Positions 1 through 64,000 of a stretch of 64,000 nt of DNA are shown one piece after another. The position numbers were made by a program, and so were the translations under genes. The notes under the pieces are model-generated. The model made no database searches, had not been told where the DNA came from, and saw only the letters and a list, made by a program, of their open reading frames with translations. Every line of letters begins with the position of its first letter. Within the stretch, counting starts at the first letter, position 1. Source of the stretch: Heterodontus francisci (taxonomy: Eukaryota); the NCBI RefSeq assembly GCF_036365525.1, contig NC_090418.1, forward strand, positions 10,850,856-10,914,855, in the 5' to 3' direction.

Positions 1-126
1 AGCACCTACCGTGTATGTCCTGCCCGACACGACCCAACCCGGACTTCACTTGAAGATGGATCCGGACCAGAATCCGACACGTGTCGCCGGATCCCGTCGG
101 TTTCGGGTCGGGTAGCAGGCCTCGAG
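1..126 (-). mobile_element. hAT-type MITE end, cut by window edge (inverted copy of 22275-22399)
   Basis: Reverse complement of the left end of the MITE at 22275-22705; ends in TIR agcaggcctcga followed by gggggcat (TSD copy). Confidence 0.7.
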
Positions 127-526
127 GGGGCATGATGAAGAAGTTTGCAGATGACACAAAGATTGGCCATGTGTTAGATAGCGAGGAGGATAGCTTAGGC
201 TGCAGGAAGATATTGATGGTCTGGTCAGATGGGCAGAAAAGCGGCAAATGGAATTCAACTTGGAGAAGTGTGAGGTGATGCATTTGAGGAGGTCAAACAA
301 GTCAAAGGAACACACGAATAGTGGGAAAATACTGAGGAGTGTAGAGGAAATGTGGGACCTTTGAGTGAATGTCCACAGATCCCTGAATGTAGCAGGACAG
401 GTCGATAAGGTGATGAAAAAGGCATATGGAATCCTTTCCTTTATTCGCCGAAGTATAGAATATAAGAGCAGGGAGGTTATGCTGGAACTGTATAACTCAT
501 TGGTTAGGCCACAACATGAGTACTGT
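127..526 (+). mobile_element. CR1 LINE RT fragment
   Basis: KFADDTKIG, KWNST and KKAYGILSFI..IEYKSREVMLELYNSLVRP motifs; inverted copy of ~21875-22274. Confidence 0.85.
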
Positions 527-1950
527 GATGGTATATCAGTATTACTAGTGTCAGTGAGACTCTCCATTCCCTGAGGAGTTCACTGGTGGCAGGAGGCCTC
601 GAGTGTATGAGTGGGCACCGCAATGCCCCTCTCTATGGGACACCAAAGCACAGCCAGGACAGCAAAGGAGAGGCAACGTGCTCGAGCGACACCAACCCCT
701 TCCCAACCCCAGCTGTCCCTGAGAATGTGGATCGCTGCTTCTGCACGGCCCAGAGCAGAGTCACGAGACCTTCTGCCGGTTTGTCTAACCCTAAGGTACC
801 GAAAGGCCGAAAATCAGGAGCCTGGGCCTGGAGCTGAGCCAAAGTTGAGGAACAGTTCCCTTAAAGAGTAATATACGGGATGCAACTTGATCATTCCAAT
901 TGGATATGCCCCAGATTTCCCACAGATCACCGAAGCTTCACACAATGTAGCATTTACAGTCGATATCTAACTAGTATTTTTCTTTGCTTTTGAGGGAGCT
1001 TTACTCTGTATCTAACCCCGTGCTGTACCTGCCCTGGGAGTGTTTGATGTGGACAGTGTAGAGGGAGCTTTACTCTGTATCTAACCCCGTTTTTTTTTTG
1101 TTTTTTTTCTTTTTTATCTAACCCCGTGCTGTACCTGTCCTGGGAGTGATTGATGGGGACAGTGTAGAGGGAGCTTTACTCTGCATCTAACCCCGTTTTT
1201 TTTGTTTTTTTTTTGGGAGCTTCACTCTGTATCTAACCCCGTTTTTTTTTTTCTTTTTTATCTAACCCCGTGCTGTACCTGCCCTGGGAGTGTTTGATGT
1301 GGACAGTGTAGAGGAAGCTTTACTCTGTATCTAACCCCGTGCTGTACCTGTCCTGGGAGTGGTTCATTCTGACACTCCAGTTTCAAGAAACATATCCCAT
1401 TCTCCAGCACTGTGGTCCTTCACCTCAATGTGAATAAAATTTATACTAATAAGCATAAGTAAACTCTCACTCTGAGTGGACTTGTTTTAATGACTCTTCC
1501 AACATATTTATCACTAATATGTATTTGCTCTTTGTTTCCCAGGACAGAATCAAACATCTCCAAGCGAGGTCCAGCACAGCTTGAGTGGAATCGGAGAGCT
1601 CCTTTTTGGGTCCATTTCCCTATTCTCTGCTGACACTGTTACACCAGTTCAGCCCTGCCACCCTGGAAAACCATTACACAGAACAGCAACGGTTTATTCA
1701 TCAATGCACCTGCACTCACATCAAGTCGGAAACTTTTATATCCCCCCCCCTCCCCCCAGGATATACTTTGAAGAAACATTCTGGGTTGTGCCCAACACTT
1801 GTCTTGTGAAGGTTTATGTTCTTCAGATCTGAATAGAGTCAATTTGTGATGATGATCTTCAGTGTGAATACAATTAATTGGTTTTGTCTGACCATCTCTA
1901 TCACTCTTTTGGTTACAGAGGCTTTGCCAATAATATCAGGAGTGAGATTA
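527..1950 (-). mobile_element. Ancient degenerate Tx1/L1-clade LINE ORF2 relic, interrupted by minisatellite
   Basis: Paralogous to 19378-21060, 29776-32478 and 48207-52560; broken translations resemble the Tx1 ORF2 C-terminal half (NQLI, LLIFGL, LVTLL..AKAAIH). Confidence 0.5.
990..1362. repeat. ~68-bp minisatellite array with poly-T interruptions
   Basis: Tandem unit gggagtgtttgatggggacagtgtagagggagctttactctgtatctaaccccgtgctgtacctgtcct. Confidence 0.9.
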
Positions 1951-4900
1951 TCAAATAGCATCATGTACTGGGAGCAGAGTTCCCAATGGTGGGAGCCGAT
2001 GAAATGTTTTATTACCTGCACCCCCTTTCCCCACCCCCTGCTTCCACCCCCCCCAGCTCACCCCCTTCCCCCCACCCCTTGCACCCCCTTCTCAGCTCCC
2101 CCCTCGCACCATCTTCCACTCGCACCCTGTTCCTCTGCACCCCCTCACCTACCCCCCTGAAGCCGCCTTCCCAGCTCCTCCTCACACCCCCTTCCCTCCA
2201 CCCCTCCCACTCCCTTTCCCCCCACCTCCTCCCACCGGCATCCAACTACCCCTGAGCAAGGACCCTAAAAACCCCACTGCCTTGTGAGCATCTCGGGAGA
2301 GACCAAGGTTAAGGGAGTAAACCCTAACAGAAAATCCGGAGCAGAATCCTGAAGGCGGTCATATGTCACCTTTGGCATGTTTCGGTGGTTCCTGCAGCCA
2401 TACCGGTGCCAAACGTCGTGCTCTGCCCTCCTTTGGACCCCACGAGGAAGGCCGAGTAGGGGGTTTGACGCTTGGGCAACTCACAAACCCCATACATCCA
2501 CCCAGGCATGCACCATGGAGCGGTCACTCCATAGTCACCTCACAGCGACCAAAACAACACGGAAGGCAGCAGTTACGGGTTATAATTCCAGCTCAATTAG
2601 AGTAGAGATTGGGAGCCATGGGTTTCCTTTGTTGGTGGGAGAGGTCATCGCATCTCACTGGACAGCTACCACCCGCCTCAAACCGGGCAGCCCCCGGTCA
2701 GTAAAGTTCTGTCCCGCCACAGTCCACCTGCTTCAATGGGTGCTTGGAGCTCAGGGTCTAAGCCTGACGAGTGGACTGTAACACCGCGCCAAACAGCACG
2801 GCAAAAAAAGGAAAGAAGGTACCAGCCCTTTGTTTTGCAAGATGGAACGTCAGAACTATGTGTCCTGGCCTGTCGGAAGACCTTGCACAAATCAACAATT
2901 CTCGGAAGACTGCCATCATTAACAACGAGCTCAGTAGACTCAATGTGGACATTGCAGCACTTCAGGAGACACGCCTCCCTGCGAGCGGATTTCTAAGAGA
3001 GCAAGACTACACCTTCTACTGGGAGGGTAGGGATCCTGAAGAACCAAGACTGCATGGAGAGGGCTTCGCCATCAGAAACTCTTTGCTCAGCATGATAGAG
3101 CCACCTTCAAATGGCTCGGAACGCATACTGTCCATCCGACTGCTCACCGCCTCTGGTCCAGTGCACCTACTCAGCATCTCTGCTCCCCACCTGAAGCTAA
3201 AGACCAGTTCAACGAGGAACTCCATAATATCATTAGTAGCAACCCCAACACCGAACATCTGTTCCTGCTGGGGGACTTTAATGCCAGGGTTGGGGCCGAC
3301 CATGACTCATGGCCCTCCTGCCTTGGGCGCTATTGGAAGGATGAATGAGAATGAACAGAGACTGCTTGAGTTGTGTACCTATCACGAACTCTGCATCACC
3401 AACTTGTTCTTTCACACTAAACCCTGTCACCAGGTTTCTTGGACGCACCCAAGATCACATCGTTGGCACCAGCTGGACCTCATCGTCACAAGGCAAGCCT
3501 CCTTAAACAGCGTTCAAATCACACGCAGCTTCCACAGTGCGGACTGCGACACCGACCACTACCTGGTGTGCAGCAAGATTAGCCTCAAACCAAAGAAGCT
3601 GCATCACTCCAAGCAGAAGGGCCGCCCGCACATCAACACGAGCAGAATTTCTTATCCACAGCTGTTACATAAGTTTCGAAATTCACTTGAAAAAGCCCTT
3701 CAAAACACTCCCACAGGGGTTGCAGAGACCAAGTGGGCCCACATCAGAGACGCCAACTATGACTCAGCAATGACCACCTATGGCAAACGTGTGAAGCAGA
3801 ATGCAGACTGATTTCAATCTCACTTCGAAGTGCTGGAACCTGTCATAGCCGCTAAGCGCATTGCACTGTTGAACTACAAGAAAGCCCCCAGCGAGTTAAC
3901 ATCCGCAGCACTGAAAGCAGCCAGAAGCTCTGCACAAAGAACAGCTAGGCGCTGCGCAAACGACTACTGGCATCACCAATGCAGTCATAATCAGCTGGCC
4001 TCAGACACCGGAAACATCAGAGGAATGTATGATGGCATTACGAGAGCTTTTGGGCAAACCATCAAGAAGATTGCACCCCTCAAATCTAAATCAGGGGACA
4101 TAATCACTGACCAACACAAGCAAATGGACCGCTGGGTGGAGCACTACCTAGAACTGTACTCCAGGGAGAACGTTGTCACTGAGACTGCCCTCAATGCAGC
4201 CCAGCCTCTACCAGTCATGGATGAGCTGGACGTACAGCCAACAAAATCGGAACTCAGTGATGCCATTGATTCTCTCGCCAGCGGAAAAGCCCCTGGGATG
4301 GACAGCATTACCCCTGAAATCATCAAGAGTGCCAAGCCTGCTATACTCTCAGCACTACATGAACTGCTTTGCCTGTGCTGGGACGAGGGAGCAGTACCTC
4401 AGGACATGCGCGATGCCAATATCATCTCCCTCTAGAAAAACAAGGGTGACCACGGTGACTGCAACAATTACTGTGGAATCTCCCTGCTCAGCATAGTGGG
4501 GAAAGTCTTTGCTCGAGTCGTTTTAAACAGGCTCCAGAAGTTGGCAGAGCGTGTCTACCCTGAGGCACAGTGTGACTTTCGAGCAGAGAGATCCACCATT
4601 GACATGCTGTTCTCCCTTCGTCAGCTACAGGAGAAATGCCGTGAACAACAGATGCCCCTCTACGTTGCTTTCATAGATCTCACCAAAGCCTTTGACCTCG
4701 TCAGCAGACGTGGTCTCGTCAGACTACTAGAAAAGATCGGATGTCCACCAAAGCTACTAAGTATCATCACCTCATTCCATGACAATATGAAAGGCACAAT
4801 TCAGCATAGCGGCGCCTCATCAGACCCCTTTCCTATCCTGAGTGTTGTGAAATAGGGCTGTGTTCTCGCACCTACACTGTTTGGGATCTTCTTCTCCCTG

Positions 4901-6027
4901 CTGCTCTCACATGCGTTCAAGTCTTTAGAAGAAGGAATTTTCCTCCACACAAGATCAGGTGGCAGGTTGTTCAACCTTGCCCGTCTAAAAGCGAAGACCA
5001 AAGTACGGAAAGTCCTCATCAGGGAACTCCTCTTTGCTGACGATGCTGCATTAACATCTCACACTGAAGAGTGTCTGCAGAGACTCATCGACAGGTTTGC
5101 GGCTGCCTGCAACGAATTTGGACTAACCATCAGCCTGAAGAAAACGAACATCATGGGAGAGGACGTCAGTAATGCTCCATCCATCAATATCGGCGACCAC
5201 GCTCTGGAAGTGGTTCAAGAGTTCACCTACCTCGGCTCAACTATCACCAGTAACCTGTCTCTCGATGCAGAAATCAACAAGCGCATGGGAAAGGCATCCG
5301 CTGCTATGTCCAGACTGGCCAAGAAAGTGTGGGAAAATGGCGCACTGACACGGAACACAAAAGTCCGAGTGTATCAAGCCTGTGTCCTCAGTACCTTGCT
5401 GTACGGCAGTGAGGCCTGGACAATATATGTCAGCCAAGAGCGACGTCTCAATTCATTCCATCTTCGCTGCCTCCAGAGAATCCTTGGCATCAGGTGGCAG
5501 GACTGTATCTCCAACACAGAAGTCCTCGAGGCGGCCAACATCCCCAGCTTATACACACTACTGAGTCAGCGGCGCTTGAGATGGCTTGGCCATGTGAGCC
5601 GCATGGAAGATGGCAGGATCCCCAAGGACACATTGTACAGCGAGCTCATCACTGGTATCAGACCCACCGGCCGTCCATGTCTCCGCTTTAAAGATGTCTG
5701 CAAACGCAACATGAAGTCCTGTGACATTGATCACAAGTCGTGGGAGTCAGTTGCCAGCGATCGCCAGAGCTGGCGGGCAGCCATAAAGGCGGGGCTAAAG
5801 TGTGGCGAGTCGAAGAGACTTAGCAGTTGGCAGGAAAAAAGACAGAAGCGCAAGGGAAGAGCCAACTGTGTAACAGCCCCGACAACCAATTTTATCAGCA
5901 GCACCTGTGGAAGAGCCTGTCACTCTAGTATTGGCCTTTATAGCCACTCCAGGCACTGCTCCACAAACCACTGACCACCTCCAGGCGCTTACCCATTGTC
6001 TCTCGAGATAAGGAGGCCAAAGAAGAG
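1951..6027 (+). mobile_element. Near full-length RTE-clade LINE (APE + RT, disrupted)
   Basis: ORF pieces 2771-3811 (WNVRT, DIAALQETRL endonuclease), 3830-4435, 4496-4855 (AFIDLTKAFD) and 4967-5974 (LLFADDAAL); GAA-type tail; TSD gagatta at 1944-1950 and 6028-6034; empty site at ~32472-32478. Confidence 0.92.
2018..2240. repeat. C-rich low-complexity tract (G-quadruplex-prone on minus strand)
   Basis: Many C3-C7 runs; much shorter in the inverted copy at ~19210-19310. Confidence 0.7.
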
Positions 6028-6726
6028 GAGATTAGGAGGGTGATAGATTTTATTTAATTTAAACATTTATATAGAATTTCATTCCACTGTACTATTGTTA
6101 CGTACACTAGGACCTCTCGTGAATATTGGGGCCTCGGAATTGTCTGTAACTTGGAGTTGATGACATTATAATGGGCGGTTGCTTTAGAGCAATGCAGTAA
6201 CTAGGGAGATAGCCCATAATGGAGCAATTAACACCCAGAGCAGTGGGAGAAGCAACAAGAGTCTATTAAATGACAACCCTCAGACTGGGATCACTCAGAG
6301 AAACAGTTCAAACTTACTTCAATATAGCAAATTAGCCTCGCAGCTCAGACCATCGTACAGCTGGAGTCAGGGACAGATGTGATAGGGAGAGTTTGTTCAG
6401 TGCTTGGAAAATGCTCTGTCGTCTAACATCACTGTAGGTTTTATCATGGTAACCTATACTCCAGTTACTGTGGAAGCTGGGTTTATTTTAGTGGAGCCAG
6501 AAAATGACCAGGTTTTGTTTTAGTTATATTTACATTTGACCATTTCTGGCAGTTATTGCTATAGCTTGAAAATTAGATTTCCAGATGGCAAACGGCATCT
6601 TATCAGGAGACAAAATAAACAGCATTCAGGATGGGCACAGATCGCCTGGAGGGGGTTAGGAGGAGGGGTGTGAATCAACCCACCTGCAGGACCCATATCC
6701 AGCCAGTGAGCTTCCAACATCACCCC

Positions 6727-7686
6727 TGTTCTTGAGTGATAAGTGCACTGGTGAGGGAGGAACTAAGTTTTAAACCTGGAACAGTCATTTTAACCCCTAT
6801 CTTCATACTTGGGGTCTCTAAGGGCTATTTTCAGTCAGTACAAGATTTCATTCGGAAGTAATGCTTCAGTTGTTTTTTTTGCTACTGTTATGAGAATTTT
6901 ATTCTGTATTAAAACATACAATGTTGGTACTGGACATCTGGAAATATTAAACTTTCAGGATGTTTTGAAAGAAAGTTCAACAAAAGCTGAACTTGTAAAC
7001 AAGAACTAGAATGCAGTTAGTTTTATAGGAAACCAGCAGAGGGTTTACCCTCAGCTACCCTTTGAAAAGACAGAATTTTAGACTGGGTATGTGACTTGCT
7101 TCTAGAAAGTTTTTTTTTATTAAAAAGCTAGTGGCTTTGGACAAAAGCAAGCTTTTGGAATTTAATTTATAACTTGCCTGGAGATCAGAAGACAACCCAA
7201 AAAAGTATTACCTATATAAAAAAAAAATCCTTGCTATTGTGAAAGAACAGCTTGTATTAAGTGGTACTGTTACCTCATGCATCTTTCGAAGGAACCCTAC
7301 AACCCTGTTGCTAGACCTCTATGAGGCCTTCTCCCATTGAAGACATTTGAACATCTACCAGTCAGAGACTGTTTATCAATCTCGCATGCAAAGACTTGAG
7401 TGGTATCTAACTATTTGAGTTTGGGAGTACTTACCAAACCAAAGAACCTTCTGTCCTTTGGGTGTTTGTGCATGAGGGAAATATAGAGCTTTAACATCTT
7501 GGATTTACTTGATTAGTTAAGACTTGGTTTCATAAAATGGTTATTTGTTAAAGAAACCTGGTTGGTGTACCTTACTTTGGGAACAAGGTATCTAACGGAC
7601 TTGCACTAAGTGGAAAATTTGATATGCTGTGACCTGTGGAGATGTGGGACTGGATTAACAGTCCACTCCTCCCACCTTGGTAACAT
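6727..7686 (+). mobile_element. Probable solo LTR
   Basis: ~1 kb non-coding segment with tgt...aaca termini; diverged counterpart at ~33170-34562; TSD not clear. Confidence 0.35.
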
Positions 7687-8923
7687 GACTGACGCAGATG
7701 GCATTGCCTTCCATTGAGACCTAAACTCCCACTAGTGCCTGGAGACTCCATTAAAAGGAGCTCACCATGTGAGCAGTCCAAATCCAGGCAAGAGCAGAGG
7801 ATTCAAGGAGAGAGCAGGAAATGGTATCTTCAGGGGAAGGAGAAACAAAACAAGTTACCAATTATCAGCTCCATCTCTCCAGAAGGAGAATTACAACTAG
7901 TTTGCAGTAAAGTTCAGGTCCTACTCTTCACCCAAGGGAAGATGCAGCCAAACGCTGAATTGTGATCGGGCTCTGCATAGTACCAGCTACTGCTCGTTAT
8001 CAATAACGTTGCAGGGTTAATAAGGGAATATAGAAGCTACAGCAGTATGAAAAAGCAAAGGGTCTCAGTAAGAAATGCTTCAAGTATGCTGTCTGACTCC
8101 ACACTGCCAACTGAGATACTAAACCCAATGGATCAGTTATAATCCTACTACAAGTAGTCCTGGAAGATGAACTGAAGATCACTGCCAGCTATAACTAGGG
8201 TCATTTGTGGTTCAGGTTGCTGTCAAATCCAGCCTGTAATGGGAACAGGTTTATTTCCAGACTGAGTACAGCTGTAAGCATGATTTAGACATGTCATTCC
8301 ACTAGAATGAGTTACATTTACTGCCCTATTCTCATTAGGATAGCAGCAGGGCATTTGTACACATTAGGGAAAGCAGAGTGCAGTGGATTTGCTTCCTGGT
8401 TACCACATTGCACTAAAACAACCTATTACATCAACTCCAACTAGTACAATTCCAACACCCCAATATTCATGGCAGATCCAAGTGAGAATTACTTATCTAC
8501 TCAAGGTCAGCCTCAGTCTTCAGAGATTAGACAGAGCTCCTCAAACTAGGAATCTTTCTACCCCAATTCTTCACTTTTGGTCAACTAGTCTATGGAATGT
8601 GAAAACCTGTCATCACTAGCCATATAAAGCCAATGGAATAGCTTGGAGGAATCAGTTTGCCCTAATTCAGTGAATCAGCATTCACCTAAAAAAAGGTCAG
8701 TGAATTGTACTGTGAATGTTGCACAGTTGGCATAGATACATTCATCCCAGTCCTGATGCAAGGCATTGACAGTAATTTTGATACTAGTGACTGGGATCCA
8801 TTAAACCAACAGGGAACAGAGGGGGGCTGCTGAGAGATACTTATTTAAAAACCCAGTCTGCAGCCACAAAAGATAAAGTGACAAATGAGCTCTTGCACAC
8901 AAGATACTGCTTTATTGATCATT

Positions 8924-11745
8924 TCACAATTGATTGAATGGAGTTTGCTTGTGTTTCCTGTACAGGAACAAGGCTATCAATGAAGCAGAGATCAGACAGA
9001 CAGCTGTCACAGTCAGGGCCACAATCAGGACCACCTCAGACTCCACACCTACAAAGCAATGAGAAACCAATGGTTAGTGAAGGAAACACTGAAGGGAAAA
9101 TGAAAACTAGCAGTCAGTCAACTCACCACCTGGAGACCTCTCCTGCAGCCTTCGCTCAACCTCATTCAGGGACCCAGTTGCCAGGTCAGTCACCTCAGTA
9201 TCCAGAATGACCAGGGGTCCAAGTGAGGCCTCACCCTCCCACTTCAATCCAGCTTCACTCTCTGCAATATCAAACATGCCAGTTAGAGGGGGTAAAGGGA
9301 GATCTCCCACATCTAGAGGATCAATGTCTTACCAGCTTCAGGTACAAGATCCCTCCTTCCTCTGGAAGGAAATCGGAACTCCCTTGTGGCACCACAGTTA
9401 CCCACATGGCAACAGGCACAAATGTCATTGTTGGATTCCTCCAATGGGGTCCAGCTAGACAAGAGAAACAGTTGATCAACCAGGTTGTCCATCACCTTTC
9501 ATACATGCGTGTGAAGAAAAACAAACTTACACATTCTGCATCTTTTGGAAAGTACAAGCTTTGTTCATGGAATCTCTCCGATCCACTGCAGCAACTTTTA
9601 GGTGACAGGTGATGAAAATCTGTGGGATAAATTTCAACACAAATTATTTAGTGACTCCCTCCCAACATGAAAAACCCAATGAATGAACCATATTCCTCTT
9701 ACCAAGGAACGTTCATCTCCAAAGAAGCGGAAAGCATCCAGGTCAAACCGCAGCTTGTCCAGCTCACGCTCGTCTCTTGGCAACACGAAGGTTGAGAAGG
9801 AGCCCTCAGCTTTGCTGTCCAGGAGGCAACTGGAGAAAGATTCAAAAAGGGACATGAAGTGAATAAAGTGAAGCCATTGAGATGGGAGCAGCTGGAGAAA
9901 GCAGAGAGCTCCTTACCCATTGTAGTCAATGATGCTGTATCTCGGGGTGGAATCCTTGTCTGGGCTCAATGTAGCTACACAGCGGTCAATGTAGAGCTTC
10001 AGGGGCATGTGGTTGGTCATTGAAACAGAGGCCTCAATGTGAATGAGGTCACCCAGGTAGTAGACAGTCGAGGTGCGCTCTGTAAGCCAGTCATCTGAAG
10101 TACAAGAGGACAAGGGTTGGAGACAGTGGGTACAACTCCCAGTGGGTGAGTACAGGAAATCACTTCCCATCCACCCATCACATACCATTCATTAGGCGCA
10201 GTGAGAATGACAGATGCCCTTCTCCAGACTTGGTGGAGCTGAATGGGATCCAGGTGGGCTTGATGGGGTTACTGCTCACATTGCCCTTCCTGGAAGGAGA
10301 GGAGAGATATTTTAGGACAACATGATAAAAACCAGCTCTAGATCATATCCACAGTCAAGTAAATATTCTCACCTAAAATAATGACACTCAATGGGAATGA
10401 CAGCTCCATTTGTTCTCACAATGACAGATCCATGATACTGGGGGGTGTGGTTCAGGTGGGTGGTGTAGACCAGGAAATCTCCAACCATCTGAAAGACAGA
10501 CATCAGGAAAGAAGAGAATGTTTGGCTAATGAGTTTAGAGGAATGAGGGAGGTTCTCAAACTGAGTTTGCTGGGTAAATACCAAGAGGCTATTCCTTTGA
10601 CTAGAACAAGGTCAGCTAATCATGCCATCGAATTTTTTGGACTTTCCAATCTCACTGGAAGTTGTGCTCAGTTGAGTACATTCAAAATAGAATAGTTCTT
10701 GGGCTAAAGTAAATCAAGCAACATGGGGACTGAGTGGGAAAGTGGAGTTAGTGTAGAATTTCAGCCACAATCTTATTAACTGAGGTCAGTCTCCAAGGCT
10801 CTACACACTGTGCTGTAGATTGTCCCACAGTTGGCCATTACCACCACAGATGTTAATGTGAGGAGAACAGGCAAGCATGAAGGACTGACCAAAAGCAAAG
10901 TGAATCAATGAAAGGACAGCTTCACTTAACAGCTAAAGGAAACACAAACTGGCAGTAATTTGGAAGTATTAACAGAAGGTTTGCCTTCATTTAATCCAAG
11001 CATTCTAATCACCAGGAGGCTCCCTTCAAATCATATTTAATTCTACAGTTTATTCACAAAAAGTCAGTTAGATTGAATTCAATATTCAGATTTTAACATT
11101 CATTCAATCTAAAAAAAACCCACAAGACAAAGCATACAGTAGGAAAAGCTTGGAAAAACCAAGTGAAGGATAAGACCAATGGGGTTGATAGTCAACACTG
11201 GATTAACCAGGTGACCTGATAAAACAAAGGACAATTGAATCAGGTTTAATGTTTACAAAACAAGCATCTCTTTATCAAGTATTAAAATGAAAAAAGAGGG
11301 GAACAATCTACATCAAGTTTATAACACAAGTTAAAGACATTACCTGCAATCTGCTGCCACACTCATGGAGCCCATAGTCAAAGAGGACAGTGTGGTTCTG
11401 AGAGTAGATCCTGGTCGGCCGACAACCTGCTGTCCCCAGGGTCAGGTCAGCAGCTTTAATCAGGTGCCTGGTTCCAAATAAATCCATCTGGACCCTGACC
11501 AGCAGGTTCTGCTCTCCACACTGCACCGTCACAGTCTGCAGTGGAGACACACTTCGACCCTCAGACACACGGAAATGGGAACCAAAGGGAGACCCAGTTG
11601 GAGGGACTCTCTGAGGCACAGGGGTGGCTTTTACTATTGTCCATGGAAACCTCTGGTCTCGAAACTGTTGCCAAGTATCAGAACAACAGACAACTCCAAC
11701 TAACACCAGCACTGGGAACAAACCCCTCATTACAAAATCCCCCAT
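8924..11745 (-). CDS. ZP3: Zona pellucida sperm-binding protein 3-like, copy 1 (9 exons, ~465 aa, intact)
   Basis: Exons 11745-11344, 10488-10373, 10289-10186, 10094-9917, 9829-9703, 9619-9531, 9454-9333, 9261-9127, 9048-8924; all GT-AG and in phase. Signal peptide, ZP-N Cys1-4, [15 protein letters not shown] Cys5-8, ICACC..NC subdomain, furin RGRR, EHP (ASLGPLVIL), TM helix, ending [10 protein letters not shown]. Confidence 0.93.
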
Positions 11746-11769
11746 GATACCAAACAACTCAACCATCCC

Positions 11770-11915
11770 TTCACCCACCAACCAGCTCCTTTTATACACA
11801 CAACCTGCAGTCACCTGACACCAATGATCCCAGAAGCAGCAACATTGAGCCAATTAACCAGCCCCAATCTCCACAATTTACACCCAATGACAGAACTCAT
11901 GGATTTATTGCCAGG
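11770..11915 (-). promoter_or_regulatory. ZP3 copy 1 proximal promoter (TATA, E-box, CCAAT boxes)
   Basis: TATAAAA at 11790-11796 (minus), CAGGTG just upstream, four CCAAT motifs; block conserved in all five copies. Confidence 0.7.
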
Positions 11916-11999
11916 AGACTCTTCCACACAGGGGTTTATTAAAGAATTCGCCCTGATCCAATGGGATTGTTGTTCTTGGTGATTGGCTGTCAGAAGTGC

Positions 12000-12670
12000 T
12001 TCACACTCAGAGTGTGGTTCCAAGGGACACTGCACGGATCAGGTGGAGTGGAAATGTCATCGGTCTCCATATAGTTGAAGCAAATTGATCCATCGCTGAA
12101 CTGGGAAATTTCCTTCTTTTTTCCTGCTGCACAGGACGCAGAGAGGGTTTCCTGTATAGGCCTCTTATACACACTTTCAGACTTCCTCCCCTTTGTCTCC
12201 CCTCCCAACACAATCTGCTGTTCTGTCTTGCTACCCTGCGGATACTGGTAGCTCCAGAAGAGGGCTCTTTCTGTGGGACCCGTCCCCTTGCACCATTGGG
12301 AATATGGTGTGAACATTACAGGAGTGGTTGCGTGCAACGGGCTTTCAAACATCCTCACAGACCCCCAGGCTGCCTGGGAGAAGTCTGTGGTTCGTGTTTG
12401 TTCTGAGTGTGTGAGACTTTCACTGCATTTCAGTCCCAGGTTCCTGAGCATTGGCCACCCTGTGAGGAGGAGAGAAGTGGACATGTCAGAGGATCCCCTT
12501 GTGGCGTTGCTCCTGGGCCTGGCCAAGGGGGCCATTAACAGGTCCGTCCAGCGCCCGGTCAAGTGGACCCGTCCCCCCGAGAGCTGCCCTCTTCCACGGC
12601 TACGACCATGCCCGAGTGCCCCTGGAGAGGCATGTCGGTACCCCTGAGGCTTTCCGCGACTGCTGGCACT
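12000..12670 (+). mobile_element. Tx1-clade LINE ORF2 3' fragment (zf-RVT region), degenerate
   Basis: GFLYRPLIHTF...VACN..LTDPQAA..ECVRL..LHFSPRFLSIGHPVRR..LVALLLGLAKGAINRS; copy at ~38880-39560. Confidence 0.7.
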
Positions 12671-12825
12671 TATAAGTTTCTTGGGGGAAGTGGAGACGAT
12701 GAATAATTTCAAAAGGAAATTGGGTGGGCACTTTCAGAGCTATGGGGATAGACCAAGGGAATGGGACTGACGGGGTTGCTCTTCAGAGAACAAGCATGCA
12801 CCCTATGGGCTGAATGGCCTCCTTC

Positions 12826-15800
12826 AGGGGGAGTTTAGGGAGTCAGGTAGAAAGTTAAAAGACAGGACCTCGAGGGTTGTAATCTCAGGATTACTCCCTG
12901 TGCCACGTGCCAGTGAGGCTCCAAATAGGAAGATAGTGCAGCTAAACATGTGGCTGAACAGCTGGTGTAGAAGGGAGGGTTTCAGATATCTGGACCATTG
13001 GGACCTCTTCAGGGTACAAGAAGGACGGGTTGCATCTAAACTGGAGGGGCACGAATATCCTGGCTGCGAGGTTTGCTGGCGTTACTCGGGAGGGTTTAAA
13101 CTAGTGTGGCAGGGGGTTGGGAACCAGAGCAGTAGGACAGCAGGTGAAATAAATGAGGGGGAACTAGTAAATAAGGCCAGTAGGACTAAGAGGAAGAGCA
13201 GGCAGGGAGATGTTGCTGAGCACAGCGGGACAGGTGGTCTGAAGTGCATTTGTTTCAATGCGAGAAGTATACAGGTAAGGCAGATGAACTTAGAGCTTGG
13301 ATAGTACTTGGAACTATGATGTTGTTGCTATTACAGAGACTTGGTTGAGGGAAGGACAGGATTGGCAGCTAAATGTTCCAGGATTTAGAAGCTTCAGGCG
13401 GGATAGAGGGGGATGTAAAAGGGGTGGGAGAATATCACAGCTGTACTGCGAGAGGACACCTCGGAGGGGTCATGCAGCGAGGCAATATGGGTGGAGCTCA
13501 GGAATAGGAAGGGTGCAGTCACGATGTTGGGGGTTTACTACAGGCCTCCCAACAGCCAGTGGGAAGTAGAGAAGCAGATATGTAGACAGATTTTGGAAAG
13601 ATGTAAAGGTAACAGGGTTGTAGTGGTGGGTGATTTGAACTTCCCCTATATTGACTGGGACTCACTTAGTGCTAGGGGCTTGGATGGGGCAGAATTTGTA
13701 AGGAGCATCCAGGAGGCCTTCTTGAAACAATATGTAGATAGTCCAACTAGGGATGGGGCCATTCTGGACCTGGTATTGGGGAATGAGCCCGGCCAGGTGG
13801 TCGAAGTTTCAGTGGGGAAAATTTCGGGAACAGTGATCATAATTCCGTAAGTTTTAAGGTACTTGTGGATAAGGATAAGAGTAGTCCTCGGGTGAAGGTG
13901 CTAAATTGGGGGAAGGCTAATTATAACAATATTAGGCAGGAACTGAAGAATTTAGATTGGGGACGGCTGTTTAAGGGTAAATCAACATCTGACATGTGGG
14001 AGTCTTTTCAACGCCAATTGATTAGAATCCAGGACCAGCATGTTCCTGTGAGAAAGAAGGATAAGTTTGGCAAGTTTCGGGAACCTTGGATAACGCGGGA
14101 TATTGTGAGCCTAGTCAAAAAGAAAAAGGAAGCATTCGTAAGGGTTGGAAGGCTGGGAACAGACGAAGCCTTTGAGGAATATAAAGACAGTAAGAAGGAA
14201 CTTAAGCAAGGAGTTAGGAGGGCTAAAAGGGGTCATGAAAAGTCATTAGCAAACAGAATTAAGGAGAATCCCAAGGCTTTTTATATGTTTCTAAAGAGCA
14301 AGAGGGTAACGAGGGAAAGGGTTGGCCCACTCAAGGACAGAGGAGGGAATCTATGTGTGGAGCCAGAGGAAATGGGCGAGGTACTAAATGAGTACTTTGC
14401 ATCAGTATTCACCAAAGAGAAGGACTTGGTGGATGATGAGTCTGGGGAAGGGAGTGTAGATAGTCTGGGTCATGTCATTATCAAAAAGGAGGAGGTGTTG
14501 GGCGTCTTGCAAAGCATTAAGGTAGATAGGTCCCCAGAGCCTGATGGGATCTACCCCAGAATACTGAGGGAGGCAAGGGAAGAAATTGCTGGGTCCTTGA
14601 CAGAAATCTTGGTATCCTCACTGGCTACAGGTGAGGTCCCAGAGGACTGGAGAATAGCCAATGTTGTTCCTTTGCTTAAGAAGGGTAGCAAGGATAATCC
14701 AGGAAATTATAGGCCGGTGAGCCTTACATCAGTGGTAGGGAAATTATTAGAGAGGATTCTTCAGGACAGGATTTACTCCCATTTGGAAACAAATGAACAT
14801 ATTAGCGAGAGGCAGCATGGTTTTGTGAAGGGGAGGTCGTGTCTCACTAATTTGATTGAGTTTTTTGAGGAAGTGACAAAGATGATTGATGAAGGAAGGG
14901 CAGTGGATGTTGTCTATATGGACTTCACTACAGCCTTTGACAAGGTCCCTCATGGCAGACTGGTACAAAAGGTGAAGTCACACGGGATAAGAGGTGAGCT
15001 GGCAAGATGGATACAGAACTGGCTCAGTCATAGAAGACAGAGGGTAGCAGTGGAAGGGTGTTTTTCTGAATGGAGGGCAGTGACCAGTGGTGTTCCGCAG
15101 GGATCAGTGCTGGGACCTTTGCTGTTTGTAGTATATATAAATGATTTGGAGGAAAATGTAGCTGGTCTGATTAGTAAGTTTGCAGACGACACAAAGGTTG
15201 GTGGAGTTGCGGATAATGATGAGGATTGTCAGAGGATACAGCAGGATATAGATCAGTTGGAGACTTGGGCGGAGAAATGGCAGATGGAGTTTAATCCGGA
15301 CAAATGTGAGGTAATGTATTTTGGAAGATCTAATGCAGGTGGGAAGTATACAGTAAATGGCAGAACCCTTAGGAGTATTGACAGGCAGAGAGATCTGGGC
15401 GTACAGGTCCACAGGTCACTGAAAGTGGCAACGCAGGTGGATAAGGTAGTCAAGAAGGCATACGGCATGCTTGCCTTCATCGGTCGGGGCATAGAGTATA
15501 AAAATTAGCAAGTCATGCTGCAGCTGTACAGGACTTTAGTTAGGCCACACTTAGAATATTACGTGCAATTCTGGTCACCACACTACCAGAAGGACGTGGA
15601 GGCTTTAGAGAGGGTACAGAGGAGGTTTACCAGGATGTTGCCTGGTCTGGAGGGCATTAGCTATGAGGAGAGGTTGGATAAACTCGGATTGTTTTCACTG
15701 GAACGACGGAGGTGGAGGGTGACATGATAGAGGTTTATAAAGTTATGAGTGGCATGGACAGAGTGGATAGTCAGAAGCTTTTTCCCCAGGGTGGAAGAGT

Positions 15801-16062
15801 CAGTTACGAGGGGACATAGGTTTTAGGTGCGAGGGGCAAAGTTTACACAGAGGGTGGTGAGTGCCTGGAACTTGGTGCCGGGGGAGGTGGTGGAAGCAGG
15901 TACGATAGCGACATTTAAGAGGCATCTTGACAAATACATGAATAGGAAGGGAATAGAGGGATACGGTCCCCGGAAGTGCAGAAGGTTTCAGTTTAGACAG
16001 GCAGGCTTGGAGGGCCGAATGGCCTGTTCCTGTGCTGTACTGTTCTTTGTTCTTTGTTCTTC
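12826..16062 (+). mobile_element. CR1 LINE, 5'-truncated in ORF1 (esterase-like), ORF2 disrupted
   Basis: ORF1 end (SRVVISGLLPVPRASE..WCRREGFRYLDHW); APE (VVAITETWL, GVYYRPP, GDLNFP); RT 13865-15508 (VPQGSVLGP, KFADDTK); ttctttg tandem tail; absent from the duplicate at ~39717. Confidence 0.93.
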
Positions 16063-16068
16063 TGTACT

Positions 16069-19000
16069 TCTCGAGAGACAATGGGTAAGCGCCTGGAGGT
16101 GGTCAGTGGTTTGTGAAGCAGTGCCTGGAGTGGCTCTCAAGGCCAATTCTAGAGTGACAGACTCTTCCACAGGTGCTGCAGATAAAATTGGTTGTCGGGG
16201 CTGTTACACAGTTGGCTCTCTCCTTGCGCTTCTGTCTTTTTTCCTGCCAACTCTAAGTCTCTTCGACTCGCCACGCTTTAGCCCCGCCTTTATGGTTGCC
16301 CGCTAGCTCTGGCGATCGCTGGCAACTGACTCCCACGACTTGTGATCAATGTCACAGGACTTCATGTCGTGTTTGCAGACGTCTTTAAAGCAGAGACATG
16401 GACGGCCGGTGGGTCTGATACCAGTGATGAGCTCGCTGTACAATGTGTCCTTGGGGATCCTGCCATCTTCCATGCGGCTCACATGGCCAAGCCATCTCAA
16501 GCGCCGCTGGCTCAGTAGGGTGTATATGCTGGGGATGTTGGCCGCCTCGAGGACTTCTGTGTTGGAGATACGGTCCTGCCACCTGATGCCAAAGATTCTC
16601 CGGAGGCAGTGAAGATGGAATGAATTGAGACGTCGCTCTTGGCTGACATACGTTGTCCAGGCCTCACTGCCATAGAGCAAGGTACTGAGGACACAGGCTT
16701 GATACACTCGGACTTTTGTGTTCCGTGTCAGTGCGCCATTTTCCCACACTTTCTCGGCCAGTCTGGACATAGCAGTGGAAGCCTTTCCCATGCGCTTGTT
16801 GATTTCTGCATCGAGAGACAGGTTACTGGTGATAGTTGAGCCTAGGTAGGTGAACTGTTGAACCACTTCCAGAGCGTGGTCGCCGATATTGATGGATGGA
16901 GCCTTTCTGACATCCTGTCCCATAATGTTCGTTTTCTTGAGGCTGATGGTTAGGCCAAATTCGGTGCAGGCAGCCGCAAACCTGTCGATGAGTTTCTGCA
17001 GACACTCTTCAATGTGAGATGTTAATGCAGCATCGTCAGCAAAGAGGAGTTCCCTGATGAGGACTTTCCGTACTTTGGTCTTCGCTTTTAGACGGGCAAG
17101 GTTGAACAACCTGCCACCTGATCTTGTGTGGAGGAAAATTCCTTCTTCTGAAGACTTGAACGCATGTGAGAGCAGCAGGGAGAAGAAGATCCCAAACAGT
17201 GTAGGTGCGAGAACACAGCCCTATTTCACAACACTCAGGATAGGAAAGGGGTCTGATGAGGCGCCGCTATGCTGAATTGTGCCTTTCATATTGTCATGGA
17301 ATGAGGTGATGATACTTAGTAGCTTTGGTGGACATCCGATCTTTTCTAGTAGTCTGAAGAGACCACGTCTGCTGACGAGGTCAAAGGCTTTGGTGAGATC
17401 AATGAAAGCCATGTAGAGGGGCATCTGTTGTTCGCGGCATTTCTCCTGTAGCTGTCGAAGGGAGAACAGCATGTCAATGGTGGATCTCTCTGCTTGAAAG
17501 CCACACTGTGCCTCAGGGTAGACACACTCAGCCAGCTTCTGGAGCCTGTTTTAAGCGACTCGAGCGAAGACTTTCCCCACTATGCTGAGCAGGGAGATTC
17601 CACGGTAGTTGTTGCAGTTCTTCAATGTGAGATTGAAACCAGTCTGCATTCCACTTCACACGTTTGCCATAGGTGGTCATTGTTGAGTCGTAGATGGCGT
17701 CTCTGATGTGGGCCCACTTGGTCTCTGCATCCCCTGTGGGAGTGTTTTGAAGGGCTTTTTCAAGTGAATTTCGAAACTTATGTAACAGCTGTGGATGAGA
17801 AATTCTGCTAGTGTTGATGCACAGGCGGCCCTTCTGCTTGGTGTAATGCAGTTTCTTTGGTTTGAGGCTAACCTTGCTGCACACGAGGGAGTGGTCAGTG
17901 TTGCAGTCCGCACTGTGGAAGCTGCGTGTGATTTGAACACTGTTTAAGGAGGCTCACCTTGTGACGATGAGGTCCAGCTGGTGCCAACGGCGTGATCTTG
18001 GGTGCCTCCAAGAAACCTGGTTGACAGGGTTTAGTGTGAAAGAACAAGTTGGTGATGCAGAGGTTATGATAGGTACACAACTCAAGCAGTCTCTGTCCAT
18101 TCTCATTCATCCTTCCAATGCCATAGCGCCCAAGGCAGGAGGGCCATGAGTCATGGTCGGCCCCAACCCTGGCATTAAAGTCCCCCAGCAGGAATAGGTG
18201 TTCGGTATTGGGGATGCTACTAATGATATTATGGAGTTCCTCGTCTTTAGCTTCAGGTGGAGAGCAGAGTGTTGGAGCAGAGATGCTGAGTAGGTGTACT
18301 GGACCAGAGGCGGTGAGCAGTCGGATGGACAGTATGCGTTCCGAGCCATTTGAAGGTGGCTCTATCATGCTGAGCAAAGAGTTTCTGATGGCGAAGCCCA
18401 CTCCATGCTGTCTTGGTTCTTCAGGATCCCTGCCCTGCCAGAAGAAGGCGTAGTCTTGCTCTCTTAGAGATCCGCTCACAGGGAGGCGAGTCTCCTGAAG
18501 TGCTGCAATGTCCACATTGAGTCTACTGAGCTCGTTGTTAATGATGGTGGTCTTCCGAGAATCATTGATTTGTGCAAGGTCTTCCGACAGGCCAGGACAC
18601 ATAGTTCTGACGTTCCAGCTTGCAAAACAAAGGGCTGGCACCTTCTTTCCTTTTTTTGCCGTACTGTTTGGTGTGGTGTTTACAGTCCACTCGTCGGGCA
18701 ATGACCCTGAGCTCCAAGCACCCAAAGAAGCAGGTGGACTGTGGCGGGACAGAACCTTACTGACCGGGGGCTGCCCGGTTTGAGGCGGGCGGTACCTGTC
18801 CAGTGAGATGCGATGACCTCTCCCACCGACAAAGGAAACCCATGGCTCCCAATCTCTACGCCAATTGAGCTGGACTTATAACCCGTAAATGCTGCCTTCC
18901 GTGTTGTTTTGGTCGCTGTGAGGTGACTATGGAGTGACCTCTCCATGGTGCATGCCTGGGCGGATGTATGGGATTTGTGACTTGCCCAAGCGTCAAAACC

Positions 19001-19377
19001 CCCCTCTCGGCCTTCCTGGTGGGGTCCAAAGGAGTGCAGAGCACGACGTTTGGCACCGGTATGGCTGCAGGAACTGCCGGAAACATGCCAAAGGTGACAC
19101 ATGACCACCTTCGGGATTCCCCTCCGGATCTTCTGTTAGGGTTTACTCCCTTAGCCTTGATCTCTCCGTGGAAGCCCACAAGGCAGTTTTTAGGGTCCCT
19201 GCTCAGGGGTAGGTGGATGCCGGTGGGAGGGGTGCAGTGGGAAGGGGTGGAGGGAAGGGGGTGCGAGGGGGAGCTGAGAAGGCAGTTTCAGGGGTAAGGA
19301 GAGGGGGTGCAGGGAATAAAACATTTCATCGGCTCCCACCATTGGGAATTCTGCTCCCAGTACATGATGCTATTTGA
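16069..19377 (-). mobile_element. RTE LINE, inverted duplicate of 1951-6009 with internal deletion
   Basis: Same 5' flank and same in-frame TAG (17221-17223 vs 4853-4855); ~630 bp missing at ~17618; 3' tail absent. Confidence 0.92.
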
Positions 19378-21060
19378 TAATCTCACTCCTGATATTATTG
19401 GCAAAGCCTCTGTAACCAAAAGAGTGATCGAGATGGTCAGACAAAACCAACTAATTGTATTCACACTGAAGATCATCATCACAAATTGACTCTATTCAGA
19501 TCTGAAGAACATAAACCTTCACAAGACAAGTGTTGGGCACAACCCAGAATGTTTCTTCAAAGTATATCCTGCGGGGAGGGGGGGGGATATAAAAGTTTCT
19601 GACTTGATGTGAGTGCAGGTGCATTGATGAATAAACCGTTGCTGTTCTGTGTAATGGTTTTCCAGGGTGGCAGGGCTGAACTGGTGTAACAGTGTCAGCA
19701 GAGAATAGGGAAATGGACCCAAAAAGGAGCTCTCCGATTCCACTCAAGCTGTGCTGGACCTCGCTTGGAGATGTTTGATTCTGTCCTGGGAAACAAAGAG
19801 CAAATACATATTAGTGATAAATGTGTTGGAGGAGTCATTAAAACAAGTCCACTCAGAGTGAGAGTTTACTGAAACTTATTAGTATAAATTTTATTCACAT
19901 TGAGGTGAAGGACCACAGTGCTGGAGAATGGGATATGTTCCATGAAACTGGAGTGTCAGAATGAACCACTCCCAGGACAGGTACAGCACGGGGTTAGATA
20001 CAGAGTAAAGCTCCCTCTACACTGTCCACATCAAACACTCCCAGGACAGGTACAGCACGGGGTTAGATACAGAGTAAAGCTCCCTCTGCACTGTCCCCCA
20101 TCAAACACGCCCCAGGATAGGTACAGCACGGGGGTTAGAGACAGAGTAAAGCTCCCTCTGCACTGTCCCCATCATAAATGTCTCCTTACTGCAGCAGTGA
20201 ATGGTCCTGTATCTCAGAGCAGCCAGCTTCATGCTTTCTCTGCGTTCGCTTGTCGATTAGTATATCCTACTAAAGAGGAGTTTTATGCTGTGGATCTGTT
20301 GCAGTGAGATTTTCCCAAACTCACTTTACATTGTACCACAACAGCCAACACGGGGGAGAGTTTTATTCCATTATTCTGGAGCTGCACTCAGACCCAGGGT
20401 GACAGGATGGCCCTTGAACCATTTCACCGTCATTTCATGAAGAACCAGGTTCTGGGAGATTCTAGACGATGCTAAAAAAAAAAAAACGGGGTTAGATACA
20501 GAGTAAAGCTCCCTCTACACTGTCCACATCAAACACTCCCAGGACAGGTACAGCACGGGGTTAGATACAGAGTAAAGCTTCCTCAAAAACAAAGAAAAAT
20601 ACTAGTTAGATATCGACTGTAAATGCTACATTGTGTGAAGCTTCGGTGATCTGTGGGAAATCTGGGGCATATCCAATTGGAATGATCAAGTTGCATCCCG
20701 TATATTACTCTTTCAGGGAACTGTTCCTGAACTTTGGCTCAGCTCCAGGCCCAGGCTCCTGATTTTCGGCCTTTCGGTACAGAGAGGGGTTAGACAAACT
20801 GGCAGAACGTCTCGTGACTCTGCTCTGGCGGTGCAAAAGCAGCGATCCACATTCTCAGGGACAGCTGGGGTTGGGAAGGGGTTGGTGTCGCTCGGGCTCG
20901 TTGGCTCTCCTTTGCGGTCCTGGCTGTGCTTTGGTGTCCCATAGAGAGGGGCAATGCGGTGCCCACCCATACACTCGAGGCCTCCTGCCACCAGTGAACT
21001 CCTCAGGGAATGGAGAGTCTAATTGACACTCGTCATACTTATATAATTTAATTTGATGAG
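19378..21060 (+). mobile_element. Ancient Tx1/L1-clade LINE relic with minisatellite insertions (~19968-20175, ~20473-20585)
   Basis: Most complete copy of the relic; fragments such as KEEFY..L and LFLNF..LLIFGLSVQRG; lies upstream of ZP3 copy 2. Confidence 0.5.
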
Positions 21061-21104
21061 TTTCTTTTGTTCAATGTACATTCTGTGTTTGAGTTCCATT
21101 ATTT

Positions 21105-23240
21105 GTTAGAAATCAAAGAATTCTTAAGGCACAGAAAGAGGTCACTTGGCCCATCGCGTCTATGCCAGCCAGAAAACGATCCACCCATTCCAATCCCACC
21201 TTCCAGCATTTGCTCCGTAGCCCTGCAGCTTACGGCACTTGAGGTGCCTATCCAGACTCCTTTTGAATGAGTTGAGGGTCTCTGCCTCAATTACCCTTTC
21301 AGGCAGTGAGTTCCAGACACCCACCACTCTCTGGGTAAAAAAGATTTTCCTCATCTCCCCTCTAATTTTTCTCCCAATCACTTTAAATCTATGCTGCTTT
21401 GTCACTGACCTCTCTGCTAAGGTGAATCGGCCCTTCAACCCAGCCCCCCATTCTACCCAGGCCCCTCACAATTTTCTACATTTCAATCAGATCTCCCCTC
21501 AGACTTCTCTGTCCCAGGGAGATCAACCCCAGCCTATCCAATCTTTCCTCATAGCTGCATTTTTCCAGTCCTGGCATCATCCTCGTAAATCTCCTCTGTA
21601 CCTTCTCTAGTGCAATTTCATCCTTTCTGTAATGAGGTGACCAGAACTGCTCACTACAAAAGCAGCGATCCACATTCTCAGGGACAGCTCGGGTTGGGAA
21701 GGGGTTGGTGTCGCTCGAGCTCGTTGCCTCTCCTTTGCTGTCCTGGCTGTGCTTTGGTGTCCCATAGAGAGGGGCATTGCAGTGCCCACTTGTACAGTTG
21801 AGGCCTCCTGCCACCAGTGAACTCCTCAGGGAATGGAGAGTCTCACTGACACTAGTAATACTGATATACCATCACAGTACTCATGTTGTGGCCTAATCAA
21901 TGAGTTATACAGTTCCAGCATAACCTCCCTGCTCTTATATTCTATACATCGGCTAATAAAGGAAAGGATTCCATATGCCTTTTTCATCACCTTATCGACC
22001 TGTCCTGCTACATTCAGGGATCTGTGGACATTCACTCAAAGGTCCCACATTTCCTCTACACTCCTCAGTATTTTCCCACTATTCGTGTGTTCCTTTGACT
22101 TGTTTGACCTCCTCAAATGCATCACCTCACACTTCTCCAAGTTGAATTCCATTTGCCGCTTTTCTGCCCATCTGACCAGACCATCAATATCTTCCTGCAG
22201 CCTAAGCTATCCTCCTCGCTATCTAACACATGGCCAATCTTTGTGTCATCTGCAAACTTCTTCATCATGCCCCCTCGAGGCCTGCTACCCGACCCGAAAC
22301 CGACGGGACCCGGCGACACGTGTCGGATTCTGGTCCGGGTCCATCTTCAAGTCAAGTCCGGGTTGGGTCGTGTCGGGCTGGACACACACGGTAAGTGCTC
22401 TGCCCATCAGTATTGAAATTAAAAAAACTTACCTGAGCTGAGAGTCCGGGACAAAGCTGAGTCTGCGTAGTGAGCGAGTGATGTCACAATGACGTCATCG
22501 CGCATGCGCTGCAGCTTCGCGGAGATTCCAAGTCTGAAGGTGAGTAAAAGGATAGTCGGGTCGAGTCGAGTCAGGGTGGGTTTGGGTCGGGTCGGGTCGG
22601 GCTCGGGGCAAAATCGGAGGGACTTTGGCCAGGTCGGGCTCGAGTCCGCGGTGGTTCGGTCAGGTTCGGGTCGGGTTCTTTTCTCCCAACCTCAGCAGGC
22701 CTCTAATACCCCCTACATTTACGTCCAAATCGTTAATATATGCCACAAAAAACAGGGGACCCAGTACTGAGCCCTGCAGAACGCCACAACCCTCCAGTCG
22801 CAAAAATACCTGTCAACAATTAACCTTTGTTTCCTGCCACTGAGCCAATTTTGGATCTATCTTGTTATGTTTCGCTCGATCCCAGGGGATTTTATTTTTG
22901 TAACCAGTCTGCCATATGGGACCTTGTCAAAAACCTTGCTAAAATCCATGTAGACCACATCAACTGCACGACCCTCATCTATCTTCCTTGTTGCTTCTTC
23001 ATAAAATTCAAGTAATCTATGCTGACTATCCTTGATTATTCTGTGCCTTTCTAAGTGACAGTTTATCTTGTCTCTCTAAATAGATTCCAATAGTTTTCCC
23101 ACTACTGAGGTTAGACTGACTGGCCTGTAATTATTCAGTCTGTCCCTCGCTCCCTTTTTAAACAGAGGTACAGTGTAAGAAATTCTCCCATTCTCCGGCA
23201 CCACACCTGTATCCAGTGAGCACTGGAAAATGTTAGCTGT
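21105..23240 (-). mobile_element. CR1 LINE 3' portion, interrupted by a Tx1-relic patch (~21655-21872) and a MITE
   Basis: [62 protein letters not shown]. Confidence 0.85.
22275..22705. mobile_element. hAT-superfamily MITE (~431 bp)
   Basis: TIRs tcgaggcctgct / agcaggcctcta; 8-bp TSD atgccccc (22267-22274) / ataccccc (22706-22713); subterminal (tcggg)n repeats; splits a CR1. Confidence 0.82.
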
Positions 23241-23379
23241 GTCCTTTGAAGAGGGGGGCAGGTGTACATTCGTTCCTCTGTTGATAAAACTGGGGATAAC
23301 CCCTGTCATCCTCATAGATCAATGAACAAAGCATATTATAGTATTGTATTAATGGTTCCCTTCAACATGAGCAAGTTTG

Positions 23380-23600
23380 GAGCTGACATCTGTCAGGTGA
23401 CACTGGACCAACTCAGAGCCACTCCTATTGGTCCAAATAAAATAGGCCCTCCTGGCAATAAATCCATGAGTTCTGTCATTGGGTGTAAATTGTGGAGATT
23501 GGGGCTGGTTAATTGGCTCAATGTTGCTGCTTCTGGGATCATTGGTGTCAGGTGACTGCAGGTTGTGTGTATAAAAGGAGCTGGTTGGTGGGTGAAGGGA
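23380..23600 (+). promoter_or_regulatory. ZP3 copy 2 promoter
   Basis: Distal E-boxes CATCTG 23387-23392 and CAGGTG 23394-23399; ATTGG repeats; proximal CAGGTG 23549-23554; TATAAAA 23570-23576. Confidence 0.7.
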
Positions 23601-23620
23601 TGGTTGAGTTGTTTGGTATC

Positions 23621-26530
23621 ATGGGGGATTTTGTAATGAGGGGTTTGTTCCCAGTGCTGGTGTTAGTTGGAGTTGTCTGTTGCTCTGATACTTGGCAACA
23701 GTTTCGAGACCAGAGGTTTCCATGGAGAAGAGTAAAAGCCACCCCTGTGCCTCAGAGAGTCCCTCCAACTGGGCCTCCCTTTGGTTCCCATTTCCGTGTG
23801 TCTGTGGGTCGAAGTGTGTCTCCACTGCAGACTGTGACGGTGCAGTGTGGAGAGCAGAACCTGCTGGTCAGGGTCCAGATGGATTTATTTGGAACCAGGC
23901 ACCTGATTAAAGCTGTTGACCTGACCCTGGGGACAGCAGGTTGTTGGCCGACCAGGATCTACTCTCAGAACCACACTGTCCTCTTTGACTATGGGCTCCA
24001 TGAGTGTGGCAGTAGTTTGCAGGTAATGTTGACTCCTGTTCTAAGCTTGGTGTTGCTTGTTCCTCATTCTTCATTCCAATACTTGTTGAAATCTGTTCAA
24101 TGCCATTTTCCTACTTTATAAAACCTCAAGCTAGTTTTCAATTCTACACTGGACCTTGCTTCATCTGGTGTTTCCTGCACTCCCCAATGTTGATTGTTAA
24201 CACTGTTGGTCTTTAACTTTAATTGGTATTCCTCCTGACCTATCTTTCTGTAAACTGTAAATGTTCAGCTTTATTACTCATTTGGGTCATTGAGATTGCA
24301 TTTTGAGTTTGAAGTTTCAGTTTTACCTAATGAAGTTGGGTTTAAAATGAAATGGGACTAAAAATTGAGCTGTAGTATATGAAAGGGAAACTCTACATTT
24401 CCTACTTCCCCTGTGATTGGAACATATGGGGTTGTGGATTAAATGAAATCTGTCTGGCCAAATTACTACCAGCTTGTGGCTTTTTGTTATTGGTTAAATT
24501 GTCACATCTCGCTTTCTTGCTGACAATTGCTTTTCTTTCATGAGACTAGACATAAGCCCATGAATGGAGATCTCTGGCCACTGGGGCCTGTTTGGCTGTT
24601 CAGTGACACCATGGCTAAATTTCTACAGTTTACTGTCCTTTCTACCCAATCCCTTGTGTTGATTCCTCTTGTACCCAAAATCTTGCCTGTCTTGAATATA
24701 TCAAGTAGAATATCCCACTTGGTTGGAGAAACACCATTTGTTTACAATGCTGAAGACATTTCTTTGCTCTGACTTAAATGGCTGTCCCTTTGCCTGACTG
24801 TGATCCTAAAATCTAGACTCTCCCGCTGCAGGAAATGGTTTCCCAGCATCTAGCTTTTCATTCCCAGTAGAAATGCAATCTCAAAATTCCTTACTGAACT
24901 CTTAGCATAATGGTCTCCATTTCAGACCAGCTTGTCATTCCTTTTAGCTGATGTCTTTCAGATGGTTGGAGATTTCCTGGTCTACACCACCCACCTGAAC
25001 CACACCCCCCAGTATCATGGATCTGTCATTGTGAGAACAAATGGAGCTGTCATTCCCATTGAGTGTCATTATTTTAGGTGAGAATATTTACCTGATTGTA
25101 GATATGATCTAGAGCTGTATTTTTTTCTCAATTTGTCCCAAAATGACTCCCCTGTCCTTCCAGGAAGGGCAATGTGAGCAGTAACCCCATCAAGCCCACC
25201 TGGATCCCATTCAGCTCCACCAAGTCTGGAGAAGGGCATCTGTCATTCTCACTGCGCCTAATGAATGGTATGTGATGGGTGGATGGGGAGTGATTTCCTG
25301 TACTCACCCACTGGGAGTTGTACCCACTGTCTCTAACCCTTGTCCTCTTGTACTTCAGACGACTGGCTTACAGAGCGCACCTCGACTGTCTACTACCTGG
25401 GTGACCTCATTCACATTGAGGCCTCTGTTTCAATGACCAACCACATGCCCCTGAAGCTCTACATTGACCGCTGTGTAGCTACATTGAGCCCAGACAAGGA
25501 TTCCACCCCGAGATACAGCATCATTGACTACAATGGGTAAGGAGCTCTCTGCTTTCTCCAGCTGCTCCCATCTCAATGGCTTCACTTGATTCACTTCATG
25601 TCCCTTTTTTAAAATCTTTCTCCAGTTGCCTCCTGGACAGCAAAGCTGAGGACTCCTTTTCAACCTTCGTGTTGCCAAGAGACGAGCGTGAGCTGGACAA
25701 GCTCCGGTTTGACCTGGATGCTTTCCGCTTCTTTGGAGATGACCGTTCCTTGGTAAGAGGAAGTTGATCATTGGGGTCTCCATGTTGGGAGGGAGTCACT
25801 AAATTGTGTTGCAATGTCTCTCTCTCTCCCAGATTTTCATCACCTGTCACCTGAAAGTTGCTCCAGTGGATCGGAGAGATTCCATGAACAAAGCTTGTAC
25901 TTTCCAGAAGATGCAGAATGTGTAAGTTCCCTTTCCCTCCTTCAGGGGTGTGTTGTATGGGAATGTGATGGACAACCTGGTTGATCAACTGTTTCTCTTG
26001 TTTAGCTGGACCCCATTGGAGGAATCCAACAATGACATTTGTGCCTGTTGCCATGTGGGTAACTGTGGTGCCACAAGGGAGTTCCGATTTCCTTCCAGAG
26101 GAAGGAGGGATCTTGTACCTGAAGCTGGTAGGACTTTGATCCTCTAGATGTGGGAGGTCTCCCTTTACCCCCTCTAACTGGCATGTTTGATATTGCAGAG
26201 AGTGAAGCTGGATTGAAGTGGGAGGGTGAGGCCTCACTTGGACCCCTGGTCATTCTGGATACTGAGGTAACTGACCTGGCAACGGAGTCCTTGAATGAGG
26301 TTGAGCGAAGGCTGCAGGAGAGGTCTCCAGGTGGTGAGTTGGCTGACTGCTAGTTTCCATTTTCCCCTCAGTGTTTCCTTCACTAACCATTGGTTTTTCA
26401 TTGCTTTGTAGGTGTGGAGTCTGAGGTGGTCCTGATTGTGGCCCTGACTGTGACAGCTGTCTGTCTGATCTCTGCTTCATTGATCGCCTGTTTCCTGTAC
26501 AGGAAACACAAGCAAACTCTGATCAACTAG
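23621..26530 (+). CDS. ZP3: ZP3-like, copy 2 (9 exons, 463 aa, intact)
   Basis: Exons 23621-24022, 24962-25077, 25164-25267, 25359-25536, 25626-25752, 25833-25921, 26006-26127, 26199-26333, 26412-26530 (1392 nt); furin RGRR; TM; AATAAA at 26544-26549. Confidence 0.94.
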
Positions 26531-27637
26531 TTATCAAATCATCAATAAACAGATTACTTGTATCTTGTCTATGTTAATTCATTGGCCACTGGAGCCTGTT
26601 AGTTAAATGGGTCCATAGATCTAATGACTACAATTAACCTAAGCCCAGAACTACACCTCGTGAATCACCTACTGGCAGAGTTTTAAAAAAGTTAACTTGT
26701 GTTTGAAGGGGTTGTTCTTCAATTGCTAACTGCATTTCAATGCCAGACTCCTTTATTCCTCCTCCTGTCGAGGAGGGATGTGAACAGGTCTGAATCTTCT
26801 TGTGGAACTGCTATTAGATTTGGCCAGTTGGGGTTTACTCTAGTTGCTGCTTTCTGTTCAATGTCTATGCTCACCCCCCTGGAGAGCGCACATTCTTCTT
26901 TTGGGTCTTTAAGGTTTGCTGCAACCAATGGGCAGTAGAGGATCTGTCATTATACATATTTGATTTATGTAGGCATACTTTTTAATGTGACTTCATTACC
27001 AATTTTCATTTGGCCAGTTAACTAAGTGAAGGTTATTGTGGGAGCAACAAATTTCAGTTTTAATAGCTGTGGGAGCCATCTTGGCTGAAGTATATGGGAC
27101 TAAACTCTGAACTTTGAGCTCACAAATGCCATTTCTAACGATATGGCCTTCCAGTGGACAGTCTATCTTCAAATAGAGGGTGGGTGGGAGTCACAAGCAT
27201 ATCACCTGACTGGCAGAATCTAATCTGGTGCCTGAGCTTCTGTCTTGTTTGCTAGTTTGCAGGTAGAAGCAGGAAGCTACAAAGGCCCATTGAGGTAATG
27301 AACAAAACTATGGCAGATGATCCATGCAGGAAGTGACAGACTTTAGACACAGGCAGGAGCCGAGACAAAAACAAGTAGTTCGTTCTAGTAAAGGAGCAAA
27401 GACTTTAGTGATCCGAGATAATGGAATGTTGGTCCCTCTGGGAGGGATGGTAAAGGCCTTCAGTTTTGAAGAATATTGGTCAACTGGATTTGAATTTTTG
27501 AGCATGGAACATTAAGTGTAAATTTGATTTGAGGTTCAATCTGATTTAACCACACTGGGGCTTAAATTAAAGTCACATGTCCTCAATGGAGGTTTGAGGG
27601 GTAATCTGCTCAAGGTGTTTCATGTCAGAAGGATTTG

Positions 27638-28745
27638 AACAAAGAAAATTACAGCACAGGAACAGGCCCTTTGGCCCTCCAAGCCTGCACCGATCCATAT
27701 CCTCTATCTAAACATGTCGCCTATTTTCTAAGGGTCTGTATCTCTTTACTTCCTGCCCATTCATGTATCTGTCTAGATACATCTTAAAAGACGCTATCGT
27801 GCCCGCATCTACCACCTCCACTGGCAATGTATTCCAGGCACCTACCACCCTCTGCGTAAAGAACTTTCCACGCATATCCCCCCTAAACCTTTCCCCTCTC
27901 ACTTTGAAATCGTGACCCCTAGTAACTGAATTCCCCCCACTCCGGGGGGAAAAAGCTTCTTGCTATCCACCCTGTCTATACCTCTCATGATTTTGTACAC
28001 CTCAATCAGGTTCCCCCCTCAACCTCCGTCTTTCTAATGAAAATAATCCTAATCTCGACCTCTCTGCATAGCTAGCGCCCTCCATACCAGGCAACATCCT
28101 GGTGAGCCTCCTCTGCACCCTCTCCAAAGCATCTACATCCTTTTGGTAATGTGGCGACCAGAACTGCATGCAGTATTCCAAATGTGGCCGAACCAAAGTC
28201 TTATACAACTGTAACATGACCTGCCAACCCTTGTACTCAATACCCTGTCCGATGAAGGAAAGCATGCCGTATGCCTTCTTGACCACTCTATTGACCTGCG
28301 TTGCCACCTTCAGGGAACAATGGACCTGAACACCCAAATCTCTCTGTACATCAATTTTCCCCAGGACATTTCCATTTACTGTGTAATTCACTCTTGAATT
28401 GGATCTTCCAAAATGCATCACCTCGCATTTGCCTGGATTGAACTCCATCTGCCATTTCTCTGCCCAACTCTCCAATCTATCTATATTCTGCTGTATTCTC
28501 TGACCGTCCCCTTCACTATCTGCTACTCCACCAACCTTAGTGTCGTCTGCAAACTTGCTAATCAGACCACCTATACTTTCCTCCAAATCATTTATGTATA
28601 TCACAAACAACAGTGGTCCCAGCACGGATCCCTGTGGAACACCACTGGTCACACGTCTCCGTTTTGAGAAACTCCCTTCCACTGCTGCTCTCTGTCTCCT
28701 GTTGCCCAGCCAGTTCTTTATCCATCTAGCTAGTACACCCTGGAT
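27638..28745 (-). mobile_element. CR1 LINE 3' end (5'-truncated)
   Basis: ORF 28002-28682 with VPQGSVLGP and KFADDTKV; CR1 3' UTR and tail at ~27640. Confidence 0.9.
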
Positions 28746-29329
28746 AAGGGTAGGTATAGGGAATTGAGAACAAGGGGGCCTGAACTTAATTTGAGTGATT
28801 CCAGTGAGGGGAGTCTGGAACAGTTAGTCCCAAGGTAGGACAAATCTCAGTCTCTTAACGTATGAGTTAAGAGCAGGAGTAGGTTCCCCTCCAGCCATTC
28901 AATACAATCATAACTGATTTGAGTGTAATCTCAATTTCACATGCCTGTCTTTTCCCCCTCGAAAACCGTATGGGTTTTCTGGGATATGAAATTGGGACGC
29001 TTAACCTGTTCTTCCTGCTTTGCAACCTTCCCCAGGGTGTTAACTACATGGTGTTAATACTTTTATCACATTGAGTACCATTACCATATCTAACAGATGG
29101 CATTAAGGTGCAGATCGTTGCTTGTTGAACTGAATAGGCCGATCGGAGGAGCCGACTCTGGTTCCCAAGTTACTCCATGTGGCCATTGAGTCCCAAAAGG
29201 TTTTAGTTGAACTTTCCAGTTGGGGGACAATTGATCAAAAACTAATGGGGTTAAAATTGGGTGGACTTGACAGAAGTTCTCTGACTCTGGTCTGAAGACA
29301 CTTTGTACAAGGAAGAAATCAATGTTTTC

Positions 29330-29720
29330 TAGTAGATTTCATTGTAAGTGAAGTTCAGCCTCAGTTGCCAGGGAGCGAGATGGAGTCGTTGTCTAGGTAA
29401 TGGAGTTTGGGGCCGGGACTGACAATGGCATTGGTTCCTCTGATATTTAGTTGGGGGAACTATCTACTCATGCAGCCCTGTGTGTCAGATAAGCAGTCGG
29501 ATAATTTAGAGATAGCGGAGGGGCTGAGTGGTAATGAGGTAGAGCTGGGTGTATTCAGCATATGTGTGGAAACGGACTGTTTTCAGATGTCACCAGGGGA
29601 GCATACAGATAAGAAATAAAAGGGGCCAAGGATAGATTCTGAGGACACACTAGAGGTAATGGTTCTGGACTGGGGAGAGAAGCTACTGCAGGTGATTCTT
29701 GGGCTTGGACTTGATAGATA
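29330..29720 (-). mobile_element. Degenerate L2-like LINE fragment
   Basis: Paralogous to ~57760-58120, which runs into a recognisable L2 RT fragment. Confidence 0.45.
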
Positions 29721-30235
29721 ATAGAATCAGGGAAGATACAGATACAAGTTCAGGGTAAGGGACAAGTGCAGGGATAGATGGTATATCAGTATTACTAGTG
29801 TCAGCGAGACTCTCCATTCCCTGAGGAGTTCACTGGTGGCAGGAGGCCTCGAGTGTACGAGTGGGCACCGCATTGTCCCTCTCAATGGGACACCAAAGCA
29901 CAGCCAGGACCGCAAAGGAGAGGCAACGAGCCCGAGCGACACCACATTCCCAACCCTAGCTGTCCCTGCCCATCCTGAGAATGTGGATCGCTGCTTTTGC
30001 ATGGCCCAGAGCAGAGTCACGAGACGTTCTGCTGGTTTGTCTGATCCCGCTCTGTACCGAAAGGCCGAAAATCAGGAGCCTGGGCCTGGAGCTGAGCCAA
30101 AGTTGAGGAACAGTTCCCTTAAAGAGTAATATACGGGATGCAACTTGATCATTCCAATTGGATATGCCCCAGATTTCCCACAGATCACCGAAGCTTCACA
30201 CAGTGTAGTATTTACAGTCCATATCTAACCTATGT

Positions 30236-31003
30236 CGCGCCACCCAAGTACCAGGCAATGAGCATCTCCAACAAGAGAGAATCTAACCATCTCCCCTTGA
30301 CATTCAATGGCATTACCATCGCTGAATCCCCCACTATCAACATCCTAGGAACTACCATTGACCAGAAACTGAACTAGAGGAGCCATATAAATACCATAGC
30401 TACAAGAGCAGGTCAGAGGCATGGAATCCTGAGGCGAGTAACTCACCTCCTGACTCCCCAAAGCCTGTCTACCATCTGCAAGGCACAAGTCAGGAGTGTG
30501 ATGGAATACTCTCCACTTGCCTGGATGGGTGCAGCTCCAACAACACTCAAGACACCATCCAGGCCAAAGCAGCCCGCTTGACTTTCACCCCATCTACAAG
30601 CATTCACTCTCTCCACCACCGACGCACACTGGCAGCAGTGTGTACCATCTACAAGATGCACTGCAGCAATGCACCAAGGCTCCTTCGACAGCACCTTCCA
30701 AACCCGCGACCTCTACCAACTAGAAGGACAAGGGCAGAAAATGCATGGGAACTCCACCACCTGCAAGTTCCCCTCCAAGTCACACACCATCCTAACTTGG
30801 AACTATATCACCGTTCCCTCACTGTCGCTGGGTCAAAATCCTGGAACTCCCTTCCTAACAACATTGTGGGTATACCTCCCCCACATGGACTGCAGCGGTT
30901 CAAGAAGGCAGCTCACCACCGCCTTCTCAAGGGCAATTACGGATGGGCAATAAATGCTGGCCTGGCCAGTGAAGCCCACGTCCCATGAATGAATAAAAAA
31001 AAA
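30236..31003 (+). mobile_element. CR1/L2-group LINE 3' end with poly-A
   Basis: PLTFNGITIAESPTINILG.TIDQKLN, SLHHRRTLAAVCTIYKMHCS; ends atgaatgaataaaaaaaaa; absent from the paralogous site near 970. Confidence 0.82.
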
Positions 31004-31024
31004 CCTGTATTTGTCTTTGTTTTT

Positions 31025-31882
31025 GAGGGAGCTTTACTCTGTATCTAACCCCCGTTTTTTCTTTTTCTTTTAGGTGGCCTTTGTTGAATCTAACCTCCAT
31101 GCTGTAACTGTCCTGGAAGTGTTTGATGGGGACAGTGTAGAGGGAGCTTTACTCTGTATCTAACCCCCGTACTGTACCTGTCCTGGGAGTGTTTGATGGG
31201 GACAGCGTAGAGGCAGCTTTACTCTGTATCTAACCCCCTTTATTTTTGTTTGTTTTTTAACTCTGTATCTAACCCCCATTTTTTATTCTTTTAGGTGGCC
31301 TTTATTGTACCTAACCCCTGTGCTGTACCTGTCCTGGGAGTGTTTGATGGGGACAGTGTAGAGGGAGCTTTACTCTGTATCTAACCCCCGTTTTTTTTTT
31401 GCTGGACCTGTCCTGGGAGTGTTTGATGGGATAGTGTAGAGAGAGTTTTACTCTGTATCTAACACCATTTTTTTCTTTTCTTTTTCTTTTTTTTTGTCGT
31501 GGGAGATGGGGAGAGTGAGGGTGGCAGAGATAGATTGACATTTGCTCTGTATCTAATCCCCGTGTCATCCCTGTCCTGGGAGTGTTTGATGGGGACAGTG
31601 TAGAGGGAGCTTTACTCTGTATCTAACCCCCGTTTTTGTTTTTTTTTTGTTTTTTTTTGTTTTTTTTGTTTTTTTTTTTGTTTTTTTTTTTAGGGAGCTT
31701 TACTCTGTATCTCACCCCGTGCTGTACCTGTCCTGGGAGTGTTTGATGGGGACAGTGTAGAGGGAGCTTTACTCTGTATCTAACCCCCGTACTGTACCTG
31801 TCCTGGGAGTGTTTGATGGGGGACAGTGCAGAGGGAGCTTTACTCTGTATCTAACCCTGTGCTGTCCCTGTCCTGGGAGTGG
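31025..31882. repeat. ~68-bp minisatellite array with poly-T interruptions
   Basis: Same unit as 990-1362, expanded. Confidence 0.9.
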
Positions 31883-33807
31883 TTCATTCTGACACTCCAG
31901 TTTCAAGGAACATATCCCATTCTCCAGCACTGTGGTCCCTCACCTCAATGTGAATAAAATTTATACTAATAAGCTTAAGTAAACTCTCACTCTGAGTGGA
32001 CATGTTTTAATGACTCCTCCAACACATTTATCACTAATATGTATTTGCTCTTTGTTTCCCAGGACAGAATCAAACATCTCCAAGCGAGGTCCAGCACAGC
32101 TTGAGTGGAATCAGAGAGCTCCTTTTTGGGTCCATTTCCCTATTCTCTGCTGACACTGTTACACCAGTTCAGCCCTGCCACCCTGGAAAACCATTACACA
32201 GAACAGCAACGGTTTATTCATCAATGCACCTGCACTCACATCAAGTCGGAAACTTTTATTTCTCTCCCCCCTTCCCCCTCCCCTCAGGATATACTTTGAA
32301 GAAACATTCTGGGTTGTGCCCAACACTTGTCTTGTGAAGGTTTATGTTCTTCAGATCTGAATAGAGTCAATTTGTGATGATGATCTTCAGTGTGAATACA
32401 ATTAGTTGGTTTTGTCTGACCATCTCGATCACTCTTTTGGTTACAGAGGCTGTGCCAATAATATCAGGAGTGACATTAGGAGGGTGATAAGTTTTATTTA
32501 ATTTAAACATTTATATCGAATTTCATTCCACTGCACTGTTGTAACGTACACTAGGACCTCTCGTGAATATTGGGGCCTAGGAATTGTCTGTAACTTGGAG
32601 TTGATGACATTATAATGGACGGTTGCTTTTGGGCAATGCAGTAACTAGGGAGACAGCCCATAATGGAGCAATTAATACCCAGAGCAGTGGGAGAAGCAAC
32701 AAGAGTCTATTAAATGACAACCCTCAGACTGGGATCACTCAGAGAAACAGTTCAAACTTACTTCAACATAACAAATTAGCCTCGCAGCTCAGACCATCGT
32801 ACAGCTGGAGTCAGGGACAGATGTGATAGGGAGAGTTTGTTCAGTGCTTGGAAAATGCTCTGTCGTCGAACATCACGGGAGGTTTTATCATGGTAACCTA
32901 TACTCTAGTTACTGTGGAAGCTGGGTTTATTTAGTGGAGCCAGAAAATGACCAGGTTTTGTTTTAGTTATATTTTCATTTGACCATTTCTGGCAGTTATT
33001 GCTGCAGCTTGAAAATTAGATTTCCAGATGGCAAACGGCATCTTATCAGGAGACAAAATAAACAGCATTCAGGATGGGCACAGATCACCTGGAGGGGGTT
33101 AGGAGGAGGGGTGTGAATCAACCCACCTGCAGGACCCATATCCAGCCAGTGAGCTTCCAACATCACTACTGTCACCAAATATTCATGTTCTTGAGTGATA
33201 AGTGCACTGGTGAGGGAGGAACTAAGTTTTAAACCTGGAACATAGTCATTTCAACCCCTATCTTCATACTTAGGGTCTCTAAGGGCTATTTTTAGTCAGT
33301 ACAAGATTTCCTTTGGAAGTAATGCTTCCGTTGTTTTTTTGCTACTGTTACAAGGATGTTTTTTTGTATTAAAACTTAGGATTCTATGTTTTTAAAAACT
33401 GTAAAGGATTTCACTGGACATAGAGACATCTGGAAATATTAAACAAGTCCAACAGAAGCAGAACTTGTAACAAGGACTGGAATGCAGTTAGTTTTAAAGG
33501 AAACCATCAGGGGATTTGTCCTCCGCTATCCTTTCAGAAGACAGAATTTCAGACTAGGTCTGTGACTTGCTTCTGGAAAGTTTTTTTTTTGAACGCCAGT
33601 GATTTTGGTCAAAAGCAAGCTTTTTGGAATTTGATTTTAACCCGCCTGGAGATCAGAAGATGACCCAGAAAAGTATTATCTATATTAAACAATCCTTGCT
33701 ATTGTAAAAGAAAAGCTTATATGAAGTGGCACTGTTGCCTCCTGCATTTTTCAAAGGAACCCTGAATGGCCAGAAATATTGCTTTTTTTTTTCAAATAAA
33801 CACATCA

Positions 33808-34101
33808 GTGGGTGCCACAGTGGTTAGCACCACAGCCTCACAGTTCTGGGGACCCAGGTTCAATTCTGGGTACTGCCTGTGAGGAGTTTGCAAGTTCTCC
33901 CTGTGACTGCATGGGTTCCCTCCCACAGCCAAAGACTTGTGGGTGATAGGTAAATTGGCTGTTGTAAATTGCCCCTAGTGTCGGTAGGTGGTAGGGAATA
34001 TGGGATTACTCTAGGGTTAGTATAAATGGGTGGTTGTTGGTTGGCACAGACTTGGTGGGCCGAAAGGGCCTGTTTCAATGCTGTATCTCTAAATAAATAA
34101 A
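33808..34101 (+). mobile_element. tRNA-derived SINE (HE1/V-SINE-like, CR1-type tail)
   Basis: A-box-like cagtggttagc, B-box-like ggttcaattc, central taaattgcccctagtgt, tail gggccgaaagggcctgtttc..(taaa)n; absent from the duplicate near 7295. Confidence 0.78.
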
Positions 34102-35794
34102 TATGTTACTGCAGTCCTGATACTAGGCCTCTGAAGCCTTCTCCCATTGAAGGCATTTGAACACCTACCCATCAGGCAGTTTTTCAACCTCACCTGCAAA
34201 GACTTGAGTGGCATCTAACTATTTGAGTTTGGGAGTCCTTACCAAACCAAAGAACCTCCTTCCAGATCATGACAGTTGAACTTCTTAAATTCCTTTCATA
34301 TGAAACAAAAATCCTGGTTCACTGCTCTTTGAATGTATGTGCATGAGGATGAGGGAAATAGAGCTTTCACTTCTCAGATTTACTTGATTAGTAAAGACTT
34401 GGTTTCAGAATAAAATGCTTATTTGTTAAAGAAACCTGGTCGGTGTGCCATTTTCTGGGGCCGAAGAGTATCTAATTGTCTTGCACTAAGTGGGAAATTT
34501 GTTATGTTATGACCGGTGGAACTGGATTTATAGTTCACTCTTCCCCCGTGGGTCATAGTACAACTGACCCAGGTGGCATTGCCTTCCATTGAGGCCTAAA
34601 CACCCACTAGTGCCTGGAGACTCCATTAAAGGAGGTCACCTTGTGCTCAGTCCAAAACCAGGCAAGAACAGAGGATTCAAGGAGAGAGCAGGAAATGGTA
34701 TCTTCAGGGGAAGGGGAAACAAAACAAGTCACCAATTATCAGCTCCATCTCTTCCTCTCTCCAGCAGAGAACTGCAACCAGTTTGCAGTAAAGTTTAGGC
34801 CCTACTCTCCACCCAAGGGAAGATGCAGCCAAACACTGAATTGTATTAGGGCTCTGCATAGTACCAGCTACCACTAGTCATCAGTAACATTGCAGGGTTA
34901 ATAAGGCAATATAGAATCTACAGCAGTATGAAAAAGCAAAGGGTCTCAGTAAGAAATGCTTCAAGTATGCTGTCTGACTCCACACTGCCAACTGAGATAC
35001 TAAACCCAATGGATCAGTTATAATCCTACTACAAGTAGTCCTGGAAGATGAACTGAAGATCACTGCCAGCTATAACTAGGGTCATTTGTGGTTCAGATTG
35101 CTGTCAAATCCAGCCTGTAATGGGAACAGGTTTATTTCCAGACTGAGTACAGCTGTAAGCATGATTTAGACATGTCATTCCACTAGAATGAGTTACATTT
35201 ACTGCCCTATTCTCATTAGGATAGCAGCAGGGCATTTGTACACATGAGGGAAAGCAGAGTGCAGTGGACTGGCTTCCTGGTTACGACGTTGCATTAAAGC
35301 AACCTATTACATCAACTCCAACTTGTACAATTCCAAAGCCCCAACATTCATGGCAGATCCGAGTGAAAATTACTTGTCTACTTAAGGTCAACCTCAGTCT
35401 TCAGAGGTTAGACAGAGCTCCTCAAACTAGGAATCTTTTAACCCCAATTTTTCACTTTTGGTCAACTAGTCTATGGAATGTGAAAACCTGTCATCACTAG
35501 CCATATAAAGCCAATGGAATAGCTTGGAGGAACCAGTTTGCCCTAATTCAGTGAATCAGCATTCACCTAAAAAAGGTCAGTGAGTTGTACTGTGAATGTT
35601 GCACAGTTGCCATAGATACATTCATCCCAGTCCTGATGTAAGGCATTGACAGTAATTTTGATACTAGTTACAGGGACCAACAGGGAACAGAGGGGGGCTG
35701 CTGAGAGATACTTATTTAAAAACCCAGTCTGCAGCCACAAAAGATAAAGTGACAAATGAGCTCTTGCACACAAGATACTGCTTTATTGATCATT

Positions 35795-38613
35795 TCACAA
35801 TTGATTGAATGGAGTTTGCTTGTGTTTCCTGTACAGGAACAAGGCTATCAATGAAGCAGAGATCAGACAGACAGCTGTCACAGTCAGGGCCACAATCAGG
35901 ACCACCTCAGACTCCACACCTACAAAGCAATGAGAAACCAATGGTTAGTGAAGGAAACACTGAGGGAAAATGGAAACTAGCAGTCAGCCAACTCACCACC
36001 TGGAGACCTCTCCTGCAGCCTTCGCTCAACCTCATTCAAGGACTCAGTTGCTAGGTCAGTTACCTCAGTATCCAGAATGACCAGGGGTCCAAGTGAGGCC
36101 TCACCCTCCCACTTCAATCCAGCTTCACTCTCTGCAATATCAAACATGCCAGTTAGAGGGGGTAAAGGGAGACCTCCCACATCTAGAGGATCAATGTCCT
36201 ACCAGCTTCAGGTACAAGATCCCTCCTTCCTCTGGAAGGAAATCGGAACTCCCTTGTGGCACCACAGTTACCCACATGACAACAGGCACAAATGTCATTG
36301 TTGGATTCATCCAATGGGGTCCAGCTAAATAAGAAACAGTTGATCAACCAGGTTGTCCATCACCTTTCATACATGCGTGTGAAGTAAAACAAACCTACAC
36401 ATTCTGCATCTTTTGGAAAGTACAAGCTTTGTTCATGGAATCTCTCCGATCCACTGGAGCAACTTTCAGGTGACATGTGATGAAAGTCTGTGGGATAAAT
36501 TTCAACACAAGTTATTTAGTGACTCCCTCCCAACATGAAAAACCTAATGAATGAACCATATTCCTCTTACCAAGGAACGTTCATCTCCAAAGAAGCGGAA
36601 AGCATCCAGGTCAAACCGGATCTTGTCCAGCTCACGCTCGTCTCTTGGCAATACGAAGGTTGAAAAGGAGTCGTCAGCTTTGCTGTCCAGGAGGCAACTG
36701 GAGAAAGATTCAAAAAGGGACATGAAGTGAATCAAGTGAAGCCATTGAGATGGGAGCAGCTGGAGAAAGCAGAGAGCTCCTTACCCATTGTAGTCAATGA
36801 TGCTGTATCTCGGGGTGGAATCCTTGTCTGGGCTCAATGTAGCTACACAGCGGTCAATGTAGAGCTTCAGGGGCATGTGGTTGGTCATTGAAACAGAGGC
36901 CTCAATGTGAATGAGGTCACCCAGGTAGTAGACAGTCGAAGTACGCTCTGTAAGCCAGTCATCTGAAGTACAAGAGGACAAGGGTTAGAGACAGTGGGTA
37001 CAACTCCCAGTGGGTGAGTACAGGAAATCACTCCCCATCCACCCATCACATACCATTCATTAGGCGCAGTGAGAATGACAGATGCCCTTCTCCAGACTTG
37101 GTGGAGCTGAATGGGATCCAGGTGGGCTTGATGGGGTTACTGCTCACATTGCCCTTCCTGGAAGGATAGGAGAGTCATTTTAGGACAAGTTCAGAGAACT
37201 TGCATTGGACTGAAAATTCATTAATAAAAATCACTCATCTATTACCTAAAATAATGACACTCAATGGGAATGACAGCTCCATTTGTTCTCACAATGACAG
37301 ATCCATGATACTGGGGGGTGTGGTTCAGGTGGGTGGTGTAGACCAGGAAATCTCCAGCAATCTGAAAGACAAATATCAGGAATGAAGAGAAACTTTGGCT
37401 AATGAGTTTAGAGGAATGAGGGAGGTTCTCAAACTGAGTTTGCTGGGTAAATACTGAGGGGCTATTCCTTTGACTAGAACAAGGTCGGCTAATCATGCCA
37501 TAGATTTTTTTTTGGACTTTCCAATCTCACTGGAAGTTGTGCTCAGTTGAGTACATTCAAAATAGAATAGTTCTTGGGCTAAAGTAAATCAAGAAACATG
37601 GGGACTGAGTGGGAAAGTGGAGTTAGTGTAGAATTTCAGCCACAATCTTATTAACAGAGGTCAGTCTCCAAGGCTCTACACACTCTGCTGTAGATTGTCC
37701 AACAGTTGGCCATTACCACCACAGAAGTTAATGTGAGGAGAACAGGCAAGCATGAAGGACTGACCAAAAGCAAAGTGAATCAATGAAGGGACAGCTTCAC
37801 TTAACAGCTCAAGGAAACACAAACTGGCAGTAATTTGAAAGTATTAACAAAAGATTTGCCTTCATTTAATCCAAGCATTCTAATCACCAGGAGGCTCCCT
37901 TCAAATCACATTTAATTCTACAACTTATCCACAAAAAGTCAGTTAGATTGAATTCAATATTCAGATTTTAACATTCAATCTAAAAACCCACAAGACAAAG
38001 CATACAGTAGGAAAAGCTTGGAAAAACCACGTGAAGGATAAGACCAATGGGGTTGATAGTCAACACTGGATTAACCAGGTGACCTGATAAAACAAAGGAC
38101 AATTGAATCAGGTTTAATGTTTACAAAACAGGCATCTCTTTAAAAAGTATTAAAGTGAAAAAGCAGGGAAACAATCTACACCAAGTTGATAACACAAGTT
38201 AAAGACATTACCTGCAATCTGCTGCCACACTCATGGAGCCCATAGTCAAAGAGGACAGTGTGGTTCTGAGAGTAGATCCTGGTCGGCCGACAACCTGCTG
38301 TCCCCAGGGTCAGGTCAGCAGCTTTAATCAGGTGCCTGGTTCCAAATAAATCCATCTGGACCCTGACCAGCAGGTTCTGCTCTCCACACTGCACCGTCAC
38401 AGTCTGCAGTGGAGACACACTTCGACCCTCAGACACACGGAAATGGGAACCAAAGGGAGGCCCAGTTGGAGGGACTCTCTGAGGCACAGGGGTGGCTTTT
38501 ACTCTTCTCCATGGAAACCTCTGGTCTCGAAACTGTTGCCAAGTATCAGAGCAACAGACAACTCCAACTAACACCAGCACTGGGAACAAACCCCTCATTA
38601 CAAAATCCCCCAT
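35795..38613 (-). CDS. ZP3: ZP3-like, copy 3 (9 exons, ~465 aa, intact)
   Basis: Exons 38613-38212, 37361-37246, 37157-37054, 36962-36785, 36697-36571, 36487-36399, 36324-36203, 36131-35997, 35919-35795; furin RGRR; TATA at 38658-38664. Confidence 0.93.
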
Positions 38614-38879
38614 GATACCAAACAACTCAACCATCCCTTCACCCACCAACCAGCTCCTTTTATACACACAACCTGCAGTCACCTGACACCAATGATCCCA
38701 GAAGCAGCAACATTGAACCAATTAACCAGCTCCAATCTCCACAATTTACACCCAATGACAGAACCCATGGATTTATTGGCAGGAGGCTCTTCCACACAGG
38801 GGTTTATTAAAGAATTCGCCCTGATCCAATGGGATTGTTGTTCTTGGTGATTGGCTGTGGGAAGTGCTTCACACTCAGA

Positions 38880-39560
38880 ATGTGGTTCCAAGGGACACTG
38901 CACGGATCAGGTGGAGTGGAAATGTCATCGGTCTCCATATAGTTGAAGCAAATTGATCCATCGCTGAACTGGGAAATTTCCTTCTTTCTTCCTGCTGCAC
39001 AGGACGCAGAGAGGGTTTCCTGTGTAGGCCTCTTATACACACTTTCAGACTTCCTCCCCCTTGTCTCCCCTCCCAACACAATCTGCTGTTCTGTCTTGCT
39101 ACCCTGCGGATACTGGTAGCCCCAGAAGAGGGCTCTTTCTGTGGGACCCGTCCCCTTGCACCATTGGGAATCTGGTGTGAACATTACAGGAGTGGTTGTG
39201 TGCAACGGGCTTTCAAACATCCTCACAGACTCCCAGGCTGCCTGGGAGAAGTCTGTGGTTCGTGTTTATTCTGAGTGTGAGATTGCTACTCCTGCACTGT
39301 CTCAATTTTTCGCTGCATTTCAGTCCCAGGTTCCTGAGCCTTGGCCACCCTGTGAGGAGGAGAGAAGTGGATATGTCAGAGGATCCCCTTGTGGCGTTGC
39401 TCCTGGGCCTGGCCAAGGGGGCCATTAACAGGTCCGTCCAGCGCCCGGTCAAGTGGACCCGTCCCCCAGAGAGCTGCCCTCTTCCACGGTTACGGCCATG
39501 CCCGAGTGCCCCTGGAGAGGCATGTCGGTACCCCTGAGGCCTTCCGCGACTGCTGGCACT
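38880..39560 (+). mobile_element. Tx1-clade LINE ORF2 3' fragment
   Basis: Duplicate of 12000-12670 (LHFSPRFLSLGHPVRR..LLLGLAKGAINRS). Confidence 0.7.
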
Positions 39561-40319
39561 TATAACTTGGCAGGTTTCTTGGGTGAAGTGGAGACGATGA
39601 ATAATTTCAAAAGGAAATTGGATGGGCACTTTCAGAGCTATCGGGATAGCCCAGGGAATGGGACTGGGTTGCTCTACAGAGAGCCAGCATGCACCCTATG
39701 GGCTGAATGGCCCCCTTCTGTGCCATTATGACTCTTAAAAGTACTTCAACAATGAGTACCAGATTATAAAGGGGTACATGTGATTTCAGTGATTCTGATT
39801 GGTGATATCATCCTCTAAAAATTAGTAAAAAGCAGTAGCAGTTGCAACCCCTGAAAAGGGGGGCTCCTTAACATTTAGCTACATTTTAACCCCACTCTGC
39901 TAATCTTTCGATGCCTGGATGAGAGGGGTGGGGGTTTGCAAGTTGAAGGATCTTCTTGTCTGCCCTAAAACAGCAATTTGTAGATCCAGGACTGGTGGGC
40001 CCCATGGGGGCTAGGCGGGAGAGGGGAGGGAGTCTCCCTGCCTGCCTCTGTTCTGCAGTTTTACCTGTGCTTGGATGTCCCTGGAGAGGGGGAATGCCTC
40101 CAATGACTGGTGGGCACTGCAAGGTGTGGAGTGTCTTGCAGACATCAAGAATAACATTCTGATTAAGGTGAGAGGAAATCCTTATGATTTTGCTCAAATG
40201 TGATGCTTATTTTGGCAAATTTTCAGTCTGATTGAACCATCTCATATTTGTGCCCGGTGAGGTATACTTGTTGTGATGACCATAGAGTAACCATATAACC
40301 AAGAAAATGCCCATTCAGA

Positions 40320-40530
40320 TAATAATCCCATTGGATCAGGGCAAATTCTTTAATGAGTCCCTGTGTGGAGAGGACCCACCCAGCAATAAATCCATGAGTT
40401 CTGTCATTGGGTGGAAATTGTGGAGATTGGGGCTGGTTAATTGGCTCAATGTTGCTGCTTCTGGGATCATTGGTGTCAGGTGACTGCAGGTTGTGTGTAT
40501 AAAAGGAGCTGGTTGGTGGGTGAAGGGATG
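40320..40530 (+). promoter_or_regulatory. ZP3 copy 4 promoter (divergent from copy 3)
   Basis: TATAAAA 40498-40504, CAGGTG E-box and ATTGG repeats; upstream part matches copies 1 and 3. Confidence 0.7.
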
Positions 40531-40548
40531 GTTGAGTTGTTTGGTATC

Positions 40549-43500
40549 ATGGGGGATTTTGTAATGAGGGGTTTGTTCCCAGTGCTGGTGTTAGTTGGAG
40601 TTGTCTGTTGCTCTGATACTTGGCAACAGTTTCGAGACCAGAGGTTTCCATGGAGAAGAGTAAAAGCCACCCCTGTGCCTCAGAGAGTCTCTCCAACTGG
40701 GTCTCCCTTTGGTTCCCACTTCCGTGTGTCTGAGGGCCGAAGTGTGTCTCCACTGCAGACTGTGACGGTGCAGTGTGGAGAGCAGAACCTGCTGGTCAGG
40801 GTCCAGATGGATTTATTTGGAACCAGGCACCTGATTAAAGCTGCTGACCTGACCCTGGGGACAGCAGGTTGTCGGCTGACCAGGATCTACTCTCAGAACC
40901 ACACTGTCCTCTTTGACTATGGGCTCCATGAGTGTGGCAGCAGATTGCAGGTAATGAGTCCTTGACTCTTGTTCTAAGTCTGGTGTGTAAGTTTTCCACT
41001 CTCTCCTTTTCAATACTTAGTGAAATGTTATTATTAAATCTGGTCTTGTCCCTTTATAAAACCTCAAACTTTATTTCAATTAATATATTGTGTATTGATG
41101 TAGGTATTGTAACCTTGATATTGGTTTGGTACCTTTTTTTTCCCTGGTTCCTTCAAGCTTTTCATTGTGTATTGTTTTGTGGCTTCTCAACTTGAATTCA
41201 AGTTTTAAGTAAGTTAATCTGACTCTTTTATTTGAGCAAAAATTTGGATTAAATGAGATGTGGTGCTCTTGAAGGGAGCTCCATGCTTAATTTCCCTATG
41301 ATCATACTTGGATTAAATGAAGTGCAAAACTAGCCTGTTCATTGTTCCTAATTTTGAACAAGAGATTTCTTCCTTTATTTAAAGTGAAGCCATTCTTTCA
41401 TTCAGTCACACTTCTACTCATTATGCTCTCCAGGTTAACTGCTGAAGTAGCACAATTTGGATTTATGAAATCAGTCTGTTAAACTACTGCAGTGTGATTG
41501 GCCATTCAATAACATTGTTTGTTCTTTGCGTAAAAATCTCTCGCTTTCATATGCCCAAATAAGCATAATCATCTCCAGTGTAAGATTTTCAACTGAATGA
41601 ATCTATTTCCTTGGTCCTAAATAGCTGACCCTAGTTCTACATTTTCTAGCCAGATGAAGTTTCTTTTCAACTTACTGTCAAGTCCTGTAAGTTTTTCTCC
41701 AACAATCTGAATCATCTGAATGTTAATTTCTTAACTTGATTTCTTTCAGATGGCTGGAGATTTCCTGGTCTACACCACCCACCTCCACCACACCCCCCAG
41801 TATCATGGATCTGTCATTGTGAGAACAAATGGAGCTGTCATTCCCATTGAGTGTCATTATTTTAGGTAAGTTGAGTGAATTTAGTTTTCAATCTAATTCA
41901 AGTTCTGATATCCTAGCATAACTCTCCTATCCTTCCAGGAAGGGCAATGTGAGCAGTAACCCCATCAAGCCCACCTGGATCCCATTCAGCTCCACCAAGT
42001 CTGGAGAAGGGCATCTGTCATTCTCACTGCGCCTAATGAATGGTATGTGATGGGTGGATGGGGAGTGATTTCCTGTACTCACCCACTGGGAGTTGTACCC
42101 ACTGTCTCCAACCCTTGTCCTCTTGTATTTCAGATGACTGGCTTACAGAGCGCACCTCGACTGTCTACTACCTGGGTGACCTCATTCACATTGAGGCCTC
42201 TGTTTCAATGACCAACCACATGCCCCTGAAGCTCTACATTGACCGCTGTGTAGCTACATTGAGCCCAGACAAGGATTCCACCCCGAGATACAGCATCATT
42301 GACTACAATGGGTAAGGAGCTCTCTGCTTTCTCCAGCTGCTCCCATCTCCATGGCTTCACTTGATTCCCTTCATGTCCCTCTTTGAATCTTTCTCCAGTT
42401 GCCTCCTGGACAGCAAAGCTGAGGACTCCTTTTCAACCTTCGTGTTGCCAAGAGACGAGCGTGAGCTGGACAAGATCCAGTTTGACCTGGATGCTTTCCG
42501 CTTCTTTGGAGATGACCGTTCCTTGGTAAGAGGAAGCTGATCATTACGCAGTACTGCACATTCAGGTCAACTTGTCCATGCTGACTACATGTCTCTCAAA
42601 CTGCCCTCCTCTCTCCTAACATGAGCTCCTATTCCTTCCTTCAAGTGGTTCTTTAGATTCCCTTAAGTAGCATCTGTGATTTTTCCTTAACTACTTTGTG
42701 GCATTGAGTTCCACTCTATATAAGGATAAAGCTTTCCTGAATTTGTGATTTGGTATTTAGTGACTTATTAATGACCCCTAGTTCTGGTCTCCAAATGCAG
42801 CATCTTGTCTACATCTACCCTTTTTCATTGAAGACTTCTTGGGTCACTGTAGCCTTTTGAGTCCCAGTCTGTTAATTCTTTCCTAATGGATGTAAGCTTG
42901 GTTTTGGTCTGATCCTAAGTGGGGTTTTTGGCACTGTCCAGTTCTTCACCCTTTCCCTAATTCAGAACCTGAACTGTTCCTCGTATTCCCTCTATTAAGA
43001 AAATGAAGGTTAATGTTGGACAGAGAACAACCCTTCTCTGTAGAGGTGATGTAACAGTCATATTGTAATGTGCTTCAGAAGAAACTAGCAGCACCAAGAA
43101 TGCTAGCTCGAGAGGCTTGTGTTTAGTTGACCTTATCCAGACACTCAATCTTGATAACCTAACTATGCCACTACAACAATACACAACACTTCATAGTTTA
43201 ACAAAAGGTTCTAGACCACTTCTTTGCTTACCAATTCTAACTCTTTGACTTTTTTTTTTAATTGGCCTTATTAACTTCCACTAAGTGGTCTGTTCCCAGT
43301 CCCTCAGCCACTTGTAACCTGGGAAGATTGGCCTCAGGATAAAATGTATGTCCTTGTGCTTAATGATACTGGAGCAATTGCACATCCATTTTGCAAGTTT
43401 TTCATCTTGTACGTTGTTATATTCTCCTCCAACTATAACATAAATTTGTCTGCAAATTTTACAAATGCAGTCTATTCGAAGTTCCAGTCACTTGTACAAA

Positions 43501-44352
43501 GTCCCAGCATCAGTCCTTGAACCTGCTTTCCTTCATATTTCAATTTAATTTTTTAATTTTGTCCATTCTGCTTAACAAATTAACAGGTTAACAAATTGGC
43601 TACTTGCCGCAATGTTGGGAGGGAGTCAATAAATTTGTGTTGAATGTGTCCTCAGATTTTCATCACCTGTCACCTGAAAGTTGCTCCAGTGGATCGGAGA
43701 GATTCCATGAACAAAGCTTGTACTTTCCAGAAGATGCAGAATGTGTAAGTTGACTTTCTGACTCCTTCAGGGTGTTGTATGGAGAAGTGATTAACAACCT
43801 GGTTGATCAATTGTTTCTTGTTTAGCTGGACCCCATTGGAGCAATCCAACAATGACATTTGTGCCTGTTGCCATGTGGGTAACTGTGGTGCCACAAGGGA
43901 GTTCCGATTTCCTTCCAAAGGAAGGAGGGATCTTGTACCTGAAGCTGGTAGGACATTGATCCTCTAGATGTGGGAGGTCTCCCTTTACCCCCTCTAACTG
44001 GCATGTTTGATATTGCAGAGAGTGAAGCTGGATTGAAGTGGGAGGGTGAGGCCTCACTTGGACCCCTGGTCATTCTGGATAATGAGGTGACTGACATGGC
44101 AACGGAGTCCTTGAATGAGGTTGAGCGAAGGCTGCAGGCGAGGTCTCCAGGTGGTGAGTTGGCTGACTGCTAGTTTCCATTTTTCCCCTCAGTGTTTCCT
44201 TCACTAACCATTGGTTTCTCATTGCTTTTGTAGGTGTGGAGTCTGAGGTGGTCCTAATTGTGGCCCTGACTGTGACAGCTCTCTGTCTGATCTCTGCTTC
44301 ATTGATCGCCTTGTTCCTGTACAGGAAACACAAGCAAACTCTGATCAACTAG
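40549..44352 (+). CDS. ZP3: ZP3-like, copy 4 (9 exons, 463 aa; furin site KGRR; enlarged intron 5)
   Basis: Exons 40549-40950, 41750-41865, 41939-42042, 42134-42311, 42399-42525, 43656-43744, 43826-43947, 44019-44153, 44234-44352. Confidence 0.92.
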
Positions 44353-44851
44353 TTATCAAATGATCAATAAAGCAGTAATTGTATCCTGTGCCTAGTAACT
44401 GATTTGTCACTTTATATTCTGTGGGCTGGACAGTGTAAAATACTGTTTCGCACTTGGTAATGTTCCGTCAGTCATACAACACAGAAACAGGCCCTTTGGC
44501 CCATCCTGTCTGTGCCAGCCATCAAGAACTGACCTATCAAGGAAACTAGTGGAAAAATGGCTGCTAATAGTTTACCTAGGAGATGTTTGGATGGTGTCTA
44601 TGGCAACTGCACAGGCCTCACATGCAGTTCAGTGAAGTCTAGTTGTGTGCAGTTCTCCTGAATTAGTGCAGACTGGATCCAAACTATTCTTTTTAGTTTT
44701 GTGTAGCTGCTATACTCGTACTAGAAATTCCCAAACTTCTAGTTTGGGGTCAACTGTTAAAAGCAACTTCTATGACACTCAAATGACCCCAGGTTATCGC
44801 AGGAAGTGACTTTCAGCTGACTTTCCAGGAATGCTTCCAATGGAATCCCAT

Positions 44852-44875
44852 CCCCCCCCCCCCCCCCCCCCCCCC
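44852..44875. repeat. Poly-C tract (~24 nt)
   Basis: Seen directly. Confidence 0.9.
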
Positions 44876-46084
44876 TTCAACAGGTAGGATCATTGATTCA
44901 CTAGGTCTAGTATCTTGGAGCTGGCTGCATGGACTAGGGTAGGAGTGAGCTTGTAGCATTTCACCTGCAGGGTAACTGGGAGCTCAGTGCTTGGATCTCA
45001 ATTCCCTAGGGTGAAGGGTACAGCTGAACCCTTGTGAATCAAATGATGGCAGAACATAGGATTTGAACTGGTTGGATTCTTAGAGGGAGGAGGAAGGAAA
45101 GGAGCTGCTAACTCAGTGCTTTGCAGCCTCCAAGGGAGGGGAAAAATATAGTTTTACCTCCTGCACAGAGTTCTTTACAGCCCTTGCTCGTCTGTCTGGG
45201 TTTGGACTCAGAACAAGGTGAGCTTTTAATGGACCCCCTCCCAATCCCACCAGTCCCGAGTGGGGCCTCTATGCTTGGTGGGAGAACAGAAGGATATCTG
45301 CATTCTTGTACTGACTAAAATGGCTGAGACCCCCCATAATGAATGAAGACAAAGAATATAATTTGGGATGGGATTTGCAACTTTTTTTCCCCCTCACTCC
45401 AGCACACGGTGGTTGAAGCTCAGACAATGTGGCCTACAGGTGGGCTGACTTTTTCTCTCTGGCTTCCTCTTACCCAGTCTGACCACTGTTTACTTTGATA
45501 CTTTTTTTTTATTATTTTTGATGTTTACAGCTGGCCTCAGTTATACTTTCCAAAGAAAGTAACTTGGAAAGTATGACCTTTTAAAATCTGAAATAAGACT
45601 TCCTTTTCTAGGTCCAGTTTAAAAAATAACCCAGATCCATATTACTTTGTACAGCAGTCTTGCTGAAATAAACAGTGATGTCTAACAGCTGTGTTTTCAC
45701 CCCAAGCACAGAACCAATTGTCTCCTTGTCACATTATTCCTGACTCCATAGTCTCAGCTGAGACTGTCATTTTTAGTAATTTTTAACTGTTTCCCTGTGC
45801 CTCCAGTCTGAGGGTTTTCATCAAATGGACTCTTGTTGCTCCTAGCACTGCTCCAGGTGTGAACTGTTCTATTATGGGCTGTTTACTGCATCATGCTAAA
45901 GCAATCTCCCAGTGCATGTCACCAACTCCAAGTCACAGGCCATAACTAGGCCCCAAAGTACACATGTAACTTGCACTGGGATCACAATAGCAGACTGGTG
46001 TAAAATTGTAAATATTGAATCTCCTGTTTAAATTAAATAAAACCAATCGACACACACCTGGTTTGAGTCATGACTTCACGGAAG

Positions 46085-48205
46085 GTTACTTTGCCCATGC
46101 TGGTTCTCAATCGGATCAGTCTCATTTCTCCACCCTAGCCCTGCGTTTGTTTTCCCTCAAATGCCCAACCGGTTTCATTTTGGAATCATTACTGTTCTCT
46201 GCTTCCACTACCTTTTGGCTACATGTTGCAGCTCACTCCAACTCTGTTATCAGAAGAAAGTCTTACTCACAGCCCCTGCATCTCCTGCCAAAAGCCTTTA
46301 AATCTGTGACTCCTAGTCCTTCTACCATCAGCTTTTCTTTGTTTACCTTATCTAATCCTGTCATCATCAGCTTGTACACCTCTATCAAATTTCCCTCAAC
46401 CTCCTTTGCTCTGAGAACAACCCTAGCTTCTCTAACCTAATCTTGTAGCTAAAATTCCTCATTCTTGGAACCATTTTGGTAAATCTCCTTTGTACCCCTC
46501 AAGATTCCCTCTCATCTTTCCTAAAGTGTGGTGACCAGACATGAATGCAGTATTCTAGTTGTGGCTTAACCAGAGCTTTATAAAGGCTCAGCATAACTTC
46601 CCTGATTTTTGTACTCAATGCCCTGTTAGACAGGTGGTGTGGGTGCCTGCCACTTTCACCATCAACCAATGGCAGTATTTTTAGAAAAGTGTTTAGGATC
46701 AAAAACAGACAGATGACAGGTTTTCTTGTAGGTTTTAAAGCAATGTTATCTATTTAACAATACCCAAAAATGTTCACAACCTCACCCACTTGCACATTCA
46801 CACACAGGCGTGCACACACCAGAAGTTGAGTGGGATGTAATTAAAGTCCAATTATTGTAAAGAGAGTTCACTTTTAAGCCTTGAATTTTCCAGGTGGAAT
46901 ATTTAACAACATTGCAGACCTGGAAATTACTCATCTTGAAATTGAAGAAATGCCGGAGACTCCTTTGGTTAAAATTCAGTCTGAAGTTCATGGTGGAAGT
47001 CCTGGTTCAATTTCTCAGATGGGGAGTTTTTAAGGTTACTTTGCAATCTCTTTGCCTCAGTAACTGAAAGATGGTGCTGGCAGGACTCCTTGTTTAGCAA
47101 GCTTGACCTTGCAGCAGCACTGGCTGGAATGGCTTTCTGTCTCCTCTCAGAAGTTACTTTTGTAACCTTAAAATAAGTATCAGGTTTTGGTTTCAGTCAG
47201 GTGATTCAAGATGGTCTCCCCTGGGGTGTTCATGCAATGTCCCAGGATGTGGGGACCATTGTTACATAATATGTGATCCAATAGGTGTTATTTCACACCT
47301 ATTATCTTGGCCTTGGCTTTGGAGTCAGTCTGTCTGCAAAAGTCTTTGCTCGCCCAATTTTTGACATTAGGAATCATTAATGTGGAATGGGCTGTTTTAC
47401 ATATCGATGTGCCTCCTCAAGGCGATTCCAGACGTTAATAGTGGTGCCACCTTCAACAGATAAACATGTTTATTGACAGTACAGGAGGGGATCACGTGAC
47501 TCCTCCCTCCATGTTGCCAGGTAGTAGTGTCCATTTTCCTGTAGCTTAGTTCAACAGTTTACATTTATTTCATTATTCCTCCAGTTCATTTCATATTTCA
47601 TCACCATTCCCTCTGTGACCATGGCATGTATTAATGAAGCCCAAGCTCCCATACGTTTTGCTAATTATTCACTCAATATGTCCTGCCACCTTCAAAGATC
47701 TATACAAATGAAACCCCAGATCCCTCTATCTTTTGAACTCTGCCATTTAGACCATATTATCTCTCTATCGCTTCTGCCAAAATGCATCACCTCACACTTC
47801 TCTATCATATTCTATCTGCCACTTATCTGACCATTCCACTAGCCTATCTATGTCCTGTAGCAATCGATTGGCATCGTCCCTCACTGCACCATACCGCCAA
47901 GTTTGCTATCATCGGCAAACTTTGAAATTTTACTCTGTATTGTAATCTGAGTCACGTCAACATATATCAAAAATGCAGTGATCCTCACACTGAATGTTAG
48001 GGAACACCACTGTCCACCATCCTCCAGTCCGAAAAACAACCGTGTGACTCAACTTGCTGTTTTCTGTTCTAAAGCCAATTTTTATTCAAGCTGACACTAA
48101 CCCTCCTATGCCATGTTAATCAGCCTTTTATGTGGTACTTTATCAAATGCTTTCTTAAAATCCATCTCGACAACATTCATTGCATTCCCTTCATCAACCT
48201 TCTCA
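46085..48205 (-). mobile_element. Old CR1 LINE fragment split by a solo LTR
   Basis: REVMLSLYKALVKPQLEYCIHVWSPHFRKD; aagtttgccgatgat (KFADD) on minus strand near 47915. Confidence 0.7.
46624..47606. mobile_element. Probable solo LTR (~980 bp)
   Basis: TG...CA termini, imperfect 5-bp TSD tgccc/ttccc, cleanly interrupts a CR1. Confidence 0.55.
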
Positions 48206-48835
48206 TTAACCAGTGATCGAGATGGTCAGAAAAGCCAACTAATTGCATTCACACCAACGATTATCTTTCTCTTCGCAAAGTGGCTGCATCCGAGCGGAAG
48301 ATAACAAACCTTCAGAAGACAACAGTTGGGCAAAACCCAAAAAGTTTCCTCAAATTGTAGAGTGGTGATGGGGAGGGGGGTACTTGGGGGAGTGGGAGCT
48401 GGGACAGTGGTGGGGGCAGGATAAACATTTCCGACTTGCTGACTTAATGTGCGTGCAAGAGCATCGATAAATAAAATCAATCGTGTCTGTGTAATGGTTT
48501 TCTAGGGTGCACAGCTGAACTGGTGTAACACCGTCGGCAGAGAAAGGGACGTGGACCCAGAAAGAAGGAGCTCTTGGATTCTTTCCCCCCGCACCCCACC
48601 TCCCAAGCAGTGCTGGACCTCACTTGGAGATGTGTGGTTCTCTCCTCGGAAATATGGGGCAATTCCCAAATACATATTAGTGATAAATATCTTGCATTAT
48701 TCATTAAAACATGTCCACTCAGAGCGAGAGTTTATTCATCCTTCTTAATATAAATTTTATTCTTGTCGGCGTGAGGGACCTCAGTGTTGGAGAATGGCAC
48801 ACATTCCAATTGGAGCTGGAGTGTCAAAATGAACC

Positions 48836-49355
48836 ACTCCCAGGACAGGTACAGCACGGGGTTAGATACAGAGTAAAACTCCCTCTACACTGTCCCCCAT
48901 CAAACACTCCCCAGGACGGGTACAGCGCGGGGGGTTAGATACAGAGTAAAGCTCCCTCTACACTGTTCCACATGAAACACTCCCAGGACAGGTACAGTAC
49001 GGGGGGTTAGATACAGAGTAAAGCTCCCTCTACACTGTCCCCCATCAAACACTCCCAGGACAGGTACAGTACGGGGGGTTAGATACAGAGTAAAGCTCCC
49101 TCTACACTGTCCCACATCAAACACTCCCAGAACAGGTACAGCACGGGGTTAGATACAGAGTAAAGTTCCCTCTACACTGTCCCCATCAAACACTCCCACA
49201 ACAGGTACAGCACGGGGTTAGATACAGAGTAAAGCTCTCTCTACACTGTCCCCGTCAAACACTAAAAAAAAAACGGGGTTAGATACAGAGTAAAGCTCCC
49301 TCTACATTGTCCCCATCAAACACTCCCAAGACAGATACAGCACAGGTTTGACAGA
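48836..49355. repeat. ~68-bp minisatellite array
   Basis: About seven units of cactcccaggacaggtacagcacggggttagatacagagtaaagctccctctacactgtccccatcaaa. Confidence 0.9.
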
Positions 49356-49363
49356 GAGTGTAA

Positions 49364-52182
49364 TTTTTTTTATATTCATTCATGGGATGTGTGTGTCGCT
49401 GGCCAGGCCAGCATTTACTGCCCATTCCTAATTGCCCTTGAGAAGGTGGTGGTGAGCTGCCTTCTTGAACCGCTGCAGTCCATGTGAGGTAGGTACACCC
49501 ACAGTGCTGTTAGGAAGGGAGTTCCAGGATTTTGACCCAACAACAGTGAAGGAACGGCGATATAGTTCCAAGTCAGGATGGTGTGTGGCTTGGAGGGGAA
49601 CTTGCAGATGCTGGTGTTCCCATCCATATGCTGCCCTTGTCCTTCTCGGTGGTAGAGGTCACGAGTTTGGAAGGTGCTAGTGAAAGAGCCTTAGCAAGTT
49701 GCTGCATCTTGTAGATGGTACACACTGCTGTCACTGTCTATCAGTGATGGAGGAATTGCATGTTTATGGTGAGGGATTGGGTGCTGATCAAATGGGCTGC
49801 TTTGTCCTGGATGGTGTTGAGTGTTGTTTCAAATGCACTCATCCAGGCAAGTGGAGAGTATTCCATCACACTCCTGACTTATGTCTTGTAGGTGATGGAC
49901 AGGGTTTGCGGAGTCAGGAGGTGAGCTACTTGCCGCAGAATTCCCAGCCTCTGACCGTCTTTGGTTTCCACAGTATTTATGTGGCTGGTCCAGTTCAGTT
50001 TCTGGTCAATGGCGAGCCCCAGGATGTTGATTGTGGGGGATTCAGCAATGGCAATGCCATTGAACATCGAGGGGAGATGGTTAGATTCTCTCTTGTTGAG
50101 ATGATCATTGTCTGGCACTTGTGTGGCATGGATATTACTTGCCACTTAGCAGCCTAAGCCTGAATGTTGTCCAGTTCTTTCTCCAAGTGGGCACGGACTC
50201 TTTCAGTATCAGAGAAGTTATGAATGGGACTGAACACTAAACAATCATCAGCAAACACCCTTACTTCTGACCTTATGTTGGAGGGTAGGTCATTGATGAA
50301 GCAGCTGAAGATGGTTGGGCCTAGGACACTACCCTGAGGAACACCTGCAGTGATGTCCTGGGGCTGAGACGATTGGCCTCCAATAAACACAACCATCTTC
50401 CTTTCTGCCTGGTGTGACTTTAACCAGTGGAAATTTTTCTTCCTGATTCCCATTGACTTCCATTTTGCTAGGGCCCCTTGATGCCACATACAAATGCTGC
50501 CTTGATGTCAAGGGCAGTTATTCTCACCTCACCTCTGGAATTCAGCTCTTTTGTCCATCTCTGGACCAAGGCTTCATTGAGGTCTGGAACTGAATGGCCC
50601 TAACTCAGCATCGGTGTGTATGTTGCTGCTGAGTAAGTGCCGCTTAATAGCACTGTCGATGACACCTTCTATCGCTTTGCTGATGGTTGAGAGCAGACCG
50701 ATGGGGTGGTAATTGGCCGGATTGGATTTGTCCTGCTTTTTGTGAACAGGACATACCTGGACAATTTTCTGCAGTGTCAGGGCCGAATGGCCTACTCCTG
50801 CTCCTATTTCTTCTGGTCTCATGATCTATAATGCACTGCCTGAGAGTGAGGTGGAGACAAATTCAATCATGGCTTTCAAAAGGGATTGGATAATTATCTA
50901 AATAGAACAAAACTGCAGGGCTACAGCTAACAGGTGGGAGAGTGGACTTGCTGAGTGCTCTTGCAGAGAGCTGGCATTGAGACGATGGGCCAAATGGCCT
51001 CCTTCTGTGCTGTAACCATTCTATGGGTAGGCTCCTGTGTTGTAGCTGTACTGGAAGAGCTTGGCTAAGGGTTGTGGCTAGTTCTGGAGCACAAATCTTC
51101 AGCACTGCAGCTGGGATGTTGTCAGGGCCCATAGCTTTTGCTGTATCCAGTGCCTTCAGCCATTTCTCGAGATCACGCGGAGGGAATCGATTTTTCTGAA
51201 GACTGGCATCTGTGACATCAGGAGGAGGCCGAGATGGATCCTCCACTCTGCATTGCTGGCTGAAGATGGTTGCAAATGCTTTAGACTTTTCTTTTGCATT
51301 GGTGTGCTGGGCTCCGCCATCATTGAGGATGGAGATGTTTTTGGAGCCTTCTCCTCCTCTTAGTTGTTTAATTCTCCACCACCATTCACGATTGGATGTG
51401 GCAAGGCTGCAGAGCTTAGATCTGATCCGTTGGTTGCGGGATTGCTTCGCTCACTCTGTAGCATGCTGCTTCTGCTGTTTAGCATGTACGTAGCCCTGTG
51501 TTGTAGCTTGACCAGGTTGGCACCTCATTTTTAGGTATGTCTGGTGCTGCTCCAACCATCCTAGTTGGTCCCCCAACTAGATGGTAATGTTAGAGTGGGG
51601 GATATGCCGGCCCATGAGTTTACAGATTGTGGTTGAATAAAATTCTGCTGCTGATGATGGTCCACAGTATCTCATGGATGCCCAGTTTTGAGGTGCAAGG
51701 TCTGTTCTAAATCTATCCCATTTAGCACTGTGGTACTTCCACACAACACGATGGAGGGTATCCTCAGTGTGAAGACAGGACTTCATCTCCACAAGGACTG
51801 TGCGGTGGTCACTCCTACCAATACAATCATGGACAGATGCATCTGCAATAGATAGATTGGTGAGGACAAGGTCAAGTAGGTTTTTCCCTCTTATTGCTTC
51901 TCACCACCTGCTGCGGGCTTAATCTGGCAGATATGTCCTTCAGGACTCGGCCAGCTTGCTCAGTAGTGATGTTACTGAGCCACTCTTGGTGATGGACAGT
52001 GATGTCTCTCGCCCTGAGTATATTCAGTGCTTTTTCCAAGTGGTGTCCAACATGGAGGAGTAGTGATTCATCAGCTGAGGGGAGGGCAGTAGGTGGTAAT
52101 AAGCAGGACATTTCCTTGCCCATGTTTGGCCTGATGCCATGGACACTTCATGGGGTTTGGTGTCAATGCTGAGGACACCCAA
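49364..52182 (-). mobile_element. CR1/L2-group LINE (APE-RT, degenerate) with nested CR1 tail at ~50775-51025
   Basis: AGVPQGSVLGPTIFSCFINDLPS..VFADDC, KAMGPDNIPA, NPANYHPIGLLS; same family as 30236-31003 and 59600-60450. Confidence 0.85.
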
Positions 52183-52714
52183 GGTAGGATTCAAAGTCAT
52201 GTCATAAGGATTAGTCCGGATCTCTGGATTACTAGTTCAGTGATATCAGCACTCTGTTACCATTACCTTACACTGCGTGAAGCTTCGGTGACCTGTGGGG
52301 AACCTGAGGAAACCCCTATATTACTCTTTAAGGGAGATGCTCCTCGCCTGTGGCTCGACACCAGGCCCACACCCCTGACCTTTGGCCTCTCGGTACAAAG
52401 CAGCGTCAGGCAAGCTCGCAGAACATCTCATAACTCTGCTCCTGGGCCAAACGTAACCATCGATTGACTGTCTCAGGGTTGGTGTTTCTTTGGCTCACTG
52501 ACTCTCCTCGAGAGGCTAATCGACACCAGTAATAATATTATAATTTAGCATTTTGAGTTTTCTTCTGTCTTGTTTGCGTTCCTTTAAAGAGGGGACCAGA
52601 TGGAAATTTGTTCCTCTATTGATGACACTGGGGAACTAAGTTATGTCACCTTCATGAATCAATTAACAAAGCCACGTTAGAATTATTAATTGTTCCCTTA
52701 AAATGAGAAGTTGT

Positions 52715-52935
52715 GGAGCTAACATCTGTCAGGTGACACTGGAGAAACTCAGAGTCACTCCTATTGGTCCAAATAAAATAGGCCCTCCAACCAATACATC
52801 CATGAGTTCTGTCATTGGGTGTAAATTGTGGAGATTGGGGCTGGTTAATTGGCTCAATGTTGCTGCTTCTGGGATCATTGGTGTCAGGTGACTGCAGGTT
52901 GTGTGTATAAAAGGAGCTGGTTGGTGGGTGAAGGG
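52715..52935 (+). promoter_or_regulatory. ZP3 copy 5 promoter
   Basis: CATCTG 52723-52728, CAGGTG 52730-52735, CAGGTG 52885-52890, TATAAAA 52906-52912. Confidence 0.7.
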
Positions 52936-52956
52936 ATGGTTGAGTTGTTGGGTATC

Positions 52957-55816
52957 ATGGGGGATTTTGTAATGAGGGGATTGTTCCCAGTGCTGGTGTT
53001 AGTTGGAGTTGTCTGTTGCTCTGATACTTGGCAACAGTTTCGAGACCAGAGGTTTCCATGGAGAAGAGTAAAAGCCACCCCTGTGCCTCAGAGAGTCCCT
53101 CCAACTGGGCCTCCCTTTGGTTCCCATTTCCGTGTGTCTGAGGGTCGAAGTGTGTCTCCACTGCAGACTGTGACGGTGCAGTGTGGAGAGCAGAACCTGC
53201 TGGTCAGGGTCCAGATGGATTTATTTGGAACCAGGCACCTGATTAAAGCTGCTGACCTGACCCTGGGGACAGCAGGTTGTCTGCCGACCAGGATCTACTC
53301 TCAGAACCACACTGTCCTCTTTGACTATGGGCTCCATGAGTGTGGCAGCAGATTGCAGGTAATGTTGACTCTTGTTCTAAGCTTGGTGGGGAACAATCTA
53401 CCCACCCTTTCCAACACTTGGTGAAATGTTATTGATGGAGAGGTGATGTCTGTCTCCTGCTTTTTAAATCCTTAATCTTAATTTCAACTGTGCAGTGTAC
53501 CTTTGCTTTTTCTGGTATCTTTTCTCTACCAACTTTATTCAAGATGAATGGGGTTGTTTCTACTTGCTATCTCAATGTTTTTCTTTTGTATATGTCTTGT
53601 GGATTTTGTTATTGCCCCTCATCTGGTTTATTCAACTTTTGTTAGCATATTCAATTCTAATAGCTGTGTTAAAGATGGGAAATGGAATAAGATTTGAGTT
53701 AGTGCATGAAAGGGACACTCTACATTTCCTAATTTCCCTGTCAAAATACAGATGCTTGGATTAAATTATATGAAACTGATTTGTTCATTGTATCAATTGA
53801 TTTTGACTTAAAATAAAACTGTTCTTTCATCTGAGTCACTCTTAATTTTTGTTTGTAATCTCTTTACTTAAACTGTAAAGACTGTAAGCAGATTGGGGGG
53901 AGTTGGTGCTAGGCCCCTGGAGCACGCTTGGCCATTCAATAACATCTGAGCTAATTTTTTGACATTAACTATGCTTTTCCACCCAATCTCCATGTCCCTT
54001 GATTCCTTTTGCCCCAAAACCTGCCTGTCTTTAATACATACAACAGTTGAGCATAAAATTCCACAGGGTTGGAAAGATGCCAGAAGTTTTCAACCTGCTG
54101 AAGAAATTTCTTTGACCCCTTGCCTGACATTGACTTAGTCTTGACACTCCAACTAGGGAAAATGGAACCCCCAGCATCTACCCTGACATTCCCTGTAGGA
54201 CTTATTTCCTTTCACTGAGCAGAATGATCTTCAATTCCTTTCCCTGATGTCTTTCAGATGGCTGGAGATTTCCTGGTCTACACTACCCACCTGAACCACA
54301 CCCCCCAGTATCATGGATCTGTCATTGTGAGAACGAATGGAGCTGTCATTCCCATTGAGTGTCATTATTTTAGGTAAGTTGAGTGAATTTAGTTTTCAAT
54401 CTAATTCAAGTTCTGATGTTATCCTAGCATAACTCTCCTATCCTTCCAGGAAGGGCAATGTGAGCAGTAATCCCATCAAGCCCACCTGGATCCCATTCAG
54501 CTCCACCAAGTCTGGAGAAGGGCATCTGTCATTCTCACTGCGCCTAATGAATGGTATGTGATGGGTGGATGGGGAGTGATTTCCTGTACTCACCCACTGG
54601 GAGTTGTACCCACTGTCTCTAACCCTTGTCCTCTTGTACTTCAGATGACTGGCTTACAGAGCGCACCTCGACTGTCTACTACCTGGGTGACCTCATTCAC
54701 ATTGAGGCCTCTGTTTTAACGACCAACCACATGCCCCTGAAGCTCTACGTTGACCGCTGTGTAGCTACATTGAGCCCAGACAAGGATTCCACCCCGAGAT
54801 ACAGCATCATTGACTACAATGGGTAAGGAGCTCTCTGCTTTCTCCAGCTGCTCCCATCTCAGTGGCTTCACTTGATTCACTTCATGTCCCTTTTTTGAAT
54901 CTTTCTCCAGTTGCCTCCTGGACAGCAAAGCTGAGGACTCCTTTTCAACCTTCGTGTTGCCTAGAGACGAGCGTGAGCTGGACAAGCTCCGGTTTGACCT
55001 GGATGCTTTCCGCTTCTTTGGAGATGACCTTTCCTTGGTAAGAGGAAGCTGATCATTGGGGTCTCTACATTGGGAGGGAGTCACTAAATTAATGACTTGT
55101 GTTGAATTTATCTGTCAGATTTTCATCACCTGTCACCTGAAAGTTGCTCCAGTGGATCGGAGAGATTCCATGAACAAAGCTTGTACTTTCCAGAAGATGC
55201 AGAATGTGTAAGTTCCCACACTAGAATTTTCTAGTGAGGAGAAAAGATGATTCACAACCTGGTTGATCAGCTGTTTCTCTCTCGTTTAGTTGGACCCCAT
55301 TGGAGCAATCCAACAATGACATTTGTGCCTGTTGCCATGTGGGTAACTGTGGTGCCACAAGGGAGTTCTGATTTTCTTCCAGAGGCAGGAGGGATCTCTT
55401 ACCTGAAGCTGGTAGGACATTGATCCTCTAGATGTGGGAGATCTCCCTTTATCCCCACTAACTGGCATGTTTGATATTGCAGGGAGTGAAGCTGGATTGA
55501 AGTGGGAGGGTGAGGCCTCACTTGGACCCCTGGTCATTCTAGATACTGAGGTGACTGACCTGGCAATGGAGTCCCTGAATGAGGTTGATCGAAGGCTGCA
55601 GGAGAGGTCTCCAGGTGGTGAGTTGGCTGACTGCTAGTTTCCATTTTCCCCCTCAGTGTTTCCTTCACTAACCATTGGTTTCTCATTGCTTTTGTAGGTG
55701 TGGAGTCTGAGGTGGTCCTGATTGTGGCCCTGACTGTGACAGCTGTCTGTCTGATCTCTGCTTCATTGATCGCCTTGTTTCTGTACAGGAAACACAAGCA
55801 AACTCTGATCAACTAG
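52957..55816 (+). pseudogene. ZP3: ZP3-like, copy 5, with premature TGA in exon 7 (truncated isoform or young pseudogene)
   Basis: Exons 52957-53358, 54258-54373, 54450-54553, 54645-54822, 54911-55037, 55119-55207, 55290-55411, 55483-55617, 55698-55816; CGA>TGA at 55369-55371; splice sites and frame otherwise intact. Confidence 0.85.
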
Positions 55817-55944
55817 TTATCAAATGATCAATAAAAGTGATTACTTGTATCTTGGAGCTGATTTGTCTGTCTTCCATCTGGAATAGCTCTATATAAGTAC
55901 AGAACTCTGCTTCCTGAATCTTAGTGGCAGTTGGTCTAATTCAC

Positions 55945-56372
55945 CAGATGTTGCCTGGGCTGGAGCATTTCAGCTATGAAGAGACTGAGGCTAGGGTTGT
56001 TTCTCTTGGAGTAGAGAAGGATGAAGGGGACCATGATTGAGGTCTACAACATTGAGGGGCATTGATAGGTTAGATAGGAGGGAACTTATTTTCCCTTGGT
56101 GGAGGGGTCAATAACCAGGGGGCCTAGATTTAAGATGAGGGCATTTGAGGTACTATATTTTCAGAGGGTGGTTAGAATCTGGAATACACTGCCTGAAGGG
56201 ATGGTCGAGGCAGAAACCCTCAACATTGAACTATTTAGATGAGCACTGGAAATGCCATAGCCTACAAGGTGATGGGCCAAGTAATGGAAAATGGGACTAG
56301 AATAGTTAGGTGCCTGATGGCTGGCTCAGACATGATGGGCTGAAGGGCCTGTTTCTGTGCTGTATGGCTCTA
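55945..56372 (+). mobile_element. CR1 LINE 3' fragment
   Basis: ttcaccagatgttgcctgggctggag..agctatga; tail gggctgaagggcctgtttctgtgctgtat. Confidence 0.75.
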
Positions 56373-57759
56373 ATTGTAGTGAAATTAACACTCCTTGAAG
56401 TGGCAGCTCCTGCAATTCAGTCTTGATCTCCAGTGTGCAGGAGGTGTATTTGTAGATGTAGGGACTTTCTTCTTCGGCTGGATGGAGCTAGTGTTTTTAT
56501 TTGGGCTGCTTCCTTCATGGTTTTTTTTTTTTGCACCCCAGCCTCCCTGGAGAGGGGGCAAACTGTCTATTGATAAATTTTAAAGTTTGCTGCAACCATT
56601 GGGCACAAGTGTAGCCCACAGTGAACATGATTTTAATTTGGTCAGTATAATTTGCCCTTAAATGTTTTAATCACCAATTCTGAGCATCCAGTAACAAAGC
56701 TGTCTATTGTGGGGACTAGTATAGTTCCAACTAAGTGATCTGGGAGCTAGTGAGAGGTATCCAAAAAAGATTGACTGTTTAGTCACTAAGGCTGTCTAGA
56801 TCTCCCATTGATTTTGAGGGCTTTCAATAATTTGTCTTGACTTTATTGGGGGGAATGAGCAGTGGGGATCAAGAGTAGATCATCCAGTTGGCAGAATGTG
56901 GCCTGTTCTGGTCCTTGGGAATCTGATTCTGGTGCCTGAATTTCTTTGCCTTGGATAGACAACTCTCTTGCACAAGTTTACAGATGAGAGCAGAAAGTTG
57001 CCTCGTGCATAAATTGTTTGAGGAGTGGGCAAAACAGTCATCAATACAGGAATTTGGACTCTTGCAAGAAAAAAATATTGTCTAGAAGAACTAAGATCTG
57101 AGTCAACAGCAATCTAGGATATGATGCCTCCTCTCAATGGGAGGAATGTGACATTTCAGTTTTCCAGACTCTCATCTGGATTTCTGTAGAGTTTTGAACA
57201 TCAAAGGATCAACTGGTTCTGAGGGGATTAACCAGACTGAATAGTGGAGCTTGAAGCAAGTTCTTGTGTAGAAGACTGAGGGATGATCTGATTGAGGTGC
57301 TTTAGTGTTGGTAGAGTAGGTGTCAGGAAGCTGATTCCAAGGGGAATTGAGAATAAGGGAACCTGAACTTGAGTCAGGCCATTGAGGAGTGAAATTGGAA
57401 CATTTAATCACACAAGGTAGGACAAATCTTAATCTCCTTCCTCCTGCTTTGCAACCTCTTGGAGATTAAGTACATGTCCATTGTCATCTCAGTACCATTA
57501 ACATCAGTTTCAATCTGCAGGTCATGGGTCTATCTGACCTAGTGGGGCTGAATGGCCTCCTCCATTTCCCAAGTTACTCCCATGGTGCTGTGGTCATTGA
57601 GTCCCAAAAGGCTCCAATTTCAGTCAATCTTTCCCATTGGGAGCCAATTGCCCTAAAACTAAATGGGGTTGAAATTGGGTGGAGTTACAAACTTGATCCG
57701 AAAGGGAATTTCTCAAACTGGTCTGAAGACTCTAGTACCGGGAAGAAATAAATTTTTCT

Positions 57760-58700
57760 TAGTAGATTGTATTGTAAGTCTAGTTCAGCCTCAGCTGCCA
57801 GTGAGCAGGGTGGAGTTGCTGGTTCATGAATGGAATTTGAGGCAGGGACTGGTGGCAATGGAATTGGTTTCTCCCACTTTTAATTGGAGGAAATTTCAGC
57901 TCATCTGGTATTAGATATCATAAGCATTTGTCAAATTTATATAGTTGAAGGGTGGTGGTGAGGTAGAGCTGGATATTGTCCACATAGATGTGGAACTAGA
58001 CTTTTGGACAATCCTGGCGAGGCAAGGTGGGGAGGAGGGGTGTTGCTGAGGATAAATCCTTGGCATACACCAGAAGTAATGGTGCTGAGGCAGGTAGAGA
58101 ATCCATTGCAGGTGATTGTCTAGCTATACCTGAATAGATAGGAATGGACTCTTCTTGCCTGGGTCCAATCAGTAGGATAATGGAGAGATGTTGGGTGTGG
58201 TCATCCATGGCAAAGGCTGTGCATGAGTAAAGGAGGATAAGGAATAGATTCCTAGAATTGCAACATTCCGTTGACTTTGATTTAAAAGCTGTTTTAGTGC
58301 AGTGGTCAGGATAGAAACCTGTTTGGAGACATTCAAACATGGAGTTCTAGGAAAGATGGGCACATGTGGGGAGGTGACATGGTTGAGGATGTTGGAGAGA
58401 AAAGGGAGGTTAGTAATGGAGGTAGATTACAAGAACCAAGAGGTCAGGCTTTTTTAGGGGGTGGGGTGATGATTTCAGATCTGAAAGGGAGGGGACTGTA
58501 CTGGAGAAGGCAGTATTATCTGTTAACATGGGGGGGTGGGGGGGAGAAAGGACAGGAGGCTGGGTGGTCAGTATAGAGGGGGTAGGGTTGAGGAACAGAG
58601 GTGGGTGGCATAGATGAGTAGTTGGGGGTGGGTCTGTGTGGCAGGGTGATTAATAAATCAGCATAAGATGCAACTTCCAGGTGTGTATATATTTGGTTCT
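57760..58700 (-). mobile_element. L2 LINE RT fragment, degenerate
   Basis: FECLQTGFYPDHCTKTA...LILLYSCTAFAMDDH resembles the L2 QSGF..HSTETA...LLDLSAAFDTVDH motif. Confidence 0.65.
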
Positions 58701-59249
58701 GAATTAGTAACATCAAAGGTTACAAGGACACAAATTTATATACACACAATCTCCCAAACCCCATATCCACATTTGCAAATTCATTTAACTTTTGCGCCTT
58801 AACATAGCATAAGTGAGCCTCTTCCATCCAGGATGGGATATTTCCATTGCCTTGATAGATAATATAAAACTTGTCATCAAATGTCAAATACCATTTCAGA
58901 TCAATTTCCACTGACTCTGTAGCCCCATACTGCCACCTATGGATCCCAAGCTTGTATCAAATGATCCCCTTAAGTTCCGATGCATTTTCAAAACAAAAGT
59001 GGTTACTTGATGAATTAAAGAGAGTTAATGTGCTACCAGCAGTCACGAAACATAGTTGCTTGCGGCAAGAGTTATTTTCTTTGGTGTTTGCATTCATCAT
59101 TTTTTGACAATCTATCAATGTTGGCCTATGTCATAACTTCGCAGGGCTTTTAAGTAAACTTTAAAAACATCACATTGTGGAAGAACTCTGTTGTACAATC
59201 CGACTACACTGTCTTCAGACTGCTGTCACACTCATATGTTCACATACTA

Positions 59250-59580
59250 GGGGTGGAGGGATGTTTTAGTGGTATTGTCACTGGATTAGTAACCCAGAGA
59301 CCCAGTGTATTTCTCCAGGGACAGGGGTTCGAATCCCTCACAGCAGACGGTGACATTTGAATTGAATTAATATATATGGAATTAAAAGCTAGTCTAATGA
59401 TGGCCATGAAACCATTGTCGATTGTTGTAAAAACCCATCTGGTTCACTCATGTCCTTTAGGGAAAGAATTCTGCCGTCCTTACCTCGTCTGGCCTACATG
59501 TGACTCCAGACCCACAGCAATGTGGTTGACTCTTACATGCCCTCTGAAATGGCCTAGCAGGCCACTCCGTTGTACCTAAC
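59250..59580 (+). mobile_element. tRNA-like SINE head/body (or LINE 5' UTR)
   Basis: A-box-like tagtggtatt, B-box ggttcgaatcc; directly followed by LINE endonuclease sequence. Confidence 0.65.
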
Positions 59581-59599
59581 CGCTACGAAGTCAATGAAA

Positions 59600-60450
59600 A
59601 AGACCTGTCCCACCAGCAGGACAGACCCAGCAGAGGTGGGAGTCACCCTGGGAGTCCACAACATCAACTCCGGACCCCATGAAGTCTCATGGCATTAGGT
59701 CAAACATGGGCAAGGAAACCTCCTGCTGATTACCACCTACTGCCCTCCCTCAGCTGATGAGTCAGTACTCCTCCATGTTGAACACCACTTGGAAGAAGCA
59801 CTGAGAGTGGCGAGGGTGCAGAATGTACTCTGGGTGGCAGACTTCACAGTCCATCACCAAGAGTGGCTCGGTAGCACTACTACTGACCGAGCTGGCCGAA
59901 TCCTAAAGGACATAGCTACCAGACTGCATCTGCAGCAGTTGGAGAGGGAAAAACATACTTGACCTCGTCCTCACCAATCTGCCTGCTGCAGATGCATCTG
60001 TTAATGACAGTATGGGTAGGAGTGACCACCGCACAGTCCTTGTGGAGACGAAGTCCCGCCTTCACGTCGAGGATACCCTCCATCGTGTTGTGTGGCACTA
60101 TCACCGCGCTGAATGGGAAAGATTTCGAATAGATCTAGCAATGCAAAACTGGGCATCCATGAGGCGCTGTGGGCCATCAGCAGCAGCAGAATTGTACTCA
60201 ACCACAATCTGTAGCCTCATGGCCCGGCATATCCCCCACTCTACCATTACCATCAAGCCGGGAGACCAACCCTGGTTCAATGAAGAGTGCAGGAGGGCAT
60301 GCCAGGAGCAGCACCAGGCATACCTCAAAATGAGGTGTCAACCTGGTGAAGCTACAACAGAGGACTATCTGTGTGCCAAACTGCATAAGCAACATGCGAT
60401 AGACAGAGCTAAGCAATCCCATAACCAATGGATCAGATCTAAGCTCTGCA
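59600..60450 (+). mobile_element. CR1/L2-group LINE endonuclease-region fragment
   Basis: LLITTYCPPSADESVLLHVEHHLEEAL, GRSDHRTVLV, QPWFNEECRRA; truncated by the hAT element. Confidence 0.8.
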
Positions 60451-60451
60451 G

Positions 60452-62530
60452 TAAAGCCTGGCTACCCGACCCGAATCCGACTAGACCCGACAACATGTGT
60501 CGGGTTCGGGTTGGGTCTCTGTTCCGAGTCCAACATTCGGGGTCGGGTTGGGCTTGACACTGCTGCCTCCGGGAAGTAATCTTCAATATAACATTACGGT
60601 CAAGGCAGGAAACGTGTAGTCCAGACTCCGCACGCTGTAGTGAGCGTCTCTATGATGTCATCGCGCTCATGCTGTAGATTCCATACAGCCACAGCTGATT
60701 CTACACTACAGTGCTCTGCAGATGTAAAATGAATGCTGTCTCCTGGAAATGTTTAGCAGTGGAAAGTCCTGTAGCTGGAAAAGATAAATCTTCTGTTTGG
60801 AAACTTTTCAATGCTGTTGTTTTCCGCAATAGTAAAAATTCAAGTGGATTTGTACAATGCAAATCTTGCAAACGGCTACTAAAATATGTCACCTTTGCAG
60901 CAGCACATTGAAAAAGGTTGCACTCGACCCGCAGCAGGGCCAACTCAGTCGTACCTAACCTCGTTTGCACAAAAGAGTGAAATAAACATAGCCGCTCACA
61001 AGAAATCAGAAATGACAGACACATGCGTGAGTCTCTGTTGCAAGGACATTCGACCTTTCCAACACTCGACCCGAACCCGACACATGTCTCTGGTGAAGGG
61101 TTTGTTCAGCTAGCACAAGAGCTTATCAACGTGAGTGTTACATACGGTCGAGTATCAGCATCAAGTGTGTTACCAAATCCAAGTACAGTTTCAAGAAGGT
61201 GTCGTGATGTGGCTGAAGAAAATAGAAAACAATTAATTTCTCAGATTACTAAAGGATGTGAATGTGGGAATGACAACTGACCTGTGGACGGATGACTACC
61301 TTAAAATCCATTATCTGTCGATAACTTGTCATTGTGTCACAGTAGATTTTAAACTTAATGTTTAACAACAGTAATGTTTTCATTGAAAGACGCCAAAACT
61401 GGCCAAAACATCAGGCGTGAGATTTTAAAGCTGCTCGTGAATACTTTTGGACTCAACCCAGAAAATTTAAATAAATTAATCTGGGTGATAGATCAATGCG
61501 CTAACATAGTGCTTGCTCTTAGACCACATCAACATCTGGATTGTCACGACCACATATATGACCCGCTCCTTCCACATTCACATGATCCAAAGGAATTAGC
61601 TTCCGAAGCTCCGGATGTCGCAGAAACTATAGATCATACCAAAGCCTTGGTGACAAACGTTAAACAGTCTGGTCTTGCTACACAGTTGTCTAAAACTTTA
61701 AATCCAATGGGAGAAAGGAGGTACAGTACTGTGTAACTGACACTGAATTCAATTCAGGATATTTATCATGAGCTGCACAAGAAACTGGAACAGCGTGGGG
61801 AAAACTCCAGGCTGGAAAACATCGCCCCCGGTGTCTTGCAGTTTTTGGTTGATTTCCTCTGACTATTTTATGAAGCTCAGAGGGAACTCGAGGGAGACCC
61901 GTATCCTACATTGGACCTGGTCATTCCCTGGTTTGAGAAACTTAACTGACTCTGTATGCCACTTTCTTCAGATATTTCAATGCAAGCAGTTGTCAGGCAA
62001 CGGCACAGAGAGTGGCTTCTGACGAAAGTTTAAGTAAATGATGTGCACAAGATAGCAACATTTCTCAGCCCTAAATTTAATCAGCTGCTAATGTTGTCCA
62101 GCCATGATAGGGACGAAGTTCATTCTGAAGTGTACAGACTTATCAACAACTTTAAAAGAGAAGACCCTGTGAAGGAAACAAAAGTAATTGACAATAAACC
62201 TACAGCTGCCGAGAAAGCACGGACTGAATTTGCCGAATGGGAGAATGTTCATGAAGAAGTGGACACAAATGATGAAGTGCAGCAGTACACAGCACAGAGG
62301 CCCGCTGTGTTGGCGATGGCAAGCGAGTGTAATATGTTGGGTTGGTGAAAGGAACACAGTGTTGCATACTCTAAATTGGCCAGGCTGGCTAGAAGTATAC
62401 TTTGCATTCCAGCGAGCAGTGGCAGCTGTGAGAGGAACTTCAGCATAGCTGGAAGGACAATCGACCAGCGGAGGACTGCACTTGCCTTCCACTGTTCACT
62501 CTATTCTTTTTATACATGACAATTTATAAC
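60452..62530 (+). mobile_element. Degenerate hAT DNA transposon (Hermes/hobo-like transposase pseudogene)
   Basis: BED finger KSSVWKLF..FVQCKSCKRLLKY; CCKDIRPF..VSGEGFVQLAQELI..VLPNPSTVSR; MTTDLWTDDY..HYLSITCH; C-terminal LARLARSILCIPASSGSCERNFSIAG; many stops and frameshifts; left end resembles the 22275 MITE; right TIR not found. Confidence 0.85.
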
Positions 62531-62711
62531 ACCTTTTGTTCTTTTCTTATTTTTTGCCATGTCTGTAACTGAGACTACTTACTTGCTATGTCTGTAACTG
62601 AGACTACTAAATTAAATGTTCACCTAACTGCCTATTGGGTGCTTCGTTGAGAGTCGGCTATTTGTTTTCTTTTTAATCTACGGTTTGACGCGATTTCTTT
62701 CGGTTTTATCT

Positions 62712-62878
62712 GGTTATTATCACGGTGCTGTTTGTGGGAGATTGCTGTGGGCAATGGCTGCTGCGTTTCCGACTTTACAACAGTGAGTACAATTCACAAA
62801 GACCTTCACTGGGTGGAAAGTGGTTTGGGACGTTCTGAGGTTGTGAAAGGTGCTGGAGAAGAGCAAGTCTTTCTTTGT
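62712..62878 (+). mobile_element. DeuSINE-like 3' fragment
   Basis: gctgtttgtgggagattgctgtg..tggctgctgcgtttcc..acaacagtga..tttgggacgttctgaggttgtgaaagg..gcaagtctttcttt, recalled as the Deu-domain end plus L2-type tail. Confidence 0.6.
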
Positions 62879-63468
62879 AGAGAGAAAATGGAGAATCTCA
62901 TAAAGATTGCTAATAAATCATGAAGGAGTCAAGACGTTGTTTGAAAGTCCCAGAAGAGACAGGCTGATATTTCTGACAGAAAAGAGAAATACCGTGTGTA
63001 TTTGAAAGTTAGTTCAGCTCCTACAGGTGGGATCTTTAACTTTATATCCTCAAGAAGTCGGGAGAAAGATATTTAAAAAATACATAACTGTACTTGATCG
63101 CTGTTAGATTATTTGTTTTGCATTTTAATACTTCAAATACTTCTGGGAAGCTTTATCTCTTCTAAGACTGAACTGTAATCTTACAAGGGAACAAGACAGT
63201 CCAGTGTGTAAAAGCAATTAACAAGCAGCACTTGCTGATTGTTTATCTGGCAGTGCTACAAAAACTTACAAAGATCTCAAAGGACAGGTGGACACTGAAA
63301 GCTTTGGAGGGTTGAGATTCACCCATGGCATCAAATAATCTAGGGTCAGAATTTTTTTTTTTTAAGTGATATTAACCTTTATGCAAAATTGTATTAAATG
63401 TCAATGCTAGAGATTGTTCAACATACTTTGTCAACATTAACATATCTGTTTTATTTTTTGCTTTGTAG

Positions 63469-63558
63469 GCTAGTCGAGGTACTGGCCATTACGTGCAAGC
63501 TGATCAACCAGAAGTCTTCAATCAAACAGTACTGCAGATCTGCAGTGCTGTAGACTAA
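63469..63558 (+). CDS. ABHD5: Terminal coding exon of an ABHD5 (CGI-58)/ABHD4-like gene; upstream exons not seen
   Basis: Strong acceptor ttttttgctttgtag, then ASRGTGHYVQADQPEVFNQTVLQICSAVD*, matching the recalled ABHD5 C-terminus [29 protein letters not shown] in length and HX4D motif. Confidence 0.75.
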   Translation, partial: ASRGTGHYVQADQPEVFNQTVLQICSAVD

Positions 63559-64000
63559 TGATCAGACAGCACTGGGAATCTACAAGACTGTACATTAACA
63601 ATCAAACAGCACTGGGAAAGCCTGCTCTCTGATCTGCCATTTTCCCAATCAATCAATCTTTCCTTTCACTGAAATTTAGCTTCCAGTCCAATCTCTCTGT
63701 ATTGAATTCACTGAGCTTAGGAGTAACAGTAAGAAAATAATTGGCCTCTGTGTTGCTCATGTTTAAATCTTCATAGCCTTGCACACCCACCCACCCAACT
63801 CCAAATCTCTACATCCCTACAACCCTCCGAAAACTGCATTGACTACAAAAGGGAGGGGGTAAGAAAATCACTCCGTCTGTACCCCATGATCACTACCCAA
63901 GGAACTCGGCCACAAAGTGCTCGTGTGTGAAAGTTGGGGTTGAGGCGTTGATTCCTGGTCACAGGATCAGGATAAGATTCCCCACAACTCCATTTGCAGG

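Follow-up and report, generated by a model that had tools for sequence, protein, structure and literature searches.

Five ZP3 genes in a 64-kb window of the horn shark (Heterodontus francisci) genome, which is the whole stretch of DNA analysed here, probably belong to an old tandem array that has been homogenised by gene conversion and is still duplicating, and whose copies are likely kept for dosage. Judging from the sequences, an old array subject to interlocus gene conversion is very probable, and we lean slightly towards the demands of egg-envelope synthesis as the reason for so many near-identical copies. All data from the window represent one haplotype.

Gene models

The nine exons of the first copy (C1) match five loci in the window and no sixth, and blastn and tblastn reveal no ZP remnants in it beyond these five copies. 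Together, the genes span positions 8924-55816 in the orientations -, +, -, +, + (C1 to C5), and all 40 introns of the spliced models have GT-AG borders. C1 (8924..11745, minus strand; model 11745-8924) and its recent duplicate C3 (35795..38613, minus strand; model 38613-35795) each have nine exons and encode 465 residues, while the likewise nine-exon genes C2 (23621..26530, plus strand) and C4 (40549..44352, plus strand) encode 463. These four reading frames are intact; that of C5 (52957..55816, plus strand; nine exons) is interrupted by an in-frame TGA at codon 366 of the spliced model, in exon 7 (55369..55371, plus strand). The initial annotation had reported this arrangement, including four intact frames, and its coordinates match ours. 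The C5 stop is located past the ZP module and ahead of the furin site, the external hydrophobic patch (EHP) and the transmembrane segment (TM), and it precedes the last exon junction by about 175 nt; by sequence, C5 is a probable pseudogene, and its transcript would be subject to nonsense-mediated decay. Intron 5 of C4 (42526..43655, plus strand) is enlarged to 1130 bp by an insert of ~1.05 kb, which has no second match within the window.

C3 and C4 are arranged head to head, with their ATGs 1.9 kb apart. The orientations are as first listed, but their alternation is unremarkable, since at least three switches over four neighbour pairs have a probability of 5/16 when orientations are random.

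C4 is identical to the NCBI H. francisci protein P0002 except for an 8-residue splice-model gap (455/463 columns), and C1 is 98.4% identical to P0001 over 428 columns, with a 5-residue splice-model gap and a different tail; these matches confirm the chondrichthyan source surmised earlier. At least six more horn shark ZP3 models are found outside the window, several of which appear malformed. The notion of a five-copy amplicon hence holds for the window, but the array is larger, and ZP3 is multi-copy across sharks and rays.

Protein features

The ZP-N and ZP-C domains (Pfam PF23344 and PF00100) are detected above cut-off in P0001, in P0002 and in window exons 1 and 4, and they are the only Pfam domains in the two proteins, which have no trefoil or extra ZP-N domain. 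The hallmark of ZP3 (ZPC) is a set of eight module cysteines with a four-cysteine cluster after ZP-C. All twelve are present (C76, 108, 129, 169, 246, 268, 314, 331, 351, 353, 354 and 359) and align with those of chicken ZP3 (PDB 3NK3), which is matched at E=4e-104. A furin site, RGRR, is found at residue 370, hydrophobic peaks are located at residues 1-22 (signal peptide) and 428-453 (TM), and we take LGPLVIL to be the EHP of the horn shark copies. The likeness to chicken ZP3 thus extends over the signal peptide, ZP-N and ZP-C, the four extra cysteines after ZP-C, the furin site, the hydrophobic patch, the TM and a short tail. The Pfam domains, the 3NK3 match and the peak at 428-453 bear out the initial assignment as TM-anchored ZP3. 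From what is known of the family, the product would be made as a membrane-anchored precursor and, after cleavage at the furin site, polymerise to form the vitelline envelope. The C5 product is truncated before this site, and C4 has KGRR instead of RGRR, which falls outside the published furin consensus (PMC8391237). Mouse and human ZP3 differ in being single-copy genes with eight exons (PMC8391237), compared to nine exons and multiple copies in the horn shark. As to a place in ZP3.1 of Feng et al. 2018, a 50-row tree that includes chicken ZPC and a lemur ZP3, but no labelled ZP3.2/ZP3.3 outgroup, approximately follows the species order.

Divergence of exons, introns and flanks

The coding sequences of the copies are 97-98% identical, with 71 variable coding sites and dS values of 0.021-0.064 in all ten pairs. 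By contrast, intron 1 is only 53-61% identical in nine of the ten pairs (difference 0.39-0.47; shuffled control 0.55-0.59), and the flanks are at shuffle level and barely alignable in all pairs except C1/C3, the sole pair that is alike in both flanks and intron 1 (intron 1 difference 0.044). With C1/C3 excluded, mean identity is 55% for intron 1 (nine pairs), but 96-99% for introns 3, 4, 7 and 8 (nine pairs) and 70-73% for the similarly sized introns 2, 5 and 6 (five pairs for intron 5, nine for the others). The edges of similarity are sharp and lie at -170, just within intron 1 and close to where exon 9 ends.

Such an intron 1 beside such coding identity in nine of ten pairs calls for gene conversion acting on old duplicates. 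Recent birth-and-death duplication within the horn shark lineage, without conversion, would agree with the coding identity, the genuine recent duplications, the one pseudogene and the species-level clustering described below, and comparable gamma-crystallin clades in the catshark genome have been read as recent duplicates (PMC11979771). Yet intron 1 is homologous and 39-47% different in nine of ten pairs, against a synonymous difference of 2-6%, the flanks are at shuffle level, intron 2 conflicts with the C1/C3 pairing, and one N-terminus is shared between species (see below). Birth-and-death alone is largely refuted, and we regard it as very improbable. Accordingly, the initial idea of a recent amplicon holds for C1/C3, but not for the other nine pairs, given their intron 1 identities and unlike flanks.

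Intron 2 switches partners. That of C1 (10290..10372, minus strand) carries a putative conversion footprint, as it is identical to C2 at 71/86 positions, but to its recent twin C3 at 56/93; that of C4 (41866..41938, plus strand) matches C5 intron 2 (54374-54449) at 73/76 positions, beside 55% identity in intron 1 of the same pair. Informative sites cluster by position, with adjacent identical splits at 0.45 compared to 0.24 when shuffled (p=0.00015, 45 sites); a compatibility statistic reaches only p=0.035, with the intron alignments contributing noise. Overall, we find the signs of concerted evolution: likeness within the species (with exceptions), duplications older than the similarity implies, and patchy tracts with conflicting genealogies.

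Under the conversion model, selection would hold the exons and the promoter alignable, so that they could seed conversion; the tracts would traverse short, still-similar introns and halt where similarity is gone, and such parts would drift apart. Homogenisation via RNA or cDNA was considered and rejected, because homogenisation also extends to introns 3, 4, 7 and 8 and to promoter sequence lying upstream of the TATA box.

An assembly artefact, i.e. haplotigs or misjoined reads set in tandem, is scarcely credible. The exon similarity might be that of very divergent alleles, but an intron 1 difference of ~45% and unrelated flanks are impossible for alleles, even C1 and C3 differ by 3-9% in their flanks and by a 4-kb LINE, and the same multiplicity is seen in other sharks. 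The differences in intron 1, flanks and LINE content led us to reject haplotigs, which the initial annotation had itself raised as a possible objection.

The copies differ from each other at 12-22 of 459 residues, and the protein encoded by exon 3 is invariant. They might be retained as variants with unlike sperm-binding or envelope properties, as the term diversity amplicon in the initial annotation implied; these residue differences, a dN/dS of 0.87 for C2/C4 and a second N-terminal type outside the window would fit. However, dN/dS is below 1 in all ten pairs (0.27-0.87), leaving no sign of diversifying selection, exon 3 does not vary, conversion wipes out differences, and near-identical promoters argue against split expression. 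We therefore consider diversity an improbable reason for the copy number.

Promoter blocks

Each copy has its own promoter, as proposed initially, with TATAAA at -51 and CAGGTG at -72 relative to the ATG in all five. The 170-bp proximal block is 96-100% identical in all ten pairs and is located on the minus strand in C1 (11746..11915; with four ATTGG motifs, the reverse of CCAAT, at -143, -123, -109 and -80) and C3 (38614..38783), and on the plus strand in C2 (23451..23620), C4 (40379..40548) and C5 (52787..52956). Beyond its block, C2 resembles only C5 (74% at -400 to -201). Since each copy has its own block, a shared bidirectional promoter was rejected. No perfect ERE is found within 1.5 kb of any of the five copies, and where C1, C3 and C4 have sites with one mismatch, these are not within the shared block; we therefore rejected an oestrogen-driven liver promoter. 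Judging from the family, each intact copy would be transcribed in growing oocytes.

Segmental duplications and repeats

As initially suggested, direct and inverted duplications are nested in the window. The direct unit with C1 (6028..12825, plus strand) has its partner at 32472-39718 with C3, and their non-gene parts are 91-97% identical over ungapped columns; the full partner region (29777..39718, plus strand) includes a module matching 527-1950 and an empty LINE site near 32478. The arms of the inverted duplication (1..6024, plus strand, cut by the window start, and 16050..22399, minus strand, directed toward C2) are 94-98% identical and share the same LINE, at ~1950-6030 in the left arm, with the same 5-prime junction. 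The order of events was the direct C1/C3 duplication, the LINE insertion and the inverted duplication; these recent duplications would be superimposed on the old converted array. From the inverted arm, a sixth, C2-like copy on the minus strand is predicted some 1.2-4.1 kb to the left of the window start. An older copy of the downstream module (72-78%) follows C4 (48212..50127, minus strand), as it does C1 and C3. A further LINE with endonuclease and reverse transcriptase domains (12830..16050, plus strand) sits where the C1 unit meets the inverted arm, and LINEs and satellite arrays are found at rearrangement junctions. Pfam searches with 15 intergenic ORFs yielded retroelement-type or weak matches for ten, none for five, and no non-ZP3 host gene; Rfam and tRNA scans of the window gave no hits.

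The copy number could also be a by-product of this repeat-rich, recombination-prone region, in which one or few copies matter and conversion, which by itself is able to preserve frames, keeps the rest passively intact. The repeats at the junctions, the broken C5 and the malformed models outside the window would agree with this, but 18 of 21 elasmobranch species have at least two protein clusters, which, together with an N-terminal type common to a distant shark, implies long retention. We consider a mere by-product unlikely.

Other sharks and rays

The 18 of 21 species are counted by protein clusters, not genes. In a quick tree, the paralogues mostly group by species or genus, with 26 label changes compared to a minimum of 24 and a shuffled mean of 62.3. 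The 11 rows from the horn shark make up no supported clade but an unresolved grade, and homogenisation is incomplete in places: Pristis needs three changes, and Scyliorhinus and Chiloscyllium/Hemiscyllium share ZP3 lineages across species. The ZP module is 96-98% identical within the horn shark and 82-90% to the main type of other sharks.

A second N-terminal type persists in the horn shark outside the window. The N-terminus of the paralogue P0014 groups with the sawshark protein P0018 (support 100/98), and an AU test rejects horn shark monophyly (p=0.025), in a comparison of 72 columns that was chosen after the sequences had been viewed and involves two predicted gene models. The ZP module of P0014, however, is 97-98% of the horn shark type and 70% identical to P0018, whose branch in the module tree is long, and the P0014/P0018 pair is rejected (AU, p=0.009). 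The switch point falls within the part that matches exon 1. Tentatively, and with less than an even chance, the multi-gene array might predate the split between horn shark and sawshark, with conversion repeatedly rewriting old copies, in both coding and promoter sequence, to the type of the species.

Discussion

The case for dosage has evidence on both sides. In mouse ZP3 heterozygotes, the zona is about half as thick (PMC8391237), which we count in its favour, while ZP copy number and chorion thickness show no significant correlation in teleosts (rho 0.286, p 0.493; PMC13704971), which counts against it. That one of the five copies, C5, is broken counts against our preferred explanation.

The process itself is known, and so are ZP3 arrays in teleosts and turtles; in the literature searched, we found no report of this process for ZP3 in sharks. 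The tandem ZP3/ZP4 arrays of catfish, carp, stickleback and zebrafish likewise combine tandem and segmental amplification, mixed orientation, pseudogenes and a proposed role in dosage, but the catfish paper mentions neither 'gene conversion' nor 'concerted' (PMC13704971), whereas conversion is the main signal in the horn shark, a different lineage. Tandem ZP expansions were initially noted as described mainly in teleosts, but ZP3 expansion is not confined to them, with eight ZP3 genes in a turtle, four in frog and three in chicken (PMC13704971 Table 1). The silkmoth (Bombyx mori) chorion locus, a working analogy only, likewise holds a multigene family for the eggshell that shows pseudogenes, gene conversion and concerted evolution (PMC4639761); its proteins are unrelated, and its paired A/B genes share one promoter, in contrast to the separate block of every ZP3 copy. 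The catshark gamma-crystallin cluster is also a tandem array in a shark, in which clades are species-specific and selection on quantity has been argued for (PMC11979771), but it was interpreted as recent duplication, whereas the non-coding DNA marks most horn shark ZP3 copies as old. We found no description of a concerted ZP3 array in sharks, so the earlier suggestion that it is undescribed in this lineage stands for the literature, but not for the automatic NCBI annotation, which already contains the genes. As to an X-chromosome location, 'zona' and 'ZP3' are absent from the text of two shark sex-chromosome preprints.

Our findings extend ZP3 amplification to sharks and rays, for which the surveys consulted contain nothing comparable, and provide a clean case in which protein trees would misdate duplications. 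The locus is suited to testing the limits of conversion tracts, with short introns carried along or not, and egg-coat gene dosage in large-egged, internally fertilising fish. If old copies are indeed rewritten, a new variant of this sperm-facing egg-coat protein could sweep the entire array by molecular drive, comparable to that on the repeats of abalone VERL but acting on whole genes, and the dates given to 'recent species-specific expansions' in gene trees of sharks could be far off.

Gene models and promoters

Each of the nine C1 exons has exactly five matches in the window, and these form five spliced ZP3 genes between 8924 and 55816, on strands -,+,-,+,+ (C1, minus strand, 11745-8924; C2, plus, 23621-26530; C3, minus, 38613-35795; C4, plus, 40549-44352; C5, plus, 52957-55816), with GT-AG introns in 40/40 cases. 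This bears out the five nine-exon genes of the initial annotation, together with its four intact frames: C1-C4 are open and encode 463-465 residues, and C5 carries an in-frame TGA at codon 366 (55369-55371), 3' of the ZP module (the ZP-N and ZP-C domains) and 5' of the furin site, the hydrophobic patch (which we take to be the external hydrophobic patch, EHP) and the transmembrane segment (TM). No sixth ZP3 copy or remnant was found within the window, and random orientation would give such a pattern often enough (probability 5/16, by arithmetic).

The TATA/E-box promoter proposed for each copy was recovered in all five as TATAAA at -51 and CAGGTG at -72 relative to the ATG. Four reverse CCAAT boxes (ATTGG), absent from the initial annotation, occupy fixed positions in 5/5 copies (-143, -123, -109 and -80); for the one promoter that was tested, mononucleotide shuffling gave 0.5 vs the 4 observed (p=0.001). 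AATAAA lies 7-13 nt past the stop codon in 5/5. A fifth reverse CCAAT box is found farther upstream in all copies, even where the flanks differ. In C4, the furin site at codon 370 (exon 7, 43826-43947) reads KGRR instead of RGRR, and processing may differ.

ZP3 identity and public records

The assignment to TM-anchored ZP3 stands: the only Pfam domains in the proteins are ZP-N and ZP-C, the alignment to chicken ZP3 yields E=4e-104, the cysteines follow the ZP3 pattern, RGRR stands at 370, and a TM lies near 428-453. A 50-row tree, which contains no ZP3.2/3.3 outgroups, is compatible with canonical ZP3 (ZP3.1).

Shark ZP3 genes are already part of the NCBI automatic annotation, and the top matches of exon 1 are named proteins of Heterodontus francisci. 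C4 equals P0002 except for an 8-residue splice-model gap, and C1 is 98.4% identical to P0001 over 428 columns, which points to this species as the source of the window; six more H. francisci clusters have no exact match to any window copy, and the eight clusters total 27 member sequences. The P0001 and P0002 models differ from ours at the exon 7/8 junctions, and P0001 is without the TM exon, though this exon is intact in C1; the NCBI annotation of the array looks unreliable. Among other records, P0003 (461 aa, 87% identical to window ZP3) comes from a 1415-bp record under the name Salmonella enterica; contamination or a wrong label seems to be the explanation, because the protein clusters with basking shark rows (SH-aLRT 98). 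In P0089, a gene model from white shark, ZP3 is joined to C2H2 zinc-finger domains, a hint that zinc-finger genes neighbour the array in that genome.

Among the matches listed (the best 120), at least two protein clusters occur in 18/21 elasmobranch species, and 98 clusters are spread over 22 chondrichthyan species; these are not gene counts, as model differences may split clusters and clustering at 90% may merge them.

Probable exchange between old copies

The coding sequences of the copies differ at 24-39 of 1378 sites (dS 0.021-0.064 and dN/dS 0.27-0.87 in 10/10 pairs), and the 170 bp 5' of the ATG are 96-100% identical. If C1 and C3, recent twins with 95% identity in intron 1, are excluded as a pair, mean identity is 96-99% in introns 3, 4, 7 and 8, 70-73% in introns 2, 5 and 6, which have similar lengths, and 55% in intron 1. 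In the same nine pairs, intron 1 differs at 39-47% of ungapped columns vs 55-59% for five shuffles, with short local matches retained in 8/9; by these comparisons, intron 1 is homologous but old. The flanks are at shuffle level in most comparisons, with partial exceptions just upstream (C2/C5 and C1/C3/C4). Selection on the protein cannot yield near-identical synonymous sites and whole introns, which argues that sequence has been exchanged between old ZP3 copies.

Mismatches between intron 2 and the intron 1 pairing are direct footprints of such exchange: intron 2 of C1 is identical to C2 at 71/86 positions vs 56/93 to C3, and C4 and C5 share 73/76 in intron 2 and 55% in intron 1. Over 45 informative sites, adjacent sites have the same split at a frequency of 0.45 vs 0.24 when shuffled (p=0.00015); a compatibility measure is weaker (p=0.035). 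Codons 36-37 in exon 1 of C1 read TI, compared with RR in the other four copies; they resemble the SI in P0014, a horn shark paralogue from outside the window, and are possibly a short conversion from the P0014 type.

Comparison with other sharks

In a quick tree of 79/125 rows (30 failed on coverage or gaps, and 16 turtle rows were thinned out), 26 changes are required for the species labels, with a minimum of 24 and a shuffled mean of 62.3. The picture is not a simple one: the grade formed by the 11 horn shark rows is unresolved, Pristis rows are spread over the tree, and Scyliorhinus and the bamboo/epaulette sharks have lineages common to several species.

Horn shark and sawshark are members of the two main shark lineages. 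More informative than the label count, the N-terminus of P0014 groups with the sawshark paralogue P0018 (support 100/98), and horn shark monophyly is disfavoured there (AU p=0.025; both 18 rows, 72 columns). Over the ZP module, P0014 shares 97-98% identity with the window copies vs 70% with P0018, and the module tree speaks against a P0014/P0018 pair (AU p=0.009, 17 rows); the test was post hoc and uses two predicted models. Residues 1-43 of P0014 match P0018 at 33/43 and C2 at 27/43, and residues 64-128 match C4 at 65/65 and P0018 at 55/65. The switch thus falls inside the stretch matching exon 1, which speaks against wrong joining in the gene model if the exon structure is shared.

Duplication architecture

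Nested direct and inverted duplications, proposed initially for the whole array, account for part of it. The segment 527-1950 plus 6028-12825, which carries C1, recurs in direct orientation at 29777-39718, with C3. The C1 unit contains a 4-kb LINE, for which the C3 unit has an empty site, and an inverted copy at 16050-22399 has the same LINE with the same 5-prime junction; direct duplication would have been followed by LINE insertion and then inverted duplication. The window start truncates the left arm of the latter, and a mirror copy of C2 may thus lie just beyond. 3' of C4, the downstream module recurs in an older version (72-78%). Elements in the window presumably include RTE-like and CR1-like ones.

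The duplicated downstream module contains tandem arrays with a 69-72 bp unit (1009-1367, 19961-20174, 31004-31887, 48829-49359), and a four-copy non-coding module has an acceptor-like site (1340-1950, near 19370-19990, 31860-32480, 48200-48830). Similarities of 70% downstream of C2/C5 (29162-29571/57566-57995) and C3/C4 (32570-32851/45702-45956) are possibly traces of ancient duplication units. A decayed hAT DNA transposon spans 60456-62520; Pfam PF05699 (E=6e-12) places its C-terminal dimerisation domain at 62349-62498. A GTCGG-rich element of ~420 bp (22276-22705 and 1-124), bounded by short terminal inverted repeats and inserted in a LINE fragment, is probably a non-autonomous relative, because at one of its ends it shares 75% similarity with the hAT end at 60456-60560.

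Expression, dosage and known systems

The ZP precursor is described as secreted, kept inactive by paired hydrophobic patches and polymerised after cleavage at the furin site; since secretion requires the C-terminal propeptide (PMC8391237), the C5 product is probably non-functional. Liver expression of zp genes is placed within teleosts in origin (PMC10140178), and no perfect oestrogen response element was found within 1.5 kb of any of the five copies; from both we infer expression in oocytes. Dosage is most likely what the many uniform copies serve, because the mouse zona is only about half as wide when ZP3 is halved (PMC8391237); against it, teleost copy number is reported to show no significant correlation with chorion thickness (PMC13704971).

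In a search with most subscription journals outside it, we found no published description of a shark ZP3 array or of conversion among ZP3 genes; 'zona' and 'ZP3' have 0 occurrences in the main text of a ray tandem-cluster survey (bioRxiv 2025.06.08.657570), whose figure labels or supplements might name the cluster. ZP3 amplification is known in teleosts, and a turtle is listed with 8 copies (PMC13704971); the silkmoth chorion genes are a described case of conversion in an eggshell gene family (PMC4639761). The horn shark array belongs to known kinds, the ZP3 array and concerted evolution, and its conversion mosaic is of more interest than its orientation pattern.

What the first reader, a model, noticed from the sequence alone, without database searches (positions are those of the whole stretch)
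8924..57960. Exon-focused concerted evolution: near-identical genes inside anciently diverged flanks
Seen: flanks define two old lineages. X is copies 1, 3 and 4 (shared upstream cccattggatcagggc block; 44400-45300 weakly matches the reverse of 7700-8880). Y is copies 2 and 5 (shared acatctgtcaggtgacactgg upstream; 26700-29720 weakly matches 56390-58100). These flanks and intron 1 are only patchily alignable. Yet the last ~140 bp of promoter, all exons, and introns 3, 4, 7 and 8 are nearly identical across all five. Near-identity of those introns is hard to explain by protein-level selection. Inference: recurrent non-allelic gene conversion, possibly helped by inverted pairing, homogenises the genes.
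Basis: partly seen in the sequence, partly recalled or inferred. Interest (0 to 1): 0.78.

Follow-up and report, generated by a model that had tools for sequence, protein, structure and literature searches.

The report
Shark egg-coat genes copy each other
Five neighbouring egg-coat (ZP3) genes of a horn shark are about 97% alike in their promoters, exons and four short introns although their long first intron and flanks diverged long ago, the footprint of repeated gene conversion, a process already known from other gene families.

Summary
Confirmed. The window holds five 9-exon ZP3-type egg-coat genes of a horn shark (three match Heterodontus francisci RefSeq proteins at 0-1 mismatches). Promoter (160 bp), exons and introns 3, 4, 7, 8 differ by 1.8-3.0% among all five; intron 1 is 0.57-0.91 substitutions/site apart except copies 1/3, a recent segmental duplicate. 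Flank homology exists only within X (1,3,4) and Y (2,5). Intron-1 and intron-2 trees reject each other (AU about 0.001); intron 2 is identical in copies 4 and 5 but 30/82 different in the recent pair 1/3. Short-read contigs collapse the core at 6-9x flank depth, so it is no assembly artefact. Best reading: recurrent interlocus gene conversion, kept alive where selection preserves similarity, escaped by long or indel-rich sequence; the same kind as Arabidopsis halleri HMA4 and yeast duplicates. Not supported: help from inverted pairing. Open residue: short introns 2, 5, 6 escaped while equally short 3, 4, 7, 8 did not. Other sharks also carry species-clustered ZP3 paralogues. My searches found no paper on this for shark ZP3. 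New member of a known kind.

The parts
8911..11745 (-). ZP3-like gene, copy 1 (ATG to polyA signal), intact frame; exons 11745-11344, 10488-10373, 10289-10186, 10094-9917, 9829-9703, 9619-9531, 9454-9333, 9261-9130, 9048-8911
   Evidence: 1 mismatch in 425 aa to RefSeq P0002; Pfam ZP-N and ZP-C
11746..11905 (-). Homogenised proximal promoter of copy 1 (four ATTGG, one CAGGTG, TATAAA at -51 from ATG)
23461..23620 (+). Homogenised proximal promoter of copy 2 (0 of 160 differences from copy 1)
23621..26549 (+). ZP3-like gene, copy 2, intact frame; lineage Y flanks
   Evidence: 1 mismatch in 430 aa to P0092; exon 7-8 joined in an RNA-guess contig (X6 record 26)
24023..24961 (+). Intron 1 of copy 2: escaped region, single-copy read depth (16.5)
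25164..25752 (+). Exon 3-intron 3-exon 4-intron 4-exon 5 block: longest homogenised block; collapses into one contig at depth 145
35782..38613 (-). ZP3-like gene, copy 3, intact frame; recent segmental duplicate of copy 1 but with a different intron 2
   Evidence: 30 of 82 differences in intron 2 vs 37 of 848 in intron 1, Fisher p 1e-16
38614..38773 (-). Homogenised proximal promoter of copy 3
40389..40548 (+). Homogenised proximal promoter of copy 4 (head-to-head with copy 3)
40549..44371 (+). ZP3-like gene, copy 4, intact frame; X-type flanks, intron 2 identical to copy 5, exon-9 tail like 2 and 5
   Evidence: 0 mismatches to P0003
42526..43655 (+). Intron 5 of copy 4, enlarged to 1130 bp by about 1.05 kb with no match elsewhere in the window; exon 6 beside it is still identical to copies 2 and 5
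52797..52956 (+). Homogenised proximal promoter of copy 5
52957..55835 (+). ZP3-like gene, copy 5; premature TGA at 55369-55371 in exon 7; most private changes (26 vs 12-18); probable pseudogene
7456..12825 (.). Segmental duplication unit around copy 1, 94% identical to 34327-39718
   Evidence: profile
34327..39718 (.). Segmental duplication unit around copy 3
26700..29720 (+). Downstream flank of copy 2, about 70-74% alike in local alignments to 56390-58100 (copy 5): lineage Y
44400..46050 (+). Downstream flank of copy 4, patchily homologous to the downstream flanks of copies 1 and 3: lineage X

Best explanation
An old tandem array of ZP3 egg-coat genes undergoes concerted evolution by recurrent interlocus gene conversion with short tracts. 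Shown: four deeply diverged locus scaffolds (intron 1, flanks) carry near-identical promoters, exons, synonymous sites and four introns, and segments have been swapped between loci after the latest duplication. Inferred: conversion needs local similarity; purifying selection on the protein and on the 160-bp promoter keeps those stretches similar enough to go on converting, tracts carry along short introns that have few indels (3, 4, 7, 8), while flanks and the 0.8-0.9 kb intron 1 crossed the divergence threshold and escaped. Introns 2, 5, 6 are AT-richer and indel-rich, act as partial barriers and are only occasionally replaced whole. Inferred, weaker: selection for a large dose of one uniform filament subunit in the oocyte favours keeping many interchangeable copies.
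For: Core 1.8-3.0% vs intron 1 0.57-0.91 subst/site inside the same genes; synonymous sites 2.2-6.4% with dN/dS 0.26-0.83, so the protein is not frozen; intron 2 tree 12|45 and intron 1 tree 13|25 reject each other (AU 0.0012 and 0.00015); intron 2 identical in 4 and 5 (0 of 73; run test Bonferroni p 0.003) but 30 of 82 different in the recent pair 1/3; informative sites cluster by pattern (63 sites outside intron 1, permutation p 5e-5); introns 3,4,7,8 are closer in pairs 2-3 (3 of 329) and 3-5 (4 of 329) than in the recent duplicates 1-3 (8 of 329); converted introns are GC-richer than intron 1 (0.45-0.48 vs 0.34-0.39, Fisher p 8e-6 to 0.02 per copy) while private core changes are AT-biased (47 S>W vs 24 W>S), as GC-biased conversion would give; short-read depth 105-145 in the core vs 12-17 in intron 1 and flanks; paralogues group by species across sharks (14 label changes, minimum 12, shuffled 47.6); a toy similarity-dependent conversion model gives flanks/intron 1 at 0.3-0.45 with promoter and synonymous sites at 0.00-0.06 for a range of settings.
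Against: Inside the core alone there is no significant tract or clustering signal (0 of 10 pairs after Bonferroni; clustering p 0.16): the core is star-like. No orthologous genomic loci of other sharks could be fetched, so locus age is relative only. With uniform settings the toy model gave the sharp 4-low/3-high split of short introns in 0 of 78 runs; it needed a built-in fourfold indel excess in introns 2, 5, 6 (4 of 44), and with low conversion rates everything diverged (all 9 settings). Cross-species protein sets were drawn from 90%-identity clusters, which biases within-species distances low; species-clustered trees also arise from independent expansions. Non-reciprocity was not shown, so double unequal crossovers are not excluded for single tracts.
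Confidence: 0.85

Rival explanations
1. Recent whole-gene duplications (birth and death) with very fast turnover of intron 1 and flanks.
For: Copies 1 and 3 are such a duplication (94% over 5.4 kb); ZP3/ZP4 tandem amplification is reported in catfish and zebrafish (passages); the region is rich in LINE copies.
Against: In the 1/3 pair intron 1 differs by only 4.4%, close to synonymous 3.5%, so intron 1 is not fast; the intron-1 copies are still homologous (z 8-66), i.e. aged in place, not replaced; a duplication cannot copy exons 1 and 2 without the intron between them.
Confidence: 0.03
2. Purifying selection on the DNA or RNA sequence itself holds exons, promoter and introns 3, 4, 7, 8 constant (regulatory or RNA elements), with no exchange between copies.
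For: The homogenised zone ends at functional borders (about -163 and the polyA signal); the toy model does not by itself single out introns 3,4,7,8.
Against: The protein differs by 8-20% between shark genera but 2.6% (median) among Heterodontus copies; no Rfam family at the curated score and no unusual folding in any short intron (z -1.2 to +1.0); selection does not swap intron 2 between loci. It may still contribute to which introns stay convertible.
Confidence: 0.04
3. RNA- or cDNA-templated conversion in oocytes: transcripts, some incompletely spliced, are copied back (LINE reverse transcriptase), homogenising exons and slowly spliced introns only.
For: Exon 6 (89 bp) is identical in copies 2, 4, 5 between two diverged introns, even beside a 1-kb insertion; similarity fades at the polyA signal; LINE reverse transcriptases are all around; germ-line expression is expected for ZP3 (recalled).
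Against: The 110 bp upstream of the TATA box are 97-100% identical and should not be in the transcript; no copy has lost an intron; short DNA tracts reproduce a uniform exon 6 in the toy model.
Confidence: 0.04
4. Assembly or polishing artefact: reads from several paralogues were merged and homogenised the exons.
For: No raw long reads were examined; the contigs laid may come from the sample the window was built from.
Against: Independent short-read contigs collapse the core at 6-9x depth while a single-depth contig spans intron 1 of copy 2 into both exons; each copy has 12-26 private core changes; a second organism holds a copy-2-like contig (X5 record 18); other sharks show the same near-identical sets.
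Confidence: 0.02
5. Conversion is driven mainly by fold-back pairing of inverted copies.
For: Copies lie -,+,-,+,+; promoter and exon 2 of the inverted pair 1/2 are identical and their intron 2 is of one type.
Against: Inverted pairs are not closer (2.57% vs 2.16%); the identical intron 2 is between same-orientation copies 4 and 5; at least 18 H. francisci proteins lie on the same contig, so donors may lie outside the window.
Confidence: 0.08

Closest known systems
Arabidopsis halleri HMA4 tandem triplicate (bioRxiv 10.1101/2025.10.29.685298; abstract and sections 7, 13 read)
   Same: Interlocus conversion homogenises CDS and short introns; long introns escape and date the duplication; mosaic divergence along the gene.
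   Different: There long introns differ by 5-6% and all short introns behave alike; here intron 1 is near saturation, the proximal promoter is converted too, and three of seven short introns have escaped.
Yeast whole-genome-duplication pairs under concerted evolution (Fawcett and Innan, PMC3924837; passages)
   Same: Conversion confined to coding region, non-coding homology nearly gone; explained by purifying selection keeping similarity that licenses conversion; linked to dosage.
   Different: Dispersed pairs with few introns and diverged regulatory regions; here a tandem multi-exon vertebrate array whose promoter and four introns are included.
Silkmoth chorion (eggshell) locus (PMC4639761; passages; localized conversion of early chorion genes is recalled, not read)
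   Same: High-dosage egg-coat structural genes in a tandem cluster, head-to-head pairs, gene conversion, pseudogenes proposed as donors.
   Different: Unrelated proteins, two-exon genes, follicle-cell expression.
Protocadherin cluster conversion (PMC2764143; passages)
   Same: Segment-restricted conversion in an old vertebrate tandem array, read from low synonymous divergence.
   Different: Confined to some ectodomains within one large exon; reported as limited in elephant shark and coelacanth, whereas this shark array is strongly homogenised.
Amplified fish ZP3/ZP4 clusters (catfish PMC13704971, zebrafish in PMC6262864; passages)
   Same: Same gene family, tandem amplification, species-clustered trees, dosage argument.
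   Different: Read there as species-specific duplication; the words conversion and concerted occur 0 times in either main text.
Primate red/green opsin genes (in PMC3924837; passages)
   Same: Long-lived conversion between tandem paralogues with exon/intron mosaic.
   Different: Opposite polarity: introns homogenised, selected exons kept apart.

Membership tests
ZP3 (ZPC) egg-coat proteins | ZP-N plus ZP-C module | tested here: met
   Pfam PF23344 in exon 1 and PF00100 in exon 4 above curated cut-offs
ZP3 (ZPC) egg-coat proteins | Closest solved relatives are ZP3, including the cysteine-rich ZP-C end | tested here: met
   P0003 vs PDB: 3 sequences matched, all ZP3; best 3NK3 E 4e-104 over residues 72-360
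ZP3 (ZPC) egg-coat proteins | Signal peptide, basic cleavage site after the module, C-terminal membrane segment | tested here: met
   By inspection of the translations (hydrophobic N-terminus, R/K-G-R-R, hydrophobic C-terminal stretch); no predictor was run; copy 5 stops just before the cleavage site
ZP3 (ZPC) egg-coat proteins | Expression in ovary and incorporation into the egg coat | not testable with these tools
   One run guessed to be RNA holds a contig joining exons 7 and 8; tissue not on record
ZP3 subfamily ZP3.1 / ZP3.2 / ZP3.3 (PMC6262864) | Clade and synteny assignment | not tested
   No reference set or flanking genes in the window
Concerted evolution by interlocus gene conversion | Divergence non-uniform along the duplicated unit, including neutral sites | tested here: met
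Concerted evolution by interlocus gene conversion | Incongruent trees between neighbouring segments | tested here: met
   AU tests over all 15 topologies for 6 partitions: intron 2 vs intron 1 reject each other; introns 5, 6, exon 9 and the core do not reject the intron-1 tree
Concerted evolution by interlocus gene conversion | Paralogues more alike than orthologues of loci that predate speciation | tested here: inconclusive
   Proteins group by species (57 of 72 nearest neighbours in the same species) but locus orthology across species is not established; organism B differs by 8 letters in 161 in copy-2 intron 1, more than paralogous introns 3,4,7,8 differ, a thin sample
Concerted evolution by interlocus gene conversion | Polymorphisms shared between paralogues in a population; non-reciprocal transfer | not testable with these tools
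   One haplotype; no phased population data
Concerted evolution by interlocus gene conversion | GC enrichment of converted tracts (expectation recalled) | tested here: inconclusive
   Direction fits but copies are not independent and the contrast with introns 2,5,6 is significant in only 2 of 5 copies

The most novel reading that the evidence does not exclude
The ZP3 array is an ancient fixture of shark genomes: the same locus scaffolds (intron 1, flanks) exist across genera while each species keeps its coding parts, promoter and a fixed subset of short introns uniform by conversion. Species-clustered ZP3 trees read as recent expansions would then hide loci of order 10^8 years, new egg-coat variants could sweep a whole array within a species, and the same introns (2, 5, 6) would act as conserved conversion barriers, giving an intron-scale readout of the similarity threshold in a slow-mutating vertebrate.
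Probability: 0.35. Interest if true: 0.62.

Novelty: new member of a known kind. Interest (0 to 1): 0.42.

Why it matters
It is an unusually clean vertebrate case of long-lived, gene-body-limited conversion with an internal clock (the 1/3 duplication) and sharp borders at the promoter edge and polyA signal. It warns that near-identical shark ZP3 paralogues cannot be dated from coding sequence and that 'species-specific expansion' may be wrong for egg-coat arrays. The split between converted and escaped introns of equal length is a testable handle on what stops a conversion tract. The mechanism itself is not new.

Tried and rejected
No whole genome is held; metagenome scan found no relative (28 pattern matches, 0 confirmed), so no cross-species DNA alignment was possible. 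No RNA holder listed; this says nothing on expression. Earlier scan notes: nothing by place or words. Run tests within the core: 0 of 10 pairs significant after correction. Inverted-pairing effect: not seen. Conserved RNA in the converted introns: one sub-threshold Rfam hit (E 0.17, exon 7 region) and no folding signal. Absolute dating with the epaulette-shark pedigree rate (7e-10 per generation, PMC10587355 passages) gives about 4-6e8 generations for intron 1, which is implausible, so only relative ages are given. Toy model: first parameter set had conversion too low and all 9 settings diverged; uniform settings did not give the sharp intron split (loose criterion 1 of 62 and 8 of 78; strict 0 of 78). 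Sliding-window table crashed and was replaced by the partition tables. The careful protein tree did not finish; the quick tree and a FastTree were used. Literature searches listed no paper on conversion in shark ZP3 arrays; one search gave nothing usable on promoter motifs, so the labels CCAAT box, E-box and TATA box are recalled. The library lacks most subscription papers, and no supplements were read.
Full report
What is there. Self-comparison of the window shows five copies of one gene and one larger duplication. Each copy has nine exons of the same lengths, with ATG at 11745(-), 23621(+), 38613(-), 40549(+) and 52957(+). The product has ZP-N and ZP-C domains, and the only three solved relatives are ZP3 proteins. 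Copies 4, 1 and 2 match RefSeq 'ZP3-like' proteins of the horn shark Heterodontus francisci at 0, 1 and 1 mismatches; 18 such proteins (isoforms may be among them) lie on one contig, so the array extends beyond the window. Copy 5 has a premature TGA at 55369-55371, just before the basic cleavage site, and the most private changes (26 vs 12-18). My exon-8 donor is probably 3 nt too early: RefSeq models of this and another shark have one more glycine there. This does not affect the counts materially.

Over the 10 pairs, the 160 bp before the ATG differ at 0-5 sites, exons at 24-47 of 1408, and introns 3, 4, 7, 8 at 3-11 of about 330; pooled core 1.8-3.0%. Synonymous differences are 2.2-6.4% and dN/dS 0.26-0.83. 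Intron 1 (799-939 bp) is still homologous between all copies (z 8-66 against block shuffles) but its tree distances are 0.57-0.91, except 0.045 for copies 1/3 (the alignment is gap-rich, so these are rough). Flanks align above the shuffle maximum only for 1-3, 1-4, 3-4 and 2-5; the six X-Y pairs are at null on both sides. The intron-1 tree contains the X/Y split (13|25 best; the next trees rejected at AU 0.02). Copy 4 is as distant from 1/3 as from 5, so there are four old scaffolds; 1/3 is a recent segmental duplication (94% over 5.4 kb). Introns 2, 5 and 6, at 73-88 bp (bar a 1-kb insertion in copy 4) as short as 3, 4, 7, 8, differ by 16-31% and carry many gaps.

Not an assembly artefact. 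Short-read contigs of organism A (X1, X3; one sample, possibly the source of the window) cover intron 1 of copy 2 and the flanks at depth 12-17, with one contig running from exon 1 through intron 1 into exon 2. The exon 3-5 block and the exon 6-8 block collapse at depth 145 and 105. A second organism (X5) holds a 1132-nt contig over the end of intron 1 to intron 6 of copy 2 (57 other letters, 21 gap letters) and a 161-nt piece of intron 1 with 8 other letters. A copy-2-like scaffold thus seems older than that species split; the sample is thin and may be collapsed. One run guessed to be RNA has a contig joining exons 7 and 8. I laid 4 of the 24 listed runs, on 23000-40000 only.

Direct evidence for exchange between loci. 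Intron 2 gives the tree 12|45 and rejects the intron-1 tree (AU 0.0012); intron 1 rejects 12|45 (AU 0.00015). Copies 4 and 5, from different flank lineages, have 0 of 73 differences in intron 2, while the recent duplicates 1 and 3 have 30 of 82 against 37 of 848 in intron 1 (Fisher p 1e-16). So intron 2 of one of them was replaced after the duplication. Outside intron 1, 63 informative sites cluster by pattern (p 5e-5). A run test is significant after correction for 2 of 10 pairs on the whole gene (4-5, 1-2) and for 0 of 10 in the core alone, which is star-like. Introns 5, 6, exon 9 and the core do not reject the intron-1 topology. Old-lineage pairs 2-3 and 3-5 are closer in introns 3, 4, 7, 8 (3 and 4 of 329) than the recent pair 1-3 (8 of 329), so homogenisation across lineages went on until recently. 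Converted introns are GC-richer than intron 1 and private changes are AT-biased (47 vs 24), which fits GC-biased conversion but is weak.

Other sharks. In a tree of the ZP module (75 of 81 rows kept, 6 dropped for short or gapped cover; the 76 database rows were hand-picked from 119 available) labels change 14 times, with a minimum of 12 and a shuffled mean of 47.6. Median distance within H. francisci is 2.6%, within Heptranchias 3.4%, within S. canicula 3.0%, against 8-20% from H. francisci to other genera; 57 of 72 nearest neighbours are conspecific and 8 of the 15 exceptions are between the two Scyliorhinus species. The sets come partly from 90%-identity clusters, which biases this, three window copies duplicate RefSeq rows, and independent expansions would look alike. 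So this shows generality of the near-identical arrays, not the age of the loci.

Mechanism. Most likely (0.85) similarity-dependent interlocus conversion. Selection keeps exons and the proximal promoter (four ATTGG, one CAGGTG, TATAAA; their functions are recalled) alike enough to pair. Short tracts reset synonymous sites and indel-poor introns; long or indel-rich sequence drifts past the threshold. A toy simulation with the real exon-intron layout reproduces flanks and intron 1 at 0.3-0.45 with promoter and synonymous sites near 0.00-0.06, including isolated exons 2 and 6, for many settings, but fails entirely when conversion is too slow. It does not give the sharp 4-low/3-high split of short introns under uniform rates (0 of 78 strict); a built-in fourfold indel excess in introns 2, 5, 6 brings the means close (4 of 44 strict). 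Those introns are AT-richer (0.35-0.41 vs 0.43-0.51), so unequal indel load is my reading, but it is not shown. Inverted pairing is not supported (2.57% vs 2.16%). Selection alone, RNA templating, recent duplication and artefact are each unlikely for the reasons given under rivals; the converted sequence upstream of the TATA box and the absence of intron loss weigh against an RNA template.

Comparison and verdict. The pattern is that of A. halleri HMA4, where long introns escape conversion while CDS and short introns do not (sections read), and of yeast duplicates where conversion is confined to coding regions (passages); silkmoth chorion genes are an egg-coat parallel (passages). Two ZP surveys describe tandem arrays as species-specific duplications without mentioning conversion (word counts and passages), and searches listed no paper on shark ZP3 conversion; the library is incomplete and supplements were not read. 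Differences from the known cases are the depth of the contrast, the converted promoter and the split among equally short introns. New member of a known kind; interest 0.42.

Noticed in passing
window:55369-55371 (+): Premature TGA in exon 7 of copy 5, four codons before the basic cleavage site; exon 7 of this copy is 5.7-7.4% from the others. No RefSeq protein seen matches copy 5 closely (13-15 mismatches). Not checked on reads.
   Followed up: partly
window:1-6024 vs 16050-22399: Blocks 91-98% identical in inverted orientation on both sides of copy 1; LINE-type (reverse transcriptase and endonuclease hits) with a roughly 72-bp tandem repeat that recurs at 31000-31900 and 48800-49360. Could be young insertions of one family or an inverted duplication.
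   Followed up: partly
window:12771-15900 (+): Long LINE copy (GDSL-like ORF1 hit below cut-off, reverse transcriptase E 1e-37) starting where the 1/3 duplication unit ends.
   Followed up: no
window:42551-43600: About 1.05 kb extra sequence in intron 5 of copy 4 with no match in the window; exon 6 next to it is still identical to copies 2 and 5.
   Followed up: partly
window:38614-40548: Copies 3 and 4 are head-to-head, 1.9 kb from ATG to ATG, each with its own converted promoter.
   Followed up: no
protein P0004: A ZP3 protein filed under Salmonella enterica (1415-nt contig) is 88% identical to these copies and groups with basking-shark sequences: a probable contaminant or mislabelled record.
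   Followed up: partly
proteins P0019, P0047, P0063, P0065 vs P0037, P0041, P0042, P0057, P0066: Chiloscyllium punctatum paralogues from different contigs fall in two clades, each with a C. plagiosum protein: homogenisation may act within but not between clusters.
   Followed up: partly
window:25864-26294: A contig that includes intron 6 of copy 2 has depth 105, suggesting that this intron-6 type is shared by several loci outside the window (depth is a mean over the contig).
   Followed up: no
RefSeq models P0003, P0092: The models place the exon 7/8 junction differently and lose several residues that an RNA-guess contig and other sharks keep; many array members have odd N-termini.
   Followed up: partly
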